64,000 bases of DNA from Vicinamibacteria bacterium (lineage in GTDB: Bacteria > Acidobacteriota > Vicinamibacteria > Marinacidobacterales > Marinacidobacteraceae): NCBI GenBank assembly GCA_964291235.2, contig OZ219816.1:224001-288000 (forward strand), given 5' to 3'. Of this stretch, positions 1 through 64,000 are shown in pieces (position 1 is the first letter of the stretch; each line of letters begins with the position of its first letter). The translations under genes were made by a program, and so were the position numbers. The notes below the pieces were generated by a model. It was given only the letters and a program-made list of their open reading frames with translations, was not told the DNA's origin and searched no databases.

Positions 1-6
1 CGCCAG

Positions 7-150
7 AGCTACTAGTTCAGCCCCCAAAGGCCGGCTCCAGCTACTAGTAGCAACCCAGCCGAATCCCCTTCAGCTACTAGTCGCAGCCCGGCGACCCGCT
101 CCAGCTACTAGTAGCAATCCAGCCGAATTCCTTTCGGCTACTAGTTGCAG
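7..150. repeat. Phased array of five (A/G)GCTACTAGT cores, period 31-33 bp
   Basis: Cores start at 7, 39, 72, 103 and 136. Copies 2 and 4 form the perfect palindrome GCTACTAGTAGC. The array may continue left of the window. Confidence 0.85.
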
Positions 151-234
151 CCGGCCGACTTCGACTGTCACGAACGACGTAAAGAACTGTAACTCTAAAA
201 GCCCTATATTGTTTGGCTTACATTCAACCGTCAC

Positions 235-1256
235 GTGCCCGCTCCCCTCAGTCTGTTCGACCCGCCAGAAGAGAAGCCACCCGGACTCGACGCCCTCCGC
301 GCGTGGCTGCGAAAGCCTCGACCACGGCTTCGGGGCGTCTGGCTGTGGGTCCGCTTGGTCCTCTCGGGGATCGCAAAGGGATTTCGGTTCCTCAAGAAGC
401 ATTGGCCCGCAGCACGCGAGGGGATCCACAAGCTCGCGGTCGAGAGTGAGAAGGTCGCGCGCGGGGCGATCCGGGTCGGCTACGCCGCCGCGACTTCGGC
501 GGAGGCGTCGTGCGCAGCACGCGAGCCTTGCGAGGGGACGACGGAAAGGTCAGCGGAACCACGGCGAAGGTTCGGCAAGTGGGCCGAGCGGTGCGGGGCT
601 TCGGCGGCCGGTTGACCGAGGGAGGCGCCGGAGCAGCGGCGGCGCTCTCCAGCCTGGCCCGACTGTTCCCCGCCGCGGGCAAACAGGAAGCGAGCGGACT
701 CGGCCTGCTGGACCCACCCGAGGACAGCGAGCCCGGACTCCCCGAGCCTCCGCTGCGACCCCACCACAAACCGGCGGAACCGGATCGCCCGGACCGGCCT
801 TCCAGCCCCGAGGCGCCGCGACCGGCACTCCCGCGGATCCCATCGGAACGACGCTCCGAGCGTCCGGCAGAAACCACGAAACCCGAGACACCGAACGAGC
901 CACCCGCGGCGGCGGCTCCCAAACAGGACCGAGAAGCCCGCTTCAAGGGTCTCCCGGAGTTGTTCATCCCCGAGGCAGCCGCTACGGATGCTCGGCCCCA
1001 CCCGGAAGCTCTGCGCGTACTGATCCTCGACATCTGCCGTGAGCGCGACTGGACCACTCCGGGCGAGCTCGCGCGCTGGTTCGACATGCACCGGCGCAGC
1101 CTCTCCAACCGCTACATCCGCCCGCTCGTGGAGGCCGGCCTGCTGGAGCGGCGCTATCCGGACCGCCCGAACTCTCCCAAGCAGGCGTACCGGACCCGGC
1201 GCGACACGGCGCCGCCGCATCCCGGCACCGTTCCTCCCGCGGCCGCAAAGAGCTGA
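235..1256 (+). CDS. Hypothetical protein with amphipathic N-terminus, Pro-rich linker and C-terminal winged-HTH (Fic-C-terminal-like); apparent frameshift near 500
   Basis: ORFs 235-615 and 510-1256 appear to join. The C-terminus (TPGELARWF...YIRPLVEAGLLERRYPDRPNSPKQAY) is typical of HTH tails of Fic/ATP-binding proteins. Confidence 0.55.
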
Positions 1257-1425
1257 CGCGCCGACCACGAAGTCCATGCACATCGTCGCCGGGGACCTCG
1301 GCCTCGAACACCTCTGGGTCGTCTATCCGGGGGAGCTGGAGTACCCGCTGGGTGACGGGATCACCGCCCTGCCGCTCGCGAGGGTTGCGGGCCTGCCCCT
1401 GTCGCACCCGGACCAGGCCCGGTGA
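1246..1425 (+). pseudogene. 3' remnant of an AAA/DUF4143 ATPase-nuclease gene
   Basis: RADAPTTKSMHIVAGDLGLEHLWVVYPGELEYPL aligns with the C-terminus of 37649-38806 ([35 protein letters not shown]). No 5' part is present. Confidence 0.8.
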
Positions 1426-1482
1426 CAGTCAGCATCCAAAGTCACGGTTCTTTCGACTCGTCGGCCGCATCGCCTCCCGGAA

Positions 1483-1535
1483 CGGCGAAGTAAACCTTCG
1501 CCGCCGCCAGCAACGACGGGTCGAGGAACAGGTCC
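1483..1535 (-). pseudogene. 53-bp diverged fragment of the amidohydrolase gene (copy of 4236-4288)
   Basis: 45/53 identical by hand. Encodes DLFLDPSLLAAAKVYFA versus DLFLNPSLVAAAKDYFA. Confidence 0.85.
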
Positions 1536-2767
1536 TACAGCACCCGCCACCAGGGCGCGGCGAGCACATCGGACGCGACCCAGGAAACCTCGGTTCCTCC
1601 GTGCAGCAGCAGCCCGGGCCGCGCCATCTCGCCGTACTCTGCCTGGAACACCCGCAAACCCGCGGCGTCCCGGAACCGCGGGGTGGTGGTCGCCTTGACT
1701 TCGATAGGCAGCAGCCGGTCCCCGGCTTCCACTACGAAGTCCACTTCCTCGCCCAGCGTGGTGCGCCAATGGAAGACCTCGGCCCGTCCCCGGCCGGCGG
1801 GCCGGGCATCGCGCCAGGCGAGCAGGTCGCCCAGCACGATGTTCTCCAGATGGGCGCCCGAGGGTTCGCCGCCGCTCAGGTGGAGCGCCAGTCCGCCATC
1901 GCACCAAAAGACCTTCGGCGACTTCATGAGCCGCTTCGTGCGGTTCACGCTGTACGCCGGGACGGGGACGAACAGATACGAAGTCTCCAGGAGGTTGAGC
2001 CACCGCCGCACCGTCGGTTGCGGCAACGCGGCGTCCCGCCCCATCCCGGTGTGGTTGGCGAGCTGACCGAGGCGCAGACTGGCGATGCGCATCAACCGCC
2101 GGAAGTCCGGCAGTGCGGTGATTCGGGCCAGCGCCCTCAAGTCGCGCTCGAGGTAGGTGCGCTCGTACCCCTCGAACCAGTCGGCGCGAGTTTCCGGGTC
2201 GTCGAGGTGGAGCGCCGGGGTCGGAAAGCCTCCGCGCCGCGCCAGGCGACGCCAGTCGGCAGGGCGGTCGGGTTGCGAGGCGACCAGTTCCCGCCATTCG
2301 CCCGCGGCCGTAGCGAGGAGGTCTTCCCAGATGCCGCAGCGCCCGCATCCCTCCGTCTCGCCCCGGGTCATGGGCCAGAGCGCGACGTAGCCGGCGCGCC
2401 CCGCGAGCGATTCCGAGACCTGCCGCATGAGCAGCAGGTCGGCGGAGCCCGTGAGAAGAAATTTCCCCGGCCGCCGGTCCGTGTCCACTGCGCGCTTGAC
2501 TGCGAGCAGCAGATCGGGCGCGCGCTGCACCTCGTCGAGAGTGATCGGTCCGCCGCCCGCGAAAAGTGCCCGCGGGTCGCGTCGTGCGGTGTCGAGAGTG
2601 TCGAAGTCGTCCAGCGACCGGTAGTTCCGCGTCCCGCCCCCGATCTCCTGGGCGAGCGTGCTCTTCCCGGTCTGCCGGGCTCCCGTCAGGACCGCGACGG
2701 GCATGGCGGACAGCACCCGCCGCAGGCGCTCCGCCGCCAGTCGGGGAAGGGATGCACGGTCAGTCAT
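1535..2767 (-). CDS. AAA_14 ATPase with DUF4143 and C-terminal PD-(D/E)XK-like domain
   Basis: Walker A GARQTGKST, Walker B ITLDEVQ, LTGS, GGFP, KSPKVFWCD, EVDFV...IEVK. Confidence 0.9.
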   Translation of the reverse strand: MTDRASLPRLAAERLRRVLSAMPVAVLTGARQTGKSTLAQEIGGGTRNYRSLDDFDTLDTARRDPRALFAGGGPITLDEVQRAPDLLLAVKRAVDTDRRPGKFLLTGSADLLLMRQVSESLAGRAGYVALWPMTRGETEGCGRCGIWEDLLATAAGEWRELVASQPDRPADWRRLARRGGFPTPALHLDDPETRADWFEGYERTYLERDLRALARITALPDFRRLMRIASLRLGQLANHTGMGRDAALPQPTVRRWLNLLETSYLFVPVPAYSVNRTKRLMKSPKVFWCDGGLALHLSGGEPSGAHLENIVLGDLLAWRDARPAGRGRAEVFHWRTTLGEEVDFVVEAGDRLLPIEVKATTTPRFRDAAGLRVFQAEYGEMARPGLLLHGGTEVSWVASDVLAAPWWRVL

Positions 2768-2771
2768 GTGG

Positions 2772-2788
2772 TGAATGATATTCATTCA
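2772..2788. promoter_or_regulatory. AT-rich palindrome directly upstream of the ATPase start
   Basis: TGAATGA-tat-TCATTCA. Confidence 0.5.
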
Positions 2789-2892
2789 TGACGTGGCTTT
2801 CGAACGCACAACGACATTTCCCCGACGGGCAAGGGCGATGTCGTTGGGCATCGGAAGGGGCCGTCTCGTCCTGGATCTTTATTTTAGGTAAT

Positions 2893-2904
2893 ACTTATAT
2901 AAGT
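2893..2904. promoter_or_regulatory. Probable ArsR-family operator
   Basis: Perfect palindrome ACTTATATAAGT in an AT-rich patch upstream of the SRPBCC-ArsR pair. Confidence 0.6.
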
Positions 2905-2932
2905 TCATTCTTGAATCTTTGGGGAGAACATC

Positions 2933-3574
2933 ATGGTTTTCGATGTCGAAGGACACCTCGGCGCGGTCGAGCGCTCGGTGGTATCGCTGGAGCGCGACGG
3001 GCGATCCGCTCGTGCGCTCACTCTTTCCCGCAGCTACCCGACGACGGTTGAGGACCTGTGGGACGCAGTGACGAACGGCGAGCGCATTCCGCGCTGGTTC
3101 CTGCCGATCCGCGGGGAACTCGAACCGGGGGGACGCTTCCAGTTCGAAGGGAATGCCGGGGGCAAGATCACCGCGTGTGAACCGCCCGCCCGTCTTGCGC
3201 TCACCTGGGAGTGGGGCGGGGACGTCAGTTGGGTCGAGGTGCGCATCTCGGACGACGGCGCCGGCGGCGCGCGGCTGGCCCTCACCCACACCGTGCTCCT
3301 TTCGGACCAATGGCGTGAGTTCGGGCCCGGGGCGACCGGCCTCGGCTGGGAGGGCGGGCTCCTGGGGCTCGCGATGTATCTCGCCCAGCCGGATGCGCCG
3401 AAGCCCGACGAAGCCGCGTTCACCGCTTCCCCCGATGGCAAGGCCTTCTACACCGGCAGCAGCGCGGCGTGGGGGGAAGCGGCCGTGGCGGCCGAAACGG
3501 ACCCCGAAGCGGCGCGCGCGGCGGCGCGTCGCGTCGCTCGGTTCTTCACCGGGGAACCCGGCGAGCCCGCCTGA
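2933..3574 (+). CDS. SRPBCC (Aha1-like) domain protein
   Basis: EDLWDAVTNGERIPRWF, ITACEPPARLALTWE, GPGATGLGWE; coupled to an ArsR gene. Confidence 0.85.
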   Translation: MVFDVEGHLGAVERSVVSLERDGRSARALTLSRSYPTTVEDLWDAVTNGERIPRWFLPIRGELEPGGRFQFEGNAGGKITACEPPARLALTWEWGGDVSWVEVRISDDGAGGARLALTHTVLLSDQWREFGPGATGLGWEGGLLGLAMYLAQPDAPKPDEAAFTASPDGKAFYTGSSAAWGEAAVAAETDPEAARAAARRVARFFTGEPGEPA

Positions 3575-3900
3575 TGCACGCGTTCGAGGTGCTCCGCGAC
3601 CCGGTCCGGCGGCGCATCCTCGAGCTCCTCGCCGACGGAGACCACGCCGCCGGCGCCATCGCGGAGGTCATCCGGCGCGAGTTCGGCATCACGCAGGCTG
3701 CGGTGTCGCAGCACCTCAAGGTCATGCGTGACAGCGGCTTCGCGACGGTGCGCAACGACGGCGCCCGGCGCCTCTACGCCGTGGACGCGGATCCGCTGAA
3801 GGATGTGGCCGCGTGGCTGGAGCGGTTCCGCCGGCTGTGGGAGCCGACGCTCGATGCGCTGGCGACCGAGGTCGCGAGAGGCAAGCGAAGACGGACGTAA
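3574..3900 (+). CDS. ArsR/SmtB family transcriptional regulator
   Basis: FEVLRDPVRRRILELL...ITQAAVSQHLKVMRDSGF. ATG overlaps the upstream stop. Confidence 0.9.
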   Translation: MHAFEVLRDPVRRRILELLADGDHAAGAIAEVIRREFGITQAAVSQHLKVMRDSGFATVRNDGARRLYAVDADPLKDVAAWLERFRRLWEPTLDALATEVARGKRRRT

Positions 3901-4047
3901 TCCGGAACGAGCCGCTCAGCTCTCACCGGCCGACAGCGCGTTCAGCTCGGACCCAACCCCGCCTTAGTGGCCTGGCATCGCCCCGAAGTCTTCCCGGGAG
4001 AACCGCGGACGAGTTGACCGGCGCCGATTGCCGGCAGCCGCCAGGCG

Positions 4048-5628
4048 TCAGTTCTCCTGCCGGACCGTCGGGTACTCGATCCCCAACTGCTCCAGATAGC
4101 TGTCATACCGCTCCGGGTCGTAGTAGAACGGCCGCATGGCCTCTCGGAAGGAGTCCATCCGCTCCTTGTTCAGATGGATGGCTGGAGGGTCGTCATCGCT
4201 GATCAGCGGGCTGTACTGGTGCTCGGCGGTCTGTCCGGCGAAGTAGTCCTTCGCCGCCGCGACCAGTGACGGATTGAGGAACAGGTCCATCAGGGTCATC
4301 GCAATCACGCGCGCCCCGGCGGTCACGCCCTTGTGGGCGATGGGGGTCGCCATAGCCACCGCGTTCGCCCAGTGGTGGCCCGGGCCGCCCGGGATGTTCG
4401 CCGGGTAGCGCATGGTGACGGTGGGGACCTTCCAGGAGATATCCCCGATGTCGTCGGAGAAACCCCCGAGCCGGGGCTCGGGCGCCGGCCCGCCCATCTG
4501 GCCGAGTTCCATGGCGAGACCGCGCTCTTCGACCCCCAGCTCGCGCTGGAGACCGCGGGCGAGCGTCTGGTCGGCCTCGCTCCACTCCGGGAGCCCCACC
4601 CGCTCGATGTTGGCCCACAGCGCCTCGGCGACCGGCTTGTTGAAGTGGCGCGGATACGCGTGGCCCAGGATGCGCCACGACGCCTTGGTCGAGGTCATCG
4701 CGGCCGCCGCCTCGGCCATCGTGTTGCCGAGCTCGTAGAGCTCCTTCATGTGCGGCTGGTCGAGTTCGCGGAAGTAGTACCAAACCGACGCGAGCTGGGG
4801 CACCACGTTGGGCTGATCGCCGCCGTTCGAGATCACGTAGTGCGAACGGTGCGGCAGGCGCAGGTGCTCGCGCTTGACGTTCCAGGCCATGTTCATGATC
4901 TCGACGGCGTCGAGCGCGCTGCGGCCTCTCCACGGCGCCCCCGCGGAGTGCGCGGATTCGCCCTCGAACGTGTATTCCACGGACACGAGGCCGCTGCCCC
5001 TGCCCTGGCCCCAGCTCACCCCGAAGTCGGAGGCCACGTGGGTGAAGATGTTGATGTCGATGTCGTCGAAGTGGCCGGCGCGGATGAACCACGCCTTGGT
5101 GGCGAGCAGTTCCTCCGCGACTCCCGGCCAGATGACGATGGTCCCGGGGATCCCCTCGCGCTCCATGACCTCCTTGGCGGCAAGCGCTCCCACGATGATC
5201 ACCGCCTGACCCGAGTTGTGGCCCTCGCCGTGGCCGGGGGCGCCTTCGACGAGCGGGTCGAGATAGGCGACGCCGGGTTTTTGGGACGCCTTTGGGATGC
5301 CGTCGATGTCGCTGCCGAGCGCGATCACCGGCGAGCCCGAACCCCAGCGCGCCATCCAGGCGGTGGGGATGCCGGCGATCCCTTCCTCGATCTCGAAGCC
5401 GTTGTCGCGGAGCACGTCGGTCAGGTAGCGCGAGGTCTCGACCTCCTGGAAGCCGAGCTCCCCGAAGCTGAAGACGGAGTCCACGATCACCTGGGCCAGC
5501 TTGGCGCGCTCGGCGGCGCCCTGATCGGCGACCGGGCGGAGGGTTTCGAGGTTCTGGGCGGCTGCAGGGGCGACGGCGAACGCCAGCAGGAGTCCCAAAA
5601 GGACGGTGCGTCTGATGAACTGGGACAT
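4048..5628 (-). CDS. Secreted amidohydrolase, peptidase M20/AbgB-like
   Basis: Signal peptide; ELGFQE, GHGEGHN, GVAEE, AHSAGAPWRGRSALDA, SDDIGDISW. Confidence 0.9.
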   Translation of the reverse strand: MSQFIRRTVLLGLLLAFAVAPAAAQNLETLRPVADQGAAERAKLAQVIVDSVFSFGELGFQEVETSRYLTDVLRDNGFEIEEGIAGIPTAWMARWGSGSPVIALGSDIDGIPKASQKPGVAYLDPLVEGAPGHGEGHNSGQAVIIVGALAAKEVMEREGIPGTIVIWPGVAEELLATKAWFIRAGHFDDIDINIFTHVASDFGVSWGQGRGSGLVSVEYTFEGESAHSAGAPWRGRSALDAVEIMNMAWNVKREHLRLPHRSHYVISNGGDQPNVVPQLASVWYYFRELDQPHMKELYELGNTMAEAAAAMTSTKASWRILGHAYPRHFNKPVAEALWANIERVGLPEWSEADQTLARGLQRELGVEERGLAMELGQMGGPAPEPRLGGFSDDIGDISWKVPTVTMRYPANIPGGPGHHWANAVAMATPIAHKGVTAGARVIAMTLMDLFLNPSLVAAAKDYFAGQTAEHQYSPLISDDDPPAIHLNKERMDSFREAMRPFYYDPERYDSYLEQLGIEYPTVRQEN

Positions 5629-5742
5629 GGGAACCTCCCGTCGGGAGCCTGACCCCCGGCGGGCGATTCTACGGGGGTGGGGGACGGCGGCTCCGCCGCG
5701 ACAGCCGGGAGCGACACGCGGTTTCGCCCGCTGCGCGGGCGA

Positions 5743-5849
5743 TGCCGGTCTGGAGACCGGCGCTCCAAGCCCCTGCGCCGTGCGCGGGAGCGGCTATACG
5801 CGATTCCGCTCTCAGTAGGACACGCGCTCGAGTTCCTCCAGATACCCGA
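5743..5849 (-). repeat. Copy of the last 38 bp of the S9 peptidase gene plus its downstream REP-containing flank
   Basis: Aligns with 18862-18966. Encodes GYLEELERVSY* versus GYLEELKGVSH*. Confidence 0.8.
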
Positions 5850-5901
5850 AGCGTTTGAGCGCCGCGAAACGGGTGCGGCCAGCAATACGATTGCCGACAC
5901 G

Positions 5902-6324
5902 ATGAACACCAAGAAGCTGATCTTGGGAACCGCCGCCTATACGGTCTGCACGTTCTCGCTCGCCGTGGGCTGGCATGTGCTGCTCTTCCGGGAGCGATAC
6001 GAATCGTTCGGCTACTTCGAAGGGGAGCCGGACTTTCTGCTCGGTCTGCTGACGATCGTGCTCCAGGGCGTCTTGCTCTCCGCCCTGTTTCCGATGCTGA
6101 AGGCCGAGGGAACCCCGTTGCGGCGGGGGATCCGGTTCGCTCTCATTACCGGCGCCTTCTTCTGGACCTCGCACGTGCTCGCCTTCGTCGCCAAGCAGCA
6201 AGTGCCGGGAGTAGCAACGTTCGTCGGGATGGAAACGGCCTATCTGGTGCTCCAATTCGGGCTGTTCGGCCTGATCATCGGCGCCATCCACGGTGGAGGG
6301 ATTCGGCAAGCGCGTGCCGGCTGA
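5902..6324 (+). CDS. Small four-TM membrane protein
   Basis: MNTKKLILGTAAYTVCTF...; four hydrophobic segments. Confidence 0.75.
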   Translation: MNTKKLILGTAAYTVCTFSLAVGWHVLLFRERYESFGYFEGEPDFLLGLLTIVLQGVLLSALFPMLKAEGTPLRRGIRFALITGAFFWTSHVLAFVAKQQVPGVATFVGMETAYLVLQFGLFGLIIGAIHGGGIRQARAG

Positions 6325-6354
6325 AGCCGGCGGTCCAAGCCTGCGCGCCGCCTT

Positions 6355-6568
6355 TCAGTGCGACACGCCCTCGAGTTCCTCCAGGTACCCGACCCCCGGC
6401 AGCTCGGTGTCCTTTCCCAGGAGATAGAAGTCGAAGAACGCCTTCATGTCGGCGAGCATCTCCATCCTGTTCTCGAAGCCCCTGACGTAGAAGTTCTCGC
6501 CCGCGTAGGCCCTTGTAGCGGGCGGGCTTGTAGAGGCGCCGCAGCTCCCGGAAGAATCCGGTCATCTG
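6355..6568 (-). pseudogene. Displaced 3' end (~70 codons) of the S9 peptidase gene
   Basis: Matches 18929-19141 with about 14 substitutions and 1 indel (~93%), largely synonymous. Confidence 0.92.
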
Positions 6569-6699
6569 GTGGCGGGGAGGTTCACGACGCTCGAAATTGA
6601 TCGCGTGGTTCAAGCATCGAAGGCCCGTCGGTATCATCGGGAACCGATGGTCGGCCAAGGCCGAAGCCGTCCGTAGCACCACAAACGAGGACAGTCGCA

Positions 6700-8106
6700 G
6701 TGAAAACAAGAACATCGGACAGAGGCGAGAATGGCGACCCGAGTGGCCATCGCGCCGCGCTTTTTCCGGCGCTTTCGGAAGGATCGAAGGAAAAGCGTGC
6801 CGTATCGATCCTACTCGCGTGCATGGAACAGGTGCCGGAATTCGCCAAGAGTCTGCTCCACGGGCAGGGGGTTCGATTCGGCAAGAAGAGCAGATTGCAG
6901 GCCTGGACTGAAGTCGGACCGGTCGGCAAGAAGGGTGGGGAGCGGCCGGACGGGAGAATAGAAGTCGAAAGCACACGCGGACAACGGTGGGTCGCCCTGC
7001 TTGAGGCAAAGATCGGCAAGGCCGTGCTGAATGACAGTCAGATCGCGGCCTATCTGGCCGAAAGCCGTTCCGTCCGCGCGAATGCGTTGATCACGATCTC
7101 AAACGAATTCGCAGTCCTCGCGAACCATCACCCGACGTACCGCGGAAAGACTCCCAAAGGCATCGCGCTGCTGCATTGGTCCTGGAGTTCAATCTTGACA
7201 AAGTGCCGTCTTCTGACGGACGGCGGCGAGATTGAGGATCGCGACCACCGCTGGGTCATCGCGCACCTAGTTCGGTTCCTCAGTCACCCGAGCACCGGCG
7301 TTGTCCGCTTCGACCGGATGCCGTCGAGCTGGAAGGAAACCGCCCGAGCAGTCTCCGCCGGCGCCGGAGTCAGGAAAGGCAGCGACGCAGCCCTGGAGGT
7401 CGCGGCGGGCTGGACCCAAGAAGCCCGGGACCTCGGACTGCAACTCACCCGTCTCCTTAAGCAGCCAGTACCCGTGAAGCTCAGCCGCCTGGAACGCGAA
7501 GATCCAAGGGCATTCATGAACCGGGTGTTGGACGGACTCTGCAACAACCAGGTGCTGGAGGTGGAATACCTGATTCCCGACGGTGTGTCAGGGCTTACCG
7601 TCCGGGCGGATCTCAGAGCTAAGACCCTCACGACCAGCATGACGGTGGGGGCCCCGGAAGACCGCAAGACCGCCAAGGCGCGTGTCAATTGGCTGCTGCG
7701 TCAACTCGTCAAGACAGAAGAAGAAGAGAGTGTCCACGTCAAAGCCGTCTACGGGCGAAGGGAGGACATCCAGCACTCACTGGCCGCGGTGCGGGAGAAC
7801 CCGGAGGCAATAACCAAGGATGATGTGAAGATTTGCCCGAGAAGGTTCGAGGTGAAACTGATCGGTGAACTCGGGCGAAAGATGGAGAGCCCAAAGTCCT
7901 TCATTCAGGCGCTCGAGAAACACGTCCCCGACTTCTACACGGAAGTGGGGCAGCACCTGCGACCTTGGGTGCCCAGCGCGCCAAGGGTCGCCTCTGAGCC
8001 CAAACAGGCTGCAGAGAAGCAGGGAGGGACTGAGGCTGCGACTTCGAAGCCCGAAGACACGGACACAGGAAGGGCTGGAATGGACGAGCAACAGCCTCAT
8101 CCCTAG
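6700..8106 (+). CDS. PD-(D/E)XK nuclease-superfamily protein
   Basis: RPDGRIEV...WVALLEAKIG motif in a 468-aa ORF. Confidence 0.65.
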   Translation: MKTRTSDRGENGDPSGHRAALFPALSEGSKEKRAVSILLACMEQVPEFAKSLLHGQGVRFGKKSRLQAWTEVGPVGKKGGERPDGRIEVESTRGQRWVALLEAKIGKAVLNDSQIAAYLAESRSVRANALITISNEFAVLANHHPTYRGKTPKGIALLHWSWSSILTKCRLLTDGGEIEDRDHRWVIAHLVRFLSHPSTGVVRFDRMPSSWKETARAVSAGAGVRKGSDAALEVAAGWTQEARDLGLQLTRLLKQPVPVKLSRLEREDPRAFMNRVLDGLCNNQVLEVEYLIPDGVSGLTVRADLRAKTLTTSMTVGAPEDRKTAKARVNWLLRQLVKTEEEESVHVKAVYGRREDIQHSLAAVRENPEAITKDDVKICPRRFEVKLIGELGRKMESPKSFIQALEKHVPDFYTEVGQHLRPWVPSAPRVASEPKQAAEKQGGTEAATSKPEDTDTGRAGMDEQQPHP

Positions 8107-8300
8107 TGGCGCTCGGACCAGTCCTGTTGGAGGCGTCGCCCAGAACGCCGAAAGGCTGGCAACCGGGCGATTTCGGGTCCTGCCGGTCCCGACGGCGGTA
8201 TCGCCCTCACCCCCAGTTTCGATGGACCCGATCCGGAGCTAACTCCCTAGCCTAAACAGTGGCAGACTTGGGGCTAGGCCAAGGTGAGCGCAGGCGATAG

Positions 8301-8663
8301 TCAGCCGATCTTATCGACCCGTCGCGTCTTCGGGTTCAACCTCCAACCGAAGTGTGTGAGTTTCACGTAGTCGTCCGCCCTGGCCTCTTCTCGTATCTTC
8401 TCTCGGACGACTACCACCAGACCCTTGTCTTCCAGTTCAGCCACTACGCGATGAGTCGTCTTGATTTCGATGCTTCCAGACAGGCACAGCAGCCTGCGGC
8501 CTTTGTCGGCCAATGTTGGTGAATCGATGAAGACGCCATTGTCCGTGGTGTCTGACTGCATCCGTTCGAGTACAGCCTTGGCACCGTCTGACAAGGGAAG
8601 TGGTCGAAACTTCCTCCAGAGGTAGTACAGAGCACGAAACGCCAGTCCAATCGCAGCGTCCAC
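8301..8663 (-). CDS. Hypothetical protein with N-terminal hydrophobic segment and wHTH-like C-terminus
   Basis: 120-aa ORF; LSDGAKAVL...VAELEDKGLV...KLTHFG pattern. Confidence 0.5.
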   Translation of the reverse strand: MDAAIGLAFRALYYLWRKFRPLPLSDGAKAVLERMQSDTTDNGVFIDSPTLADKGRRLLCLSGSIEIKTTHRVVAELEDKGLVVVVREKIREEARADDYVKLTHFGWRLNPKTRRVDKIG

Positions 8664-8994
8664 TCTTCACTCCCCCCTTCCGAATTCCGAGGATTCTGAC
8701 TCCTCGCCCTTCTCGTCCTGGTCGGAGGGGGCGTCAGTGGGGGTGGCGGTCATTGGGGTGGTTTCGATGGGAGAAATCACATCACGCCAGAGTGACAGGA
8801 ACTGCCATCCCGGCCCAGCCGTCTGATTGCCGCCCATGATTGCAAAACCGGGAGCACCGTGGACGGCAGAGGCGTTGCCGGTTCGCGCCCTATCCAGCCC
8901 CACAGCTATACGCGCTCCGCGGCCCTGCGGACCGCAATCACCACGTTCCATCTGATTCCGTGCAGATCCGTTGTGTGCTCCTAAATCTGCACTA

Positions 8995-9007
8995 TATCAA
9001 CGGCTTA
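8995..9007 (+). promoter_or_regulatory. IHF-consensus site upstream of the integrase
   Basis: TATCAACGGCTTA matches WATCAANNNNTTR exactly. Confidence 0.65.
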
Positions 9008-9121
9008 TCGTGCTACAATGTTCCATCCGAGGACGATCATAACCCGCTCGTTCCCGCCATTTATCTGATATCCACTTGGTAGTTGTAGGAACCGACAACC
9101 CTCCTCAGGAACGAAAAAGCC

Positions 9122-10300
9122 ATGATGGAACGACCTTACCGACTCTCCGCACGCTTCGTCGCCACCATTGAGCAGCCCGGACGCTACGGCGACGGCCGCG
9201 GCTCCGGCGGCCTCTCACTCCTCGTCAAGCATACGACCCGAGGGCACCTGGCCAAGTCCTGGGCGCAGCGCATCAGCGTGGACGGCCGCCAGCGCAATCT
9301 CGGACTGGGGTCCTGGCCCCACGTCAGCTTGGCCGAGGCCCGCGAGAAGTGCGCCCTGAATCTCGCCGCCCGGCGGCGCGGGGAGCTGGTGACCGGCCGC
9401 AAGCGGACGGTCCCCACCTTCGAGGAAGCCGTCGAGAAGGTGATCGCGGTGCACCGGGCAGGCTGGAAGGACGGCGGGAGGCAGGAGAAGCTGGTGCGGG
9501 CGAGCCTCCGGGACCACGCCATGCCGAAGCTCGGCGGGAGGCCGGTGGACCGGATCAACACGTCGGACGTGATGGCGGTGCTGCTGCCCATCTGGAATGA
9601 GAAGCGGGTGACGGCGCGTCGCGTTCGCCAGCGGATCGGGGCGGTGATGCGGTGGGCGGTGGCGCAGGGCTACCGGGAGGACAACCCGGCGGGGGAGGCC
9701 ATCGGGGCGGCGCTGCCCAGGAATGGCTTCCGGCCGCAGCACCACCGGGCGCTCCCGTACGCGGAGGTTGCCGGTGCCATCGAGAAGGTGCGGGGATCGG
9801 GGGCCTATCCCGCGACCGTGTTGGCGTTCGAGTTCCTGGTGCTGACGGCGTGCCGGAGCGGGGAGGTGCGCGGCGCGCTGTGGGAGGAGATGGACCTTGA
9901 GCGGCAGGAGTGGCGGATTCCGCCGGAGCGGATGAAGACAGGACGGGAGCACCGGGTTCCGCTGTCCGGGCGGGCGCTGGCGGTGGTTCGGGAGGCGCGG
10001 AGACTCGCGGACGGCTCGGGACTGGTGTTCCCATCGGCGCGTGGCGGCCCGCTGTCCGAGGTGGCGATCCCGAAGATGGTCCGGGATCTGGAGATCGCGG
10101 CGGTGCCTCACGGGTTCCGGTCGAGCTTCCGTGACTGGGCGGCGGAGTGTTCCGACGCCCCGCGGGAGGTTTGCGAACTGGCGCTGGCGCACGTGAACAC
10201 GAACAGCATCGAGGCGGCCTACCGGCGGACCGACATGTTCGAGCGGCGGCGGTCGCTCATGGAGCAGTGGTCCGCGTTCCTGGCCGGGACGAGTTGCTAG
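9122..10300 (+). CDS. Tyrosine integrase, P4/IntA-like with N-terminal arm-binding domain
   Basis: GRYGDG..GL, LGSWPHVSLAEAR; catalytic TACRSGE, MKT, HGFR, LAH, AAY. Confidence 0.95.
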   Translation: MMERPYRLSARFVATIEQPGRYGDGRGSGGLSLLVKHTTRGHLAKSWAQRISVDGRQRNLGLGSWPHVSLAEAREKCALNLAARRRGELVTGRKRTVPTFEEAVEKVIAVHRAGWKDGGRQEKLVRASLRDHAMPKLGGRPVDRINTSDVMAVLLPIWNEKRVTARRVRQRIGAVMRWAVAQGYREDNPAGEAIGAALPRNGFRPQHHRALPYAEVAGAIEKVRGSGAYPATVLAFEFLVLTACRSGEVRGALWEEMDLERQEWRIPPERMKTGREHRVPLSGRALAVVREARRLADGSGLVFPSARGGPLSEVAIPKMVRDLEIAAVPHGFRSSFRDWAAECSDAPREVCELALAHVNTNSIEAAYRRTDMFERRRSLMEQWSAFLAGTSC

Positions 10301-10343
10301 CATCTGATCGGCAGGAGCCATTCGACGGAGGCGGGAACCAGAC

Positions 10344-10625
10344 GTGATGCCTGACCCTGGAGGGTCGCCGATACCGGGATGGAGAATCACCGCCATCATC
10401 AGACGAACGGCGGAGGGTGCTGTCCGGGTCGTCGATATCAGCCCCAAGGGCTTCCTCCGCAGGGAGCACGTGGGGAAGTCCTACGCCGACGAGGACGTTG
10501 CAAGGTCAGCGATTTCGGAATCGTTCCGCGCGTGGTCGGGGAACACTGCTCTACCTGTCAGCGTCGCGATCGTATACAACCATGAACGGCCCGATCCGAG
10601 TGTGGCTGTGACCCGCGACGACTAA
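10344..10625 (+). CDS. Hypothetical protein
   Basis: 93-aa ORF after the integrase with protein-like composition. Confidence 0.4.
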   Translation: MMPDPGGSPIPGWRITAIIRRTAEGAVRVVDISPKGFLRREHVGKSYADEDVARSAISESFRAWSGNTALPVSVAIVYNHERPDPSVAVTRDD

Positions 10626-11505
10626 CCCGCGCTGGAAGAGGAAGCGAATCCGCGGAGGCAACCAGTGCGGTGACTGCACCCGACGAGCGCTGGACGGAGC
10701 CGATTGCGTTGGCCCGCGTCAGGGGCGGGCGCTGGAGGGGATGGCCTGGGGCAAAGGGAACGGCGGACGAGGCGCGGCGGATCGGGCGGGCGAACCAGAT
10801 CGAGGAGGCGGCGGGGCGATCCCGCCGGGCTGATACGGAGTGGTGCCATCGCTCCCCGCTGGCCGCTCCCCCAACCCTTCTGCATGACGCAGCGAAGCGG
10901 CGGTGGACCGTGCGGGCCCGAGTAGCGCGCCGGGCCGTTCCGGCTGTCACGTGATCGGCAGACGGCGCCGCGGTCCGAGGTCGCCGCCACCCCTGGGGAG
11001 GACGCTGTGGTTCCTCCTCCGTGTTGTCATCAAGTACATCGTGATCAATGTTGGCCTCGGGCTCCGCTGGCTGTGGCGGGAGTTTCTGAAGAACCGTGAC
11101 CGTTGGTAGTCCCCGAAAGAGCCGGAAGGCTGCGAGCGCCGGACACGACGCATGGAGGCGCTGAGTACCTGAACTGAGCACGTGGCTCCCCTGGGCTGCG
11201 TTCGGCGCGGTCGCCGCAATCAATGGGTACTTCCTGGTGATGTTCGCGGTGGGCTACGTGCAGTCACTTCGGCGCCGTCGCTGATGAAGCGCCATCGTCC
11301 GCTCTGTGGCGTCGGGCGACGCGCGGGTGTCCGCGCCACGAAGTGGCGTTGCGGCGGCTCACGGAGGCGATGTCTTCCGCGAAGCTGCTCCCGCCGCCGC
11401 TCTGCATCGATCTGTTCCGGGAGTCGCGGCCGTGGTTGCCGAGCAGACGGCGAGGCGACGCTGCCCGAACACCCGTGGGTCGTCGGCTAACATGCGGCCG
11501 GCACG

Positions 11506-11781
11506 GTGAAGGCCAACCTCGTCCATCGGGCGATGGAGGCGACGACTCTGGAGTCTCCCGCCGCGCAGGACGCCGTGGAGGCGCTGTTCGAATCCGTTGC
11601 TTCCGCGCTCGTGCGCGGTGACCGCGTGGTGCTTCGGCGGTTCGGGGTTTTCCACACGCGCCCCCGCAAGACGGGGAAGGCGCGGAATCCACGCACCGGC
11701 GAGCCGGCGGGAATTCCCCCGGGACGCGTCGTGCGTTTCCGTCCCGCGCCGGGTCGGCGGCACTCGCCCGGCGATGGTTGA
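11506..11781 (+). CDS. HU/IHF family DNA-binding protein
   Basis: GDRVVLRRFGVF..RPRK...ARNPRTGE...RVVRFRP. Confidence 0.85.
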   Translation: MKANLVHRAMEATTLESPAAQDAVEALFESVASALVRGDRVVLRRFGVFHTRPRKTGKARNPRTGEPAGIPPGRVVRFRPAPGRRHSPGDG

Positions 11782-11909
11782 GGGAGCGCGGCTCCCCGGA
11801 TAAACGGCCGGAGGGCCGTTCGTTTGCGGCCTATCGCCCGATAGGCTGGTAACGCTCGTCGGGAGACTCGCGCCACCGTTCGGGGCCTCAGCGGAGGCAC
11901 CCGAGATGA

Positions 11910-11985
11910 CCACCAGAGCGCCAGAGCCGGCAGGCCACTTGAGGGTAGGCCAGCCTACACAGTGTGCCCACACTGTGCTCTGGCG
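11910..11985 (-). other. ColE1-type origin of transfer (nic predicted between 11950 and 11949)
   Basis: Minus strand GTGTAGGCTGG^CCTA resembles ColE1 GTGTATACTGG^CTTA. Adjacent IR CACAGTGT-gccc-ACACTGTG. Lies just upstream of mobC. Confidence 0.75.
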
Positions 11986-12086
11986 AGGGGATGCTGCGCC
12001 CCCCTTCGAACCCCCGGCATCCGCCGCTGCGGGAGCAGCGGGCGGACGGGGGACGCCGTCCCCCGAACCCCCTGGCCGGTGCGCTC

Positions 12087-12425
12087 ATGGCTGAGCGCCG
12101 CTCGGTGGAGGTCCACCTCCGCGTGTCGCCGGCCGAGCGCGCCGCCTGGAAGGCCAAGGCGGCGGCGGCCGGCCTGTCGCTCTCCGCGCTGCTGCGGCAG
12201 GCGATGGCGCGGACGCAGAGCTGGACCGCGCCGGCAATGGCCGTCGAGCGCGAGCGCAGCCGCCAGATCGCGCGCATCGGCAACAACCTCAACCAGCTCG
12301 CGCGCTGGGCGAACACCCACGCCTCCCCCATCGAGGCGGTCCGGGTGACCGACCGGCTGAGGGCGGTCGAGCGGGCGCTGCGCGCCCTGGCCGTGCCTGG
12401 CCGAGAGGACGGCGGTGCACATTAA
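12087..12425 (+). CDS. mobC: Relaxosome accessory protein MobC/MbeC
   Basis: RHH-like N-terminus and signature RIGNNLNQLARWAN. Confidence 0.92.
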   Translation: MAERRSVEVHLRVSPAERAAWKAKAAAAGLSLSALLRQAMARTQSWTAPAMAVERERSRQIARIGNNLNQLARWANTHASPIEAVRVTDRLRAVERALRALAVPGREDGGAH

Positions 12426-13977
12426 GTTCCTCCGTCACGGCGGCGGCTCGGCCCGGGCGGCGGCCGACTATCTCGTCGGCGAACGGGACTCCGCCGGACG
12501 GGTGCGTCCGGGCGTCGAGGTTCTGCGCGGTGAACCGGACCACGTTGCCGCGGTCGCCGACTCGCTGGAGTTCGGCCGCGGGTACACCTCCGCCGTGATC
12601 TCGTGGGCGCCGGAGGACCGGCCCACCGACGAGCAGATCGGGGCCGTCCTCGACGAGTTCGAGAAGACGGCCTGGGCGGGACTGGAGCCGGACCGCTACG
12701 CCTGGACGGCGGTCCTGCACCGCGAGCACGGGGACGGGGTCCACGTGCACGTCCTCACCGCCCGCTGCGACCTGGAGACAGGCCGCAGCCTGAACATCGC
12801 GCCGCCCGGCTGGCAGAAGACGTTCGATCCACTGCGCGACGCCTTCAACCACCAGCACGGCTGGAGCCGCCCCGACGACCCGGCGCGCGCCCGGGCGCAC
12901 CAGCCCGGCCATCGCGCCTACATCGAGGCGGCGAAGCTGCGGGCCGGCCTCGAGCACGAAGCCGGCCCTCGCGAGTTGATCCGTGACTACCTGCTGCAGC
13001 GGGTCGAGCACGGCGCGGTGCGGAACCGCGCCGACGTGGTCGCCTCCCTGAAGGAGGCCGGCTTCGAGGTGCCCCGCCAGGGCAAGGACTACCTGACCGC
13101 CCGCGATCCGGACAGCGGGACGCGGTTCCGGCTGAAAGGAGCGCTGTATGAGCACAACTTCGAACCCGAACGACTTGAGCGCCCGCGTGAAGAGCCGGAT
13201 GGAAGCCGACCGCCGGCAGATCGAGGCGGCGACGACGAGCGAGGTGCGGCAGCTTGGCGCGAACTTGCGCGCCGTCGTGAGCGACGAGCTGCGTACCATC
13301 GAAGCCGATACGGGGGCGACGGTCGCACGGGTGCGGTGGATGCTGGTGAACGCGTGGCTGCGGCCCCTGGTGGCCGGCCTGGTCCTATTCCTCGGGATCA
13401 GTGGCGGGAGCTGGGGGCTGATGCAATGGCTGTCGGTGAGCATCCAGAGCCAGATCGAAACCCTGGCGGTGCTGGAAGTGCGGATCGACCAGGCGCGCGA
13501 GACGCTGGCCGAAATCGAGGACACGACGTGGGGGGTGACGCTGCGGGAGCTCGACGGGGAGCGGTTCGTGGTGCTGGCGGACGGGACGCTGGCCAATCCG
13601 CACTGGACCGTGGGCGGGCGGCCTGCCTTGAAGCTCTTGAGCGAGTGAGGGAGTTGTATGAGCGAGCTAGAGGGACAGTCGACAGTCGCCTTCGAGAGGC
13701 TGTGCGCGCATTTCGAGCTGGGGCAGCGGCGGCAAGCCGAGCAGATCGAGGCCTTGCAGCAGCAAGTCGAGCGGCTGAGCGCGGAGAACGAAGCCTTGCG
13801 GCAGCGAACCGAGCGGCAGGACGCCGAGAGCGCAATCTGGCGGCAGCAGTTCGAGCGGCTCGACGGGCAGGTGACCGGCTTGGCCCAGGACTACAGGAGG
13901 CTCGCCGGGACGTTGCGCGGGCAGTGGAGGTGATGCGGCGGCGCGGACGTACGCGGGATCATGGTCTGGGCCGCTGA
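12415..13977 (+). CDS. mobA: MbeA-like (MOBP5-related) relaxase
   Basis: MHIKF..HG.GS...DYL, EVLRG.P, YTSAVISW, AGLEPDRY, DLETGRSLNIAPP, PDDPAR. Confidence 0.92.
   Translation: MHIKFLRHGGGSARAAADYLVGERDSAGRVRPGVEVLRGEPDHVAAVADSLEFGRGYTSAVISWAPEDRPTDEQIGAVLDEFEKTAWAGLEPDRYAWTAVLHREHGDGVHVHVLTARCDLETGRSLNIAPPGWQKTFDPLRDAFNHQHGWSRPDDPARARAHQPGHRAYIEAAKLRAGLEHEAGPRELIRDYLLQRVEHGAVRNRADVVASLKEAGFEVPRQGKDYLTARDPDSGTRFRLKGALYEHNFEPERLERPREEPDGSRPPADRGGDDERGAAAWRELARRRERRAAYHRSRYGGDGRTGAVDAGERVAAAPGGRPGPIPRDQWRELGADAMAVGEHPEPDRNPGGAGSADRPGARDAGRNRGHDVGGDAAGARRGAVRGAGGRDAGQSALDRGRAACLEALERVRELYERARGTVDSRLREAVRAFRAGAAAASRADRGLAAASRAAERGERSLAAANRAAGRRERNLAAAVRAARRAGDRLGPGLQEARRDVARAVEVMRRRGRTRDHGLGR
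13148..13648 (+). CDS. mobB: MbeB-like mobilization protein overprinted within the relaxase
   Basis: Coiled N-terminus, one TM segment and TWGV motif; position inside mbeA as in ColE1. Confidence 0.75.
   Translation: MSTTSNPNDLSARVKSRMEADRRQIEAATTSEVRQLGANLRAVVSDELRTIEADTGATVARVRWMLVNAWLRPLVAGLVLFLGISGGSWGLMQWLSVSIQSQIETLAVLEVRIDQARETLAEIEDTTWGVTLRELDGERFVVLADGTLANPHWTVGGRPALKLLSE
13658..13933 (+). CDS. mobD: MbeD-like coiled-coil (entry-exclusion) protein overprinted within the relaxase
   Basis: MSELE...QQQVERLSAENEAL...QVTGL; ColE1 gene order. Confidence 0.7.
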   Translation: MSELEGQSTVAFERLCAHFELGQRRQAEQIEALQQQVERLSAENEALRQRTERQDAESAIWRQQFERLDGQVTGLAQDYRRLAGTLRGQWR

Positions 13978-14338
13978 CGCTTGTTGACGGCTTTGACCAG
14001 TACGGGGGATTCCTGCGCTGGACTTGGCAGGCGTGATCCTGTATGGGACACTAGGATGTGGCTGTAGTGGCCGATGTCTCAATCAGGAATAGCAGGGCAG
14101 CGTCGGGCTTGTTGCCGACCGCACTTCGATGGGGCAATCCTGCCGGGAACGGCGTTGCGGGTGACGCGAGAAATGGGGTGACGGGATTCGGCGCGCGGGG
14201 ACGCGATGCTTCTGTTCTTGCCAGTCTTGGCAGTCTGTTGAACAGAGGAACTCCATCATGCCCCAAAGATCGCTCTTCCAGGCGGGGTGTCACACTGACC
14301 ATCCATCGGTTTGGGCACCAATTCTCGCGGGTAGGGCG

Positions 14339-15418
14339 ATGACGCCTGTGCACACTCCCGAACGGGGCGCCTTCACGTTCGCCGACCTGTTCGCCGGCAT
14401 CGGAGGGATGCGCCTCGGCTTCGAGACGATTGGGGGCCGCTGTGTCTTCACTTCCGAGTGGAACCGCTTCTCGCGGGAAACCTATGCCGCTAACCATGTC
14501 TGCGACCATCCGATCGAGGGAGACATCCGCCTAGTTGCAGAGGCGGACATCCCCGCCCACGATGTGCTGATCGCAGGATTCCCGTGCCAGCCATTCTCCA
14601 TCGCAGGGGTCTCAAAGAAGAACGCCTTGAACCGACCGCATGGCTTCCGGTGCGAGGTCCAAGGAACGCTGTTCTTCGACATCGCCCGGATCATCCGAGA
14701 ACATGCCCCGCAGGCGTTCCTGCTGGAGAATGTCCGAAATCTACTCAGCCACGATGGGGGCCGAACGTTCGCCATCATCTGCCAGACCCTCAAGGAGGAT
14801 CTTGGCTACCAGATCGACTACCGGGTCATCGACGCCCGCTCCTTCGTTCCACAGCACCGGGAGCGCGTTTTCATTGTCGGGTTTCGCGAACGGGTGCCGT
14901 TTTCCTTCTCGGATCTCTCCCTTCCGAGTCCCCACGATGGGCCCCGGCTTAGGACTGTCCTGCACCCGGGAGACGGAACCGAACTCCCGGAGCCACCGTA
15001 TACCGTGGGGGAGAGGGCCACAGTTTCACCCAAGTACACCCTGAGTGAGCATCTGTGGACGTACCTGCAGGGCTACGCCGAAAAACACCGGCGCCAAGGA
15101 AACGGGTTCGGTTTCGGACTCGTCGGCGGCGACGATGTGAGTCGAACGCTGTCGGCCCGCTATTACAAGGACGGTTCCGAGATCTTGGTCCGCCGTAAGG
15201 GCCACGGGCGGCCCCGTCGCCTAACCCCGAGAGAGTGTGCGCGGCTGATGGGATTGGACCGGCCCGGCCGCGACCCGTTCGAGATTCCCGTGTCCGACAC
15301 ACAGGCCTATCGGCAGTTCGGAAACGCGGTCGTCGTTCCAGTGGTTGAAGCCGTCGCCAACCACATGGAGCCGTGGATCAAGAAAGAGCAGAAAGACCTT
15401 AGACAGCGTGTCGCCTGA
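14339..15418 (+). CDS. dcm: DNA (cytosine-5)-methyltransferase, Dcm/M.EcoRII-like
   Basis: [52 protein letters not shown]. Confidence 0.95.
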
Positions 15419-15866
15419 CATAGTTGATCCGAAGACCCGCAGCCGGATGATGGCGGGCATCAGAGCCAAGGACACCAAGTTCGAAGTCCGCCTACGCAAG
15501 GCCCTGTTCGCGCGAGGATTTCGGTACCGCCTCCATGCCAGACACCTGCCGGGCAAACCTGACATCGTCCTCTCGCGATACCGTGCGGTCGTCTTTTGCC
15601 ACGGCTGTTTCTGGCATGGCCATGACTGCGACCTCTTCCGGCTTCCGGGAACTCGGACCGACTGGTGGCGAGCCAAAATCGAGAGGAATCGGGTGCGCGA
15701 TCGGGAGGTCGAGGGTGATCTCCGCGCAAGCGGTTGGCGGCAAGCCAACGTGTGGGAGTGTGCCGTCAGGGGCCGGGGTCGCCGCACCGTGGAGGATGTA
15801 GCGATCGAAGTCGGCGCGTGGCTGGTGGAAGACAGCCGGTTGGCGCACTTCCGGGCGCAACGCTGA
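15408..15866 (+). CDS. vsr: Very-short-patch repair endonuclease
   Basis: [35 protein letters not shown]. Confidence 0.95.
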
Positions 15867-15868
15867 GG

Positions 15869-17083
15869 ATGTCGATTGCGGCATTTGACCGCTGGGTAGA
15901 GGCGGTGCGGCTCTGCTCGGCACTCGTATACGCCAAGCGGCTCGCCGCAAATGACACACTCGCGACGGGTGCACATCAGGCGGGGCCGTATATCCCCAAG
16001 GATTTTCTGTTCCTGGTACTTCCCGAGATACACCGCCCTGATCGAGGGAATCCAGACATTAGGTTTCCTCTTCGGATCGAGTCTCATGGCGGAGACACCG
16101 CTCAGGTTCGGGCGATCTGGTACAACAACCGATTACGCGGGAAGACCCGTGACGAGGCTCGCATCACCAACTTTGGTGGTGCTGAGTCTCCTCTCTTGGA
16201 TCCTGCGAACACTGCCGCGTTGACATTGTTCGCGTTTACCCGACGGGACACCGGTCCAGCTTGCCAAGTCTGGATATGTACGACTCTTGCGGAGGAAGAA
16301 CACGCCGAGAGTTATGTCGGTCCTGTTGAACCCGGCGCTGGAGTTGTCTGGGAGCCCTCTACAGGCAATGTCGTGCCGCAGACGCCAGCGCGAGTACGCC
16401 CGAGCTGTCGCCTGTCAGCGGATCAGATTCCCAGCGAATGGCTTCGGGATTTCCCGAGCGGCGCTGAGATTATCCGAAAAACCTTGGACCTCCTGCCCGT
16501 AGGTTCCGCGTCTCCCGATGATCGCTTGCTACGTCGCCGCGATTGCGAGTATGAGGTCTTTCTCAGTGTTGAGGAGGCTGTGGTGCTACCGACAGTGAAG
16601 GAGGGATTTGCGACGATGGAAGCCTTCCTCGCGCGGGCACAATCCGTGCTGCAACGCCGCAAATCGCGTTCCGGCCGCTCCCTGGAACTGCATGTGAAGG
16701 AAATCCTCACTGAGGAAGGTTTGGTCGAGGGCCGGGATTTTCAGCACAACGTGGAGTCCGACCCAGGCCGCCGACCTGATTTTCTGTTTCCTTCGCAGGC
16801 AGCATATCGTGACTACAACTTCCCAACGGATCGATTAGCCATGCTCGCCACGAAGACCACCTGTAGAGACCGGTGGCGGCAGGTGTGCAATGAAGCAGAT
16901 CGGATAGAGCAGAAACACCTCTTGACTCTGCAAGAGGGTGTAACTCGGGATCAGCACGACGAAATGCGAGCGTCAGGTATCCGACTGGTCGTCCCAAGAT
17001 CCCTACATTCGAGGTTTCCGGAGTCCGTACGGGAAGACGTCATCACGCTTGGAGAGTTCCTGCGGAGTCTGACTGTTGAGTAA
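15869..17083 (+). CDS. EcoRII-like type IIE restriction endonuclease
   Basis: N-domain KRLAANDTLATGAHQAGPYIP; C-domain RRKSRSGRSLE, PDFLFP, KTTCRDRWRQ, LTLQEG. Confidence 0.93.
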   Translation: MSIAAFDRWVEAVRLCSALVYAKRLAANDTLATGAHQAGPYIPKDFLFLVLPEIHRPDRGNPDIRFPLRIESHGGDTAQVRAIWYNNRLRGKTRDEARITNFGGAESPLLDPANTAALTLFAFTRRDTGPACQVWICTTLAEEEHAESYVGPVEPGAGVVWEPSTGNVVPQTPARVRPSCRLSADQIPSEWLRDFPSGAEIIRKTLDLLPVGSASPDDRLLRRRDCEYEVFLSVEEAVVLPTVKEGFATMEAFLARAQSVLQRRKSRSGRSLELHVKEILTEEGLVEGRDFQHNVESDPGRRPDFLFPSQAAYRDYNFPTDRLAMLATKTTCRDRWRQVCNEADRIEQKHLLTLQEGVTRDQHDEMRASGIRLVVPRSLHSRFPESVREDVITLGEFLRSLTVE

Positions 17084-17228
17084 GCCAGCGGCATGCCCGC
17101 GCAATTGACATCCGTCGCAGAGCGCCGTTGATGGCCACACCGGTCTGCTCGCGGCCGCGGTGGTCCCAAAGGCAGAAGGGGAGGTCGGCGACTCAAGGGT
17201 TCCTTCGGTTCCCCTCGCATCCTCGCAT

Positions 17229-17547
17229 GTAAGCGTTCGGTCGTGGGTGTATGTGGCGGTCCCTCCCTGCTTCGCTCGGCTGCGGCGCATCCCAAGAGCG
17301 AGGGCGACGCCATCGAACGCCAAGGCGATCTCGCCGTCCTGGTCGCCCACGATTCTTGTGTCGTCCTTGATCTGCGCTGTCGGGTAAGCGCTAGCGCAGT
17401 GCGGCGTTGTCGGCGCGCTCTTTCCACAGGAAACCACCGCTGCCCCGCCCTGACGAGGCCACCGAACCCCGGGCCAGGAACATCCGGCTCTGCCGGCGGG
17501 AGAGTGACACGGGCGTCTGATCCATACACCCACGACCGAACGCTTAC
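17229..17547. mobile_element. Non-autonomous element with IS66-like terminal inverted repeats
   Basis: Perfect 25-bp IRs GTAAGCGTTCGGTCGTGGGTGTATG. No transposase and no matching TSD, though CCTCGCAT is tandemly duplicated at the left flank. Confidence 0.65.
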
Positions 17548-17633
17548 GTTCCGGGTAGCACGCCAGATTCTCTTTGGAGCGAACTGGTCACCCTGAACCG
17601 TAGAATGGACTGAGTCGTCGAACCGAATCTGTC

Positions 17634-18296
17634 ATGCGCGAAAAATCACGCCGTTTCCTCGTTGCTGCTGTCCGTCCCGTCGTCGTTCTCGTCACGCTGG
17701 TCGCCAGCGTAGTCACGGTCCTCAGCTACACCGGATCGCTACCACCCTGGGAGGAGGTTCGGAGCTACGAATGGGGGGCTGCGCTGGGGGCCCTGCTAGA
17801 CGCTCTGCTGTCCAACCCTTGGGTTGTCTACCCCGGAGCCCTGTCGCTGATTGGGTGGACAGGAATCGCCGCGGCAAAATGGTGGGAGACTTGGGCCCGT
17901 TGGTTCTTCGTTCCCCTCAAATGGGCTTCCGTGCGGTCCGTTTCCATTCACCGGGGAAGTGAGGGGCGGGAACAAGTGTTCGAGCCGGGCGACTACAAGA
18001 CCAAGTGGGTTCGACCTGGCAGGCTGGTTCGTCTGAAGGTCACCGGCGAAGCGGTGATACACGCCGTAGAAGTTCCATACTCGGAGCGGGTGGAGTTCAT
18101 ACGCGCCCCACCGGTTCCTCAAGCCGGGAGTTCGTGGTGGTATCAATGCAAATTGACCAAACAGGACGGTAGCGAGTGGATGCAATACACAACTGCCGTG
18201 GTCGAGCCCAACAGGAACCCAGAGCGCGGAAGTAGGATCGAGGATCGCTCAATCCTCTGCATCGTTGATCGAGACGTGGATGCGGCCCCTCAGTAA
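17634..18296 (+). CDS. Hypothetical membrane-anchored protein
   Basis: Two N-terminal TM segments and a beta-rich soluble C-terminus; TAGAAT -10-like box upstream. Confidence 0.65.
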   Translation: MREKSRRFLVAAVRPVVVLVTLVASVVTVLSYTGSLPPWEEVRSYEWGAALGALLDALLSNPWVVYPGALSLIGWTGIAAAKWWETWARWFFVPLKWASVRSVSIHRGSEGREQVFEPGDYKTKWVRPGRLVRLKVTGEAVIHAVEVPYSERVEFIRAPPVPQAGSSWWYQCKLTKQDGSEWMQYTTAVVEPNRNPERGSRIEDRSILCIVDRDVDAAPQ

Positions 18297-18384
18297 TCGC
18301 CTTTGCTGCGGCGAACGCGCATAGACTCTTGCGCCACCCCGCTGTCGGTTCGTCATACCGGCATGACCGAACGGCTACACGGCG

Positions 18385-18712
18385 GTAAGCGTTCGGTCGT
18401 GGGGGTATGGACATGGATCTGGTCTCGCCGAACGTGCCATCGGCATTCGGAGAAACGGGTGCCGACTGACCAGCTCCTTCTACCGGCCGAGGGCGTTCTT
18501 GGTGTCACGGCGCGCCTCCTCCACCTCCCGGACAGCCGCAAACAGCGTTCACCACAACTCCTCGGACAGCGATCCCCGAGTTCCCGCCTCGGTGCGGATG
18601 GCTCCGCCGACTTCGACTCAGCCCCGCTCCGTTTCTTTGCTGCGCGGGTTCGCGCGCCAGCCACCCCGTTGGCTGTTGGCGGTCCGCTATACCCCCACGA
18701 CCGAACGCTTAC
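18385..18712. mobile_element. Second non-autonomous IS66-like element
   Basis: Perfect 24-bp IRs GTAAGCGTTCGGTCGTGGGGGTAT; 8-bp flanks ACACGGCG/ACACGGCT (7/8 TSD). Confidence 0.75.
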
Positions 18713-18817
18713 ACACGGCTACCCGCGCATTCCCGAAGGTTCCCGGCGCGACCCGAAGTCGCCGACATGGTACGCAGTGTGATAGACGGATTTGATAAAG
18801 CGTTCAATAGACTGATA

Positions 18818-18830
18818 AATCAACGACTTA
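18818..18830 (+). promoter_or_regulatory. IHF-consensus site at the right end of the island
   Basis: AATCAACGACTTA matches WATCAANNNNTTR in an AT-rich patch. Confidence 0.65.
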
Positions 18831-18928
18831 CCACGAACCCACGGTGGACCTGCGGGCCGCGTGCCGGCTGGAAGCCGGCGTCCAAGCCCATGCGCCGTGC
18901 GTGGGAGCGGCTGTGCGCGACTCCTCCG

Positions 18929-20902
18929 TCAGTGGGAGACGCCCTTCAGTTCCTCCAGGTACCCGACCCCCGGCAGCTCGGTGTCCTTTCCCAGCAAATA
19001 GAAGTCGAAGAACGCCTTCATGTCGGCGAGCATTTCCATCCGGTTCTCGAAGCCTCGGACGTAGAAGTTCTCGCCCGCGTAGGCCTTGTAGCGGGCGGGC
19101 TTGTAGAGGCGCTGCAGTTCCCGGAAGAACTCGGTCATCTGCGGTGAGCCCGGATAACGCCCCTCGCCGTGGAGCACGAAGACGGGCGCCTGTGCGTCGG
19201 CGAGGTGGTAGTAGGGGGAGTTCGCGAGGTAGCGGTCCCGGTGCTCCGCGAGCCGCCCCATCTCCTTCCGCAGTTGCTGCAGGTGCCGGAATTCGCCGTC
19301 TTCAAAGAAGGTGACCCGGTCGCAGTAGCCGGACGCCGCGATCACCGCCTGGAAGGTCTCGCCGCCGAAGCTCACCGCCGCGCACGACATGAACCCGCCG
19401 TAGCTGGTTCCGGTGGTTCCGATGCGGTCCGGGTGAACGTACGGGAGGGTCCGGAGGTACTCGGCGGCCGCCACCGCGTCCGCGAAGTCGCACTTGCCCC
19501 AGCAGCCGTCGTTGGCCTCCTCGAACGCGCGGCCGTATCCGGAGCTGCCGCGCACGTTGGGCAGCAGCACCACGTAGCCGCGCTGCACGAAGAACTGGAT
19601 CGCCGGCTCGAAGCTGTCCTCCCATTGCGACGTGGGTCCGCCGTGGGTCCAGACGATCGCCGGATGGCGGCCGTCCTCGTCGCCCCACCCGGCGCCGGGC
19701 CGGTAGAGATAGGAGGGGATCTCGAGGCCGTCCCCGCTCGAGAACGCCACCTTCCCGGGCATGACCAGGCGGTTCTGGATCGCCTCCATCGGCATCGAAT
19801 CGGTCAGCCGGGACGACTTGCCCGATGCGAGGGCATGGACCACCAGATCCCCGGGGCGGGTCGGCGTCTCGAGGGTGTAGGAGATACGGCTGCCGTCCGG
19901 GGACCACTGAGGGGCGCCGATGATTCCGGACCCGGGGGCCGCGACGACGCGTGGCTCGCCGCCATCCGCCGGCGCGACTTTGAGTTCGTCAGTGCCCCCG
20001 TGGTTCTCGACGTACAAGAACCCTCCGCCGTCCGGGGACCAGGCGCCTTCCGTCTGGTCGGCCTCGGCCGCCATCAGCGGTGTGGGCTCTCCTCCCGACC
20101 GGGGCACGCTCCAGTAGTTGATCCACCCGGAGCGGTACGACGGAAAGACGACCGTGGAGCCGTCCGGGGAGACCAGGGGATAGCCGAACGTGCCCCCCTC
20201 GCCGTAGTCGAAAAAGTCCTCGTCGCGAACGATCACCCGCTCTTCCCCGCCGCCGGCCGGGACTTCCACGACCTCATGGTCCATCCAGGCGCCATCGAGC
20301 CTGACGAACAGGACGGAAGCGGAGTCGGGGCTCCAGGCGGGATAGACCTCCAGTGCGGGTCCGTCGGTCAGCCGGCGAGCTTCCCCGGACGGGACCTCCA
20401 CCGTCCACACGTCGTACTGCCCGTGACGGTTGCCGGAGAACGCGATCCGGCGCCCGTCGGGCGACCAGGAGTAACCCTTGATCAGCCGCCCGCCGTTTCC
20501 GGTGATGCGGAACGCTTCGCCTCCCTCGAGGGACCAGAGCCAGATCTCCGGCGTGCCGCTCCGGTCGGACACATAGGAAATCCACTGCCCGTCCGGCGAC
20601 CACTGGGGCTCGGCCGACGCCAGAAAGTGACCGCTGCCTCCCGTAGGGACCGGCAATTCGCGGATCGCGCCGCCTTCGGCAGGGATGAGCCGCAGGTTCG
20701 AGCCCCCCAGCAGGATCCGGTCGCCTTGCGGGGCCCAGCGCGGCGTCTCGCCACCCACGGGAGAGGTGAGCGACAGGAGCGTCTCCACGGGGAGCGGTTC
20801 GGCCGCGTTCGGGGGGTGCAGGTCCTGGCCGGCTGCGGCCGCGGCCAGGAACACCAGCAGGAGGCCCGGGGAAGTCAGGGAGCGCGCCGGTCGAAACTGC
20901 AT
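18929..20902 (-). CDS. S9 family peptidase with PD40/TolB-like propeller
   Basis: Repeated WSPDG, HGGP, PNVRGSSGYG, nucleophile GTSYGG; signal peptide. Confidence 0.92.
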   Translation of the reverse strand: MQFRPARSLTSPGLLLVFLAAAAAGQDLHPPNAAEPLPVETLLSLTSPVGGETPRWAPQGDRILLGGSNLRLIPAEGGAIRELPVPTGGSGHFLASAEPQWSPDGQWISYVSDRSGTPEIWLWSLEGGEAFRITGNGGRLIKGYSWSPDGRRIAFSGNRHGQYDVWTVEVPSGEARRLTDGPALEVYPAWSPDSASVLFVRLDGAWMDHEVVEVPAGGGEERVIVRDEDFFDYGEGGTFGYPLVSPDGSTVVFPSYRSGWINYWSVPRSGGEPTPLMAAEADQTEGAWSPDGGGFLYVENHGGTDELKVAPADGGEPRVVAAPGSGIIGAPQWSPDGSRISYTLETPTRPGDLVVHALASGKSSRLTDSMPMEAIQNRLVMPGKVAFSSGDGLEIPSYLYRPGAGWGDEDGRHPAIVWTHGGPTSQWEDSFEPAIQFFVQRGYVVLLPNVRGSSGYGRAFEEANDGCWGKCDFADAVAAAEYLRTLPYVHPDRIGTTGTSYGGFMSCAAVSFGGETFQAVIAASGYCDRVTFFEDGEFRHLQQLRKEMGRLAEHRDRYLANSPYYHLADAQAPVFVLHGEGRYPGSPQMTEFFRELQRLYKPARYKAYAGENFYVRGFENRMEMLADMKAFFDFYLLGKDTELPGVGYLEELKGVSH

Positions 20903-21118
20903 GGGACGAACCTCCCGTGCGGGGCGGTGCCCGCGCCGTCCAGCGATTCTACGGGGAGAGACCGGCGTTCCGCTGTCGTGCCCCGTGAGACTGCCGGGGT
21001 TTCCGCCGAGAGAGAGACCATCCTGGCGCTGGAGGGCCCGGACCGCCGCCCCGCTTCGCGGGGCTGTGCCGGCCTGGAGGCCGGCGTTCCCAGCCCATGC
21101 GCCGTCGCGCCGGATGGG

Positions 21119-21631
21119 CTAACCCAGCGCTTCGCGGGCTTCGCGGTCGGCTTCGCGCTTCCGGATGGTCTCGCGGCGGTCGCGGGTGCTCTTCCCCTTG
21201 GCGAGCGCCACCTGGACCTTGATCCAGCCGTTCCGGAGGTGGATCCGCAGCGGCACCAGCGTCAGCCCCGCGGTGGTCAGCTTGCCGGCGATCCGCTGCA
21301 TCTCGTCCTCGTGGAGCAGGAGCTTCCGGTTCCGCTCCGGATTCCCCTGCTCCGGAGGAGCGTTCACGTAGGGCGCGATGTGGCAGTTCACGAGGAAGAT
21401 CTCGCCGTTCCGCTCGCGGCCGTAGGCGTCCTTCAGGTTCGCCCCGCCGGCGCGGCAGGACTTCACCTCGGCGCCGGTGAGCGCGACGCCCGCCTCGAAT
21501 TGCTCGAGGATCACGAAGTTCCGCCGGGCGCGGCGGTTCTCGGAGAGCACCTGCTCGTTCCGGGTACCGCCGAAGCGGGCGCCCGCGGCGCGGAGCCGAC
21601 GTTTCTTCCTTGCGGTCTTCTTTCGACTCAT
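21119..21631 (-). CDS. smpB: SsrA-binding protein
   Basis: ENRRARRNF..LEQFEAGVALTGAEVKSCR, RKLLLH, LAKGK..DRRE. Confidence 0.97.
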   Translation of the reverse strand: MSRKKTARKKRRLRAAGARFGGTRNEQVLSENRRARRNFVILEQFEAGVALTGAEVKSCRAGGANLKDAYGRERNGEIFLVNCHIAPYVNAPPEQGNPERNRKLLLHEDEMQRIAGKLTTAGLTLVPLRIHLRNGWIKVQVALAKGKSTRDRRETIRKREADREAREALG

Positions 21632-21703
21632 GACCCGAGTCTAACGGGCGGTTGCTGAAAACAACACGGCAGCGGCGCGCAGGTTTACCATGCCAAAAAC
21701 ACG

Positions 21704-22933
21704 ATGCCCGAATTCCTCTGCCAGGTCGGCGAACCCGCCGGGGATCTGCGGCGGCTGCGCCTGACCGCCCGCGACGCCGACGCCGCCCGCCAGGAACTCC
21801 AGAGCCAGGGACTTCACGTTTTCGCGATCCGCCGTACCTCGCCCTTCGCGGCGTTCGGCCGTCTCTTCGAGGGAAGAACTCCCCTCCTGCGCCGCCGCCC
21901 GGTGCGGAGCCGCGAGGTGCTGCTGTTCAACCAGGAACTGGCGGCGCTGCTGCGCGCGGGGCTGCCGCTCGCGGAGTCGCTCTCCATCATGGTCGAGCGC
22001 ATGGAGAACCCGACCCTGCGGGACGCGGTGCAGGGCATCCTGGCCGAGGTCCGGTCCGGCGTCCCGATGAGCACCGCGGTGAGCCGGTATCCGTTCTTCC
22101 CCAGCGTGTATCCGGCCTGTCTGCAGGCGGGCGAAACCAGTGGCGACCTGGCCGGCATGCTCAGCCGGTTCACCGACGCCCTGCGGGTGGCCGTGAAGGT
22201 TCGCTCCAGCATGACCGCGGCCATGGTGTACCCCGCATTCCTGCTGACGGCGCTTCTCGGAACCGCCGCCTACCTCCTCCTCGGGGTGGTCCCGAGCTTC
22301 ATCCCCTTCTTCGCCGGCTTCGACCAGGAACTGCCCCCGCTGACCACCGCGCTCCTCGGCGCCGCCGAGTTCGTCCGCGCGCACCTCGCGGCGGTGACCG
22401 GCGGCCTGCTGGGCCTCGTGGTGTTCTTCGCCGCCTGGTCCCGCACTGCCCGGGCGAAACGCCTCCGCGACCGCTTCGTGCTCGGGCTCCCGGGCGCCGG
22501 CGAGGTGCTGCGGCTCTACGGGGTCTCCCAGTTCTCCCGGGCGCTCGGCACCCTCCTCGGTGGAGGCATGCCCCTCGTGAGCGCCATCCCGGTGGCGGCC
22601 GGCGCGGTGGGCAACCGGCACCTGCGCGGCGCGCTGGAGCCGACCGCGCACGAGGTGCGCGAGGGGCGCTCCTTCGTCGAGGCGCTGGCCGACACCCGGG
22701 AGATTCCGAGCTTCGCCCTCCAGATGGTCAAGGTGGGCGAGAGTTCGGGCGACCTCGCCCGGATGGTGTCGTCCGTCGCCGACTTCAACGACGAGGTGAT
22801 CGAGAACCGGGTGACGGTCCTCCTCAGCCTCCTCACCCCGGTCGTGCTCCTCATCCTCGGCGGTTTCGTCGCCCTGGTGCTCCTCGCGATCTACCTGCCG
22901 CTCTTCAGCCTCGCCTCGGTGCCCCAGTTCTGA
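21704..22933 (+). CDS. gspF: Type II secretion F / PilC inner membrane platform protein
   Basis: FNQELAALLRAGLPL, AGETSGDL, AMVYP, VGESSG. Confidence 0.9.
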   Translation: MPEFLCQVGEPAGDLRRLRLTARDADAARQELQSQGLHVFAIRRTSPFAAFGRLFEGRTPLLRRRPVRSREVLLFNQELAALLRAGLPLAESLSIMVERMENPTLRDAVQGILAEVRSGVPMSTAVSRYPFFPSVYPACLQAGETSGDLAGMLSRFTDALRVAVKVRSSMTAAMVYPAFLLTALLGTAAYLLLGVVPSFIPFFAGFDQELPPLTTALLGAAEFVRAHLAAVTGGLLGLVVFFAAWSRTARAKRLRDRFVLGLPGAGEVLRLYGVSQFSRALGTLLGGGMPLVSAIPVAAGAVGNRHLRGALEPTAHEVREGRSFVEALADTREIPSFALQMVKVGESSGDLARMVSSVADFNDEVIENRVTVLLSLLTPVVLLILGGFVALVLLAIYLPLFSLASVPQF

Positions 22934-22934
22934 G

Positions 22935-23447
22935 ATGCGGGATCGGAAGCGCACCGGGCTCCCCCGGCCCCGGCCGGCCGGCCAGCGCGGCTTCACCCTC
23001 ATCGAGCTGGTGGTGGCCGCCGGCATCCTGGCGATCCTCGCAATGGGGATCGTCCCGGTCGCCAAGGTCGCCTCGGTGCGGGCCGACGAGATCGAACTCC
23101 GCCGCAACCTCCGCACCCTGCGGATGGCGATCGACGCCTACCACGCGGCCGCCGGGGCCGGGGAGATCGATCCCGACTTCATCGAGCCCGACCACGAGAA
23201 CTACCCGCCCGACCTCGAGGCCCTGGCGGACGGGGTCCCGGGCCCCCGGGGGCCGGACGGACGCTCCCCCATCCTGCGCTTCCTCCGCCGCCTGCCGGCC
23301 GACCCGATGACCGGGCGCCCCGACTGGCTGCTCCGTTCCTACCAGGACGATCCGGGGCGGCTCTCCTGGGGCGGCCAGAATGTGTACGACGTCCGCTCCG
23401 CCGCGCCCGGCATCGGCCTCGACGGAACCCCCTACCGGTCATGGTGA
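22935..23447 (+). CDS. Prepilin-type (GspG-like) pseudopilin
   Basis: RGFTLIELV N-methylation motif; RRLPADPMTG. Confidence 0.9.
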   Translation: MRDRKRTGLPRPRPAGQRGFTLIELVVAAGILAILAMGIVPVAKVASVRADEIELRRNLRTLRMAIDAYHAAAGAGEIDPDFIEPDHENYPPDLEALADGVPGPRGPDGRSPILRFLRRLPADPMTGRPDWLLRSYQDDPGRLSWGGQNVYDVRSAAPGIGLDGTPYRSW

Positions 23448-23878
23448 AACGACCCTCCCGGGCCCTCCTCGCTGGCCGCCCCACGCGGCGGCACGAAGCG
23501 AGCGCCGGTTTCAGCTTCATCGAGATGGTGCTGGTGCTGCTGGTCCTCGGGATCCTGTTCGCCATCGCCGTGCCCCGCTACCAGGCGCAGATCCTCAAGG
23601 CCAAGGAGGCCGTCCTCGAGCACAACCTCGCCACCGTGCGCGAGCGGCTCGATCAGTACCGGGCCGACCACGACGAGTTTCCCGCCAACCTCGCGGACCT
23701 CGTGGTCTCCGGCTATCTCCGGGAGATTCCCGAAGACCCGATGACCCAGTCCATCCTCTGGGAGGAGGTTCGGGACGGCTACGACCCCATGTTCCCGAAC
23801 GCCGCGGTCGGAGTTTCCGACGTGCGCAGCCGCTCGGAGGAGGTGGGCACCGACGGACGTCCCTATCGTGAGTGGTGA
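23441..23878 (+). CDS. Prepilin-type (GspG-like) pseudopilin
   Basis: GFSFIEM, KEAVL..NL, GYLREIPEDPMT. Confidence 0.9.
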   Translation: MVKRPSRALLAGRPTRRHEASAGFSFIEMVLVLLVLGILFAIAVPRYQAQILKAKEAVLEHNLATVRERLDQYRADHDEFPANLADLVVSGYLREIPEDPMTQSILWEEVRDGYDPMFPNAAVGVSDVRSRSEEVGTDGRPYREW

Positions 23879-24476
23879 ACGCGGGCGCAGCCGGAATTCG
23901 TCGGGCTACGTGCTCTTCGGAGTGCTGGTGGGCGTCACCCTGATGGGAATCGGACTGACCGCCGCGGTGACCCTCTGGAGCCGGGTCGTCCAGCGCGACC
24001 GGGAAGCGGAACTGATCTTCCGGGGCGAGGCGGTGGTGCGCGCCCTCGAACGCTTCCAGCAGGACCGGCCAGGGACGCTTCCCGAGACGCTCGACGAACT
24101 TGTCGAGGGGAAGTACCTCCGGCGCGCCTGGCTCGACCCGATGACCGGCCGCAGCTTCCGGATCCTGCGCGCGGAGGACCGGCTCGGAGCCGCCGCTTCC
24201 GCGGCGGACACCGCCCGGGCGGGTCGGAAGCCCACGAACCCGGCGGGAGAAGAAGCGCGCCCGCGGGCCGGAGAAATCTCGGCGGGCGAAGCCGCCGGGA
24301 CCAGCGAAGCGACGACCGGGATCACCGGGGTGGTCAGCACCAGCGACCTGCTCAGCTTCCGCACCTACCAGGACGCGCGACGCTACCGCGACTGGGTGTT
24401 CGAGGCGCAGATCGGCGGCGCCGCAGGGGCCGAATCAGAGAACCGGCGGTCCGCCGGCGAACGGGAAGAACGCTAA
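23868..24476 (+). CDS. Type II secretion minor pseudopilin
   Basis: GYVL hydrophobic N-terminus, REAELIFRG, YLRR...DPMTG. Confidence 0.85.
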   Translation: MSGERGRSRNSSGYVLFGVLVGVTLMGIGLTAAVTLWSRVVQRDREAELIFRGEAVVRALERFQQDRPGTLPETLDELVEGKYLRRAWLDPMTGRSFRILRAEDRLGAAASAADTARAGRKPTNPAGEEARPRAGEISAGEAAGTSEATTGITGVVSTSDLLSFRTYQDARRYRDWVFEAQIGGAAGAESENRRSAGEREER

Positions 24477-24555
24477 GCGGACTGGCTGGCTCGACGGGGG
24501 TCCAGCGTTCGGGGCGCACTCCTATACTCCAGAACGTGACGGGCAACGCGCGACG

Positions 24556-24933
24556 ATGAGCGGCGGAGAAGTAGCGCAACTCCAAGGCGCTGGGGAGCGT
24601 TCCGGCGATCCGCTCACGCGCGCCGACCGGATCATGGTCACCATGCTCGCGGCCCTGCTCGGCGGCACGATCGTCGGGTTCGTGGCGATCGGCGGTCAAC
24701 TCGTGGGGCTCCAGCGCCAGATCGGCGATCTGCGCGCGGAGATGCACCGGGAGATCGGCGAGGTCGCTGACCGGATTACCCGTGTCGAAACCCGGCTCAC
24801 CGGTGTCGAAACCCGGCTCACCGGTGTCGAAACCCGGCTCACCGGTGTCGAAACCCGGCTCACCCGCGTCGAAACGCAGATCGAGACTCGCCTCGTCCCG
24901 GCGTCTGACTCCGGCGACCCGGCCGGCCCCTGA
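24556..24933 (+). CDS. Membrane-anchored coiled-coil protein with 21-bp (VETRLTG) tandem repeats
   Basis: GTGTCGAAACCCGGCTCACC repeated 4 times at ~24782-24865; N-terminal TM. Confidence 0.8.
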   Translation: MSGGEVAQLQGAGERSGDPLTRADRIMVTMLAALLGGTIVGFVAIGGQLVGLQRQIGDLRAEMHREIGEVADRITRVETRLTGVETRLTGVETRLTGVETRLTRVETQIETRLVPASDSGDPAGP

Positions 24934-24990
24934 CCGCGACCCCCGAATGCGCCAGCACTGCCGCGCCGGCCGTTAGCAGGGCGTCTCGGC

Positions 24991-25584
24991 CTAACCGCGC
25001 CGCGCGAACGCCTCGAGCGCCGCCTCGGGACAGGTACTCCGCTCGACGTATTCGAGGAGGTTCCGCGCCAGCTTGCGGGTCCGTTTCTCGACCGCCTCGT
25101 CGAGACAGCGTCCTTCCGCGTCGAAGACTTTGTGGACTCCCGCGACCGACACCGGACCGGGAAGGACGATCACTCCCACGTGGGACAGCACGCTCCGCAG
25201 ATGCTCCAGGGCCTTGATGGCCCCGATGGTGCCCGAAGCCGCGCCGATCAACGCGGCCGGCTTGCCCGCCAGCAGCGACGGGAACCCGAGGTTCTCGATC
25301 ACGAGCTTCATCGCCGCAGCGTAGCTGCCGTGGTATTCGGGGGTGGCGAACAGCACGCCGTCGGCGTCCCGGACGGCGGCCTGCAGGCGGTCCCGGCCGG
25401 GGAACTCGCCTGAGGCGCCCGGGAACGGCAGGCCCAGCTCCGCCGGGTCCAGCCAGGTCACCCGGACGTGGGGGCGCTGCTCCAGCTCATTCACCGCGAG
25501 GGCGAGCGCCTTCGAGGTGAGGTTTCCGGGACGGGTGGTTCCCAGGACGGCCGCGATGCGAATTTCCCTGCCTGCTTCGTTCAT
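24991..25584 (-). CDS. NADPH-dependent FMN reductase
   Basis: LGTTRPG, DADGVLFATPEYHGS, GKPA. Confidence 0.9.
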   Translation of the reverse strand: MNEAGREIRIAAVLGTTRPGNLTSKALALAVNELEQRPHVRVTWLDPAELGLPFPGASGEFPGRDRLQAAVRDADGVLFATPEYHGSYAAAMKLVIENLGFPSLLAGKPAALIGAASGTIGAIKALEHLRSVLSHVGVIVLPGPVSVAGVHKVFDAEGRCLDEAVEKRTRKLARNLLEYVERSTCPEAALEAFARRG

Positions 25585-25698
25585 GGTGGGGTATTACCCG
25601 GTCCACTCGAACCATGTTCCTTTTTCCCTGGAAAGCTCGCCCACCGGAGGCGGGCGGCGCCGGCCTGGAGGCCGGCCCGGTCTCGCGGTGGGCGTTCC

Positions 25699-28593
25699 CT
25701 AGTCCGGGTCCGGTCCGCCCCCGTCCGCCAGGTACTGCGCGATGTACTCCGCCGGGTGGATCGCGTAGCGGTTCGTCGCGTCGAACACCTGGTGGCGGCA
25801 GGAGGTGCCGGCAGCCACCAGCGCGTCCTCGGTCGCGAGGCCCCGCACCGCCGGGAACAGCCGCCGCTCGCCGATCGCGAGGGAGACCTCGTAGTGGTCG
25901 GAGGTGTAGCCGAAGCTGCCCGCCATGCCGCAACAGCCTGAATCGGCCACCGTGACCCGGGCGCCGGTGGTGGAGAGGAGGCCCGCCAGCGGCCCGGTCC
26001 CGCAAAACGTCTTCTGGTGGCAATGGCCGTGGGCGAGGACATGCGCCCCGTCTCCCCGGCCGCCGGTGAGCCGGGCGAGGTCCTCCCGGTGGCCGGCGAG
26101 GAACTCGTCGAAAAGCACCGCCTTGTTCGCGACCTCGCCGGCGGCCGGACGGTCGTCCTCGGGAACCAGATCCGGGATCTCGTCGCGGAAACTGAACAGG
26201 CACGAGGGTTCGAGCCCGACGATCGGAGTGCCCCGCGAGGCGATGTCCCCGAGCGCCTGGACGCTCTCCCGGGCGAGCCGCCGCGCCCGGTCGAGAAGGC
26301 CCCGCGAAATCGCCGGCCGGCCGCAGCACACCGCCGGCGTCAGCACCACCCGGTAGCCGAGCGCCCAGAGCACCCGGCAGGCGGCGACCCCGATCTGCGG
26401 CTCGAAATAGTTCGTGAAGGTGTCGGGGAAGAGCGCCACCTCACCCCGCGGCGACGGCGGCTGGGAGGCGGCTTCGACCTCCCGGAACCAGCGCTCGAAG
26501 GGCCGGCGCGCCAGCTTCGGGAGGCTGCGGCGGCGGTCGAAGCCGATGGTCCGGGACAGCAGCGCGGCAGCCCAGCCCCGCCGTTCGGCAAAGCGGGTGA
26601 GGGGCCCGAACCGGCTCCCCCAGCGGGCCAGCACCTCCGGCGCTCCGAAGAGCCGGTCCGCGAGGGGCCGCTTGCGGTCCCGGTAGTAGCGGTGCAGGAA
26701 ATCGGACTTGAGGCGGGCCATGTCCACCCCGGACGGGCACTCGGCCTTGCACGCCTTGCAGGCCAGGCAGAGATCGAGCGCCCCGAGCACCCGGTCCTCG
26801 GACTCCCGCTCCGGCGGCAGCCGTCCGTCGAGGAGCGCCCGCAGCAGGTTGGCGCGGCCCCGGGTGGAGTGCTCCTCCTCCTTCGTCGCCATGAACGAGG
26901 GGCACATCGTCCCCACCAGTTCCTTGCGGCAGACCCCGGCCCCGTTGCATAGCTCGACGGCGCCGGCGAATCCGCCGTGCCGCTGGTACGGATAGACCAC
27001 CGGCAGTTCTTCGGCCCGGTACCCCTCCCCGTAGCGCAGGTTGTCGGTCATGGCGGGCGCGTTCACCACCTTCCCGGGATTCATGATCCCGGCCGGGTCG
27101 AACGCCGCCTTCAGCCGCTGGAACGCCCGGTACACCTGCGGCCCGAAGACCTTCTCGTTGAAATGGCTGCGCGCCAGCCCGTCGCCGTGCTCGCCGCTCA
27201 TGGCGCCCCCGAAATCGAGCACCAGGTCGCAGATTTCCCGGGCGAGGGTGTCCATCTTCCGGATCTCGGCCGGGTCCTTCAGGTTGATGAGCGGGCGGAT
27301 GTGGAGGCAGCCGGCGCCGGCGTGCGCGTAGAAGCTGCCCTCGGTGTTCCGGCCGGACAGGATTTCCTCGAACCCGCGGATGAACTCGGGCAGCCGCGAT
27401 GGCTCCACCGCGGTGTCCTCGACGAAGGCGATGGGCTTCTTGTCCCCGGGGAGGCTCAGGAGGAGCGGCAGCGCCGCCTTCCGGACCGCCCAGACGTTCT
27501 TCTGGTCCGCGGGATCCAGCATCCGCAGGTGGGGACGGCCCTGATTGCCCAGCCGGCGTTCGAGGTCGGCCAGCTTCGCGACCACTTCCCCCCGGCTCGA
27601 TCCCGCGAACTCGACGAGGATGAGCGCCCCGGGCTCGCCCTCGACGAAGTGGAGCCGCCGCGAATACTCGAGGGACTCGCGGGCGAGTTCCATGACCATC
27701 CGGTCCACCAGTTCCACCGCGGTCGGCCGGAGTTCGAGCGCCACCACCCCCGCCTCGAGCGCCGGGAGCAGGCCGTCGAAGTGGAGGACCGCGAGCCCCA
27801 CCGCCGGCGGAAGCTGGTAGAGCTTCACCCGGGCCTCCACCACGGTTCCGAGCGTTCCCTCGGAGCCGACGACCAGGTGCGCGAGGTTCACTCCCGCCGG
27901 GTCGAGAAGCACGTCGAGGTTGTAGCCGGACACCCGCCGCGGGATGCGCGGGAACCGCTCCCGGATTTCGTCCGCGTACTCGTCCCGCAGCGCGAGCAGC
28001 TCGCGGAGCACCGGGGCCAGCGGCCCCTTGCCCCGCGCCCGGCGCCGGATGTCCTCCCAGCTCAGCCAGCAGAGACGCTCGCAGCTCCCGTCGGGGAGCA
28101 CCACGGTGGCGTCGATCACGTTCTCCACCGTCTTCCCGTACACGAGCGAGCGGGCGCCGGCCGAGTTGTTGCCGATCATCCCGCCGAGATTCGCCCGGTT
28201 CGAGGTGGAGGTCTCGGGGCCGAAACGGAGCCCGAGGGGGGCGAGCGCGGCGCCGAAGGCGTCCTGCACCACACCCGGCTGCACCCGCGCCCACTGCTCC
28301 TCCCGGTTGATCTCCAGGACGCTGCGGAAGTGGACCGACAGGTCGAGCACCACCGCTTCGCCGACCGCCTGTCCGGCGAGCGAGGTCCCGCCCCCCCGCG
28401 GCAGCACCGGGGCGCCCGCCTCCGCCGCCACCCGCACCGCCTCCGCCACGTCCGCGGTGTGGCGGGGAATCACCACCCCGAGCGGCTCGATCTGGTAGAT
28501 GCTGGCGTCGTTCGAATAGAGGATGCGGCTGGCGCGATCGAAACGCACATCCCCCTCGATGCGGTTCGCAAGTTCGCGCGCCAGCTCGCCCAT
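25699..28593 (-). CDS. FAD-linked oxidase with Fe-S and CCG domains (YdiJ/GlcD-like)
   Basis: PRGGGTSLAGQ, GSEGTL, SGEHGDG, CLACKACKAECP, HGHCH, CCGMAG. Confidence 0.92.
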   Translation of the reverse strand: MGELARELANRIEGDVRFDRASRILYSNDASIYQIEPLGVVIPRHTADVAEAVRVAAEAGAPVLPRGGGTSLAGQAVGEAVVLDLSVHFRSVLEINREEQWARVQPGVVQDAFGAALAPLGLRFGPETSTSNRANLGGMIGNNSAGARSLVYGKTVENVIDATVVLPDGSCERLCWLSWEDIRRRARGKGPLAPVLRELLALRDEYADEIRERFPRIPRRVSGYNLDVLLDPAGVNLAHLVVGSEGTLGTVVEARVKLYQLPPAVGLAVLHFDGLLPALEAGVVALELRPTAVELVDRMVMELARESLEYSRRLHFVEGEPGALILVEFAGSSRGEVVAKLADLERRLGNQGRPHLRMLDPADQKNVWAVRKAALPLLLSLPGDKKPIAFVEDTAVEPSRLPEFIRGFEEILSGRNTEGSFYAHAGAGCLHIRPLINLKDPAEIRKMDTLAREICDLVLDFGGAMSGEHGDGLARSHFNEKVFGPQVYRAFQRLKAAFDPAGIMNPGKVVNAPAMTDNLRYGEGYRAEELPVVYPYQRHGGFAGAVELCNGAGVCRKELVGTMCPSFMATKEEEHSTRGRANLLRALLDGRLPPERESEDRVLGALDLCLACKACKAECPSGVDMARLKSDFLHRYYRDRKRPLADRLFGAPEVLARWGSRFGPLTRFAERRGWAAALLSRTIGFDRRRSLPKLARRPFERWFREVEAASQPPSPRGEVALFPDTFTNYFEPQIGVAACRVLWALGYRVVLTPAVCCGRPAISRGLLDRARRLARESVQALGDIASRGTPIVGLEPSCLFSFRDEIPDLVPEDDRPAAGEVANKAVLFDEFLAGHREDLARLTGGRGDGAHVLAHGHCHQKTFCGTGPLAGLLSTTGARVTVADSGCCGMAGSFGYTSDHYEVSLAIGERRLFPAVRGLATEDALVAAGTSCRHQVFDATNRYAIHPAEYIAQYLADGGGPDPD

Positions 28594-28652
28594 GGGTCGG
28601 GGAGGGTACATGGGGAACCGGCAAGGAGCGCCAGGAGCGCCCGCCTCCGGCC

Positions 28653-29070
28653 AGGAGCGCCAGCCTCCGGCTGGCATCGCCGAGCGCAGCGAGGCGAAAC
28701 TCGCAAACCTGCTCATGCCCTGCGTCCCGGACCCGTTCCGTGACGGCGAAAACCCCAACGCCCAGGAGCGCCGGCCTCCGGCCGGCATCGCCGAGCGCAG
28801 CGAGGCGAAACTCCCGTAGCTCGCTCGCCAGGATGGCGCTGCGCCCAGCGGAATGGCGCAGCGTCACTCCTGCGGCGCTCGAGCGCTACGCCGTCATCGT
28901 TTGGGTCGCCGCCATCCGGGCTGACTAGGTCAGGGAGTTTCGCTCCGCTGCGCGGAGCGATGCCGGCCGGAGGCCGGCGCTCCTATGCGTTCGCGACACC
29001 GAGACTGCTGGGGTACGCGCCGCCGCCCGCCTGCGGCGGGCTGTGCCGGTGTGGACACCGGCGTTCCCTG
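28653..29070. repeat. Cluster of REP-like palindromes (GGAGCGCCGGCCTCCGGCCGGCA family) in direct and inverted orientation
   Basis: Copies at ~28653, 28763, 28933-28985 (inverted) and 29044. Confidence 0.8.
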
Positions 29071-29205
29071 TCCTGCGCACCAACTGGCTGAGCAGGGAAG
29101 CGAGCACTTCACCCCCCGCCGTGGGGGTTTTCCACGTATTCCACAACACGGTTTTCCACACCGGTGTGGAAATGTGGAAAACTCGGGCGCCGGACTCTTC
29201 GGCGA

Positions 29206-29693
29206 GGGGGGAAAGCGTGAAAGGGGGGGCACGCCCCCCCTTTCACAAAAAGAAGACGCTGATCGATCGGAACTCGCCGCAGCGCGCCCCCAGCGCGCAA
29301 GGGAGTTTCGATCCCGGCACGAAGTGCCGAGCGGCCCCGGGAGGGGGCCTTCCCGGATGCCTTCACGACTCTCCCTGAAGATGTCCACGCGGCGGCCCCT
29401 CCGGGGGCCGCTCGGTATGACGACGCGGGCCGCCGCTCCCATCCCCTGCTGTGGGGGGGGAAAGTGTGAAAGGGGGGGCTGCCCCCCCTTTCACAAAAAG
29501 AAGGCGCTGATCGATCGGAACTCGCCGCAGCGCGCCACCAGCGCGCAAGGGAGTTTCGATCCCGGCGCGAAGCGCCGGGCGGCCCCGGGAGGGGGCTTTC
29601 CCGAATGCCCCCACGACTCTTCCCGAACACGTCGGCGCGACCGGCCCCCTCCCGGGGCCGCTCAGTGCGAGTCCGGCCCCCTCCCGGGACCGC
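29206..29693. repeat. Two tandem copies of a ~210-bp multi-hairpin element
   Basis: ~29206-29415 and ~29454-29670 are highly similar; a third, diverged copy lies at 39012-39216. Confidence 0.85.
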
Positions 29694-30707
29694 TCAGTGC
29701 GAGTCCGCGTAGTGCTCCGCGAGCAGGTCCCTGCCGAAGTCGCCGCTCAGATCGCGCCAGACCGAATGGATGTGGTTCGCGCCGTTTTGCGTGTTGTCGT
29801 ATTCGATGAGGAACGTCGGGCCGTGGATCCGGTAGTAGTGCGCGTCGCCGGACTTGGCGCTGCCGGCCCAGGCGAAGTGGATGTTGTCGAGGCCGGCCGC
29901 CTCGATCTTCCCGAATTCCTCCTTGGCGAGATCGAGCCGCATCCGGCCGGTATAGACGTGCAGGAGTTGGAGGAACTTGGCGGCCTGTCCTTCGGTCATG
30001 TCGCCGGCAGCGACCCCGAGCGGCTCCCCGGGCTCCGCGACCCGGTCCGTGCCCGTCAGGATGTCGGGCGGCGCCTCGGCGTCGAAGATGACCTTCTCCC
30101 GCGCCGGGCCCTCGAAGAGCGCGAGCAGCTCCCTCGCCACCGTCTGCTCCGCCGCAAGCACTTCGAGACCCTCGTGCTTGCCTTCCCCGGCGATCGCCGG
30201 GTTGGAGCCCATGAAGGCCGGCGACGTCGCGATCACCTCGCCGTCCTTGAGAGTGACGTTGAGCGACAGATGATGCCCCTCGACCCGCCAACCCCAGGGT
30301 CCCGAGTCCGACGGCTCGTCGAACACCGTGACGTAGTAACGGTCGGAGTCGCGAATGTCGCGGCCTTCGCGCTCGTAGAGGATCTGTTCGAGGTACATGA
30401 TGCCGAGCGCCTTGCTGATGCCGTCGTGGCTGAGCGCGGTGCCGAGCAAGAGGTCGGCGAGGCGGCGCTGGGGCGGGGTGAACTCCCCGTACGGCAGTCC
30501 CTCCCGGTCGCGCGGGATGAAGTGCCAGTTGAGGCGCTCCTCGTCGTCGAAGGCGAACGTCGCCCGCTCCCGCTGATCGGTATCGAGCGAGGCCAGGAAA
30601 TGCCGCGCCCGGTCCATCATCTCCTTGCCGATGTCGTGATTCGCGGCCGTCCAGCCGATGGAGGCGGCGAGCACGAGGCAAACGCACAGTCCGGTCCTGA
30701 TCTTCAT
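29694..30707 (-). CDS. DUF3500 domain protein (secreted)
   Basis: WHFIP, WGWRVEGHHLSLN, YYRIHGPTFLIEYDN, NHIHSVWRD..GDFG. Confidence 0.9.
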   Translation of the reverse strand: MKIRTGLCVCLVLAASIGWTAANHDIGKEMMDRARHFLASLDTDQRERATFAFDDEERLNWHFIPRDREGLPYGEFTPPQRRLADLLLGTALSHDGISKALGIMYLEQILYEREGRDIRDSDRYYVTVFDEPSDSGPWGWRVEGHHLSLNVTLKDGEVIATSPAFMGSNPAIAGEGKHEGLEVLAAEQTVARELLALFEGPAREKVIFDAEAPPDILTGTDRVAEPGEPLGVAAGDMTEGQAAKFLQLLHVYTGRMRLDLAKEEFGKIEAAGLDNIHFAWAGSAKSGDAHYYRIHGPTFLIEYDNTQNGANHIHSVWRDLSGDFGRDLLAEHYADSH

Positions 30708-30814
30708 CGTCGATCCCCTTTCCGTTGCCGATTCTTACGCCCGGCGGCGGATCGCGCCAGCGCCATCCGGCGCCCGCCGCCCGCGGTGGACCACGCCGCG
30801 ACGGGCCGTCTCGC

Positions 30815-31777
30815 CTAGGCCGTCAACCGGTTCAACGTCAGGCTCGCGATGGCGAGATCCTGAACGCCCATGCCGGTCAGGTCCACGACCGAGATCCCGT
30901 CCTGCGCCATCCTGGGATCCGGCTCGGCGAGCGCCAGCATTTCGCCGAAGGAGCAGTCGCTGTCTTCGGCGACCGCGCCGGCGCGCACCGCGGCCCCGAA
31001 ATCGCTGTTGTTGAGGCACTCGCGATGGTCGTCGGTGACGATGGTGTGCGCCTTTCCCAGAATGCGCGGATCCAGCTCCGTCTTGCCCGGCGTGTCGGCG
31101 CCGACCGCCACGATGTGCAGCGTCTCGGGGACGTCTTCGAGGTGGACGACCGGCCTCGTCACCGGCGTGGTGGTGACCAGGATCGCGCTCGCCTGGCAGA
31201 CGTCCCTGACCGTGTCCCTCGCGGTGGCCTCCAGTCCGCCGGCTCGCAGCCGCTCGCAGAGCGCGGCCGCCTTGGCGGCGGACCGCCCCCAGACGGACAC
31301 CGATCCGAGCCCCAGGTGGGCGCAGATCATGGTGGCCTGGATCTGGGCCTGGGTTCCGGTGCCGATCACCCCGAGCGTCGCGCCCTCGGACACCGGCTTC
31401 AGGGCGGCGGCAAGGGCCCCGGCGGCGGCGGTGCGGACGTTGGTGAGCCAGCAGTCGTCCTGGAGAATGGCTTCCGGCAGGCCGGTCTCGGCGGAGATCA
31501 GGATGACCATGCCGCCGGCGCCCGGCAGGCCGCGGGCCGCGTTCCGGTACGACCCCGAGGCGATCTTGACCGCCACGTAGGGGAGGCCGCGCCAGGTCGC
31601 CGACTTGACGTGGCACTCGCCGTGCTGCTCCTGCTGATCGTCCCGAAACACGATCTGCGTCGGCTCGGGGCAGTGCACCAGCCCCTGCGCGTGGGCGATG
31701 AATCCGGCCTTGACGGCCTCGATGGCCGCTTCCGGGGTGACGGCCGACTCGATGTCGGCGAGGGGCACGATGCGCAT
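30815..31777 (-). CDS. Ornithine cyclodeaminase/mu-crystallin family protein
   Basis: LTNVRTAAAG, GVIGTGTQA, AVGADTPGKTELDP, DLTGMGVQD. Confidence 0.9.
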   Translation of the reverse strand: MRIVPLADIESAVTPEAAIEAVKAGFIAHAQGLVHCPEPTQIVFRDDQQEQHGECHVKSATWRGLPYVAVKIASGSYRNAARGLPGAGGMVILISAETGLPEAILQDDCWLTNVRTAAAGALAAALKPVSEGATLGVIGTGTQAQIQATMICAHLGLGSVSVWGRSAAKAAALCERLRAGGLEATARDTVRDVCQASAILVTTTPVTRPVVHLEDVPETLHIVAVGADTPGKTELDPRILGKAHTIVTDDHRECLNNSDFGAAVRAGAVAEDSDCSFGEMLALAEPDPRMAQDGISVVDLTGMGVQDLAIASLTLNRLTA

Positions 31778-31804
31778 CAGGAGTGTCCTTTTGGGTAAGG
31801 GAGT

Positions 31805-32179
31805 TCAGGAAAACCAGGTCTTCAACTTCTCGGCGGCCTGTTGCTTGTGTTCCGGCTTGATGTGGTGCACCACGGACGCCAGCGCGAGCGCCAGCACGCC
31901 CAGATCGTCCGAATACCCGGCGCCCGGCAGGATGTCGGGAATGGCATCCAGCGGAAAGATGAAGTAGCCGAGCGCGCCCATGATGCGCGCGCGGGCCCAT
32001 TTGGGAGTGTTCGGGTCGCGAAGGCAGTGGTAGAGGACCAGCGCCCCCCGAACCACCTCCTTGCCCGCCGCCGGGGCGAAGGTGGCGACCTTCTCCCGAA
32101 AGGACTTCTTGCTGTAGGCCGCCTCGTAGTCGGGCTCGGCGGGCGGGTTCGGAACGTGGTCCCCCGCGGCGTCAGTCAC
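31805..32179 (-). CDS. YkvA/DUF1232 family membrane protein
   Basis: ALGYFIFPLDAIPDILPGAGYSDDL. Confidence 0.9.
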   Translation of the reverse strand: MTDAAGDHVPNPPAEPDYEAAYSKKSFREKVATFAPAAGKEVVRGALVLYHCLRDPNTPKWARARIMGALGYFIFPLDAIPDILPGAGYSDDLGVLALALASVVHHIKPEHKQQAAEKLKTWFS

Positions 32180-32248
32180 CGGGCGTCCCTTGAACGGCAG
32201 ACGGCGGGCGGGTCCTGCTTCCCGCAGCGGCTGCCGCCCGTCACCCCG

Positions 32249-32683
32249 TCAGGTCTGGTGCCGCCGCGCCGCCAGCCCGAGCGCGGCGGCAATCAGGATC
32301 AGCGCCAGCGGAACCAGCGCGGTGATGAGACCGAGGCCGATCCCGAGCGCCGGAAGCCGGAGCAGGATCACCACGGTGTTCACCAGGCTGGCCACCAGCA
32401 GCAGGCGGAACAGCCGGCCCTTCCTCCGGTAGGGGCCCCACGCGATCCCGAACAGCAAGATCCCGTAGGAGAGCCCGAAGGCGGCCGCCGTGCCCCGGCG
32501 GGCGGAGAGCGCCGCCGCGAGTTCGGGGTCGCCGTTCGCGACCTCGGCCGGCGTGAACCGGCCGCCGATCAGGTCGGCATCCGGGTTCAGGTAGGCGGCG
32601 CTGAGCGAGGTCAGCGAAATCAGCACCGTGATGGCTCCCAGCAGGGCGAAGAGCACCCAACTGATGGTGTGCGCGTGTTTCAT
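32249..32683 (-). CDS. Hypothetical membrane protein
   Basis: Four hydrophobic segments; directly downstream of the amidohydrolase. Confidence 0.7.
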   Translation of the reverse strand: MKHAHTISWVLFALLGAITVLISLTSLSAAYLNPDADLIGGRFTPAEVANGDPELAAALSARRGTAAAFGLSYGILLFGIAWGPYRRKGRLFRLLLVASLVNTVVILLRLPALGIGLGLITALVPLALILIAAALGLAARRHQT

Positions 32684-32693
32684 GGTGGGTCGC

Positions 32694-33965
32694 CTACTCG
32701 CCGCCGACCCAGCCGGCGCTCAGGCCGGCCCGATCCACCTCCTCGCCCCGGAGGTACACCGAGACGATGCGGCGGGTGTTCGTGATGTCATCGAGCGGAT
32801 TCGCTTCGAGGACCACGAAGTCGGCGTCCTTGCCGGCCGCGACGGTGCCGGTGTTGTCCATCATCAGGTACTCGGCGGCGGCGCCGGTGGAGGCGACGAT
32901 CACCTCGTGGGGGGTCATCCCGGACTCGACCATGTCCCGCATCTCGATGTGGGGCCGCCAGCCGGCGTTCCCGTCGGTCCCCATGGCGATCTTCATGCCC
33001 GCCTCGTTCAGCCGGGCGAGGTTCCTCGCCTGGATGCCGAAGGACTCGTGGGACTCCGGCCGGTCCATGTGCGCGGCCTGCGCCGCTTCGAGCGCCTCGC
33101 CGCTGAGGGTCCCCGAGAGCCAGCTCATGTCCTCGTGGGCGCCCCGGGCGCCCAGATTGGGAATCAGGACCACGTTCGGCCGTTCCTGGACCATCGCCAT
33201 GAACTCGTCGTCCACGTCCATGTCGCGGACGCTGTGGGCGAACGAGTCCACCCCGGCCTCCAGCAGTCCCTTCGCGTCCTCGAGCGAGAAGATGTGGGCC
33301 GTGACCCGGAGGCCGTGCTGGTGGGCCTCGTCGATGACCGCGCCGTACAGCTCCGGCGTCAGCTTGTCGTACTGGCCGCCCCGGTCGTCCACCCAGATCT
33401 TCACGAAGTCCACGTTGGCTCCGGCGAGTTCCTGGACCGCGGTCCGGGCTTCCTCCGGCGTGTTGATCCAGTAGGGGACTTCGGAGCGTCCGGGCTCGTG
33501 CCGGCTGATCCCGCGGCCGGCGGTCATCGCGCGCGCCGCGCCGGCGACCGGGGCGTCCCGGACGGCGGCCGTCGCGTCCCCGTCGTCGTGTCCGAGGCTC
33601 ACCGCAACGCCCACGCCGTAGTAGGCCCGCCGCTGCAGATCGTCGATCAGCGCCTCGCGCGGCACGGAGAGGTGGACGTGGGTATCAACAAGCGCCGGAA
33701 TGACCGTCTGGCCGCTGAGGTCCACGTGCGCGGCGCCCTCCGGCGCCATGACCGCGTCGGAGGCGCCCGCGGCGACGAAACGGCCGCCATCCACCACGAA
33801 GGTGGCGTTTTCGATCGGGTCGCTGCCGTCACCCACGATCAGCGTCGCCCCGTGAAACACGGTGGCGGTGGACGGCGGCGCCTCCTCGGTCGGGGCGCAG
33901 GCGCCCGCGAGCAACAAGGCGGCGGAAAGGGTGGCGCAGACCGCGCCGGTCCGGTTTCGCAACAT
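32694..33965 (-). CDS. Metal-dependent amidohydrolase (probable lipoprotein)
   Basis: LAGAC lipobox-like, PALVDTHVH, GTD, GKDADFVVLEANPL. Confidence 0.9.
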   Translation of the reverse strand: MLRNRTGAVCATLSAALLLAGACAPTEEAPPSTATVFHGATLIVGDGSDPIENATFVVDGGRFVAAGASDAVMAPEGAAHVDLSGQTVIPALVDTHVHLSVPREALIDDLQRRAYYGVGVAVSLGHDDGDATAAVRDAPVAGAARAMTAGRGISRHEPGRSEVPYWINTPEEARTAVQELAGANVDFVKIWVDDRGGQYDKLTPELYGAVIDEAHQHGLRVTAHIFSLEDAKGLLEAGVDSFAHSVRDMDVDDEFMAMVQERPNVVLIPNLGARGAHEDMSWLSGTLSGEALEAAQAAHMDRPESHESFGIQARNLARLNEAGMKIAMGTDGNAGWRPHIEMRDMVESGMTPHEVIVASTGAAAEYLMMDNTGTVAAGKDADFVVLEANPLDDITNTRRIVSVYLRGEEVDRAGLSAGWVGGE

Positions 33966-34213
33966 GGCGTCTCCTCCTGATCTTGCGGCGGGGTCCCGGA
34001 CCCGGCCGCGGGGGCTTCGATTCGAAAAGGAGAGCCTACCGGCTCTTGGGCCGTCCCCGCACCCGTGGGCGGCTCGGGCGCCCAGCCCGTGCTCCGGTAG
34101 AGCGACGCGGAGCGTCCCTTCAGCCCGAGTTTTCCCCTCGGAGGCCGTCCATTCCGTCCAGGGAAAGTGAGGGAGAGATCCTGTCTCCCGGTAGCCGCAT
34201 CAGCGGACAGTTC

Positions 34214-34684
34214 GTGCGTCCGCAACCGCCGGGAGCGGAAGGCGCGCTCTTTCAAGCGCTTGCGCAAGCGGGAGCCGGTGCGGCGACCGCCTATACTGCG
34301 ACTCGAGAGGTCCGATCGATGGCGTCCGAGGTCGCAGCCGCGCAGGTTCAGGCGACGCTGGTGGAATACCGGACCATGTTCGCCGAGCGCGACCGGCAAC
34401 TGGATGCGAGGTTCGCCGAGCGCGACCAGAAGCTGGATGCGATGTTCGCCGAGCGTGACCAGAAGCTGGATGCGATGTTCGCCGAGCGCGACCGGAGACT
34501 GGACGCAATCAGCGCCGAACACGAACGGAGACTGGATGCGTTGACCGCCGAGATGCGGGCGGGCTTTGGGGTCATGAACGCGCGGATCGACGCACTCCAG
34601 CGGGAGTTGCGGCTGATCTGGGGCGCGCTCGGAGCCCTGATCACGCTGCTGACGGTGGTCTTCGGCTTCTTGTTCCGCGGCTGA
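34214..34684 (+). CDS. CCDC90/DUF1640-like coiled-coil protein with 33-bp (FAERDQKLDAM) repeats and C-terminal TM
   Basis: Four to five 11-aa repeats; head GALFQALAQAG..YT resembles that of the 41450 gene. Start uncertain (34214 or 34319). Confidence 0.75.
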   Translation: MRPQPPGAEGALFQALAQAGAGAATAYTATREVRSMASEVAAAQVQATLVEYRTMFAERDRQLDARFAERDQKLDAMFAERDQKLDAMFAERDRRLDAISAEHERRLDALTAEMRAGFGVMNARIDALQRELRLIWGALGALITLLTVVFGFLFRG

Positions 34685-34718
34685 ACGGGCATCATCCCCG
34701 GAACGAGGAGCCGGGGTC

Positions 34719-36711
34719 ATGAGACAGCACCGTTATTTCGTCGTCGCAGCCGGATACGCGCTCGCCGCGGGGCTCGCGTGTTCCCCGGAGGGAAGCGACC
34801 CACCGCCCGAGGCGGGCGATACCGCCGGGGACGCGGCTGCCGGCCCGATCGGCGCCGCCGAACTGATGGACCTGCGCGCCGCGGTCGGGGGAAGCCGTTC
34901 CCCGCAGTGGGCGCCGGACGGATCCCTCATCACCTTCATCTCCGCCGCGGGCGACCTCGCCGGTGTGGACCCCGAGGGCGGGTCGTTCCGGGTTCTCACC
35001 CCGGACCTGACCCTCAGCGGGGTGGGATCGCTGGGGGCCCCGCAGCCGGTGTGGTCGCCCGACGGCGCTTCGTCGCCTACACCACCGACCGCGGCGGCGC
35101 GCCGGACATCTGGCTGTGGTCGGCCGAGGACGGTACGGACCGGCGGCTCACCCGGCTCTCGGCGCGGGCGAACGGGCTCGCCTGGTCTCCGGACGGAGCC
35201 TGGATCGCGTTCGCGGGCGACCGGTTCGGCAGCATGGACATCTGGAAGGTGTCGGTCCCCGGGGGAGAGGTGCACCGGCTGACCAGCGGCCCGCTCTACG
35301 AGGGGTATCCGAGCTGGGCTCCGGACTCCGGGGCGCTCTATTTCGTTCGCATGGACGACCGCTGGGTGGATCACGACGTGATCGAGATCACCCCCGACGG
35401 CCGGAATCCGCGCACCGTGCTGGCGGACCGCGGCTTCTTCGACTACCGCGCGGGCCGGGCGTTCGGCGCCGTCCAACCGTCCCCCGACGGCGAGCGCCTG
35501 CTCTTCCGCTCCCAGCGCAGCGGCTGGCTGAACTTCTGGATCGCGCCGCGCGCGGGGGGTGAAGCCCCGGCCGCTCGCGGCTGCGGACCATGACCAGAGC
35601 GACGCCCGCTGGTCGCCCGACGGCACCTGGGTCAGCTACACCGAGAACCGCGGCGGCGTGCATTCCCTGCGGCTGGCGGCGGCGGACGGGTCCGGGGGCC
35701 GGACGCTCGTGGAGCGGGAAACTGGAGCGGCGCTCCGTCCCGAGTGGTCACCCGAGGGGGAACCGGATCAGCTACACCTTCGAGACCCCGGCGCGTCCCG
35801 CGGAGCTCTTCGTGCTCGACGTGGCTTCGGGAGAGAGTGCGCTGGTCCACAGCGAGATCGGGGCGGATGCCGACCCCCGGATCCGGCTCCCCGAAAAAGT
35901 CCACTACCCGAGCACCGACGACCTCACCATCGAGGCCTACCTGCACCGGCCGCCGGACGCGGCTCCCGGCGAACGCTTCCCCGGCCTGCTCTGGATCCAC
36001 GGCGGACCGACGTCCCAGTTCGACGACCAGTTCCGCCGGCATCAGCAGGTCCACTTCTTCGCCGAGCGCGGTTACGTCGTGCTGATGCCGAACATTCGCG
36101 GCAGCTCCGGCTACGGCCTCGAGTTCGAGGACCTCAACAACGGCTGCTGGGGCCACTGTGACCTCGAGGACATCCTCGCCGGGGTGGACTTCCTGAAGAG
36201 CCGTTCCGACGTGGACCCCGACCGGATCGGGGTCACCGGAACCAGCTACGGCGGGATCATGACCATGGCGGCGGTCGCCTTCGCCCCCGATGTCTTCCAG
36301 GCGGCCATCTCGCTGTCGGGCTACGGCGACATGACCGAGTTCCACACCACGGTTCAGGAGCTCCAGCACATCAAGCTGGTCGAGTACGAGCTCGGCCCGT
36401 ATCCCGAAAACCTCGAGACGTACCTGACCACCTCGGCCATCCTGAAGGCGCACCAGGTCACGACCCCGACGTTCGTGATCCAGGGTGAAGGAGTGGCGGC
36501 CGGCTGGCGGATGCGCGAAGGCCAACCGCAGGCCGCGCTGACCTTCGCGCGCAAGCTCGACCAGTACTACAAGATCGTGCGCTACAAGGCGTATCCGAAC
36601 GAGGGGTACTACGTCTACGGGAGGGAGAACACGATCCAGAAACTCCACGACATGCTGGATTTCTTCAAGGAATTCCTGGTCACCGACATCCGCTACCCGG
36701 CCGAGGAGTAA
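34719..36711 (+). CDS. S9 family peptidase, paralogue of 18929-20902, with three apparent frameshifts
   Basis: Pieces in ORFs 34719, 34778, 35559 and 35590; HGGPTSQF, GCWGHCD, GTSYGG. Shifts near 35065, 35558 and 35757. Confidence 0.85.
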
Positions 36712-36757
36712 TCCTCGGCGCCGACGGCCGGACTACCGGCCCGGATCCGGCCGGTCA

Positions 36758-37483
36758 TCAGCCTGAGGCGCCGCCTTCCGCCGCGGATGGCCGCAGGACC
36801 CGCATTCCCAGCCAGCCCATGAACAGGTCCCACGAGGCGTGGAACACGACCCCCGGCCAGACGGACCCGGTCTCGAGCACCACGAATCCCCACGCCAGCG
36901 CTCCCCCGGCCGCCCCGACCACCCCCCGCCGTCCCTGGTAGGCGTGCGCGGCCCCGAAGAAGAGGGCCGGCAAGCCGATCGCGAACGCAGCTCCTTCCCA
37001 CCCGGGGCCCAGCCAGCCGTAGAGGACGGCGATCATGAAGCCGCGATAGGCGATCTCCTCGCCAACCCCCGCGCTCAGGGCCAGGACCGCGTATCCCCGG
37101 AACTCGGAGGCCGAGACCGGCACGAACGGCGTCTCGATCCGGAGTCGCTTTCGGGTGGCGGCGATCCGCGAGGGCGCCACCCGCCGGGATGCGTCCGTGG
37201 CCAGAGCGACGAGAAGCAGGAGAAAGGCCCCGACCGCGGGCCAGGTCCAGCGCGGGACTCCCAGGCCCAGCCCGGTCCAGCTGCGCCCGGCGAGGCCCCA
37301 CCAGATCACGGTCCCCGCGGCGAGAATCCACAGGACCACGCTGCCGCTCCGATAGATGGAGCGCTTTTCGGCGGCGGTGAGTTCTGCCGGCGCCTGCCGG
37401 CGGGCGTCGCGAAGGGCGAGGGCTCCCGACCACGCCGAGGCCCCCGAGACCAGGATCAGCACGCCCAGCCAAATGGCGTCCAT
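36758..37483 (-). CDS. CPBP (CAAX/Abi) intramembrane metalloprotease
   Basis: EEIAYRG, FGAAHAYQG, HASWD. Start uncertain. Confidence 0.9.
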   Translation of the reverse strand: MDAIWLGVLILVSGASAWSGALALRDARRQAPAELTAAEKRSIYRSGSVVLWILAAGTVIWWGLAGRSWTGLGLGVPRWTWPAVGAFLLLLVALATDASRRVAPSRIAATRKRLRIETPFVPVSASEFRGYAVLALSAGVGEEIAYRGFMIAVLYGWLGPGWEGAAFAIGLPALFFGAAHAYQGRRGVVGAAGGALAWGFVVLETGSVWPGVVFHASWDLFMGWLGMRVLRPSAAEGGASG

Positions 37484-37587
37484 CAGTCCGGGTTCGATGC
37501 GCTCCAGCTTCCTGCGTCCCTCGTTGCGGCGCGGAGTATAGGGAGCCGCGGGCGGTGGGCCGGGTGAGGCCGCCAAGGCGACCCAGG

Positions 37588-37625
37588 TCCTGCGGCCGCC
37601 AGACCGCGATCTCGCGTCCGTGGCG
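37588..37625 (-). pseudogene. 38-bp diverged fragment of the LVIVD gene (copy of 39362-39399)
   Basis: 31/38 identical. Encodes RHGREIAVWRPQD versus RQGREIAVFWPQD. Confidence 0.65.
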
Positions 37626-37648
37626 CGGGGGGCCGGAAGCGCCCCGCA

Positions 37649-38806
37649 TCAAAGGCCTTCGGCCACCAGTCGTTCGAGCCCGATGGCCTCCACGTCTTCG
37701 TGCAGCGGGAAGCGGCCGTCGCCGGGGAAGATGACGAAGAGCCGCTCAAGCTTGAGGTCGGTGAGCGCCGAATGCATGGAGCGCGTCATTTGCGGGGCGC
37801 TGGTGCGCTTGAACTCGAACCCCCAGCGACGGCCGCCGTCGAGTGCCAGCAAATCCAGCTCCGCGCCTCCGTGTGTACCCCAGTAGTAGCAATTCTCCCA
37901 GGCGAATCCGAGGCGATGGACGACCTCGTGGAGGGCGAAACCCTCCCAGGAGAGGCCCGACTTCGGGTGGCCGAGCAGCGCCTCGGAAGATTCGAGGCCC
38001 AGGAGCGCGTGCAGGAGGCCGGAATCGGCCAGGTACACCTTCGGCGCCTTGACCTGCCGCTTCTTCAGGTTTTGGAACCAGGGCACCAGACGCCGCACCA
38101 CCAGCGCATCCACGAGAGCGTCGAGGTAGGTCGCGACCGTCGGAGCGGTGACACCGAGGGCGCGAGCCAGCTCGGCGTGATTCCAGACGCTCCCGTGATA
38201 GTGCGCCACCATCGTCCAGAAGCGCCGCATGGTGGCCGCCGGAACCATGACGCCCAGTTGCGGGAGGTCCCGCTCCAGGAAGGTCCGGATGAAGGTGGCG
38301 CGCCAGCGCAGACTCCGGCGGTCATCCACGGCGAAGAACGAGCGGGGAAACCCACCCCGAAGCCAGAGCCGCTCCGCGACTCCGGAACCTGTCCCGACCT
38401 CGCCAAACCGGAACGGCGGAAGTTCGTGGTACGCGATGCGCCCCGCCAGGCTCTCGGACGACTGGCGCAGCAGCGCCGGGCTCGCACTTCCGAGGATGAG
38501 GAAGCGGGCCGGGTTGTCGGGGCGGTCCACGAGCACCCGAAGGAGACCGAAGATCTCCTCATGGCGTTGCACCTCGTCAACGACGACCAGGCCGCGAAGA
38601 GGCGCCAGGGCGAGCTTGGCGTCCGCCAGTCGGCGCTCGTGGGTCGGGTCCTCCAGGTCGAAGACGGTCACCGGTCCCGGCAGGTCCGCGATCAGTCGGC
38701 GGGCGAGGGTTGTCTTGCCCACCTGGCGCGCCCCCACGATCGCGACCACCGGGAAGTCTTCGAGGAGTTCCCGGACCTGCGCCTCGTGTTCCCGGCGAAC
38801 GATCAT
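37649..38806 (-). CDS. AAA_14 ATPase with DUF4143 and C-terminal nuclease-like domain
   Basis: GARQVGKTT, VVDEVQ, LGSAS, GGFP, KAPKVYLADSG, ELDL...FEFK. Confidence 0.92.
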   Translation of the reverse strand: MIVRREHEAQVRELLEDFPVVAIVGARQVGKTTLARRLIADLPGPVTVFDLEDPTHERRLADAKLALAPLRGLVVVDEVQRHEEIFGLLRVLVDRPDNPARFLILGSASPALLRQSSESLAGRIAYHELPPFRFGEVGTGSGVAERLWLRGGFPRSFFAVDDRRSLRWRATFIRTFLERDLPQLGVMVPAATMRRFWTMVAHYHGSVWNHAELARALGVTAPTVATYLDALVDALVVRRLVPWFQNLKKRQVKAPKVYLADSGLLHALLGLESSEALLGHPKSGLSWEGFALHEVVHRLGFAWENCYYWGTHGGAELDLLALDGGRRWGFEFKRTSAPQMTRSMHSALTDLKLERLFVIFPGDGRFPLHEDVEAIGLERLVAEGL

Positions 38807-38819
38807 GGCGTGATGATAG

Positions 38820-38852
38820 TTGAAAATCAAAAATAGAGTTTTTGATTTTCAA
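38820..38852. promoter_or_regulatory. Perfect AT-rich inverted repeat upstream of the ATPase
   Basis: TTGAAAATCAAAAA-tagag-TTTTTGATTTTCAA (14-bp arms). Confidence 0.75.
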
Positions 38853-39011
38853 GATTCGATGCGACCCCTGTCGGTAGAGGTCGCTCCTGGTTCGCCGGAG
38901 ATTTCCACCGCCGCAGGCCGCAGTTGGATGGCCCCGGTTTCCTTGGCGCAGCGGCGGGAGCGGGCACCTGCGTTTGGGTCCGGCCCCGACGGCGCGAGCG
39001 CTGGAGCCAAA

Positions 39012-39216
39012 GGGGGGAAAGTGTGAAAGGGGGGCTCGCCCCCCGTTCACAAAACGACTCCTCCAATCGAAACTCGCCGAAGCGCGCCGCGCGCGCGAGG
39101 GAGTTGCGATTGCCGACGCGTAGCGTCGGGCGGTTCGGGAGCGGGGCACCGCGATCGGTCCCGGCGGCGCAACGGCACTGGCGCCGGAGTCCGGCCCCGC
39201 TCCCGGACCGCTCGGA
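39012..39216. repeat. Third, diverged copy of the multi-hairpin element
   Basis: GGGGGAAAGTGTGAAAGGGGGGC..CCCCC.TTCACAAAA, ATCGAAACTC...GAGTTGCGAT, tail GAGTCCGGCCCC..CCCGGACCGCTC. Confidence 0.7.
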
Positions 39217-41274
39217 CTACTGCGGTTCGCCCAGGTTCACCGGCTCCGGGTCCACCAGCTTCACGGCCCAGAGGCCCGAGTGGTGGTCGGCGACGAAGAT
39301 GTGGTCCTTGTAGGGCTGCGGCCCCCAGACCATCGCGGCGTTCGGGATGAAGCTCTCCGGATCCTGCGGCCAGAAGACCGCGATCTCACGCCCCTGCCGG
39401 TAGAGGTCGCCCCGCATTTCGCCGGAAATGTCCACCACCCGCAGGCCGCCGTTGTAATAGCCGATGTAGAGGATGTCGTCCTCCACCCACAGGTTGTGGG
39501 TCCCCGCCTCCGGCACCTGGTAGCGCGCCACCTCGCGGGGCTCTTCCCACTCGTCCCACTCGTAGATGTGGATCCAGCCGGCGGCCCGGTCGGGGGTGTT
39601 CGACTCTCCGATCGTCTGGTAGGGGAACGCCTCGTCGCCGCCGATCATCAGGAACTTTCCGGTGGACTGGCTCCGGTAGGGATAGGCCGCGTGGTTCCAA
39701 CCGCTGGGATAACGGGTCCGCCCCAACTCGACGGGGTTGTTGGGAGCGCCGCCCTGGCCGCCGCCGCCCACGTCCACCGCGACGATCCCGTCGTCCCAGT
39801 TGGACGAATACGCGATCCCGTCCACCACCCAGACGTCATGGATGGAGTGGCCCGGGGTGTCCAGTTCGAAGCGGCCGACCCGGTAGGGGTTCTCCGGATC
39901 CTCGGCGTTCAGGATGTCGAAGCGGCGTCCCGCCGAGAGCGCGTAGATGTGGTCCTCGGCGATGAAGACGTTGTGGACGCCGCCGGTGAGCTGGTCGTCG
40001 TAGCGGGCGATCACCTGCACTCCGCTCTGCGGATCGCTCACGTCCAGGATCACCAGACCGTTCTTCCGGTTCGAGGCGCCCTCCCGGCTGATCACGCAGA
40101 ACTTGCCGTCTTCCGAGACCTTCACGTCGTTGACGGTCCGGGCGTCCACCCGCACCGTATCGATGAGAGCCATCGCCGCCGGATCGGTGACGTCCCAGAA
40201 GTAGGCGTGGCCGTCGGCGCCCCAGGTGCCGGTCACCGCGTAGTCCCGGCCGTCGTTGCCCTCCCAGACCCAGAGGTCCGAGGTGTACCGGTCCCGGACC
40301 GGCGCCTGCCCCACGATCTCGACGTCCTTCCGCACCTTCCGCGACACCACCGCCACGGTGGCGCTCGCCGACGTGGTGAAACCGTCGGCGATGACGGTGT
40401 GCGTTCCCGAACGCTCGGCGACGAAGGCGCCGTCCGCATCCACCTGGCCGATGGCGCCGGGCGCCACGATCCCGTCCGCCGGAATGCCGAGGGTCGCGAA
40501 CTGGATCGGGTAGTCCGGCACCGCGTTTCCGGAGGCGTCGGTGGCCTCCGCCTCGAAAAACACCACGTCGCCGGTGCGCACGGACTCGTCCGGCGCCCCG
40601 TTCAGCATGATCGAGGCGACCGGGTTGGCCAATACCTCGATGGAGACGTCGCTCGACGCCTCTTCCGCCGAGACGGTCAGGGTCGTCCGGCCGGCGCTCG
40701 TCAGGACCAGCACTCCGAGTTCGTCCACGCTCGCCACCGACGAATCAGCGGTGCTCCAGCCTATTTCCACGTCGCTCCGGGCAGCGCCCGACGTGTCCGT
40801 AACCGCCGTCCGGAGTCCGATCTCGGTCCCCGCGTAGAGATGGCCGGGAAGGTTCGTGACCTCGACCGACGCGACCGGCGGGTTCGGGATGGTGACCGGA
40901 ATCTCGACCATGACCGCGGGTTCGGCGCGGCGGTCGGTGTGCTCCGGATTCCGGGGCACCATGGCGATCAGGGTGTGTTCCCCCGGCCCGAACGCCTCCA
41001 CCATGCCGGCGGGGTTCACACCCACCGAGCGCCGCTGGCGCGAGAAGAACACCACCGTGCGTTCCATCGCGTTGCCGTCGGCGTCGCGCACCTCGGCCTC
41101 GAGAGTGGCGGTCGCCCCCACCTCGAGCGTCAGTTCACTCGGGGTGATGACGAGTTCGGTGGGTTCAGGGCCGCTGGCTTCCTCCGCTTCCTCCTGCGCA
41201 AACGCGGGAAAGGCGAGGAGCAGCAGCGCCGCGGCGGCGACGGAGGTGAGATGAAAGCGGGAATTTCGGGTCAT
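39217..41274 (-). CDS. Secreted Ig-like + LVIVD-repeat beta-propeller protein, paralogue 1
   Basis: Signal peptide, Big_2-like WS.ADSSVASV, LVILDVSDP, GLRVVDIS, GLWAV. Confidence 0.88.
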   Translation of the reverse strand: MTRNSRFHLTSVAAAALLLLAFPAFAQEEAEEASGPEPTELVITPSELTLEVGATATLEAEVRDADGNAMERTVVFFSRQRRSVGVNPAGMVEAFGPGEHTLIAMVPRNPEHTDRRAEPAVMVEIPVTIPNPPVASVEVTNLPGHLYAGTEIGLRTAVTDTSGAARSDVEIGWSTADSSVASVDELGVLVLTSAGRTTLTVSAEEASSDVSIEVLANPVASIMLNGAPDESVRTGDVVFFEAEATDASGNAVPDYPIQFATLGIPADGIVAPGAIGQVDADGAFVAERSGTHTVIADGFTTSASATVAVVSRKVRKDVEIVGQAPVRDRYTSDLWVWEGNDGRDYAVTGTWGADGHAYFWDVTDPAAMALIDTVRVDARTVNDVKVSEDGKFCVISREGASNRKNGLVILDVSDPQSGVQVIARYDDQLTGGVHNVFIAEDHIYALSAGRRFDILNAEDPENPYRVGRFELDTPGHSIHDVWVVDGIAYSSNWDDGIVAVDVGGGGQGGAPNNPVELGRTRYPSGWNHAAYPYRSQSTGKFLMIGGDEAFPYQTIGESNTPDRAAGWIHIYEWDEWEEPREVARYQVPEAGTHNLWVEDDILYIGYYNGGLRVVDISGEMRGDLYRQGREIAVFWPQDPESFIPNAAMVWGPQPYKDHIFVADHHSGLWAVKLVDPEPVNLGEPQ

Positions 41275-41449
41275 GGTTACGCGGTCCCTCTGTGCACGGG
41301 AATATACGCCCGCCCACGATCGGGGCCATCTCCGCCTCGACTTTTCCACACCGGCGCCCACAGTGAGAAGGAACGAGCCGGAATTCCGTCTATGGGATAA
41401 GCGGGAGACGCCCTCGGTCTTCCGTACGACGCATTCCCCGGAGGAGTTC

Positions 41450-41956
41450 ATGATGCCCCAATCTGCGCAAACACACGATCCCGAACGGAAGCGGTCTCAG
41501 CCGGCAGCGGACCGGCCGCCTTCCGGTCCGGACAGCGCACCGTCCGCACCGGCCGAGGAAGGCGGTCTCTTCCGCGTACTCGTTGAGAGCGGCTGCGATC
41601 CCAACGTCTCTTATACTCTTGAAAAGAGGATACAAACCATGACTTCGCAGGTCGTTGACGACCGCCTGCAGCAGGTGCTGGCGGAACTCCGGCAGATGCG
41701 CGAGGACATGGTCGTGAAGGCGGACTTGGCCGGGTTCGCAACGAAGGCGGACCTGGCTGGGTTCGCAACGAAGGCGGACCTGGCTGCGTGCGCAACAAAG
41801 GCGGACCTGGCTGCGTGCGCAACGAAGGCGGACCTGGCTGGGTGCGCAACGAAAGCGGACCTGGCCAGCCTGGAAACGCGGATGACCCGGTGGATGTTCG
41901 GAGCGCTGATGGCGCAGGCGGCCCTCATCGTCGCCATCGTCAAACTGCTGCCCTGA
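41450..41956 (+). CDS. CCDC90/DUF1640 (Bdr-like) protein with 27-bp ATKADLAxx repeats
   Basis: KADLA repeated six times; C-terminal ETRMTRWMFG + TM; GGAGGAG RBS. Confidence 0.8.
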   Translation: MMPQSAQTHDPERKRSQPAADRPPSGPDSAPSAPAEEGGLFRVLVESGCDPNVSYTLEKRIQTMTSQVVDDRLQQVLAELRQMREDMVVKADLAGFATKADLAGFATKADLAACATKADLAACATKADLAGCATKADLASLETRMTRWMFGALMAQAALIVAIVKLLP

Positions 41957-42188
41957 CCAAGCGCTTCTCGGTAGGCGCCCAATCCGGGCAGATCATCGCT
42001 ACCTGGGGTTTCCGCCAGCCCCGACCGATGATGCCGGCCCCGATCCGGGGGTTGCCGGACTCAGCCGTCCCGACAGCGCCCGGAAGCACGCAGGCGGAGG
42101 TTCTCGTTACCCGCGTCTTCGGGCTGCCCAGCGGGGTCAAGGCGGCCGCCTCGCGGAGGGCGATTGCGGCGCGGGCTGAGTCGTCCCC

Positions 42189-44249
42189 CTACTGCGGCTC
42201 TCCCAGATTCCGCGGTTCGGCGTCCACGAGCTTCACCGCCCACAGTCCCGAGCTGTTGTCGGCGAGGAAGATGTGGCCCTTGAAGGGCTGCGGTCCCCAG
42301 ACGAACGGGGTGTTCGGTTTCACGGTTTCGGGATCGAACGGGCGGAACATCGCGATCTCGCGGCCCTGCCGGTAGAGGTCGCCCCGCAGCTCGCCGGAGA
42401 TGTCCACCACCCGCAGGCCACCGTTGTAGTAGGCGATATAGAGGACATCGTCTTCGACCCACAGGTTGTGGGTTCCCGCTTCGGGCACCTGGTAACGGGC
42501 CACTTCCCGGGGGTCGTCCCACTCGTCCCACTCGAAGATGTGGATCCAGCCGGCCGCCCGGCGCGGAGCCCGCGGGCCTTCCATCAACTGGTACGGGAAC
42601 GCCTCATCCCCGCCGATCATCAGGAACTTGCCGGTGGACTTGCTCGTGTAGGGATAGGCGGCGTGGTTCCAGCCGCTCGGATACGGCGTCTTGCCCAGCA
42701 TCACCGGGTTGTTCGGGGCGCCGCCCATGCCGCCGCCGCCCACGTCCACCGCGACGACCCCATCGTTCCAGTTGGACGAATACGCGATCCCCTCGTGGAC
42801 CCAGACGTCATGGATCGAGTGGCCGGGGGTGTCCAGCTCGAAGCGTCCCACCCGGTACGGATTCTCCGGATCCTCGGCGTTCAGGATGTCGTAGCGCCGT
42901 CCCGCCGAGAGCGCGTAGATGTGATCTTCGGCGATGAAGACGTTGTGGACGCCGCCGGTGAGCTGATCGTCGTAGCGGGCGATCACCTCGATGCCGTTTT
43001 GCAGGTCGCTGACGTCGAGGATCACCAGGCCGTTCTTCCGGTTTGAGGCGCCCTCGCGGCTGATCACGCAGAACTTCCCGTCCTCCGAGACCTTCACGTC
43101 GTTCACCGTCCGGGCGTCCACCCGCACGGTGTCGATGAGCGAGATCGCCGACGGATCGGTCACGTCCCAGAAATAGGCGTGGCCGTCGGCGCTATGGGTC
43201 CCGGTCACGGCGTAGTCCCGGCCGTCGGTGCCTTCCCACACCCAGAGGTCCGAGGTGCGCCGGTCGCGGACCGGGCCCCGTCCCACAACTTCGACATCCT
43301 TCCGCACGTTCCGGGACCGGACGGCAACGGTCGCGGTCGCCGAGTCGGTGAACCCGTCCACGATCACCGTGTGGGTTCCGGACCGCTCCGCCACGAAGGC
43401 GCCCCGGTCATCGACCTGGCCGATGGCCCCGGGCGCCACGATCCCGTCCGCCGGAACCCCGAAGGTCGCGTACTGCACCGGGTAGTCGGGAACCTCGTTG
43501 CCGGCGGCGTCGGTGACCCCGGCCTCGAAGAACACCACGTCTCCGGTCCGCACCGCGTCCTCCGGCGTCCCGTTCAGGGTGATCGAGGCGACCGGGTTCG
43601 CAAGCACCTCGATCGGCCGGCCGCTCGAGGCCTCCTCGGCAGAGACCGTGAGCGTGGTCCGTCCAGCGCTCACCAGGGTGAGCACTCCCAGGGAATCCAC
43701 GCTCGCCACCGACGGATCGGCGGAACTCCACCCCACGTCCACATCGTGCCGGACGGCGCCCGAGATGTCGGTGACCGTCGGACGCAGGCCGACCTCGGTC
43801 CCGGCGTAGAGGTGGCCCGGCAGGTTCGCGACCTCGACCGTGGCCACCGGCGGATTCGGGATCGTCACCGGGATCTCCACCGTTACCGCGGGCTCGGCCC
43901 GCCGGTGGTTGTCCTCGGGATCCTTCGGCACCATGGCAATCAGGACGTGCTCGCCGGGCCGGTAGGCCTGCACGATCCCCGCCGGGTTGACCCCCACCGC
44001 CCGGCGGCGGCGGGAGTAGAACACCACCGTCCGGTCCATGACGTTGCCGTCGGCGTCCCGGACCTCGGCTTCCAGCGTCAGGGAGTCCCCGACCTCGAGT
44101 TCGAGTTCGGACGGCGTGACGATGAGTTCGGCGGGCTGCGGACCGGCGGCTTCTTCCGCTTCCTCTTCCTGGGCGAATGCCGGGAAGGCGAGAAGGAGCA
44201 GGGCGGCTGCCGCGGCGGCAACGAGGTGGAGGCGAATGGATCGGGTCAT
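42189..44249 (-). CDS. Ig-like + LVIVD-repeat protein, paralogue 2
   Basis: Collinear with paralogue 1. Confidence 0.88.
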   Translation of the reverse strand: MTRSIRLHLVAAAAAALLLLAFPAFAQEEEAEEAAGPQPAELIVTPSELELEVGDSLTLEAEVRDADGNVMDRTVVFYSRRRRAVGVNPAGIVQAYRPGEHVLIAMVPKDPEDNHRRAEPAVTVEIPVTIPNPPVATVEVANLPGHLYAGTEVGLRPTVTDISGAVRHDVDVGWSSADPSVASVDSLGVLTLVSAGRTTLTVSAEEASSGRPIEVLANPVASITLNGTPEDAVRTGDVVFFEAGVTDAAGNEVPDYPVQYATFGVPADGIVAPGAIGQVDDRGAFVAERSGTHTVIVDGFTDSATATVAVRSRNVRKDVEVVGRGPVRDRRTSDLWVWEGTDGRDYAVTGTHSADGHAYFWDVTDPSAISLIDTVRVDARTVNDVKVSEDGKFCVISREGASNRKNGLVILDVSDLQNGIEVIARYDDQLTGGVHNVFIAEDHIYALSAGRRYDILNAEDPENPYRVGRFELDTPGHSIHDVWVHEGIAYSSNWNDGVVAVDVGGGGMGGAPNNPVMLGKTPYPSGWNHAAYPYTSKSTGKFLMIGGDEAFPYQLMEGPRAPRRAAGWIHIFEWDEWDDPREVARYQVPEAGTHNLWVEDDVLYIAYYNGGLRVVDISGELRGDLYRQGREIAMFRPFDPETVKPNTPFVWGPQPFKGHIFLADNSSGLWAVKLVDAEPRNLGEPQ

Positions 44250-44423
44250 GGTTTCGCGGTCCCTCCGGGCTGGGGAATATACGCCCACCCGCCGGGCGGC
44301 CATCTTCGCACCGACTTTTCCGCATCGGCGCCGGACGTGAGACGAAATCGGCGCGAAGTCCGTCTATGCAGGCAGGGAGGACATCCCGTCTTCCGAAGAC
44401 CGATCCCGCAAGGAGAAAACCCG

Positions 44424-44500
44424 ATGCCGCGGCCCAGCGCCTCATCCGCCCCCGAGGCGAAGCCCTCGCAGTCGACAGCAGCGGCCCCGCTTCCCCCGGT
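44424..44500 (+). pseudogene. Truncated 5' remnant of the 41450-type coiled-coil gene
   Basis: Upstream region 44250-44500 parallels 41275-41527. MPRPSASSAPEAKPSQS versus MPQSAQTHDPERKRSQP. Confidence 0.5.
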
Positions 44501-44572
44501 CAGGCGCAGGGCCATCCACCCGGGTTTCGCGCTCCCGCGCAAAGCCCGCCAGAAGCCGGGGCTTCCCCCTCC

Positions 44573-46639
44573 CTACTCGGGCTCTCCGAGGTTCACCGGC
44601 TCGGGATCCACGAGCTTGACCGCCCACAGACCCGAGTTCATGTCGCTGAGGTAGATGTGGCCCTTGTAGGGCTGCGGTCCCCAGACCATCGGCGCGTTGG
44701 GAACCCGGCTCTCCGGGTCGAAGGGACGGAACATCGCGATCTCGCGGCCCTGCCGGTAGAGATCGCCCCGCAGCTCGCCGGAGATGTCCACCACCCGCAG
44801 GCCGCCGTTGTAGTAGCCGATGTAGAGGATGTCGTCCTCGACCCAGAGATTGTGGGTTCCGGCCTCGGGTACCTGGTAGCGGGCCACCTCGCGGGCGTTT
44901 TCCCATTCGTCCCACTCGAAGATGTGGATCCAGCCCGCCGCGCGTCCCGGGGTCCGCTCCGCGCGCATGGTCTGGTGCGGGAACGCCTCGTCGCCGCCGA
45001 TCATCAGGAACTTGCCGGTGGACTGGCTCCGGTAGGGATACGCGGCGTGGTTCCAGCCGCTCGGATACGGGGTCTGGCCCAACAGCACCGGGTTGTTCGG
45101 GGCGCCGCCCTTGCCGCCGCCGCCCACGTCCACGGCCACCACCCCGTCGTTCCAGTTGGACGAGTAGGCGATGCCTTCGTGGACCCACACGTCGTGGATC
45201 GAGTGGCCGGGAGTGTCCATCTCGAAGCGTCCGACCCGGTAGGGATTCTCCGGATCCTCGGCGTTCAGGATGTCGTAGCGCCGTCCCGCCGAAAGCGCAT
45301 AGACATGGTCTTCCGCGATGAAGACGTTGTGGACCCCGCCGGTGAGCTGATCGTCGTAGCGGGCGATCACCTCAATCCCGTTCTGCGGGTCGCTGACGTC
45401 GAGGATCACCAGACCGTTCTTGCGGTTCGAGGCGCCCTCGCGGCTGATCACGCAGAACATCCCGTCCTCCGAGACCTTGACGTCGTTCACCGTCCGGGCG
45501 TCCACCCGCACGGTGTCGATCAGCGTGATCGCGGACGGGTCGGTGACGTCCCAGAAGTAAGCGTGGCCGTCGGCGCTGTGAGTGCCGGTCACGGCGTAGT
45601 CCCGGCCGTCAACGCCTTCCCAGACCCACAGGTCCGAGGTGCGGCGGTCGCGGACGGGGCCCTGACCGACGATCTGGACGTCCTTGCGGACCTTCCTGGC
45701 CACCACCGCCACCGTAGCGCTCGCCGATTCGGTGAATCCGTCGGCGATCACGGTGTGGGTGCCGGAACGCTCGGCCACGAACGCGCCCGCCTCATCCACC
45801 TGGCCGATGGCCCCGGGGGCCACGATCCCGTCGGTGGGCACTCCGAAAGTCGCGAACTGCACCGGGTAGTCCGGCACCTCGTTCCCGGAGGCGTCCGTCA
45901 CCTTGGCCTCGAAGAACACCACGTCTCCGGTCCGCACCGCGTCCTCCGGCGTCCCGCTCAGGGTGATCGACGCCACCGGGTTGGCGAGCACCTCGATCGC
46001 GGTGTCGCTCGACGCCTCCTCGGCGGAGACCGTGACGGTCGTCGCGCCTGCGCTCATCAGGGTGATCACGCCGAGCGCGTCCACGCTGGCTACCGAGGGA
46101 TCGGCGGAACTCCACCCCACTTCCACGTCGTTTCGGACGGCGCCCGAAATGTCGGTGACCAGGGAGCGCAGGCCGATTTCGGTTCCCGTGTAGAGATGGC
46201 CCGGGAGATTGGAAATTTCCACCGTCGCCACCGGAGGGTTCGGGATGGTCACCGGGATCTCCACCATGACCGCCGGCTCGGCTCGCCGGCTGGTGTCCTC
46301 GGGGTCCTTCGGCACCATGGCGATCAGGGTGTGTTCGCCGGGCCGGTAGGCCTCGACGATGCCCGCCGGGTTCACGCCCACGGAGCGCCGGCGGCGCGAA
46401 AAGAACACCACCGTGCGGTCCATCGGGTTGCCCTCGCCGTCCCGGACCTCGGACTGGAGCGTCAGCTGGTCGCCGACCTCGAGTTCGACTTCGGCAGGCG
46501 TGATGATGAGCTCGGCCGGCTGCGGACCGGCCTCCGCGTCTTCCTCTTCCTGGGCGAGCGCGAGTCCGGGGACCAGCGCGAAGGCCAGACCGAGCGCGAT
46601 CAGGAGACGCGCCCGCGGGTTCGAATTTTTCAGGGTCAT
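44573..46639 (-). CDS. Ig-like + LVIVD-repeat protein, paralogue 3
   Basis: Collinear with paralogues 1 and 2. Confidence 0.88.
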   Translation of the reverse strand: MTLKNSNPRARLLIALGLAFALVPGLALAQEEEDAEAGPQPAELIITPAEVELEVGDQLTLQSEVRDGEGNPMDRTVVFFSRRRRSVGVNPAGIVEAYRPGEHTLIAMVPKDPEDTSRRAEPAVMVEIPVTIPNPPVATVEISNLPGHLYTGTEIGLRSLVTDISGAVRNDVEVGWSSADPSVASVDALGVITLMSAGATTVTVSAEEASSDTAIEVLANPVASITLSGTPEDAVRTGDVVFFEAKVTDASGNEVPDYPVQFATFGVPTDGIVAPGAIGQVDEAGAFVAERSGTHTVIADGFTESASATVAVVARKVRKDVQIVGQGPVRDRRTSDLWVWEGVDGRDYAVTGTHSADGHAYFWDVTDPSAITLIDTVRVDARTVNDVKVSEDGMFCVISREGASNRKNGLVILDVSDPQNGIEVIARYDDQLTGGVHNVFIAEDHVYALSAGRRYDILNAEDPENPYRVGRFEMDTPGHSIHDVWVHEGIAYSSNWNDGVVAVDVGGGGKGGAPNNPVLLGQTPYPSGWNHAAYPYRSQSTGKFLMIGGDEAFPHQTMRAERTPGRAAGWIHIFEWDEWENAREVARYQVPEAGTHNLWVEDDILYIGYYNGGLRVVDISGELRGDLYRQGREIAMFRPFDPESRVPNAPMVWGPQPYKGHIYLSDMNSGLWAVKLVDPEPVNLGEPE

Positions 46640-46662
46640 GTTCCCTCCCTGACCGGCGAAGC

Positions 46663-47796
46663 TCACGGCTCGCCCTTCCAGTAAATGATGCCGCCGGCCT
46701 GCTTGCCGACGTCGATCTCGGAGACGCGCTGGGCGGCGGCGATGTCATAGACCTCGACCGTGCCCGGCTCGCCGCCCACGCCTTCCAGAGTGACGATCGC
46801 GTAACGGTCGTCGTCGGACACCACCACACCGTGGGGTACCCGCCGGGTGGTTTCCGGGGCGGCGATCAGCTCGCCGCTCTCCAGGTCCCAGAATCCGACC
46901 TTCTTGCCGGACTTGTAGGTGGCGACCAGCACGCCGCCGTCCGAAGTGATCTCCAGGTTGTAGGGGTTCTGGCCGGGTCCGGCGTCGAACCGCCGGGAGA
47001 CCTCCCACGCCTCGAGATCCACCTCGTAGATGGCGCTGTCGCCGTTCCCGGCCACGTACACCTTCCCGGCGGGCGACGGCTTGGTCGCCCAGGTCGGCTT
47101 GACCACCGGCGCCCGCATTTCGTCCATATTGGCCATGTCGCCATGGTCCATACCGGCGTGGGGGTCGGTCCCGAGATAGAGCCGCCGCGCGATTTCGAAG
47201 CGCATGGCGTCCACCTCGACCAGCTCGTCATCCATCATGTTCACCGAGTAGAGCCGGTCGCCCTTGGCGTTCATCCGCGCTCCGTGCGGCATGACGCCGG
47301 TGTCGATGGTGGCCACCTCGATCATGGTGCCGGTCTCCACCACCGAGATGGTGCTCGGGACGTGGTCGCCGTGGAGGTTGAAGTTCACGACGTAGAGCAG
47401 CCCGGTGCTCGGCGAGATGTCCATGGTGGCCGGAAACATGCCTAGAGTGGCGTCCCCGAGCCATTCGTTGGTTCCGGTCTCGTACTTGTGCACCGCGCCG
47501 AAGGGCATGCCGTGGGCGATGGACAAGAACCAGTAGCGGCCGTCGGACGAGATATTGATCCCGTGCGGGCCCTCGGTTTCCGTCGGGAAGCTGCCCACCG
47601 CGATCTCATCGATCTCCTCGAACCCGCTCGGTCCGTAGCGGAGCAGGTGGACGGTGTCGTCCGACTCCGCACAGACATAGACAAAGTAGTTGCGTCTCGG
47701 CGGCTCCGGGTCCTCGGCGGCGGCCGCGAGGGGCAGCAGGCCGAGAATCAGCGCCAGGGCGGCTGCGAAGCGGAGTCGGGAGGGGCTGGATGTCAG
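46663..47796 (-). CDS. YncE/YVTN-type beta-propeller protein, secreted
   Basis: EGPHG, VMPHG and RVPHG blades; signal peptide. Apparent CTG start 7 nt after GAGGAG. Confidence 0.8.
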   Translation of the reverse strand: MTSSPSRLRFAAALALILGLLPLAAAAEDPEPPRRNYFVYVCAESDDTVHLLRYGPSGFEEIDEIAVGSFPTETEGPHGINISSDGRYWFLSIAHGMPFGAVHKYETGTNEWLGDATLGMFPATMDISPSTGLLYVVNFNLHGDHVPSTISVVETGTMIEVATIDTGVMPHGARMNAKGDRLYSVNMMDDELVEVDAMRFEIARRLYLGTDPHAGMDHGDMANMDEMRAPVVKPTWATKPSPAGKVYVAGNGDSAIYEVDLEAWEVSRRFDAGPGQNPYNLEITSDGGVLVATYKSGKKVGFWDLESGELIAAPETTRRVPHGVVVSDDDRYAIVTLEGVGGEPGTVEVYDIAAAQRVSEIDVGKQAGGIIYWKGEP

Positions 47797-47807
47797 CTGG
47801 GTTCTCC

Positions 47808-49865
47808 TCAATTCGGTTCTCCCATGTTGCGCGGCGTCTCGGGATCCACGAGCTTCACGGCCCACAGCCCCGAGTTGAAGTCGGTGAAGAAGATGGTGCC
47901 CTTGAAGGGCTGGGGACCCCACACGAAGGGAGCGTTCCGCTTGTAGCCGTCGGGATCGGCAGGCTCGAAGAAGGTGATCTCCCGGCCCTGCTGGTAGAGG
48001 TCGCCGCGCAGATCACCGGAGACGTCCACCACCCGGAGGCCGCCGTTGTAGTAGCCGACGTAGAGGATGTCGTCCTCCACCCACAGGTTGTGGCTGCCGG
48101 CCTCGGGCACCTGGTAGCGGGCGACTTCCCGGCCTTCGCCTCCGTCTTCGTCCCACTCGGCGATGTGGATCCAGCCGGCGGCCCGGTCGGGAAGCTTCCC
48201 GCCGGGATCGAAGCTCCAGGGGAAACTTTCATCCCCGGCGAACACCAGCATCTTGCCGGTGGACTGGCTCCGGTAGGGAAAGCCCGCGTGGTTCCAGCCG
48301 TTCGGGTACTTGAAGCTCCCGATCATCTTGGGATCGTTCGGAGCGCCGCCGAGGTCTCCCCCGCCGATGTCCACCGCGACCACACCGTCGGTCCAGTTCG
48401 AGGACCAGGCGATGCCGTCCTGAACCCAGACGTCGTGAATGCCGTGCCCCGGGGTGTCGAGCTCGAAACGTCCGACCCGGTAGGGATTCGCCGGATCCTC
48501 GGCGTTCAGGATGTCGTAACGCCGCCCGGCGGAGAGCGCCAGGATGTGGTTCTCGGCCACGAATGTGTTGTGGACGCCCCCGCTCATCTGGTCGTCGTAG
48601 CGCGCGATGATCTTCACGCCGTCCGTCGGGTTCTCGACATTGAGCACGACCAGCCCGTTCTTCCGGTTCGAGGCGCCTTCGCGGCTGATGACCGCGAACT
48701 TGCCGTCCGGAGAGACCTTGACGTCGTTCACCGTGCGGGCGTCCACCCGGACGGTATCCACCAGGTGGATGCTCGACGGATCGGTCACGTCCCAGAAATA
48801 GGCGTGCCCGTCGGCGCCCCAGGTTCCGGTGATCGCGTAGTCCCGGCCGTCAACGCCTTCCCAGACCCAAAGATCCGAGGTGTGGCGGTCACGGACCGGA
48901 CCGCGCCCGAGGATCTCCCAGTCCTTCTTGATGTTGCGGGAAGTGGCGCGGATCGTCTCGCGGGCCGTCAGGGAGCCCCCGGAAACCACCACGGTGTGGA
49001 GACCCGGACGCTCGGCCACGAAGGCGCCGTCCGGCTCCACGAAGGCCGCGGCTCCGGGCGCCACCAGGGTGTCGGGCGTGCGGGTCGAAACCGCGTATTG
49101 CAGCGGATAGTCGGGAACCTCGTTGCCGCTCGCGTCGAGCGCGCGGGCCTCGAACCAGACCACGTCCCCGGTCCGCACTTCCCCCTCGCTCGCCGAGACG
49201 TCGAGACGCACCGCCGGGTTGGCGCTCACTGAGATCGCGGCTTCGCCGCTCACCGATTCGGCACTCGCCGAAATCGTCGCGGAACCCTCGCCGCGGAGCA
49301 TGAGCACCCCGTGTTCGCTGACCGTCGCCACCGAGGAGTCGCTCGAGGACCACGCGAAGTCGGGCTTCCGCTCGGCGCCGGAGGCATCCGTGGCCATGGC
49401 GGTTACCCGCAGCGAGGTGCCCTCGTAGAGGCTCGCCGGAAGGGCGGCGATCTCGACACTCGCGAGGGCCGGCCACGGCACGCTCACCGGAACCTCCACC
49501 ATGAGCGCCGCCTCGGCGCGCCGGTCCAGCGCCTCCGGATTCTGCGGCACCATGACGATCAGGGTCTGGTCCCCCGGCCGGTGGGCTTCCACCATTCCCG
49601 CGGGGTTCACCCCGACGTAGCGCCGGGCGCGCGAGAAGAAGACCACCCCGCGCTCGAGCGTGTTTCCGTCGGCATCCTTGACGGTCGCGGTGAGCTGGGC
49701 GCTGCTGCCGACCTCGAGGGTCAGTTCCGGCGGATCCACGACGAGCTCCGCCGGTTCCTGCGCCGCCGCAGAGCCGGCGAGCAGGACCCCGGCGCACGTC
49801 AGCGCACCCAGGAACAAGAGCCGGTCAGAACGCCTGCCGGCGAAGGAATGAATCATCTTTAGCAT
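47808..49865 (-). CDS. Ig-like + LVIVD-repeat protein, paralogue 4 (most diverged)
   Basis: Same architecture and motifs as paralogues 1-3. Confidence 0.88.
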   Translation of the reverse strand: MLKMIHSFAGRRSDRLLFLGALTCAGVLLAGSAAAQEPAELVVDPPELTLEVGSSAQLTATVKDADGNTLERGVVFFSRARRYVGVNPAGMVEAHRPGDQTLIVMVPQNPEALDRRAEAALMVEVPVSVPWPALASVEIAALPASLYEGTSLRVTAMATDASGAERKPDFAWSSSDSSVATVSEHGVLMLRGEGSATISASAESVSGEAAISVSANPAVRLDVSASEGEVRTGDVVWFEARALDASGNEVPDYPLQYAVSTRTPDTLVAPGAAAFVEPDGAFVAERPGLHTVVVSGGSLTARETIRATSRNIKKDWEILGRGPVRDRHTSDLWVWEGVDGRDYAITGTWGADGHAYFWDVTDPSSIHLVDTVRVDARTVNDVKVSPDGKFAVISREGASNRKNGLVVLNVENPTDGVKIIARYDDQMSGGVHNTFVAENHILALSAGRRYDILNAEDPANPYRVGRFELDTPGHGIHDVWVQDGIAWSSNWTDGVVAVDIGGGDLGGAPNDPKMIGSFKYPNGWNHAGFPYRSQSTGKMLVFAGDESFPWSFDPGGKLPDRAAGWIHIAEWDEDGGEGREVARYQVPEAGSHNLWVEDDILYVGYYNGGLRVVDVSGDLRGDLYQQGREITFFEPADPDGYKRNAPFVWGPQPFKGTIFFTDFNSGLWAVKLVDPETPRNMGEPN

Positions 49866-50081
49866 GGCCGTGGAGAACCCTCCTGCACTAGCCCCAGTGG
49901 GCAACAGGCGATTGTATCGGCTCCGCAGCAGCGAAGCCGCCTACCGTCGGCGGTGAAGAGGCGCGTACCGCCCGAAACACCGGCGTCCGGTCGGAACAGC
50001 GGCGCGCAGCACCGTCGTCGGCGGTGGACTGCCTCGCACTTTCATGGCGCACCCGCTCCGCAAGCGCCGGACAGACCGCCC

Positions 50082-52385
50082 TCAGGCAAGCTGGCGATAA
50101 CGATCGAGCGCGATTGCTTTCTGTTCACCTCGAAGACACCGCGTAACCATCTTGAAGGCGCTCTCCAAACCCCGCGCATACGCGAGATCCATGGTCGCTT
50201 CGCCGGACGCCTCAATCACTCTGCGAGCCGGAATCTTGTAGTTGCTGGCGAGCTCGACCAGTTCGTGAATGCCGTTTCGATCCGACAGGACCACTGGCGC
50301 GCAGCACTCGATGGCGCGACCCATCATGAGCGTGGCCAGACGGCCCGACTCGGTCGGCAGCCGATCCCAGTGGTTCCAAATCACGGGGAAGCAGTCCATC
50401 TCCCGCGCGCGATCCAGAATCCGGAAGCATGCCGCAGCGTCCAGAATCTGATCGTCGCGGACGATCCCGACCAGAAGCGCGCCGTGTTCCGTCTCAACGC
50501 GGCAATCGCACCGAATCGGCTGCCAGCCCGAGCGTCCACGAACAGCCGCGTGCGCACCTGCCCATGCAACCGGGACGGGCTTGCGGGCCGGTCGCGTTCG
50601 AGGCTTCCTGGGCTTGGCAGGCAGCGGAATCCTCGCCCAGTCGAGAGGTTGGTCCAACGCTCTCAGATCGAGCTCAACCACCAGGACACGGTCAGCCCTG
50701 GGGCATTCCGACAAGGGCACCATTTCGGATTGACCTGCCAGTCTTGCCGGGACCTCCTTGCCGTCCGGGGCGAAGGCGAAGGGATGTGTGCGGTGCCGGC
50801 TCATGTCGTCGTGTAGCGTGCAGAGCGCATAGAACCGATTCTCGACTGCCCGCAGCCGAAGGACGGCCGACCACTTGACCTCGGTGACGTTGTCGTAACT
50901 CGGATTCACCCAGATACGGGCGCCTCGGCTCGCCAGAAAACGAGGGAGTAGGCCCAGGTAGTGGTCGTGGCAGATCGTCGCTCCAACCGTTAGGCCGCTC
51001 AGTTCCAGGGTAGGGAGCATGACGTCCGGCGCCCAGTCCTCCCTCTCGAAAGCGGTGACTTCCGCAGTCGAGTGCTTCATGTACACCCGCGCCTCAGATC
51101 CGTCAGGATCGAAGCGAAGGAGGATCTGCGAGGCGCGGCCCGCCGCATCGAACCTCCGGTCCAGCGCGCCGACCAGTAGCGGAGCGTCGAGCGCCGCGGC
51201 GAGCTTCGTGAGCGACTCTCGGCGCTGGGCGTCCGATGAACGGATGTACGCCTCCGGGAAGAGCACGAAATCCACGCTTTCGCCAGCGAAGTCCGCGGCG
51301 GTGGGGACACCGGGCTCCTGGGCGCCGCCCCCGGTCGGTGGTACGCCCGCGGATGTCTTCCGGTGCGTCTCCGGAAAGACGAGAGCCGCGCGCACCACGG
51401 AAGTCGTTGGACCGACGCGGGTGTGGGTTCTTCCCCCGCTCGGATTCGGTGAGAGGGCCGCCGCCGCCGCGAAGCGCCGCTGATCCTCATCGCTGTCCGG
51501 GTCCAACGAGCACCAGACTAGGTCACCGGCGTGCAACCTCACCGTGGGTCGCATTCCGTGAAGTGGCGGGACCAGATCGCGCAGGGTGTCGTACCAAGCC
51601 CGCTGCTCATCGCGGAACGGAGGGTCCCGGTCCCGGGCGTCGTATCGCTCGCAGAGCGAGACCCAGCGAGCCCGGGAAAACCCTAGCGGCGGTCGGTCCG
51701 GGTACGCAGCAAGCGCCAGTTTTCGCGGCTGAGTGAAGTGCTGGCTTTCATCGAACTCCACCAGAAAACCCGGGTCCGGAACCCAGAAGTCACTCGGCGC
51801 CAGCAGTGAGGTCCTCACGAAGTCCGAAACGGAGAATCCTCGGTTCGCTTCCAGTGCGGCCGCGATCCTCTGCAGGCTGGGATCAAGAGGGGTTTCCTGG
51901 TAGGCGGAAAGCCGCGCCGGCCAGCGAAACCGGCGGTTCGGCCGGCATTCTCCAAAACGGGTCTCCAGCATCTCGCGCACCCGCTTCTTGCATTCGGCAC
52001 ACCGCTCCGAATGACGTCGGGTGCGCGCCCCGAGCACCGGCTTGGACGAGAAGGCGGACCGGCGCGGGTTCGGGGAGGCAGCGGAATGCGTCGCCGATTT
52101 CCGTGGTGGCGCGCAAGCCTGAGCGCTTCCACCACAACCACACTTGACGATCAGGAAGCCGCGACTCGCAAGAAAACGATTGGTCTCACGGCCGCCCGAA
52201 AAACCGCGCAGGTACTGCCCGAAGGCAACCTGATGCGCCAGCGCAATCGTGTACTTCGGAGGAAAGTGCACGTCACTGTCCAGCAGGCAGTAGCCACGGC
52301 TGCGCCTCCCAGCCCGAACGCCGTCGCGGCGGATGCGGCGGAGCGCTTCCCGAATCTGCGCCTCGGTGATGGAGGACGGAATCAC
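50082..52385 (-). CDS. Fusion of PPKY-type DNA-binding head, Vsr/DUF559-like nuclease and carbon-nitrogen hydrolase (nitrilase) domain
   Basis: FPPKYTIALA...FSGGRETN.FL..RGF; DFWVP..FLVEFDESQHF; FPE, YMKH, TICHD. GTG start shortly after the racemase stop. Confidence 0.75.
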   Translation of the reverse strand: MIPSSITEAQIREALRRIRRDGVRAGRRSRGYCLLDSDVHFPPKYTIALAHQVAFGQYLRGFSGGRETNRFLASRGFLIVKCGCGGSAQACAPPRKSATHSAASPNPRRSAFSSKPVLGARTRRHSERCAECKKRVREMLETRFGECRPNRRFRWPARLSAYQETPLDPSLQRIAAALEANRGFSVSDFVRTSLLAPSDFWVPDPGFLVEFDESQHFTQPRKLALAAYPDRPPLGFSRARWVSLCERYDARDRDPPFRDEQRAWYDTLRDLVPPLHGMRPTVRLHAGDLVWCSLDPDSDEDQRRFAAAAALSPNPSGGRTHTRVGPTTSVVRAALVFPETHRKTSAGVPPTGGGAQEPGVPTAADFAGESVDFVLFPEAYIRSSDAQRRESLTKLAAALDAPLLVGALDRRFDAAGRASQILLRFDPDGSEARVYMKHSTAEVTAFEREDWAPDVMLPTLELSGLTVGATICHDHYLGLLPRFLASRGARIWVNPSYDNVTEVKWSAVLRLRAVENRFYALCTLHDDMSRHRTHPFAFAPDGKEVPARLAGQSEMVPLSECPRADRVLVVELDLRALDQPLDWARIPLPAKPRKPRTRPARKPVPVAWAGAHAAVRGRSGWQPIRCDCRVETEHGALLVGIVRDDQILDAAACFRILDRAREMDCFPVIWNHWDRLPTESGRLATLMMGRAIECCAPVVLSDRNGIHELVELASNYKIPARRVIEASGEATMDLAYARGLESAFKMVTRCLRGEQKAIALDRYRQLA

Positions 52386-52396
52386 GAACTGCGTTT

Positions 52397-53449
52397 CTAC
52401 CAGATGTCCCCGATCGTGAACCCCTCGGGGAAGGGATCGGACGGGTCCACCGAATACTGGGCCATCCCCGTGATCCAGGCGGTCCCGCTGATCGTCGGAA
52501 CCACCGCCGGGACCCCACCCACGGTGGTCTTCCGAATCAGGCGTCCCACGAACTCGGTCCCCACGGGACCGAAGTGATGGAAGTCCTCGCCGATCGCGAG
52601 CAGCCCGCGCGCGTGGAGCGCCGCCATGCGGGCCGAGGTGCCCGTCCCGCAGGGCGAGCGGTCGAGCGCCCCGGTCCAGGTCTCGGGACGGTCCCAGTCG
52701 AGATCGCCCACCGCGACCGAAACCGCGTTTGCGGCGGTCCGCGTCTCGGGATCGTAGGGCCCGGTGAGCTGCCCGATGCTGGCCTGGCGGATCTCGGAGT
52801 TCTCCGGGTGTACGGCCTCGAGTTGTTCGCGCGCGGCCTGCTTCACCATCGCGCCGACCCGCGCCAGCTCGCGCCCGTGCTCCGGGGCGATCCGGAGCCC
52901 GAAGCGGGCGGCGTCGGCGATCGCATAGAACATCCCGCCCCAGGAGACGTCCACCTCGACCTCCCCGAAGGTCGGCACCTCGATCTTCGCGCCCAGGTGG
53001 GCCGGGAAGGCCGGCACGTTCTCGAAGGTCACCCGGGTCACCTTGCCGCCCTCGACGCTGGCCTGCACCTGGATGAGGCCCGCGGGCGTCTCCAGCGTGA
53101 GTTCGGTCACCGGTTCGACGGCCCGAACCATCCCGGTCTCGATCAGGGCGGTCACCGTGCAGATCGTGTTCGTCCCCGACATCGGCGGGTACTCGGTCTG
53201 CTCCATGATCACGAAGCCGGCATCGGCGTCGGGATGCGTCGGGGGCAGCACCAGATTGCAGTTGGCCGCCGGGTATCCGCGGGGCTCCCGGAGCATGAGC
53301 TTGCGGAGTCCGTCGGCGTGGCGCTCCAGGTACTGCATCTTCCGGAACATGGTTTCGCCGGGTACGTCGAGGACGCCCCCGACGATCACCCGCCCGGGCT
53401 CGCCGGCGGCGTGCAGGTCCACCGCGTGGATGAGTCGCCCTGAGCGCAT
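52397..53449 (-). CDS. Proline racemase family protein
   Basis: HAAGEPGR, EPRG, PPMSGTN (Ser variant), DRSPCGTGTSA. Confidence 0.93.
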   Translation of the reverse strand: MRSGRLIHAVDLHAAGEPGRVIVGGVLDVPGETMFRKMQYLERHADGLRKLMLREPRGYPAANCNLVLPPTHPDADAGFVIMEQTEYPPMSGTNTICTVTALIETGMVRAVEPVTELTLETPAGLIQVQASVEGGKVTRVTFENVPAFPAHLGAKIEVPTFGEVEVDVSWGGMFYAIADAARFGLRIAPEHGRELARVGAMVKQAAREQLEAVHPENSEIRQASIGQLTGPYDPETRTAANAVSVAVGDLDWDRPETWTGALDRSPCGTGTSARMAALHARGLLAIGEDFHHFGPVGTEFVGRLIRKTTVGGVPAVVPTISGTAWITGMAQYSVDPSDPFPEGFTIGDIW

Positions 53450-53451
53450 CG

Positions 53452-55086
53452 TTATCTCCTTTGGACGTTTTGCCCCGGGAGGTCTTCCTCGACCACACGG
53501 AAGACGCCCGGCCCGTCCACCGGAACCAGTTGGTCGGCTCCCGTGGGCCAGCGCACCCTAACCGAGTCGGGCACTCCGGGGCCAAGCCCGATCCACACCT
53601 CGCGGGACCCGGACGACAGGTAGCTCGAACCGGCCGTCACCACGGAGCGTTGCGGGCGTCCGCTCCGCTCCACCACCACCTCGGCGCCGACGCCGTCGCG
53701 GTTGGACACCCGTCCGACCAACTGCAGCACTGCCCGGGGAGCCGGCTCGGCGCCGTTTCGGAGCAGCGCGGCACGGCCCCCCGAGCGCGAGACCACGAGA
53801 TCGAGCCGGCCGTCCGCATCGAAGTCGGCTGCCGCGAGACCCCGGCCGACCGCGGGCGCCCCTTCCAGCATCACCGGTTCGAACGAGCCATCCCGGTTGC
53901 GGAAGCACTCGTCTCGCTGGCGGTAGTCCGTGCCGGGATAGAGCAGGGGCGCATTGTCGAGAACGTGCCCGTTGGTGACACACAGGTCCGGCGACCCGTC
54001 GTTGTCGAGGTCCGCGAAGACGGCCCCGAAACCCAGCCAGCCGAGCGACGGGCGCCCCACCCCGGACAGGAAGGAAACGTCCCGGAACACGCCGTGCCGG
54101 TCCGCGACGTAGAGGTTGTTCGCCTCGCCCTGGAAGTTCGTGACGAACAGGTCGAGATCCCCGTCGGATTCGATGTCGGCAACCGCGATGCCCATCCCGG
54201 CGAGGGCGTTCCCGTCGCCGTCGTAGGCGAGCCCGGCGGGAAGTCCGCGTTCCCGAAAACGCAGTCCTCCCAGGTTCTCGAAGAGGAAATTGGGAACCGT
54301 GTCGTTCGCCACGTAGAGGTCGGGAAGCGCGTCACCGACCAGGTCGGCGGCGAGGACGCCGAGCCCCTTGCCCGTCAGGAGCGCCACCCCCGCCGCCTCG
54401 GAAACGTCGCGGAAAGAGCCGTCGCCGCGGTTCTCGTAGAGCAGGTCGGGCACCCCGGAGAAGGCGTCGGGGAGACAGTAGGAGCGGACCGCTTCGCCGG
54501 CGATCGTCCGCGCGCACACCGGGTTGTGCGACGGAGACCAGTCGAGGTAGTGGGTGATGAAGAGATCGAGATCCCCGTCGCCGTCGAGGTCCGAAAACGC
54601 GGCGCTCGCGGCCCAGCCGGCGGCGTTCAATCCGGCCTCCCGCCGCACGAACGTCCCGTCGCCCCGGTTCTCGTAGAGAAGATCGGCGCCCGCCCGGGTG
54701 ACCAGCAGGTCGGGGTCGCCGTCGTTGTCGTAGTCGGCGGCCACCGCTCCCATGCCGAATCCCTCCGCGGGAGGGAGGGTCCCGAACCCGGCGGGTTCGC
54801 TCACGTCCCCGAAACTTCCGTCGCCCCGGTTGCGGTACAGCGTGCCCGCCGGGCCCCGCGGCCGGCCCGTTCCCGGCACCTCGCCGCCCTGCACGAAGAA
54901 GAGGTCGGGCGCCCCGTCACCGTCGTAGTCCAGCACCGCGAGCCCCGAGCCCATCGTCTCCACCGGATGCCACTCACCCCGGGCGCCCCGCTGGTGCTGG
55001 AAGGAGATGCCGGCGGCCCCGGCCACGTCGGCGAGGCGGATCTGTGACCACGCCGGGGAGGCCGAAAGGAGGACCGCCAGGAGCAT
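53452..55086 (-). CDS. CRTAC1/ASPIC-UnbV FG-GAP repeat protein
   Basis: Repeated DYDGDG/DLDNDG motifs, GKGLG, SNRDGVGA, GSSYLS. Start 55086 or 55182. Confidence 0.92.
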   Translation of the reverse strand: MLLAVLLSASPAWSQIRLADVAGAAGISFQHQRGARGEWHPVETMGSGLAVLDYDGDGAPDLFFVQGGEVPGTGRPRGPAGTLYRNRGDGSFGDVSEPAGFGTLPPAEGFGMGAVAADYDNDGDPDLLVTRAGADLLYENRGDGTFVRREAGLNAAGWAASAAFSDLDGDGDLDLFITHYLDWSPSHNPVCARTIAGEAVRSYCLPDAFSGVPDLLYENRGDGSFRDVSEAAGVALLTGKGLGVLAADLVGDALPDLYVANDTVPNFLFENLGGLRFRERGLPAGLAYDGDGNALAGMGIAVADIESDGDLDLFVTNFQGEANNLYVADRHGVFRDVSFLSGVGRPSLGWLGFGAVFADLDNDGSPDLCVTNGHVLDNAPLLYPGTDYRQRDECFRNRDGSFEPVMLEGAPAVGRGLAAADFDADGRLDLVVSRSGGRAALLRNGAEPAPRAVLQLVGRVSNRDGVGAEVVVERSGRPQRSVVTAGSSYLSSGSREVWIGLGPGVPDSVRVRWPTGADQLVPVDGPGVFRVVEEDLPGQNVQRR

Positions 55087-55178
55087 CCCCACCGCACCGG
55101 ATACCCGACGGTGGGTCGGGCGGCCGCGGTGATCTCGCCGTGGACGTTGCCTTGGACGGCCGATTTCCAGCGCCGGGA

Positions 55179-55439
55179 TCATGAACGTGCCTGTTGGTCC
55201 GAGAAGAATCTCCCGCGCAACTCGCTTTCCCTGATGAAGCGGGATGCCTGCCGGAAGATGGCATGCAACGTACCAGCGGCAAGCTCCCGGTGTAATGGCA
55301 CGGTGAGAACCTGTCGCTCCCCCTCGGGCAGAACCCGGACAAGTCTGGCGTGACTGCCGCGGACCCTCGCCACCCGGAATCCGAAATCTCCCAGGATCTT
55401 CAGCACCTCCCGCGCGCTGAGGCGCCGGAGGCGGGGCAT
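55179..55439 (-). CDS. hicA: HicA family toxin
   Basis: GF...RVRGSH...TVPLH.EL..GTL.AI. Confidence 0.92.
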   Translation of the reverse strand: MPRLRRLSAREVLKILGDFGFRVARVRGSHARLVRVLPEGERQVLTVPLHRELAAGTLHAIFRQASRFIRESELRGRFFSDQQARS

Positions 55440-56032
55440 CAGGCCGGGAAGGCCATCGTTTCGTAACTGACGACCAGACGCGGTCTGGACGAAAGGCCGA
55501 GACGCCCGAGTTCGTCATCGTCAAGATGCAGCTCCAGCGCCTCCGAGAGATTCCTGAGGGTTTCGTCCAGCGTCCTTCCCTGGGTGACCACGGCCACCTC
55601 CAGGCATTCCGCGACGAACCAGGCGCCGCTCCTCACGATCACCGCATGAATCGAGGATCGCTCCGGGGCAAGGCCACCCCCGTAGGCGGCGGTCCGCTCC
55701 GCGGTGCGATCGGCCGCACCGGCCTCCCCGGCGGTGTACGGCGGGCGCGCCGGTTCGCGAAACGCATCTTCGATCCGGTAAATGCCCCGTCGCAGGCGCC
55801 GGAAGTACGGCCAGCGATGAGGATGATGCGCCGGAGCATTCACACAGCATCGGCTCGCCACGTGCGTCCGGACCGACCGCTCGTTCAGGTGCGGCAATGC
55901 CCGGACCAGGTCGCCAAGTCGAAAGGTCCCGTCTCCGGGCTGGGTGAGACGCCGCGCCGCCGTCAGCACCTCGGCATGGATGGCCCGGTGCTCTTCCGCT
56001 TTCGGAATGCGTGCCACGGAGATATTTTCCAC
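55439..56032 (-). CDS. hicB: HicB family antitoxin with an extra N-terminal domain
   Basis: C-terminal FVAECLEVAVVTQGRTLDETLRNLSEALELHL; N-terminal SVRTHVASRCCVNAP...GIYR. Confidence 0.85.
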   Translation of the reverse strand: MENISVARIPKAEEHRAIHAEVLTAARRLTQPGDGTFRLGDLVRALPHLNERSVRTHVASRCCVNAPAHHPHRWPYFRRLRRGIYRIEDAFREPARPPYTAGEAGAADRTAERTAAYGGGLAPERSSIHAVIVRSGAWFVAECLEVAVVTQGRTLDETLRNLSEALELHLDDDELGRLGLSSRPRLVVSYETMAFPA

Positions 56033-56058
56033 TTGTAAAACAAATCTTTCAAGTGGAA
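56027..56058. promoter_or_regulatory. Inverted repeat overlapping the hicB start (putative operator)
   Basis: TTCCACTTG-N14-CAAGTGGAA. Confidence 0.6.
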
Positions 56059-56083
56059 CGTACCCTGCCCGATCGGGCCGCGG

Positions 56084-56329
56084 TCAGCTTGGGGATCCGG
56101 CTTCCGCACAGTCCGCCGAACAAAACGTCCGGCCGTCGCGGACCACCGCCCGCTCCTCGGGAACGTAAAGATCGCAGCGCTCGCAACCCACCACGCGCCC
56201 CCGCTGCTCGGCCCTGCCCGTCCCCGCCGGAGGGACCGGATCCGCGGGCCTCGAAAAGAGCCTCCGCACCACCTTCCAGACCACCCGGGCCGTCACCACA
56301 GCGAGAAGGATCTGCAGGAAACGGATCAT
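56084..56329 (-). CDS. PP0621-like small Cys-motif membrane protein
   Basis: CERCDLYVP...FCSADC. Confidence 0.8.
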   Translation of the reverse strand: MIRFLQILLAVVTARVVWKVVRRLFSRPADPVPPAGTGRAEQRGRVVGCERCDLYVPEERAVVRDGRTFCSADCAEAGSPS

Positions 56330-56398
56330 GGCCGCGACCTGATCTTAGTCAGCCCGGCACCCGGGAAGCACCCGCCGTTCTGCTAGCAGCGAATGCCT

Positions 56399-57004
56399 TC
56401 AGGGATGCGCCGTGCGGAGCGACTCGATCTGGGCGCGGAGCGCTTCCGCGTCGGGTGAATCCGGCTGCGCGGCGATCGCCCGCTCCCAGAGCTCGATGCC
56501 GGCTTCGAGATTTTGATCCGCGAAGAGGCGCACCTGGCCGAGGGCGACCAGGCTCTCGAAGTGCTCCGGATCCTCAGCCAGCACCGATTCGTAGGCCTCG
56601 ACGGCCGCCGCCACGTTGCCGCGCCCGAGCTCGGCAAAAGCCAGCCGGCTGCGGATGTCGAGGTCCGCGGGATCGAGATTACGCGCCTGCTGGAGCCAGT
56701 ACACCGCCTCCCCGAAGTCCCGGGCGTCCACGAACAGGTCGCCGACGGCCACCCGCGCCGCGGGATCCTCGGGCCGCTCGTCCACCGCGTCGAGCAGCGA
56801 CTGGAGCGCCTCCGGATCGACCGGCCGCGTCTCCGGGGCCACCGCCGCGTCCGGGTTCGGCGCCGTGTTCCGCGCGGCGGAAGGCGCCGGGGAGGGGGCC
56901 TGACCCGTCTCCGATCCGGAGGGCCCGGAGATGAGGAACCCGACCAGCACGCCGAACGCCAGGCCGGCTCCAAAAAAGAGCCCCCGCTCGGTCAGTTGGT
57001 TCAT
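56399..57004 (-). CDS. Tetratricopeptide repeat protein
   Basis: N-terminal TM and helical repeats (A..YE..LA.DP). Confidence 0.8.
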   Translation of the reverse strand: MNQLTERGLFFGAGLAFGVLVGFLISGPSGSETGQAPSPAPSAARNTAPNPDAAVAPETRPVDPEALQSLLDAVDERPEDPAARVAVGDLFVDARDFGEAVYWLQQARNLDPADLDIRSRLAFAELGRGNVAAAVEAYESVLAEDPEHFESLVALGQVRLFADQNLEAGIELWERAIAAQPDSPDAEALRAQIESLRTAHP

Positions 57005-57174
57005 CCGGAGAGAGGTTAACCGCCTGTGGCACAACCCCCGCGGCGTTCAAGGGGCGATGCATCCCGGCTGAACCGCTCCTCTACGAGGCGCTCTGCGTTG
57101 CGTTTCGATCGAAATACACCCGGTATTCCTCTCTCACGCGCCTTGTCAGCCGGGCGCCTCGCCCCTCTCGGCGC

Positions 57175-58720
57175 TCACGGGGGTTGCACCACAGGCGGTT
57201 GCGCCGCCATCCCGGAACGGCGCGACTCGAGGAGCGACCGCCCCCCGACGTACAGATAGCCCGCGGCGAAGAGAAGCAGGAAGGGCGCCGAGGCGGCGAC
57301 CCCTTCGACCACCGCGTAGAGCGTGGCGCCGGCCATCACCAGTCCCAGGCCGAACTCGAGCGCCGGGATCGCGCCCGCGGGCATCCGGTAGCTCTTCCGC
57401 CGCCAGCTCTGACCCGTTCCCGCAATGCCGTACTTCGGCGTGCGGACGAACGGGGTCCGCCGGCCGGTCACGCCGGCAAGCACGGCGGAGGCGTTGCTGA
57501 ACGAGATGCCGATCCCCACGGCGAGGGCGACCGGAATACCCCGGATCCGGCGCCAGAGACCGCGGCGTTCCGCCGCCGGCTGGAGCCGGAGCAACCGGTT
57601 TTGGGAGAAGGCGTAGAAGGTCACGACGGAGAGGGTGGCGGCGGCGAAGATCGGAATGTCGAGGAGCGCCATCTCCCGAAGCCCGGTGCTCACCCGGGCG
57701 AAGAGCACCGGCGCCATGAGCAGGCTCAGCATCTGCCATCAGCGGGTACGCAAGGTTGCTCGTGAGGTGGAAGAAGGCTTCGGCCCGGACCCGGAAGGGC
57801 AGCGGGGAGGCGAGGATCTGGGGCAGCAGTTTCCGGGCGGTCTGGAGCGATCCCTGGGCCCAGCGGCGTTGCTGCGACTTGAAGGCGTTCATGGAGACCG
57901 GCAGCTCGGCCGGGGCCGCGATCTCGGGCACGAACACGAAACGCCATCCCCGCAGTTGGGCGCGGTAGGAGAGATCGAGGTCCTCGGTCAGCGTGTCGCC
58001 CTCCCAGCCCCCGGCATCCTCGATCGCCGCGCGCCGCCAGATTCCGGCGGTCCCGTTGAAGTTGAAGAAACACCCCGAGACGTGGCGACCGCCGTGCTCG
58101 GCAACGAAGTGGCCATCGAGAAGAATGGCCTGGACATCGGTCAGGAGCGAATAGTCGCGGTTCAGATGCTCCCAGCGCGCCTGGACGAGGCCGGTCCGTT
58201 CGTCGCCGAGCAGATACGGCAGGGCTTCCCGCAAGAACCCGGGGCGCGGCACGAAGTCCGCGTCGAAGATCGCGACGAAGGGCGCATCGGAGGCGTCGAG
58301 CCCGACCTGGAGCGCGCCGGCCTTGAAACCCCGGCGGTCGGTTCGGTGGATACGACGAATATCGAGCCCGGCAGCCGCACATTCCTCCACCACCCGGTCG
58401 GCGATCCGGCCGGTGTCGTCCGTTGAATCGTCGAGCACCTGCACGCTGAGCCGCGACCGCGGATAGTCGAGCGCCGCCACCGCGCGGATCAGGCGCTCCA
58501 CCACGTACCGCTCGTTGAACACCGGCAACTGGACGAGCACCCGCGGCGGATCGCGATCGAGCCGGGGAGCCCCCCGAACCCGCAGCCGCTCCGCGGCCGC
58601 CGCTGCCCGGACGGCGTAGCGCCTCAGCCTATAGATCAGCAGGTACCGATGGGAGCCGTAGATCGAAAGGAGCAGCAGGACGACGAAATAGGTCGTCAGG
58701 ATGATGTCGGCGAAGGGCAA
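57175..58720 (-). CDS. Family 2 glycosyltransferase (cellulose-synthase-like), apparent frameshift near 57733
   Basis: QLPVFNE, DDSTD, KAG, FDADF, TED, QQRRW. TM C-terminus continues in ORF 57175-57732. Confidence 0.88.
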
Positions 58721-58987
58721 GGACGTGCATTGTGACTCCGCGCGCCGCAGCGGCGGGACGTTTCGTCACGGCGCGGACGGTTCGTACACACTCCCCGCCC
58801 CGTGAACACCCGACGGCTCGCCCGCCCGGCACGAACGCAAACGCCGGTCTCTGACCGGGAGGCCGGCGCGCAGGCATGGGAGCCCCCACCGGGAGAACTG
58901 GGCCGGCCTCCGGGCCGGCACCGCGGCCCGCAGGGCCGCGGGCGGTTCCCTCTGGGGAGCGCGGGCGGTTCGTCACCGATCGCCTTG

Positions 58988-59204
58988 TGGGGATCTCCGC
59001 CGAGAGGGGAACCACCTCGATACGGGGAGACCGCCCCGCCGCCCCGCTTCGCGGGGCTGTGCCGGCCTGGAGGCCGGCGTTCCCTTGCCCTTGCGACACC
59101 AAGGCTCCTGGGGTCCCCTCCGAGAGGGGAACCATCTCGACACGGGGAGACCGTCCCGCCGCCCCGCGTCGCGGGGCTGTGCCGGCCTGGAGGCCGGCGT
59201 TCCC
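58988..59204. repeat. Tandem composite REP-like repeat (period 120 bp); another copy at ~20995-21091
   Basis: CCGCCGCCCCGC.TCGCGGGGCTGTGCCGGCCTGGAGGCCGGCGTTCCC shared. Confidence 0.85.
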
Positions 59205-59217
59205 TGACCCCAGCGCC

Positions 59218-60585
59218 GTGAACACCCGATGGCTCGCCGCGCTCGGCGGGGTCCATGTCCTGCTGGGCGGCGTCCTGGGCGCGGTGTTCCAGCGGGAACT
59301 GGGGTTTTGGTGGCACGCCGGGACCCACGCGGCGCTCCTCGCCCCGTTGCTCCTCGTCGGGCTGCCCCTCGTCCGGGGGCGGAACCTCGGAATTTCTCCC
59401 CGCCGGGTGCTGCAGCTCGTGCTCGTGGCGGGACTCGCCAGCCGGGCCCTCCTCGTCGGCGTGCCCCCCTCCCCGCAGGCCGACATCCACCGGATGATCT
59501 GGGAGGGGCGGGTTCCCTCCGTGGGGGGGGACCCCTATCGCCACGCGCCCGACGCCCCCGAGCTCGCCGAACTCGCCGCCGCGCTCCCCGAGATCCGCGC
59601 CGGAGTGAACTACTGGAAGCTGCCGGCGATCTACCCGCCCGCGGCGCAGCTGTTCTTCCGGGCGACGACGGCGATCTCCGTCCACCCGACGGCGATGAAG
59701 ACGGCGCTGGTGCTCGTGGAGGGACTGCTCATCCTGGCGCTCATCCAGTTGCTGCGCCGCCGCCGTCTGCACCCCGGGCTCGTGGTGCTCTACGTCTGGA
59801 ACCCGCTGCCGCTGACCGAGATCGCGGGCGCCGGCCACAGCGACGCCCTCGGCCTGGCCTTCCTCGGGCTCGGGATCCTGGCCGCCGAGTCCCTTCGTCC
59901 GGCAGCGGCCTCGGGTCTCGCGGCCCTCTCGGCGCTCTCCAAGTTCGCCGGCGGGGTGCTCCTTCCCTTCCTCCTGTTCCCTCGGCGCCGGGAGGACCGC
60001 AAGCCCCTGCGCGTGCTGCTCGCCGCCGCCGGCGCCACGGCGCTGGTCGCCGGCCCCTGGCTGCGGCCCGGACTCCTGGACCAGGGGCTCCTGGCGCGGC
60101 TTGGGGAAATGACCGAAAGCCTCTGGCTCTACGCCCGCCACTGGCGCTACAACGAGTCCGGCTTCCTGGCGATCGAGGCGATCCTCGGCGAGTCCGGCCG
60201 GATCGCCGTGCTCGCTCTGCTACTCGGGCTCCTCCTCGCCTTCCTCTACCGCCGGGTGGAACCGGCGCTCGCGGTGCCGCTTCTCGCCGGGACGCTGTTC
60301 CTGCTCTCCCCGGTGGCCCACCCCTGGTATTTCCTCTGGGCGCTCCCCTTCATGGTCCTGCACCCGGAGCGCCGGGTGTTGCTCAGCGCAACCCTGGTTC
60401 TCTCCGGGACCCTGGTGCTCGCCTACTGGGGGCCCTGGCACACGCCGCTCGGCGAGCCCTGGCACCTTCCCTGGCCCATCCGCCTCGCGGAATACCTGCC
60501 CGTGGCCCTGATCCTGGGCGCCGGCGGAGCCGTCACCCTCGTTCGTCGCTTCGGCAACCCGCCGGGTCGCGGGCGCGCCGGCTGA
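59218..60585 (+). CDS. GT87/DUF2029-like polytopic glycosyltransferase
   Basis: D..R.IWEGRV, IYPP, WNPL...E.AGAGHSD, HPWY. Confidence 0.85.
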   Translation: MNTRWLAALGGVHVLLGGVLGAVFQRELGFWWHAGTHAALLAPLLLVGLPLVRGRNLGISPRRVLQLVLVAGLASRALLVGVPPSPQADIHRMIWEGRVPSVGGDPYRHAPDAPELAELAAALPEIRAGVNYWKLPAIYPPAAQLFFRATTAISVHPTAMKTALVLVEGLLILALIQLLRRRRLHPGLVVLYVWNPLPLTEIAGAGHSDALGLAFLGLGILAAESLRPAAASGLAALSALSKFAGGVLLPFLLFPRRREDRKPLRVLLAAAGATALVAGPWLRPGLLDQGLLARLGEMTESLWLYARHWRYNESGFLAIEAILGESGRIAVLALLLGLLLAFLYRRVEPALAVPLLAGTLFLLSPVAHPWYFLWALPFMVLHPERRVLLSATLVLSGTLVLAYWGPWHTPLGEPWHLPWPIRLAEYLPVALILGAGGAVTLVRRFGNPPGRGRAG

Positions 60586-60603
60586 ACGGCCGGCGCGGAC
60601 GGC

Positions 60604-61398
60604 TCATTCCGGACCGGAACCGGACTCCAGGCGGCGGAAATGCGCCACCGCGAGCGCCGCGGCGTAGCCGCCGCCGAAGCCGTTGTCGATGTTGACCACG
60701 GTGACTCCCGGCGCACAACTGTTGAGCAGCGAGAGCAGCGCCGTGAGGCCGCCCCACGAAGCGCCGTATCCCGTGGACGTCGGCACCGCCACGATCGGGC
60801 ACGGCGCGAGGCCGGCCACCACGGGCGCAAGCGCCGCCTCCATCCCGGCGACGACCACCATGGCGTGCAGCGAACGGAAGGACGACGCCTCGGTGAGGAG
60901 GCGCTGGATGCCGGCGACCCCAATGTCGAAGATCCGCCGGACGTCGGCGCCCAGGAGTTCGGCGGTGAGGGCCGCTTCCTCGGCAACCGGGATGTCCGAC
61001 GTCCCCGCCGAGACCACCCCGATGCGGGCGCCCGTCGGCTCCGGCGCAGTGCGGGAGACGACCACGGCTCGGGCTTCGGCATGCCAGGCCGCATCCGGGA
61101 ACTCCGCGACAACGGCCCGCGCGGTCTCGGGCGCCGCCCGGGTGACGAGAGTCTGTCCGGCGGTGGCCGAAAGCGCCCCCACGATCGCGACCACCTGCTC
61201 CGCGGTCTTACCCTCGGCAAGCACCACCTCGGGAAAACCGCGGCGGAGTTCGCGGTGATGGTCCAGGCGCGCGAAGGGCGTCTTCCCCTCTTCACCGACC
61301 GCTTCAAACGGAAAGCGCAGGCGCCGCTCCGCTTCTTTCGGCGCCACCTCGCCGGCGGCGACGCCCTCCAGGAGAAGGCGGAGGGATTCGTCGTTCAT
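60604..61398 (-). CDS. larB: Nickel-pincer cofactor biosynthesis protein LarB
   Basis: DHHRELRRGFPEV, AGTSDIPVAEEA, VPTSTGYG, VVNIDNGFG. Confidence 0.93.
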   Translation of the reverse strand: MNDESLRLLLEGVAAGEVAPKEAERRLRFPFEAVGEEGKTPFARLDHHRELRRGFPEVVLAEGKTAEQVVAIVGALSATAGQTLVTRAAPETARAVVAEFPDAAWHAEARAVVVSRTAPEPTGARIGVVSAGTSDIPVAEEAALTAELLGADVRRIFDIGVAGIQRLLTEASSFRSLHAMVVVAGMEAALAPVVAGLAPCPIVAVPTSTGYGASWGGLTALLSLLNSCAPGVTVVNIDNGFGGGYAAALAVAHFRRLESGSGPE

Positions 61399-61433
61399 CG
61401 GCCGGGGAGTGTGGCACGCTTGCGCCAGATCCG

Positions 61434-63232
61434 ATGGCGGGGCGAGAGGAATTCCGGGAACAGGTTCGGGAATCGAACGACATCGTCGAAGTGGTCGGCG
61501 AGGCGGTCGCCCTCCGTCCGGCGGGACCGGGGCGCTACACCGGGCTGTGCCCCTTCCACAACGAGACCGCTCCCTCCTTCCAGGTCAACGCGGAACTTGG
61601 GTTCTTCCACTGCTTCGGCTGCAAGGAGAGCGGCGACGTCTTCGGCTTCCTGATGAAACGCGAGGGTCTGTCGTTTCCTGAAGCCCTCAACCAACTGGCG
61701 CGGCGGGCCGGAATCCCGATTCCCGAGACGGATCCGAAGACGTTCTCCCGCGACGAAAAGCTCCGGGATGCCAACCGGAAGGCGCTCGACTACTACCAGC
61801 GCCTGCTGCGTGGCGAGGCCGGCCACCCGGCGCGCGCCTATCTGAAAAAGCGCGGCCTCACCCAGAGCACGATCGCCGAGTACGGCCTGGGTTTCGCCCC
61901 GAACCGCTGGGACGACCTCACCACCACCCTCGAGAAAGGCGGAATCACCCGGGCGGTCCTCCTCGAAGCCGGCCTGACCCGCGAAGCTCCCCGCGGCGGC
62001 CACCGGGACTTCTTCCGGAATCGCCTCATCGTTCCCATCTTCGACAGCCAGGGACGCGCCGCCGGCTTCGCGGGCCGGAGCCTCGACGGATCGGAGCCGA
62101 AGTACATCAACAGCCCCGACACCCCCGTGTATCGGAAGCGCTCGGTGCTCTACGGGCTCCACCTCGCGCGGAGCGCCATCCGGCGCGAGCGCACCGCGAT
62201 CCTCTTCGAGGGGTACTTCGACTGCCTGTCCGCCTGGCAGGCGGGGGTCGCCGGCGCGGTAGCGGTGTGCGGCACCGCGCTCACCCCGGACCACGCGAAG
62301 CTCCTGTCGTCGCAGACCCGCGACATCGTGCTCGCCTTCGACGCCGATGCCGGGGGCAGGCGCGCGACGCTGGCGAGCATCCCGATCCTGCTCGAGGCGC
62401 AGCTCCGGGTACGGGTCGCCCCGCTTTCCGGTGGACGGGACCCGGACGACGTGATTCGCGAGGAAGGCGCCGCCAATTTCCGGGAAATGATCCGCAAGGC
62501 GCCGGCGTTCGTGGAGTTCCTCGTCCAGGAGGCGCTGAGCGAGCCCGGTCGGGGGGTGGGCGCGCCGCCGCGGCGCGGGAGGTCCTCGAGATCATCGCCC
62601 GGGCGCCCAGCCCCCTGGACCGCGAGGAATGGCTCGGCGAGGCGGCCGGGCCGCTCGGCTTCCCGCTCGAAAGCGCGCGCGAAGAAATGGCGCGGCTCCG
62701 AAGCCGGTCGCCCCGGGGGAAACCCCGCGGCGGGACCACCGGGTCGCCCGAGAAACCCGTCGCGTCCCCGGCCGCACCCGCGCGGTCACCCACGCCCGCG
62801 GAACGGGACCTGATCCGCTGGGCCGATGCCAAACCCGACGTGGTGGCGGACCTCCTCCGGAAGGTGGAAACCGGCGATCTGGAGGGTTTCGCGAGCTCGT
62901 CCATCCTCCTGGATCTGAGGCAGGCGGCGGACGGAGGCGGCCCCCGGATCGCGGACCGGCTCCGGGAGCTGGCCGCCGAGACTTCAGACCGGCAGCGGCT
63001 GCTGATCGAAATCCAGATGGACCGGGTGGGCCTGAACACGGCGGGGCAAAGTCCCGGAGACTGCCTCGACGCCCTGCGCATCTCGAAGCTCCGACAGCGG
63101 CAGGCGCGGCTCCAGGCCGCCGCCCGGAGCGAAGGGGAGGAAGCGCTTCAGGCCCTTTCGGAGCTGCAGCGGATCAGCGAGGAGATCAATCGGTTGGTGG
63201 AGGGCGCGCCCGAGTCCGAGCGGGGGGTCTGA
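61434..63232 (+). CDS. dnaG: DNA primase (apparent frameshift in G-run near 62555)
   Basis: CPFH...CFGC zinc finger, KYINSPDT, EGYFD, FDAD.GG, DPD. C-terminus lies in ORF ending 63232. Confidence 0.95.
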
Positions 63233-63610
63233 CCCATTCCATCGGGCTGGCGGGGTTTGCCGGCGGGAGCGCGCTCCTTCCGCATGCTAGAGTGCCGGAT
63301 TGCTGTTTGGCGTCGCCCGGCCGGCAATTTGCGCGGGGTGAGACGCCGGATCGATTCGAACTTGCCCGTCCTTGCTGTCCGTTCCCGCGGGGAATTCCCT
63401 TTCCGAAGAGTTTGTGGGAACTCTGTGCTCGCGGGCGCCGTGCACCGAATGAGAATGCCGGCGACCCCCAATTCGCCGGCTATCTACATCGCCCGTGCGG
63501 AGTCGGGACTTTCGAAACCGACTCCCGTCCTCGCTGGACGACCGGCCAAGGCCCCCGTGACGGGAAGCTGCTGAGGATCGGGTCAAGAGGACTTGCCCGG
63601 AGGATCAACC

Positions 63611-64000
63611 ATGGAACATGCGGAAACCCCCGGGTACGACCTGGAGTTGCTCCGTGATTTCGGAGTCGAAGCCCAGTCGAACGAGGTCAAGGCGCTCGTC
63701 GCGCTTGGAAAAGACCGCGGCTACCTGCTGAACGAAGAGGTCCAGGAAGCCTGGGGCGACGATCCGCCCGAGGAGTTTCTGGAGAGCCTCACGGAAATGG
63801 GCATTCCGCTCTTCGAGTCCGAGGAGCAGTACGAAAAGTCCCGGGACACGGAAGGCGCCACCCTCGACCTGACGCCGAGCGCCATCGAGCGCACGAACGA
63901 CCCGGTGCGGATGTACCTCCGCGAGATGGGCGTCGTTCCCCTGCTCGACCGGGAGGGGGAAGTCCGGATCTCCAAACGCATCGAGCGCGGCAAGAACCGC
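63611..64000 (+). CDS. rpoD: RNA polymerase sigma factor RpoD (5' part, truncated by window)
   Basis: Hand translation: GKDRGYL...TNDPVRMYLREMGVVPLLDREGEVRISKRIERG; follows dnaG. Confidence 0.95.
   Translation, partial: MEHAETPGYDLELLRDFGVEAQSNEVKALVALGKDRGYLLNEEVQEAWGDDPPEEFLESLTEMGIPLFESEEQYEKSRDTEGATLDLTPSAIERTNDPVRMYLREMGVVPLLDREGEVRISKRIERGKNR

Follow-up and report, generated by a model that had tools for sequence, protein, structure and literature searches.

Diverged copies of gene 3' ends accompany selfish and defence-type cargo at three loci of a Vicinamibacteria genome

Three genes in the 64-kb stretch of Vicinamibacteria DNA analysed here (the window) are each followed by cargo and by diverged pieces of their own 3' region: an M20 peptidase, an S9 peptidase and an LVIVD/Big_2 gene. 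Four such fragments had been listed in an earlier note, and all of them exist according to window self-BLAST, a restricted search and comparison with relatives.

The M20 peptidase gene (resident X1, 4048..5628, minus strand), previously taken for an amidohydrolase, has a real fragment of itself at 1483..1535 on the same strand. This relic of 17 codons (DLFLDPSLLAAAKVYFA) starts 241 nt ahead of the M20 stop, abuts the ATPase2 stop codon and aligns with 4236-4288 (84.9% over 53 nt, E 2e-9, window self-BLAST). It differs from the M20 gene of a relative (G005) by 5 mismatches in 53 nt (90.6%, counted from the alignment), and the 53-nt pattern, searched as a regular expression in seven relatives' loci with M20, occurred only within M20 genes apart from one unrelated match (L003). 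The cargo cassette is ATPase2 (1535..2785, minus strand; AAA_14 plus DUF4143, PADLOC candidate PDC-S01), whose orthologues lie at a different locus in G004 and G009 (78-79% nucleotide identity, homology confined to 1534-2798). No M20 fragment was found 5' of ATPase2; homology with G008 resumes at 2833, where a segment begins (2833..3961) that comprises an AHSA1/SRPBCC gene (2915-3574, plus strand) and its flanks and is common to G008 only (95%), the adjoining M20 gene being 84% identical there. Beyond the relic, a translated match marks ATPase1 (1214..1425, plus strand), the 3' remnant of a resident AAA_14-DUF4143 gene (41.7% identical to ATPase3 over 48 aa, E 3e-6). This orphan end, noted before at 1246-1425 as a possible fifth gene-end replacement, is a real fragment, but we rejected it as such a case: the gene stands at the same place in three of eight relatives' loci (G004, G014 and G013; 77-83% amino acid identity over 47 aa) and is kept longer there, with extra ATPase-like sequence upstream, and the piece found here is a deletion remnant that has lost its 5' part.

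The S9 peptidase gene (resident X2, 18929..21118, minus strand) is intact and is followed by two further copies of its 3' end. Copy 2 (6311..6568, minus strand) holds the last 213 nt of the gene plus downstream sequence; window self-BLAST aligned 6342-6568 with 18914-19141 (E 1.7e-86), and as a sequence match this copy (229 nt, 91.3%) is unambiguous. Its position and 213-nt start were as first described, but the fragment is not in frame throughout, because a 1-nt insertion shifts the frame. Copy 3 (5743..5849, minus strand) covers the last 38 nt of the coding sequence and 67 nt downstream and matches 18862-18966 (83.2% over 107 nt, E 5.5e-23, window self-BLAST); the downstream stretch is partly a REP-like dispersed repeat (106 genome matches for query 5720-5860). 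A small insert between copies 2 and 3 (5850..6310) holds most of an unassigned ORF (5677-6324, plus strand).

Two segments make up the cargo between the resident S9 gene and copy 2. The first (6569..8913) has two ORFs without a family match (6700-8106, plus strand, and 8301-8663, minus strand) and is not common to related integrase elements. The second is an integrative mobilizable element (8914..18861) encoding an integrase (9122-10300; Arm-DNA-bind_3, Phage_int_M and Phage_integrase), NikA/MobC (11964-12425), a relaxase (12415-13977), Dcm (14258-15418), Vsr (15345-15866) and EcoRII (15734-17083), with a conserved end region at 17228-17550. The distance from the integrase is 2.5 kb to copy 2 and 8.6 kb to copy 1, and the integrase-module boundary common to four related elements (8914-8993) is 2.3 kb from the S9 relic. 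In seven of eight relatives' loci the S9 and M20 genes are adjacent without the island (empty site), and in G006 an S9 relic spans 403-266 nt before the stop, compared with the 213-nt start here. The two S9 copies are each 94.4-94.8% identical to genes of other species and 91% to one another, so at least one of them was imported. Identity to 7-8 relatives, followed in sliding windows along S9 and M20, revealed no sharp switch at the breakpoints, and segment identities for S9, the FGE-sulfatase and the thioredoxin-like gene (see below) singled out neither copy as the import. One contig from run X1 connects 6349 and 18849, with 32 letters of other sequence in the gap and only 22 letters on one side, and the island-specific bins of that run are without cover; at best this hints weakly at a relative free of the island.

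The LVIVD/Big_2 gene (resident X3, 39217..41496, minus strand) is the first of four tandem paralogues. Its relic is in two pieces on the same strand, a distal one at 37588..37625 (equivalent to 39362-39399 of the gene) and a proximal one at 38865..38926 (equivalent to 39391-39454), which overlap by 9 nt of the gene. Window self-BLAST recovered the proximal piece (82.8% over 64 nt, E 7e-9) and not the distal one (81.6% over 38 nt), which reached E 1.3e-5 only in the restricted search; G008 carries one contiguous 126-nt relic spanning both pieces (84% to the gene, E 1e-37). The junction at the distal piece noted earlier is therefore real, but relic fragments flank the ATPase3 gene on both sides. 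The ATPase3 cassette (37626..38868, minus strand; ORF 37649-38848, AAA_14 plus DUF4143, PDC-S01), with an AT-rich palindrome upstream of the gene, was inserted into the relic, which is thus older than its present cargo. The ATPase3 cargo-plus-relic structure is also found in the G002 assembly, and LVIVD empty sites in G007, G011 and G014. The M20 and LVIVD relics are short, yet they are confirmed by the sequences of relatives; both are internal and without a stop, so extra deletions must be assumed.

Three ATPases match the PADLOC model PDLC04790 of the candidate defence system PDC-S01 (E 3.6e-108, 5.3e-82 and 2.3e-68), and their Pfam AAA_14 plus DUF4143 architecture was confirmed; part of a published work places DUF4143 among the PD-(D/E)XK folds (PMC3424549). 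ATPase homology between genomes extends only from the AT-rich palindrome upstream of the start to the gene's own stop codon, orthologues occupy different sites in sister species, and three of the seven DUF4143 genes of this genome are surrounded by the gene-end relic layout. Together with the clean split of the LVIVD relic, these observations hint that, within the rather doubtful hitchhiker cycle discussed below, AAA_14-DUF4143 ATPases may be autonomous cassettes of one gene each, able to drive their own insertion.

Unrelated genes elsewhere in this genome, and in its relatives, show the layout too. An FGE-sulfatase gene is followed by a 550-nt NTP_transf_2 cargo and a 168-nt relic (95%), a GntP gene by DUF2442/DUF4160 cargo and a 131-nt relic (94%), a thioredoxin-like gene by PIN cargo and a 79-nt relic (91%), an NHL gene by PIN cargo and a 35-nt relic (94%), and a putative efflux-pump-like gene (judged by eye from its translation) by a DUF4143 ATPase and a 98-nt relic (83%). 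In G004, a ParDE pair has a 703-nt copy of a glycosyltransferase gene on either side (93.9% between the two). The same cargo-plus-relic structure is present at the FGE gene in G001 and G004 and at the thioredoxin-like gene in G013, with relic 5' boundaries across species of 256/168/79 nt and 79 nt versus 428-190, respectively. The FGE site is empty in G009, and the downstream flank lies within about 47 nt of the thioredoxin-like gene in G003, G006 and G004; the empty sites sought in related genomes thus exist at the S9, thioredoxin-like, FGE and LVIVD loci.

Genome-wide, the last 300 nt of each gene were compared with the 20 kb downstream in direct orientation, counting matches outside called genes; the gene calls were crude, with 1723 ORFs that together span 72% of the genome. 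A downstream copy was detected for 39, 29 and 19 of the 1723 genes at thresholds of at least 40, 50 and 60 bits. The corresponding counts in direct orientation were 13, 10 and 7 for the same gene ends against upstream sequence, 11, 10 and 10 for mid-gene segments downstream and 16, 14 and 12 for mid-gene segments upstream; inverted-orientation controls gave 1-9 genes. With 1-16 genes across the eight controls, this self-alignment, which had been suggested as a check, places gene-end copies above background. Several matches (genes 127, 162, 1138/1139 and 1569) belong to arrays of paralogues or repeats. For the first 300 nt of each gene against upstream sequence the counts were 31, 21 and 19 (direct) and 21, 14 and 8 (inverted), a noisier test because stop-to-stop ORFs take in upstream repeat arrays.

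The cargo is mostly selfish or defence-type: the integrase/relaxase/EcoRII island and the AAA_14-DUF4143 ATPases in the window, VapBC, an MNT-like nucleotidyltransferase and DUF4160/DUF2442 elsewhere in the genome, and AbiE in one relative. At the 14 relic loci examined, it was of toxin-antitoxin (TA), defence or mobile type in eight, metabolic in three, and nothing or an unknown ORF in three. Homology stops exactly at the stop codon in six of the nine stop-reaching relics examined. Inspection of 15 junctions by eye revealed no shared core or common motif, in agreement with the earlier note; circular or excised forms of cargo were not seen, and no tRNA, tmRNA or other RNA target was found within the window.

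Our leading interpretation, held with roughly even confidence, is that the window contains three hot spots, each at or just past the stop of the M20, S9 or LVIVD gene. We put about equal weight for and against the proposal that, as cargo entered there, the 3' part of the target gene was duplicated over a long and variable length, the distal copy being left to decay. The 5' relic boundaries, which vary between species at the same target and cargo end, fit such a duplication rather than a fixed core. A unit of repeat, cargo and repeat could loop out by homologous recombination between its repeats; one crossover within the corresponding gene end could then bring it into another genome, and double crossover in the flanking sequence might be a second way of spreading. 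In this manner 3' ends from outside would replace resident ones or sit beside them, without an element-encoded recombinase, and later deletions and cassette swaps would blur the scars.

It is possible, although we lean against it, that the duplications are instead attL/attR scars of a tyrosine integrase of the e14/icd type, with attP carrying the target gene end. The genus has a much enlarged P4-like integrase family (nine matches in this genome, up to 37 in G012), one member lies inside the S9 cargo, and the three S9 copies in series resemble tandem accretion. In G012, the ATPase3 orthologue is placed between a tRNA-Ser(TGA) and a putative partial tRNA-Ser copy, and some 1.5 kb past these tRNAs there is an integrase; in our genome, the efflux-pump-gene relic has a tRNA-Ser and integrase-like sequence next to it. 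With such neighbours, site-specific recombination could explain part or all of the pattern, and the integrase independence proposed earlier is plausible at most. An element in G008 with 92% identity to the integrase element begins at the stop of another protein gene, the site being empty here; however, a search at word size 7 and E <= 0.01 found no flanking direct repeat, and convincing long direct repeats were not found at the other four integrase copies of our genome either. Recombinases are lacking, as had been stated, in three of the four window cargos and in most cargo, TA cargos included, but not in the S9 cargo with its integrase and relaxase, and no expanded-family integrase was among the matches listed at the FGE, thioredoxin-like and G006 S9 hot spots. 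The small integrase-less cargos would then be islands in decay, or islets that the expanded integrase family moved in cis or in trans (CIME-like, tandem accretion). The conserved module boundary (8914) lying away from the S9 relic, the species-specific relic boundaries and the missing core also argue against an att origin. One fixed crossover per target is not seen for S9, FGE or the thioredoxin-like gene, a variation that secondary deletions could mimic. An integrase-free mechanism for the gene-end copies is plausible but unproven.

Rather doubtful, in our judgement, is a recombinase-free "gene-end hitchhiker" cycle, in which TA or defence cassettes would bring along the final 80-700 nt of a conserved gene, up to its exact stop. 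Entry would be by a single homologous crossover that never breaks the host gene, and exit by looping out through the repeats.

We consider it improbable that the fragments are dead paralogues left by local tandem duplication and deletion, with cargo gathering in already unstable intergenic regions. The LVIVD relic, next to a four-copy tandem family, could be a leftover paralogue, the ATPase3 cassette entered a pre-existing relic, and the genome-wide test includes matches in arrays. However, no other copy lies near by for the M20, FGE, GntP, thioredoxin-like and NHL genes, mid-gene controls fall about threefold below the 3'-end test, relics accompany cargo and are missing at empty sites, and each S9 copy resembles genes of other species more than it does its counterpart. 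Chimeric joins in this metagenome-assembled genome (G000; 2 contigs, estimated 90% complete) are highly improbable even though repeats can mislead assemblers, since short-read contigs from runs X6-X8, possibly from the source sample and so not independent, bridge 1425-1535, 6568/6569 and 18861-18929 without differences, and the same structures occur in assemblies of other species (G002; G001 and G004; G013).

In integrase-mediated gene-end replacement, prophage e14 supplies a substitute 3' end to icd, leaving the target intact and a partial old copy stranded at its far end. The S9 case is similar, integrase included, but most cargos here lack an integrase, crossover positions vary, and the S9 integrase module adjoins neither copy. 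In CIMEs and tandem accretion, e.g., at the fda 3' end of Streptococcus thermophilus, att-flanked recombinase-less units lie beside an integrase element, as in the series of S9 copy 1, island, copy 2, small insert and copy 3; compared with the short att cores of that system, the repeats are much longer and have diverged further, and no att core can be defined. Homology-facilitated illegitimate recombination, reportedly described by de Vries and Wackernagel (2002) and Prudhomme et al. (2002), likewise captures foreign DNA beside one homologous anchor without an integrase. It is usually an insertion with deletion. Since both flanks are homologous between these species and an ordinary double crossover requires no duplication, it explains the origin of the scars at best, not their spread.

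The closest precedent, insertion with long target duplication, is said to go back to work on restriction-modification (RM) systems by Nobusato et al. (2000). The window genes and the further cases share with it selfish units mostly without mobility genes and long, variable direct repeats. The relevant parts of the study by Furuta, Abe and Kobayashi (2010) describe RM units without mobility genes flanked by variable direct repeats of 46-423 bp, which are single-copy in a genome lacking the insert and in some cases overlap a gene 3' end, and propose a repeat-based amplify-and-release life cycle (PMC2853133). The same parts ask for direct repeats longer than 30 bp whose sequence is single-copy in a related genome without the insert, an insert below 20 kb without other mobile-element genes, and both R and M genes (PMC2853133). 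Repeats with an empty site are found here at S9 (229 nt), the thioredoxin-like gene (79 nt) and FGE (168 nt), and the M20, LVIVD, FGE, GntP, thioredoxin-like and NHL cargos, but not the S9 cargo, are below 20 kb and free of mobile genes. EcoRII, Dcm and Vsr occur in the S9 cargo only; as most cargos are TA-type (VapBC, ParDE, MNT-like, DUF4160/DUF2442), AbiE or PDC-S01 ATPases rather than RM, they are not strict members of that class. The repeats here are also diverged (82-95%) and often truncated, they show a marked 3'-end bias, often ending exactly at a stop codon, and the host is a high-GC Acidobacteriota genus. A general new route of gene capture, as the earlier note had it, is therefore more than can be claimed, the scar being known for RM systems (PMC2853133, in the parts cited); what these loci add is TA modules, AbiE and single-gene PDC-S01 ATPases as cargo. 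The gene-end layout was not found for TA modules or these ATPases in titles and abstract openings of the papers listed, subscription journals being outside the coverage; part of one report describes a Microcystis ParDE-like module with 152-bp flanking repeats that are not a gene-end copy (PMC7935541).

Should these scars reflect a general mode of entry for addiction and defence modules, just behind conserved genes that stay unbroken, they would account for the spread of small defence genes lacking a recombinase among related genomes, for the location of hot spots at gene ends and for the exchange of housekeeping C-termini between lineages. An intact gene with a 3'-end relic behind it is also a practical marker of accessory cargo in metagenome-assembled genomes; in this analysis, the marker brought out PDC-S01 ATPases, which are poorly known, as typical cargo.

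The S9 peptidase gene of the window (18929-21118, minus strand) lies beside smpB (21119-21640, minus) in a genome (G000; the window is C2:224001-288000) of 3.45 Mb in two contigs with about 69% G+C; S9 peptidases 88-93% identical to it occur in MAGs that carry the name Candidatus Marinacidobacterium, Vicinamibacteria or Acidobacteriota. Between this gene and a second copy of its 3' region (a relic, the intervening DNA being the cargo) we find a lower-GC block (6569-18861) encoding a P4-type tyrosine integrase (9122-10300), NikA/MobC (11964-12425), a relaxase (12415-13977), Dcm (14258-15418), Vsr (15345-15866) and EcoRII (15734-17083). The gene-end fragments listed in the earlier note are all present in the window. 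There can be no doubt about the S9 copy at 6342-6568, which matches at 91.3% over 229 nt (E 1.7e-86); owing to a 1-nt insertion, however, it is not in frame throughout, contrary to the earlier description. A third S9 piece (5743-5849, 83% over 107 nt) comprises the last 38 nt of the coding sequence plus downstream sequence, some of which is REP-like repeat (the query 5720-5860 has 106 genome matches) and inflates the similarity around this piece. The REP-like repeat, with about 100 matches genome-wide that fall between genes and in arrays, is also seen at 5721-5766, 18861-18928 and 21050-21121.

The M20 peptidase gene (4048-5628, minus) has a relic of 17 codons (1483-1535, DLFLDPSLLAAAKVYFA) directly 3' of the stop codon of ATPase2 (1535-2785, minus), an AAA_14 plus DUF4143 protein. 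Located between them is an AHSA1-like gene (2915-3574, plus); its region (2833-3961) is 95% identical to G008, a relative whose neighbouring M20 gene reaches just 84%, and this difference suggests a recent exchange of the segment between lineages. Four tandem LVIVD/Big_2 genes (39217-49940, minus) are associated with two relic pieces that flank the gene of ATPase3, of the same domain composition (37649-38848, minus), on either side: 38865-38926, matching 39391-39454 of the first LVIVD gene, and 37588-37625, matching 39362-39399. Since the LVIVD relic of G008 is a single contiguous 126-nt stretch (84% to the LVIVD gene) without an ATPase, the 1243-nt ATPase3 cassette (37626-38868) entered an older relic, the two pieces of which overlap by 9 nt. 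An orphan ATPase end (1214-1425, plus), proposed as a fifth case, turned out to be a deletion remnant and is ruled out as a gene-end replacement: it matches the 3' end of a fuller ATPase-like gene kept at the same place in three of eight loci (G004, G014 and G013), with further ATPase-like sequence upstream.

A crude caller yielded 1723 confident ORFs, which cover 72% of the genome. To count such relics genome-wide, the last 300 nt of each were compared by BLASTN with the 20 kb downstream, keeping direct matches outside called genes. At thresholds of 40, 50 and 60 bits, 39, 29 and 19 genes had such a match. Upstream, these queries gave 13, 10 and 7 genes, mid-gene controls gave 11, 10 and 10 downstream and 16, 14 and 12 upstream, and inverted-match controls gave 1-9. 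Downstream 3'-end relics exceed all these controls and are thus about three times over-represented, so that the genome-wide self-alignment of gene ends suggested by the earlier note supports the recurrence of the layout (39 versus 1-16 genes at 40 bits). The 5'-end test (31, 21 and 19 versus 21, 14 and 8 inverted) is noisier because ORF starts include repeat arrays.

The cargo at 14 relic loci (some 12 others, a number of them plainly within paralogue arrays, lie outside this tally) consists of toxin-antitoxin, defence or mobile genes at eight, metabolic genes at three, and nothing or an unknown ORF at three. Examples in G000 are an NTP_transf_2 gene behind an FGE-sulfatase gene (168-nt relic, 95%), DUF2442 and DUF4160 genes behind a GntP permease gene (131 nt, 94%), PIN-toxin pairs behind a thioredoxin-like gene (79 nt, 91%) and an NHL-repeat gene (35 nt, 94%), and a DUF4143 ATPase behind what we read as a putative efflux pump gene (98 nt, 83%). 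ATPase2, ATPase3 and a third ATPase (C1:1107255-1108529) match the PADLOC single-gene candidate PDC-S01 (E 3.6e-108 to 2.3e-68); DUF4143 is listed in PMC3424549 as a PD-(D/E)XK fold of unknown function. A gene pair conserved behind the LVIVD gene in five relatives (G008, G005, G003, G010 and G012; partial in G006 and G015) is putatively AbiEi/AbiEii-like, as read from translations. In G004, a ParDE pair is flanked by two 703-nt glycosyltransferase gene copies (93.9%; G004:C1:28000-47900, 7185-9465 of that locus), adjoining an ATPase2 orthologue and a second DUF4143-type gene.

Empty sites, which the earlier note had proposed to look for, were found among the 15 same-genus genomes (G001-G015, one per species) at four targets. 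The S9 and M20 genes are neighbours, 0.95-3.9 kb apart, in seven of eight relatives' loci; the relic that G006 has at this site is its own and covers another stretch of the S9 gene (266-403 nt ahead of the stop). The stretch behind the LVIVD gene is 330-510 nt and free of a relic in G007, G011 and G014, the downstream flank of the thioredoxin-like site begins within about 47 nt of the gene in G003, G006 and G004, and the FGE site is empty in G009. ATPase2 orthologues (78-79% nucleotide identity) occupy a different locus in G004 and G009, and a 69% relative in G008 sits where G000 has a 117-nt intergenic gap.

Similarity between the two copies stops exactly at the stop codon in six of the nine stop-reaching relics examined, and cargo therefore begins directly after the stop of the resident gene. 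The 5' boundaries of relics vary between species for the same target, even with the same cargo end: 256 nt (G001), 168 nt (G000) and 79 nt (G004) for FGE, and 79 nt in G000 versus 428-190 nt in G013 for the thioredoxin-like gene. No common motif was visible at 15 junctions, in agreement with the lack of a shared att core noted previously. Homology among the ATPase cassettes of different genomes is bounded by an AT-rich palindrome that precedes the start on one side and by the cassette's own stop codon on the other; these limits hold in four contexts for ATPase3, and ATPase2 homology is confined to 1534-2798. Near-perfect AT-rich palindromes precede both window genes (38815-38847 and 2776-2792) in this 69% G+C genome, and probably serve as an operator or promoter that travels with the cassette. 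Other DUF4143 copies of G000 also have AT-rich upstream regions, with a similar palindrome in one.

S9 copies 1 and 2 are 91% identical to each other, each is 94.4-94.8% identical to genes of other species, and their downstream flanks resemble native flanks of different species (G014 for copy 1; G004, G001 and G013 for copy 2), and at least one copy therefore derives from another lineage. The M20 relic has five mismatches in 53 nt (90.6%, our count) to the G005 gene, versus 85% to the resident gene; with FGE and the thioredoxin-like gene, the relic stands apart from the other copy only in having decayed further. Sliding-window identity revealed no sharp switch at the S9 and M20 breakpoints. 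We consider the chances about even that insertion was driven by homology.

Integrase-driven site-specific recombination, in cis or in trans, is a less probable but serious rival, given the tRNA-Ser and integrase contexts in G012 and G000. The ATPase3 orthologue of G012 is enclosed by tRNA-Ser(TGA) and a putative partial tRNA-Ser copy (from the anticodon arm to its 3' end), forming a 1.5-kb islet (about 2548-4230 of G012:C74:17000-24000) with an integrase match about 1.5 kb beyond the tRNAs; next to the efflux-pump-gene relic of G000 there is a tRNA-Ser along with integrase-like sequence. The S9 cargo holds a complete integrase-relaxase element. Its integrase belongs to a family that has multiplied greatly within the genus: G000 has nine matches and G012 as many as 37, with 76-92% identity for many of them and an in-frame TAG in several. 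Four related elements show homology to the window only from 8914-8993 onward, so that 6569-8913, with two unassigned ORFs, separates the element from S9 copy 2. A 92% identical integrase element in G008 starts right at the stop codon of a different protein-coding gene, a site that is empty in G000, and a word-size-7 search (E <= 0.01) detected no direct repeat around it. Close to the other end of the window element, a conserved segment of about 320 nt (17228-17550) with repeated 25-nt motifs (also at 18385-18411 and 18689-18712) has counterparts in another element of G000 (90%) and in that of G008 (83%), and may be an element end or an oriT-type region. Assembly chimerism is very unlikely, as short-read contigs of three runs, which may stem from the source sample, bridge the critical junctions with zero differences and, more tellingly, cargo-plus-relic structures recur in the assemblies of other species.

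The layout fits insertion with long target duplication, reportedly first described by Nobusato in 2000, but differs from it as published in its other cargo, clear 3'-end bias and stop-codon-precise junctions. The S9 site also fits, in form, gene-end replacement as known from e14 in icd. The observation of the earlier note is thus confirmed, and its proposal of a general integrase-independent capture route is supported in part: the scar that cargo leaves on inserting behind conserved genes recurs and is enriched, and is best filed as a variant of insertion with long target duplication rather than as a new route. PMC2853133 describes restriction-modification systems, in several phyla, that lack another mobile element and whose flanking repeats measure 46-423 bp; some of these repeats overlap the 3' end of a gene. 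It proposes a life cycle in which units amplify via the repeats and are then released. Titles and abstract openings, with subscription journals outside the scope, contained no description of this layout for toxin-antitoxin modules or PDC-S01 ATPases.

A second S9 peptidase paralogue (34796-36711, 44% amino acid identity) matches in two overlapping frames (35066-35788 and 35740-36681) and is probably frameshifted or a pseudogene. A dispersed MITE-like repeat of about 135 nt with an internal palindrome (39012-39147, 29205-29347 and 29455-29595) is repeated very many times in each of the 16 genomes of the genus.

Follow-up and report, generated by a model that had tools for sequence, protein, structure and literature searches.

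Nitrilase domains in prokaryotic defence are known from RT-nitrilase fusions, DRT1 and UG5, and their role as required anti-phage effectors is a recent finding. In DRT1, the nitrilase domain is a required defence effector whose substrate is posed as an open question by its report (PMC13275509). The UG5 RT-nitrilase, according to its report, confers phage immunity and has the catalytic triad (PMC13436386). A further point of comparison is ScoMcrA of Streptomyces coelicolor, a type IV, phosphorothioate-dependent enzyme (PDB 5ZMM). Its structure paper describes the ScoMcrA head as a small domain on a flexible attachment, with no function assigned to it, and the modification readers of the enzyme are SBD and SRA, not the head (PMC6224610).

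Here we analysed a gene of a Vicinamibacteria bacterium whose product joins a ScoMcrA-type head and a Vsr-like nuclease fold to a nitrilase. The window, i.e., the whole stretch of DNA that was analysed, comprises 64,000 nucleotides (contig OZ219816.1, positions 224,001 to 288,000). A preliminary description had proposed a fusion of DNA reader, nuclease and nitrilase that acts on modified bases in restriction or defence, and knew of no earlier description of such a fusion. We found no description of the family or of the fusion in the literature.

The 767-residue gene and its variable slot

The gene lies on the minus strand (50082..52385) and encodes 767 aa, with a GTG start at 52385 and a stop at 50082–50084. 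The same frame is open upstream as far as 53585 (1167 aa in total). Because this extension overlaps the Pro_racemase gene (52397–53449) in another frame, and because homologues begin with MIP precisely at the GTG in the alignment, the start was assigned to 52385. Logan contigs from four runs, which represent three samples of one study and possibly include the window's own source, covered at least 49700–52413 and showed neither a difference nor a gap relative to the window; the single ORF of about 767 aa in the preliminary description is therefore confirmed and is not a frameshift artefact. Every motif named there was also found in place, at the residues given below.

In comparison with the syntenic orthologue L002, dN/dS was 0.23 overall and 0.15–0.25 in each of the four domains, versus 0.05 and 0.15 in the flanks, and the dS of the flanks was equal to that of the gene. 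The 767-residue gene is real and intact, and purifying selection acts on it in all four domains. Its GC3 was atypical (0.74, compared with 0.86–0.92 for housekeeping neighbours), and no signal in a promoter/terminator scan of the locus exceeded shuffled sequences. The public gene call for the window copy is a truncated one of 629 aa, so that the architecture is easily overlooked by annotation pipelines, and public annotation goes no further than "carbon-nitrogen hydrolase family protein" or "predicted amidohydrolase".

Upstream of the gene, and ending 11 nt before its GTG, lies the Pro_racemase gene (52397..53449, minus strand; Pfam E 3.6e-117), a conserved flank outside the system that was 94–95% identical in 5/5 same-genus genomes. 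Homology of the window to same-genus genomes broke off where the Pro_racemase gene stops (52397), to resume at 49917. The variable segment in between (49918..52396) was present in the window and in the syntenic genome G002, where the target gene was 77% identical; in G008 the gene was 59% identical and lay at another locus. The segment was replaced by about 245–265 nt in G014 and G004 (empty slot), and in G009 the slot was occupied by a gene for a 383-aa AAA_16 ATPase (STAND-like). No convincing flanking repeats of the insert were found in the window. An empty site carried a 52-nt duplicate of the Pro_racemase end, and the 48-nt Pro_racemase end had no further repeat in the genome. The window neighbours are ordinary genes that encode Pro_racemase, FG-GAP/ASPIC, LVIVD/Big_2 and beta-propeller proteins, and the only conflict-type genes near the target were a HicA/HicB-like pair 3 kb off.

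Domain composition of the protein

The head domain (residues 1–88; 52122..52385, minus strand; PPKY 42–45, FSGG 62–65) belongs to ScoMcrA_N (PF26345), and its match to ScoMcrA was restricted to residues 4–96 of the ScoMcrA chain. SBD, SRA and HNH domains were absent from the whole protein in Pfam, NCBIfam and PDB sequence searches. Pfam likewise gave no SRA, SBD, EVE or similar reader in the window protein, and no known reader domain was present in 10/10 relatives with other N-termini. The head is dispensable, because headless or split forms of the protein exist (L033, L037, L038, L052 and L053). Its designation as a DNA reader in the preliminary description was over-stated, as the head of ScoMcrA is without known function (PMC6224610) and SBD and SRA did not appear here. 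The head is followed by a low-complexity linker that varies in length and sequence (residues 89–122; 52020..52121, minus strand). The pLDDT of the linker was 46–49, its alignment columns were indel-rich and poorly conserved, and its dN/dS of 0.56 was the highest in the gene.

Residues 123–310 (51456..52019, minus strand) have the restriction-endonuclease-like core fold of a Vsr-like PD-(D/E)xK domain, with HSERCAEC at 125–132 (pattern HSERCxxC), D199-x10-EFDESQH (210–216) and a conserved RDEQRAWYDTLRD helix. The putative nuclease active-site motif spans codons D199 to H216 (DFWVPDPGFLVEFDESQH; 51738..51791, minus strand). Within it, D199, E210, D212, E213, Q215 and H216 were invariant among 73 sequences with identity down to 31% and with both C-terminal types, a pattern at the sequence level that may represent an acidic/His metal-binding centre. 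Such invariance argues for catalysis or specific binding at this putative centre. An Asp, a strand with E-x-D and a His a few residues on together form what we take to resemble the DUF559/Vsr motif. Vsr possesses a Zn site, and the Cys cluster of the present domain could bind Zn. The Pfam models of Vsr and DUF559 gave no match at E<=1; the sole Pfam lead was DUF7255, below threshold even at its best in relatives (22.9 versus 27 bits). The protein had no match in BFVD at E<=0.001 and none in PHROGs. The weak BFVD rows were restriction, Vsr, DUF559 and homing-type nucleases, and one relative matched the PHROG "homing endonuclease" (E 2.5e-4).

The nitrilase-superfamily (CN_hydrolase) domain (residues 326–592; 50610..51410, minus strand) has the alpha-beta-beta-alpha sandwich fold. 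Residues 370–524 scored above the gathering threshold of PF00795 (46.9 versus 23.2 bits, E 2.9e-12), a threshold also passed by 5/5 homologues scanned. The Glu-Lys-Cys triad is complete, as previously described: E378 (51252–51254; FPE 376–378), K437 (51075–51077; YMKH 435–438) and C472 (50970–50972; ICHD 471–474) were invariant in 24/24 aligned and 20/20 diverse members. A probable fourth residue, E447, was present in 13/20 diverse members, and the HMMER alignment placed it no more than one residue away from the FQE Glu of Nit2. By sequence, the nearest relatives with solved structures were Nit2 (2w1v, E 5.9e-5) and yeast Nit3 (1f89), at 17–22% identity, and the NCBIfam equivalog scores of the domain were far under their cut-offs. 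Because 79/79 matches in a search for shorter relatives were fragments of the same family, the domain represents a separate nitrilase lineage, to which no substrate can be assigned. Nitriles and amides would suit the chemistry of the nitrilase superfamily.

The nitrilase domain is always accompanied by a conserved C-terminal domain (residues 596–767; 50085..50600, minus strand; WNHW 670–673, GRAIECC 689–695, K717). Its pLDDT was about 82–91 over most of its length, W670, N671, W673, R690, E693 and K717 were conserved in diverse members, and a Pfam search of the domain alone gave no match. An RA[VI]E echo links LRAVEN (511–516) to GRAIEC (689–694), and the two motifs had been read as a degenerate partial repeat. 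This reading failed in two sequence tests: hhalign of residues 596–767 against 326–592 gave E 0.11 over 22 unrelated columns, and with an HMM of nitrilase residues 455–580 the 24 real C-terminal domains scored <=0.2 bits when 2400 shuffles reached 9.4 bits. The order of secondary structure elements (beta-alpha-beta-alpha-4beta) is that of nitrilase residues 465–573, and language-model similarity to CN_hydrolase clusters was 0.87. As a lead only, the domain is possibly a degenerate nitrilase-like half-domain.

The N-terminal part of the protein (module 1; residues 1–306 or 124–306) was joined to a different C-terminal region in 33/39 compared proteins, and the nitrilase with its C-terminal domain was also found alone or as a neighbouring ORF. 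The alternative region of the relatives had no Pfam family in 10/10 cases and no PDB sequence match, and hhalign in global mode found nothing. In local mode, two weak collinear matches were obtained (CxD on CHD, P 0.008; PGG on FPE, P 0.027), which we take as no more than a lead.

Distribution of the family and genes beside it

Among 8000 scored candidates, 373 proteins matched at E<=1e-3; among the 120 matches listed, identity was 54–100% over 81–100% of the query. Representative clusters numbered 1122 at E<=1e-3 and 214 at E<=1e-30. The architecture recurred at 51–61% identity in seven bacterial phyla (Acidobacteriota, Nitrospirota, Gemmatimonadota, Latescibacterota, Pseudomonadota, Thermodesulfobacteriota and Dadabacteria) and, at greater distance, in archaea. 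At least 264 genomes carried a relative. The MAG names raised the idea that the 51–61% clade may be confined to sponge symbionts, which we do not put forward as a claim; a literature listing shows that Palauibacterales are marine. One gene so clearly shared by seven phyla at this level of identity is useful for tracing how genes move between uncultured lineages represented by marine MAGs.

Cross-phylum nestings were well supported on long contigs (SH-aLRT 98, 99 and 97 for L014, L011 and L019, respectively). Phylum labels were clustered on the tree, with 10 changes against a minimum of 7 and a shuffled mean of 21.6; therefore transfers have been few rather than rampant. Full-length matches were present in 2/15 other genomes of the same genus and in 0/45 genomes of other genera, and 22/61 loci were split, truncated, broken or cut by a contig end, and one locus carried an IS630-like insertion. 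The gene is horizontally mobile, lone and patchy even inside its own genus. A plasmid collection contained no real copies (two matches were nitrilase-only, at 17% coverage), phage records contained none, and only two distant copies were found among 2.9 million viral contigs.

No partner gene was conserved: the largest neighbour cluster comprised 7/61 loci, all of one synteny group, in agreement with the earlier description of a lone gene between unrelated neighbours. As raw counts, the top Pfam families among 150 flanking ORFs of 45 loci were PDDEXK_1 (4), DDE_Tnp_1 (3), Phage_integrase (3) and DDE_3 (3), with SIR2_2, SLFN_AlbA_2 and ResIII at 2 each, and PADLOC assigned ThsA (3), LmuA (3), RTasHel (2), PDC-S11 (2), PbeA (2) and Dsr1 (2). 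The defence and mobile-element signal around the family, for which the defence-island check had been suggested, is modest, and its GajB/UvrD and PDDEXK_1/AddB share probably stems from AddAB, a housekeeping system. The 63 flanking ORFs at 12 loci of distant relatives were mostly housekeeping genes (HisRS, SecA, SecY, UvrC and TrkH), with one BrxL. The protein itself matched no family of PADLOC-DB 2.0.0 at E<=1, and no catalogued anti-phage system.

Readings of the fusion and comparison with known systems

The reading that we favour, tentatively and at somewhat less than an even chance, is a horizontally mobile single-gene conflict enzyme of two modules, probably directed against phages or mobile elements. 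In this reading, module 1 consists of a flexibly tethered ScoMcrA-type head and a Vsr-like PD-(D/E)xK domain that bears a Zn ribbon and whose acidic/His centre is intact; it would recognise nucleic acid and probably nick or cut it. Module 2 is an amidase of nitrilase fold in which the Glu-Lys-(Glu)-Cys centre is complete, and it always comes with its own C-terminal domain; it would hydrolyse a non-peptide C-N bond of some substrate via a C472 thioester and serve as the second effector, a chemical one, much like the nitrilase of the RT-nitrilase defence protein DRT1. We infer a defence role, with sensing or targeting by module 1 and execution by module 2, and any substrate named below is equally conditional. 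Of the restriction or defence enzyme proposed in the preliminary description, the conserved stand-alone fusion stood, but it was joined by no PADLOC match and by the modest context described above.

An ordinary metabolic amidase, whose nuclease-like module at the N-terminus would have no catalytic activity and would function only in regulation, localisation or oligomerisation, would suit the public annotation, which names solely a carbon-nitrogen hydrolase or amidohydrolase, and the metabolic or secreted proteins encoded around the gene; the gene also begins 11 nt past Pro_racemase on the same strand, so that co-transcription is possible. We consider this unlikely, because the putative nuclease centre is invariant in both C-terminal types, the Pro_racemase linkage does not extend to other loci, where the neighbours differ, and the target gene is missing beside Pro_racemase in G014 and G004. 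Some relation to nucleic acid could also take the form of maintenance, with a Vsr-type nicking module and an amidase that would clear DNA or RNA of amide-linked adducts or of lesions of the carbamoyl, ureido or formamido type. The housekeeping genes beside distant relatives, UvrC included, would fit such a role, but the patchiness within the genus (2/15), the variable slot, atypical GC3, cross-phylum transfer and frequent disruption are unlike a core repair function, and no repair partner is conserved, which makes it quite improbable.

The same mobility could be that of a selfish gene, whose Vsr-like domain would be a homing-type endonuclease inserting its own gene intergenically, with the nitrilase as cargo or stabilising toxin. 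Consistent with this are the "homing endonuclease" match of a relative, the precise insertion right after the Pro_racemase stop codon with the duplicate at an empty site, Logan contig breaks located at the Pro_racemase junction, and a lone gene with no recombinase alongside. However, between the window genome (G000) and G002 the dS of the gene equals that of the flanks, which implies stable inheritance at the site since the two split; purifying selection on all four domains is unusual for homing-gene cargo; the window has no convincing flanking repeats; and the slot in G009 holds an unrelated gene, so that what is mobile may be the slot and not the gene. We regard this origin as quite improbable too. 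Very unlikely, finally, is the modification-dependent restriction enzyme of the preliminary description, in which the head would read modified DNA, the nitrilase would hydrolyse nitriles or amides of phage bases (7-cyano- or 7-amido-7-deazaguanine, Mom-type acetamido-adenine) and the Vsr-like domain would cut. The head shared with a type IV enzyme, the intact predicted nuclease and nitrilase centres and the suitability of superfamily chemistry for nitriles and amides speak for it. Against it, no SRA/SBD/EVE-like reader was found in the window protein or in the 10 relatives with other N-termini, and the protein can do without the head; among solved structures, the nearest are amidases of the Nit branch that act on small metabolites; no finding connects the nitrilase with 7-deazaguanine, Mom or another modified base, and no link to deazaguanine genes was seen; and the ScoMcrA head is not the modification reader of that enzyme and has no known function (PMC6224610).

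A wider form of the favoured conflict-enzyme reading appears improbable as well. The superfamily of Vsr-like and nitrilase-like folds, which occurs in both bacteria and archaea and in which the ScoMcrA head may be present or absent, would then be a new class of single-gene immune enzymes, in which nucleic-acid recognition by the nuclease fold gates a nitrilase that chemically alters an amide or nitrile group of a nucleotide, cofactor or DNA base, for example NAD+ to deamido-NAD, or 7-cyano/7-amido-7-deazaguanine. If true, it would add an undescribed immune chemistry and a simpler handle than DRT1 on nitrilase effectors. More generally, a defence role of the protein, if confirmed, would extend the known effector chemistry of immunity in prokaryotes and provide a tractable system for finding a nitrilase substrate.

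Compared with described proteins, the Nit1/Nit2/NitFhit branch has the same Glu-Lys-Cys centre as the window protein, but at the low identity given above. Relative to the very-short-patch repair endonuclease Vsr, DUF559 and the I-Bth0305I subgroup of PD-(D/E)xK nucleases, the window protein has the extra conserved RDEQRAWYDTLRD helix and fused domains. With ScoMcrA it has the head in common, whereas the ScoMcrA nuclease is of HNH type and that of the window protein of PD-(D/E)xK type, and SBD, SRA and HNH were not detected here. DRT1 (class 3 UG-Abi) and UG5-large are likewise one large polypeptide of a nucleic-acid module and a C-terminal nitrilase with a full catalytic centre (PMC13275509, PMC13436386). 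DRT1 has an RT; the window protein, in which Pfam, NCBIfam and PADLOC found no RT domain and which no PADLOC DRT model matched, has a ScoMcrA-type head and a Vsr-like PD-(D/E)xK fold instead, carries a further domain of 170 aa behind its nitrilase, and is a credible candidate, but no more than a candidate, for a new single-gene defence enzyme. The family would thus offer the same effector type as DRT1 and UG5 in a simpler form: an RT-free, single protein with a recognisable nuclease-fold partner.

Coding sequence and domain organization

The target gene is a single open frame of 767 residues on the minus strand that starts with the GTG at 52385 and has its stop codon at 50082-50084. Upstream of the GTG the frame stays open for another 400 codons (1167 in total, window 50082-53585, minus strand). 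This upstream stretch overlaps the Pro_racemase gene (52397-53449; Pfam E 3.6e-117) in a different frame, and the 1167-codon frame is a high-GC artefact. Because of this overlap, and because the MIP.. start of all homologues coincides exactly with the GTG, the coordinates 50082-52385 assigned in the preliminary description were right. Contigs independently assembled from four public runs (three samples of one study, the window's source possibly among them) covered the gene without differences or gaps, in agreement with the original reading as one ORF. In public annotation this copy (P0002) is called at only 629 aa and lacks the head domain; its N-terminus is therefore cut off. All motifs quoted from the sequence were located in the protein: PPKY (residues 42-45), FSGG (62-65), HSERCAEC (125-132), D199 followed ten residues on by EFDESQH (210-216), FPE (376-378), YMKH (435-438), ICHD (471-474), LRAVEN (511-516) and GRAIEC (689-694).

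For the head (residues 1-88), a profile of relatives matched ScoMcrA residues 4-96 by sequence (E 1e-5), and PF26345, named ScoMcrA_N in the Atlas output, was the precomputed family in homologues. The head had thus been recognized correctly as an McrA-type N-terminal domain; the DNA-reading role given to it is not established, since the structure paper describes the ScoMcrA head as a small domain on a flexible attachment, with no known function (PMC6224610). Residues 89-122 form a disordered and variable linker. The following region, the nuclease-like domain (residues 123-310), was predicted to adopt a restriction-endonuclease-like core with pLDDT 96-99. D199, E210, D212, E213, Q215 and H216 were invariant in 73/73 aligned sequences, down to 31% identity, as was an Arg/Asp run in the helices after H216. 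Four nearly invariant cysteines of this domain (C129, C132, C245 and C292) may bind zinc. The Pfam Vsr and DUF559 models did not match it; DUF7255 alone did so, below threshold.

In the nitrilase domain (residues 326-592), E378, K437 and C472 were invariant in 24/24 close and 20/20 diverse members. No named close relative of this domain was found, NCBIfam scores being far under the cut-offs, and all 79 matches in a search for shorter proteins were fragments of the same family. Its constant companion is the C-terminal domain (596-767), in which W670, N671, W673, R690, E693 and K717 were conserved. The degenerate partial repeat formerly proposed here failed two sequence tests, and no Pfam family matched. 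Its predicted secondary structures follow the same order as those in the second half of the nitrilase fold, and a language-model search with this domain alone returned only CN_hydrolase clusters, at a sub-threshold score of 0.87. We lean towards a degenerate nitrilase-like half without the catalytic Cys.

Family architecture and distribution

The four-part architecture is common: of 8000 candidates scored, 373 proteins reached E<=1e-3, and there were 1122 representative clusters at E<=1e-3, including 214 at E<=1e-30. Relatives were encoded in 264 stretches (one genome per species), of which 80 loci were kept; 61 of these (L002-L062) were of the nitrilase type. One intact ORF was present in 39 of the 61, and the remaining 22 lacked the head, were split at a linker between domains, were broken, or ran off the end of a contig; some of these breaks may be long-read assembly errors. 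In a Rhodospirillaceae MAG (L039, 11802-12778), an insert of 1.1 kb split the homologue between residues ~607 and 639. It encodes two ORFs, one transposase-like (188 aa) and one HTH-like (138 aa), and by eye resembles an IS630-type element.

The family was also modular. The N-terminal module (1-306, or headless 124-306) was joined to a different, Pfam-less C-terminal region in 33/39 compared proteins, and the nitrilase plus C-terminal module was also found alone. In the alternative type (P0139, P0206 and 31 others), head and Vsr-like module are followed by 300-540 aa without a Pfam family. Two hhalign matches, weak and collinear (CxD on CHD and PGG on FPE), hint that this region may likewise fold like a nitrilase while lacking the catalytic Glu.

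Copies 51-61% identical occurred in MAGs titled as Acidobacteriota, Nitrospira, Gemmatimonadota, Latescibacterota, Alpha- and Gammaproteobacteria, Dadabacteria and Thermodesulfobacteriota, and an archaeal copy was 38% identical to that of the window. In a 40-row tree (quick mode, SH-aLRT support only), these copies made up 38 rows, which formed one shallow clade, and cross-phylum nestings on long contigs were well supported: L014 within Latescibacterota (98), L011 within Acidobacteriota (99) and L019 with Nitrospirota (97). Phylum labels were clustered on the tree (10 changes versus a minimum of 7 and a shuffled mean of 21.6); transfers were therefore few and followed by descent. Near the window the distribution was patchy. 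Full-length copies were present in only 2/15 other same-genus genomes, G002 (77%) and G008 (59%, at another locus), and in 0/45 genomes of other genera, some of these genomes being incomplete; three genomes gave head-only matches. The plasmids and phages searched contained no copy, and IMG/VR held two distant ones only. Compared with the syntenic orthologue in G002 (L002), the target's dS of 0.57 equalled that of the flanks (0.49-0.51), and its dN/dS was 0.23, against 0.05 and 0.15 for the two flanks. The gene is under selection, yet evolving faster than its neighbours. Its GC3 was 0.74 versus 0.86-0.92 in housekeeping neighbours.

The variable slot and genomic context

The Pro_racemase gene beside the target was 94-95% identical in 5/5 same-genus genomes. 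Same-genus homology ended at its stop codon (52397) and restarted at 49917, and the slot thus delimited (49918-52396) measured about 245-265 nt in G014 and G004. In the empty site of G014 (L090, about 2200-2260), the Pro_racemase 3' end, stop codon included, recurred as a direct copy of 52 nt with 87% identity, ~135 nt downstream of the real end; this copy may be the footprint of an insertion or excision at the junction. In G009 (L091, 4571-5722) the slot held, on the opposite strand, a 383-aa AAA_16/STAND-like ATPase instead of the target, matching PHROG 6841 (E 4e-11). The site has the behaviour of a hotspot of variable content. Metagenome contigs of 3/4 runs ended or branched within window 52397-52444, and one short contig ran on from there into unrelated sequence, which indicates that the same samples hold strain variants with differing content after Pro_racemase. 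This 48-nt stretch had no further copy in the genome. On the other side (44573-49904, minus strand) lie two paralogous ~698-aa ORFs with Big_2, LVIVD being detected in the first, each showing 60-65% identity to the orthologues of the other; a beta-propeller ORF stands between them, and the arrangement is kept in same-genus genomes.

Conservation of neighbours did not extend past lineage synteny, and the best-represented cluster reached 7/61 loci. The context scan covered 150 ORFs of at least 90 aa at ±2 positions in 45 loci, leaving out eight near-duplicate synteny loci (L018, L025, L028, L032, L033, L045, L053 and L054) and, out of 173 candidates, the final 23. In raw counts, the commonest Pfam families were PDDEXK_1 (4), DDE transposases (3+3), phage integrase (3) and UvrD-type helicase parts (3), followed by SIR2_2, SLFN_AlbA_2 and ResIII (2 each). 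PADLOC matched neighbours to ThsA (3), LmuA (3), RTasHel, PDC-S11, PbeA and Dsr1 (2 each), its GajB rows being probably AddA/UvrD; no PADLOC model matched the target protein itself. Taken as raw counts, this defence and mobile-element signal is suggestive. Around distant relatives (12 loci), the 63 neighbours were mostly housekeeping genes, with one BrxL. In the window itself (55179-56032, minus strand), a 197-aa ORF with DUF7669 and DUF7387 is followed directly by one for HicA_toxin (86 aa, E 3e-14); the two probably form a HicAB-type toxin-antitoxin pair, and their GC3 of 0.74-0.75 is atypical to the same degree as that of the target.

Proposed role and relation to known nitrilase systems

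The best-supported reading, which we hold tentatively, is that the target is a mobile single-gene conflict enzyme. The nuclease-fold module would recognise, and probably cut, nucleic acid and would be coupled to the nitrilase as effector. The analysis showed the folds, the catalytic residues, selection, modularity, patchiness, transfer and the variable slot; a defence role and this sharing of tasks by the two modules are inferred, and any substrate named for the nitrilase would be conjectural as well. Among the alternatives, an ordinary amidase with an idle N-terminal module is unlikely. A repair or maintenance enzyme and a homing-type selfish gene are each slightly less probable again. The model of the preliminary description, a modification-dependent restriction or nucleotide-depleting system acting on modified bases, appears the most doubtful of these.

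Full-text searches turned up RT-nitrilase systems and no account of the target architecture; bulk supplementary tables could still list the family. Defence by the RT-nitrilase proteins DRT1 and UG5 depends on the nitrilase, whose substrate has yet to be identified (PMC13275509, PMC13436386). These proteins offer a precedent for a nitrilase effector. We read the target as a candidate conflict system made of one nitrilase-bearing protein, its partner module being a different one.
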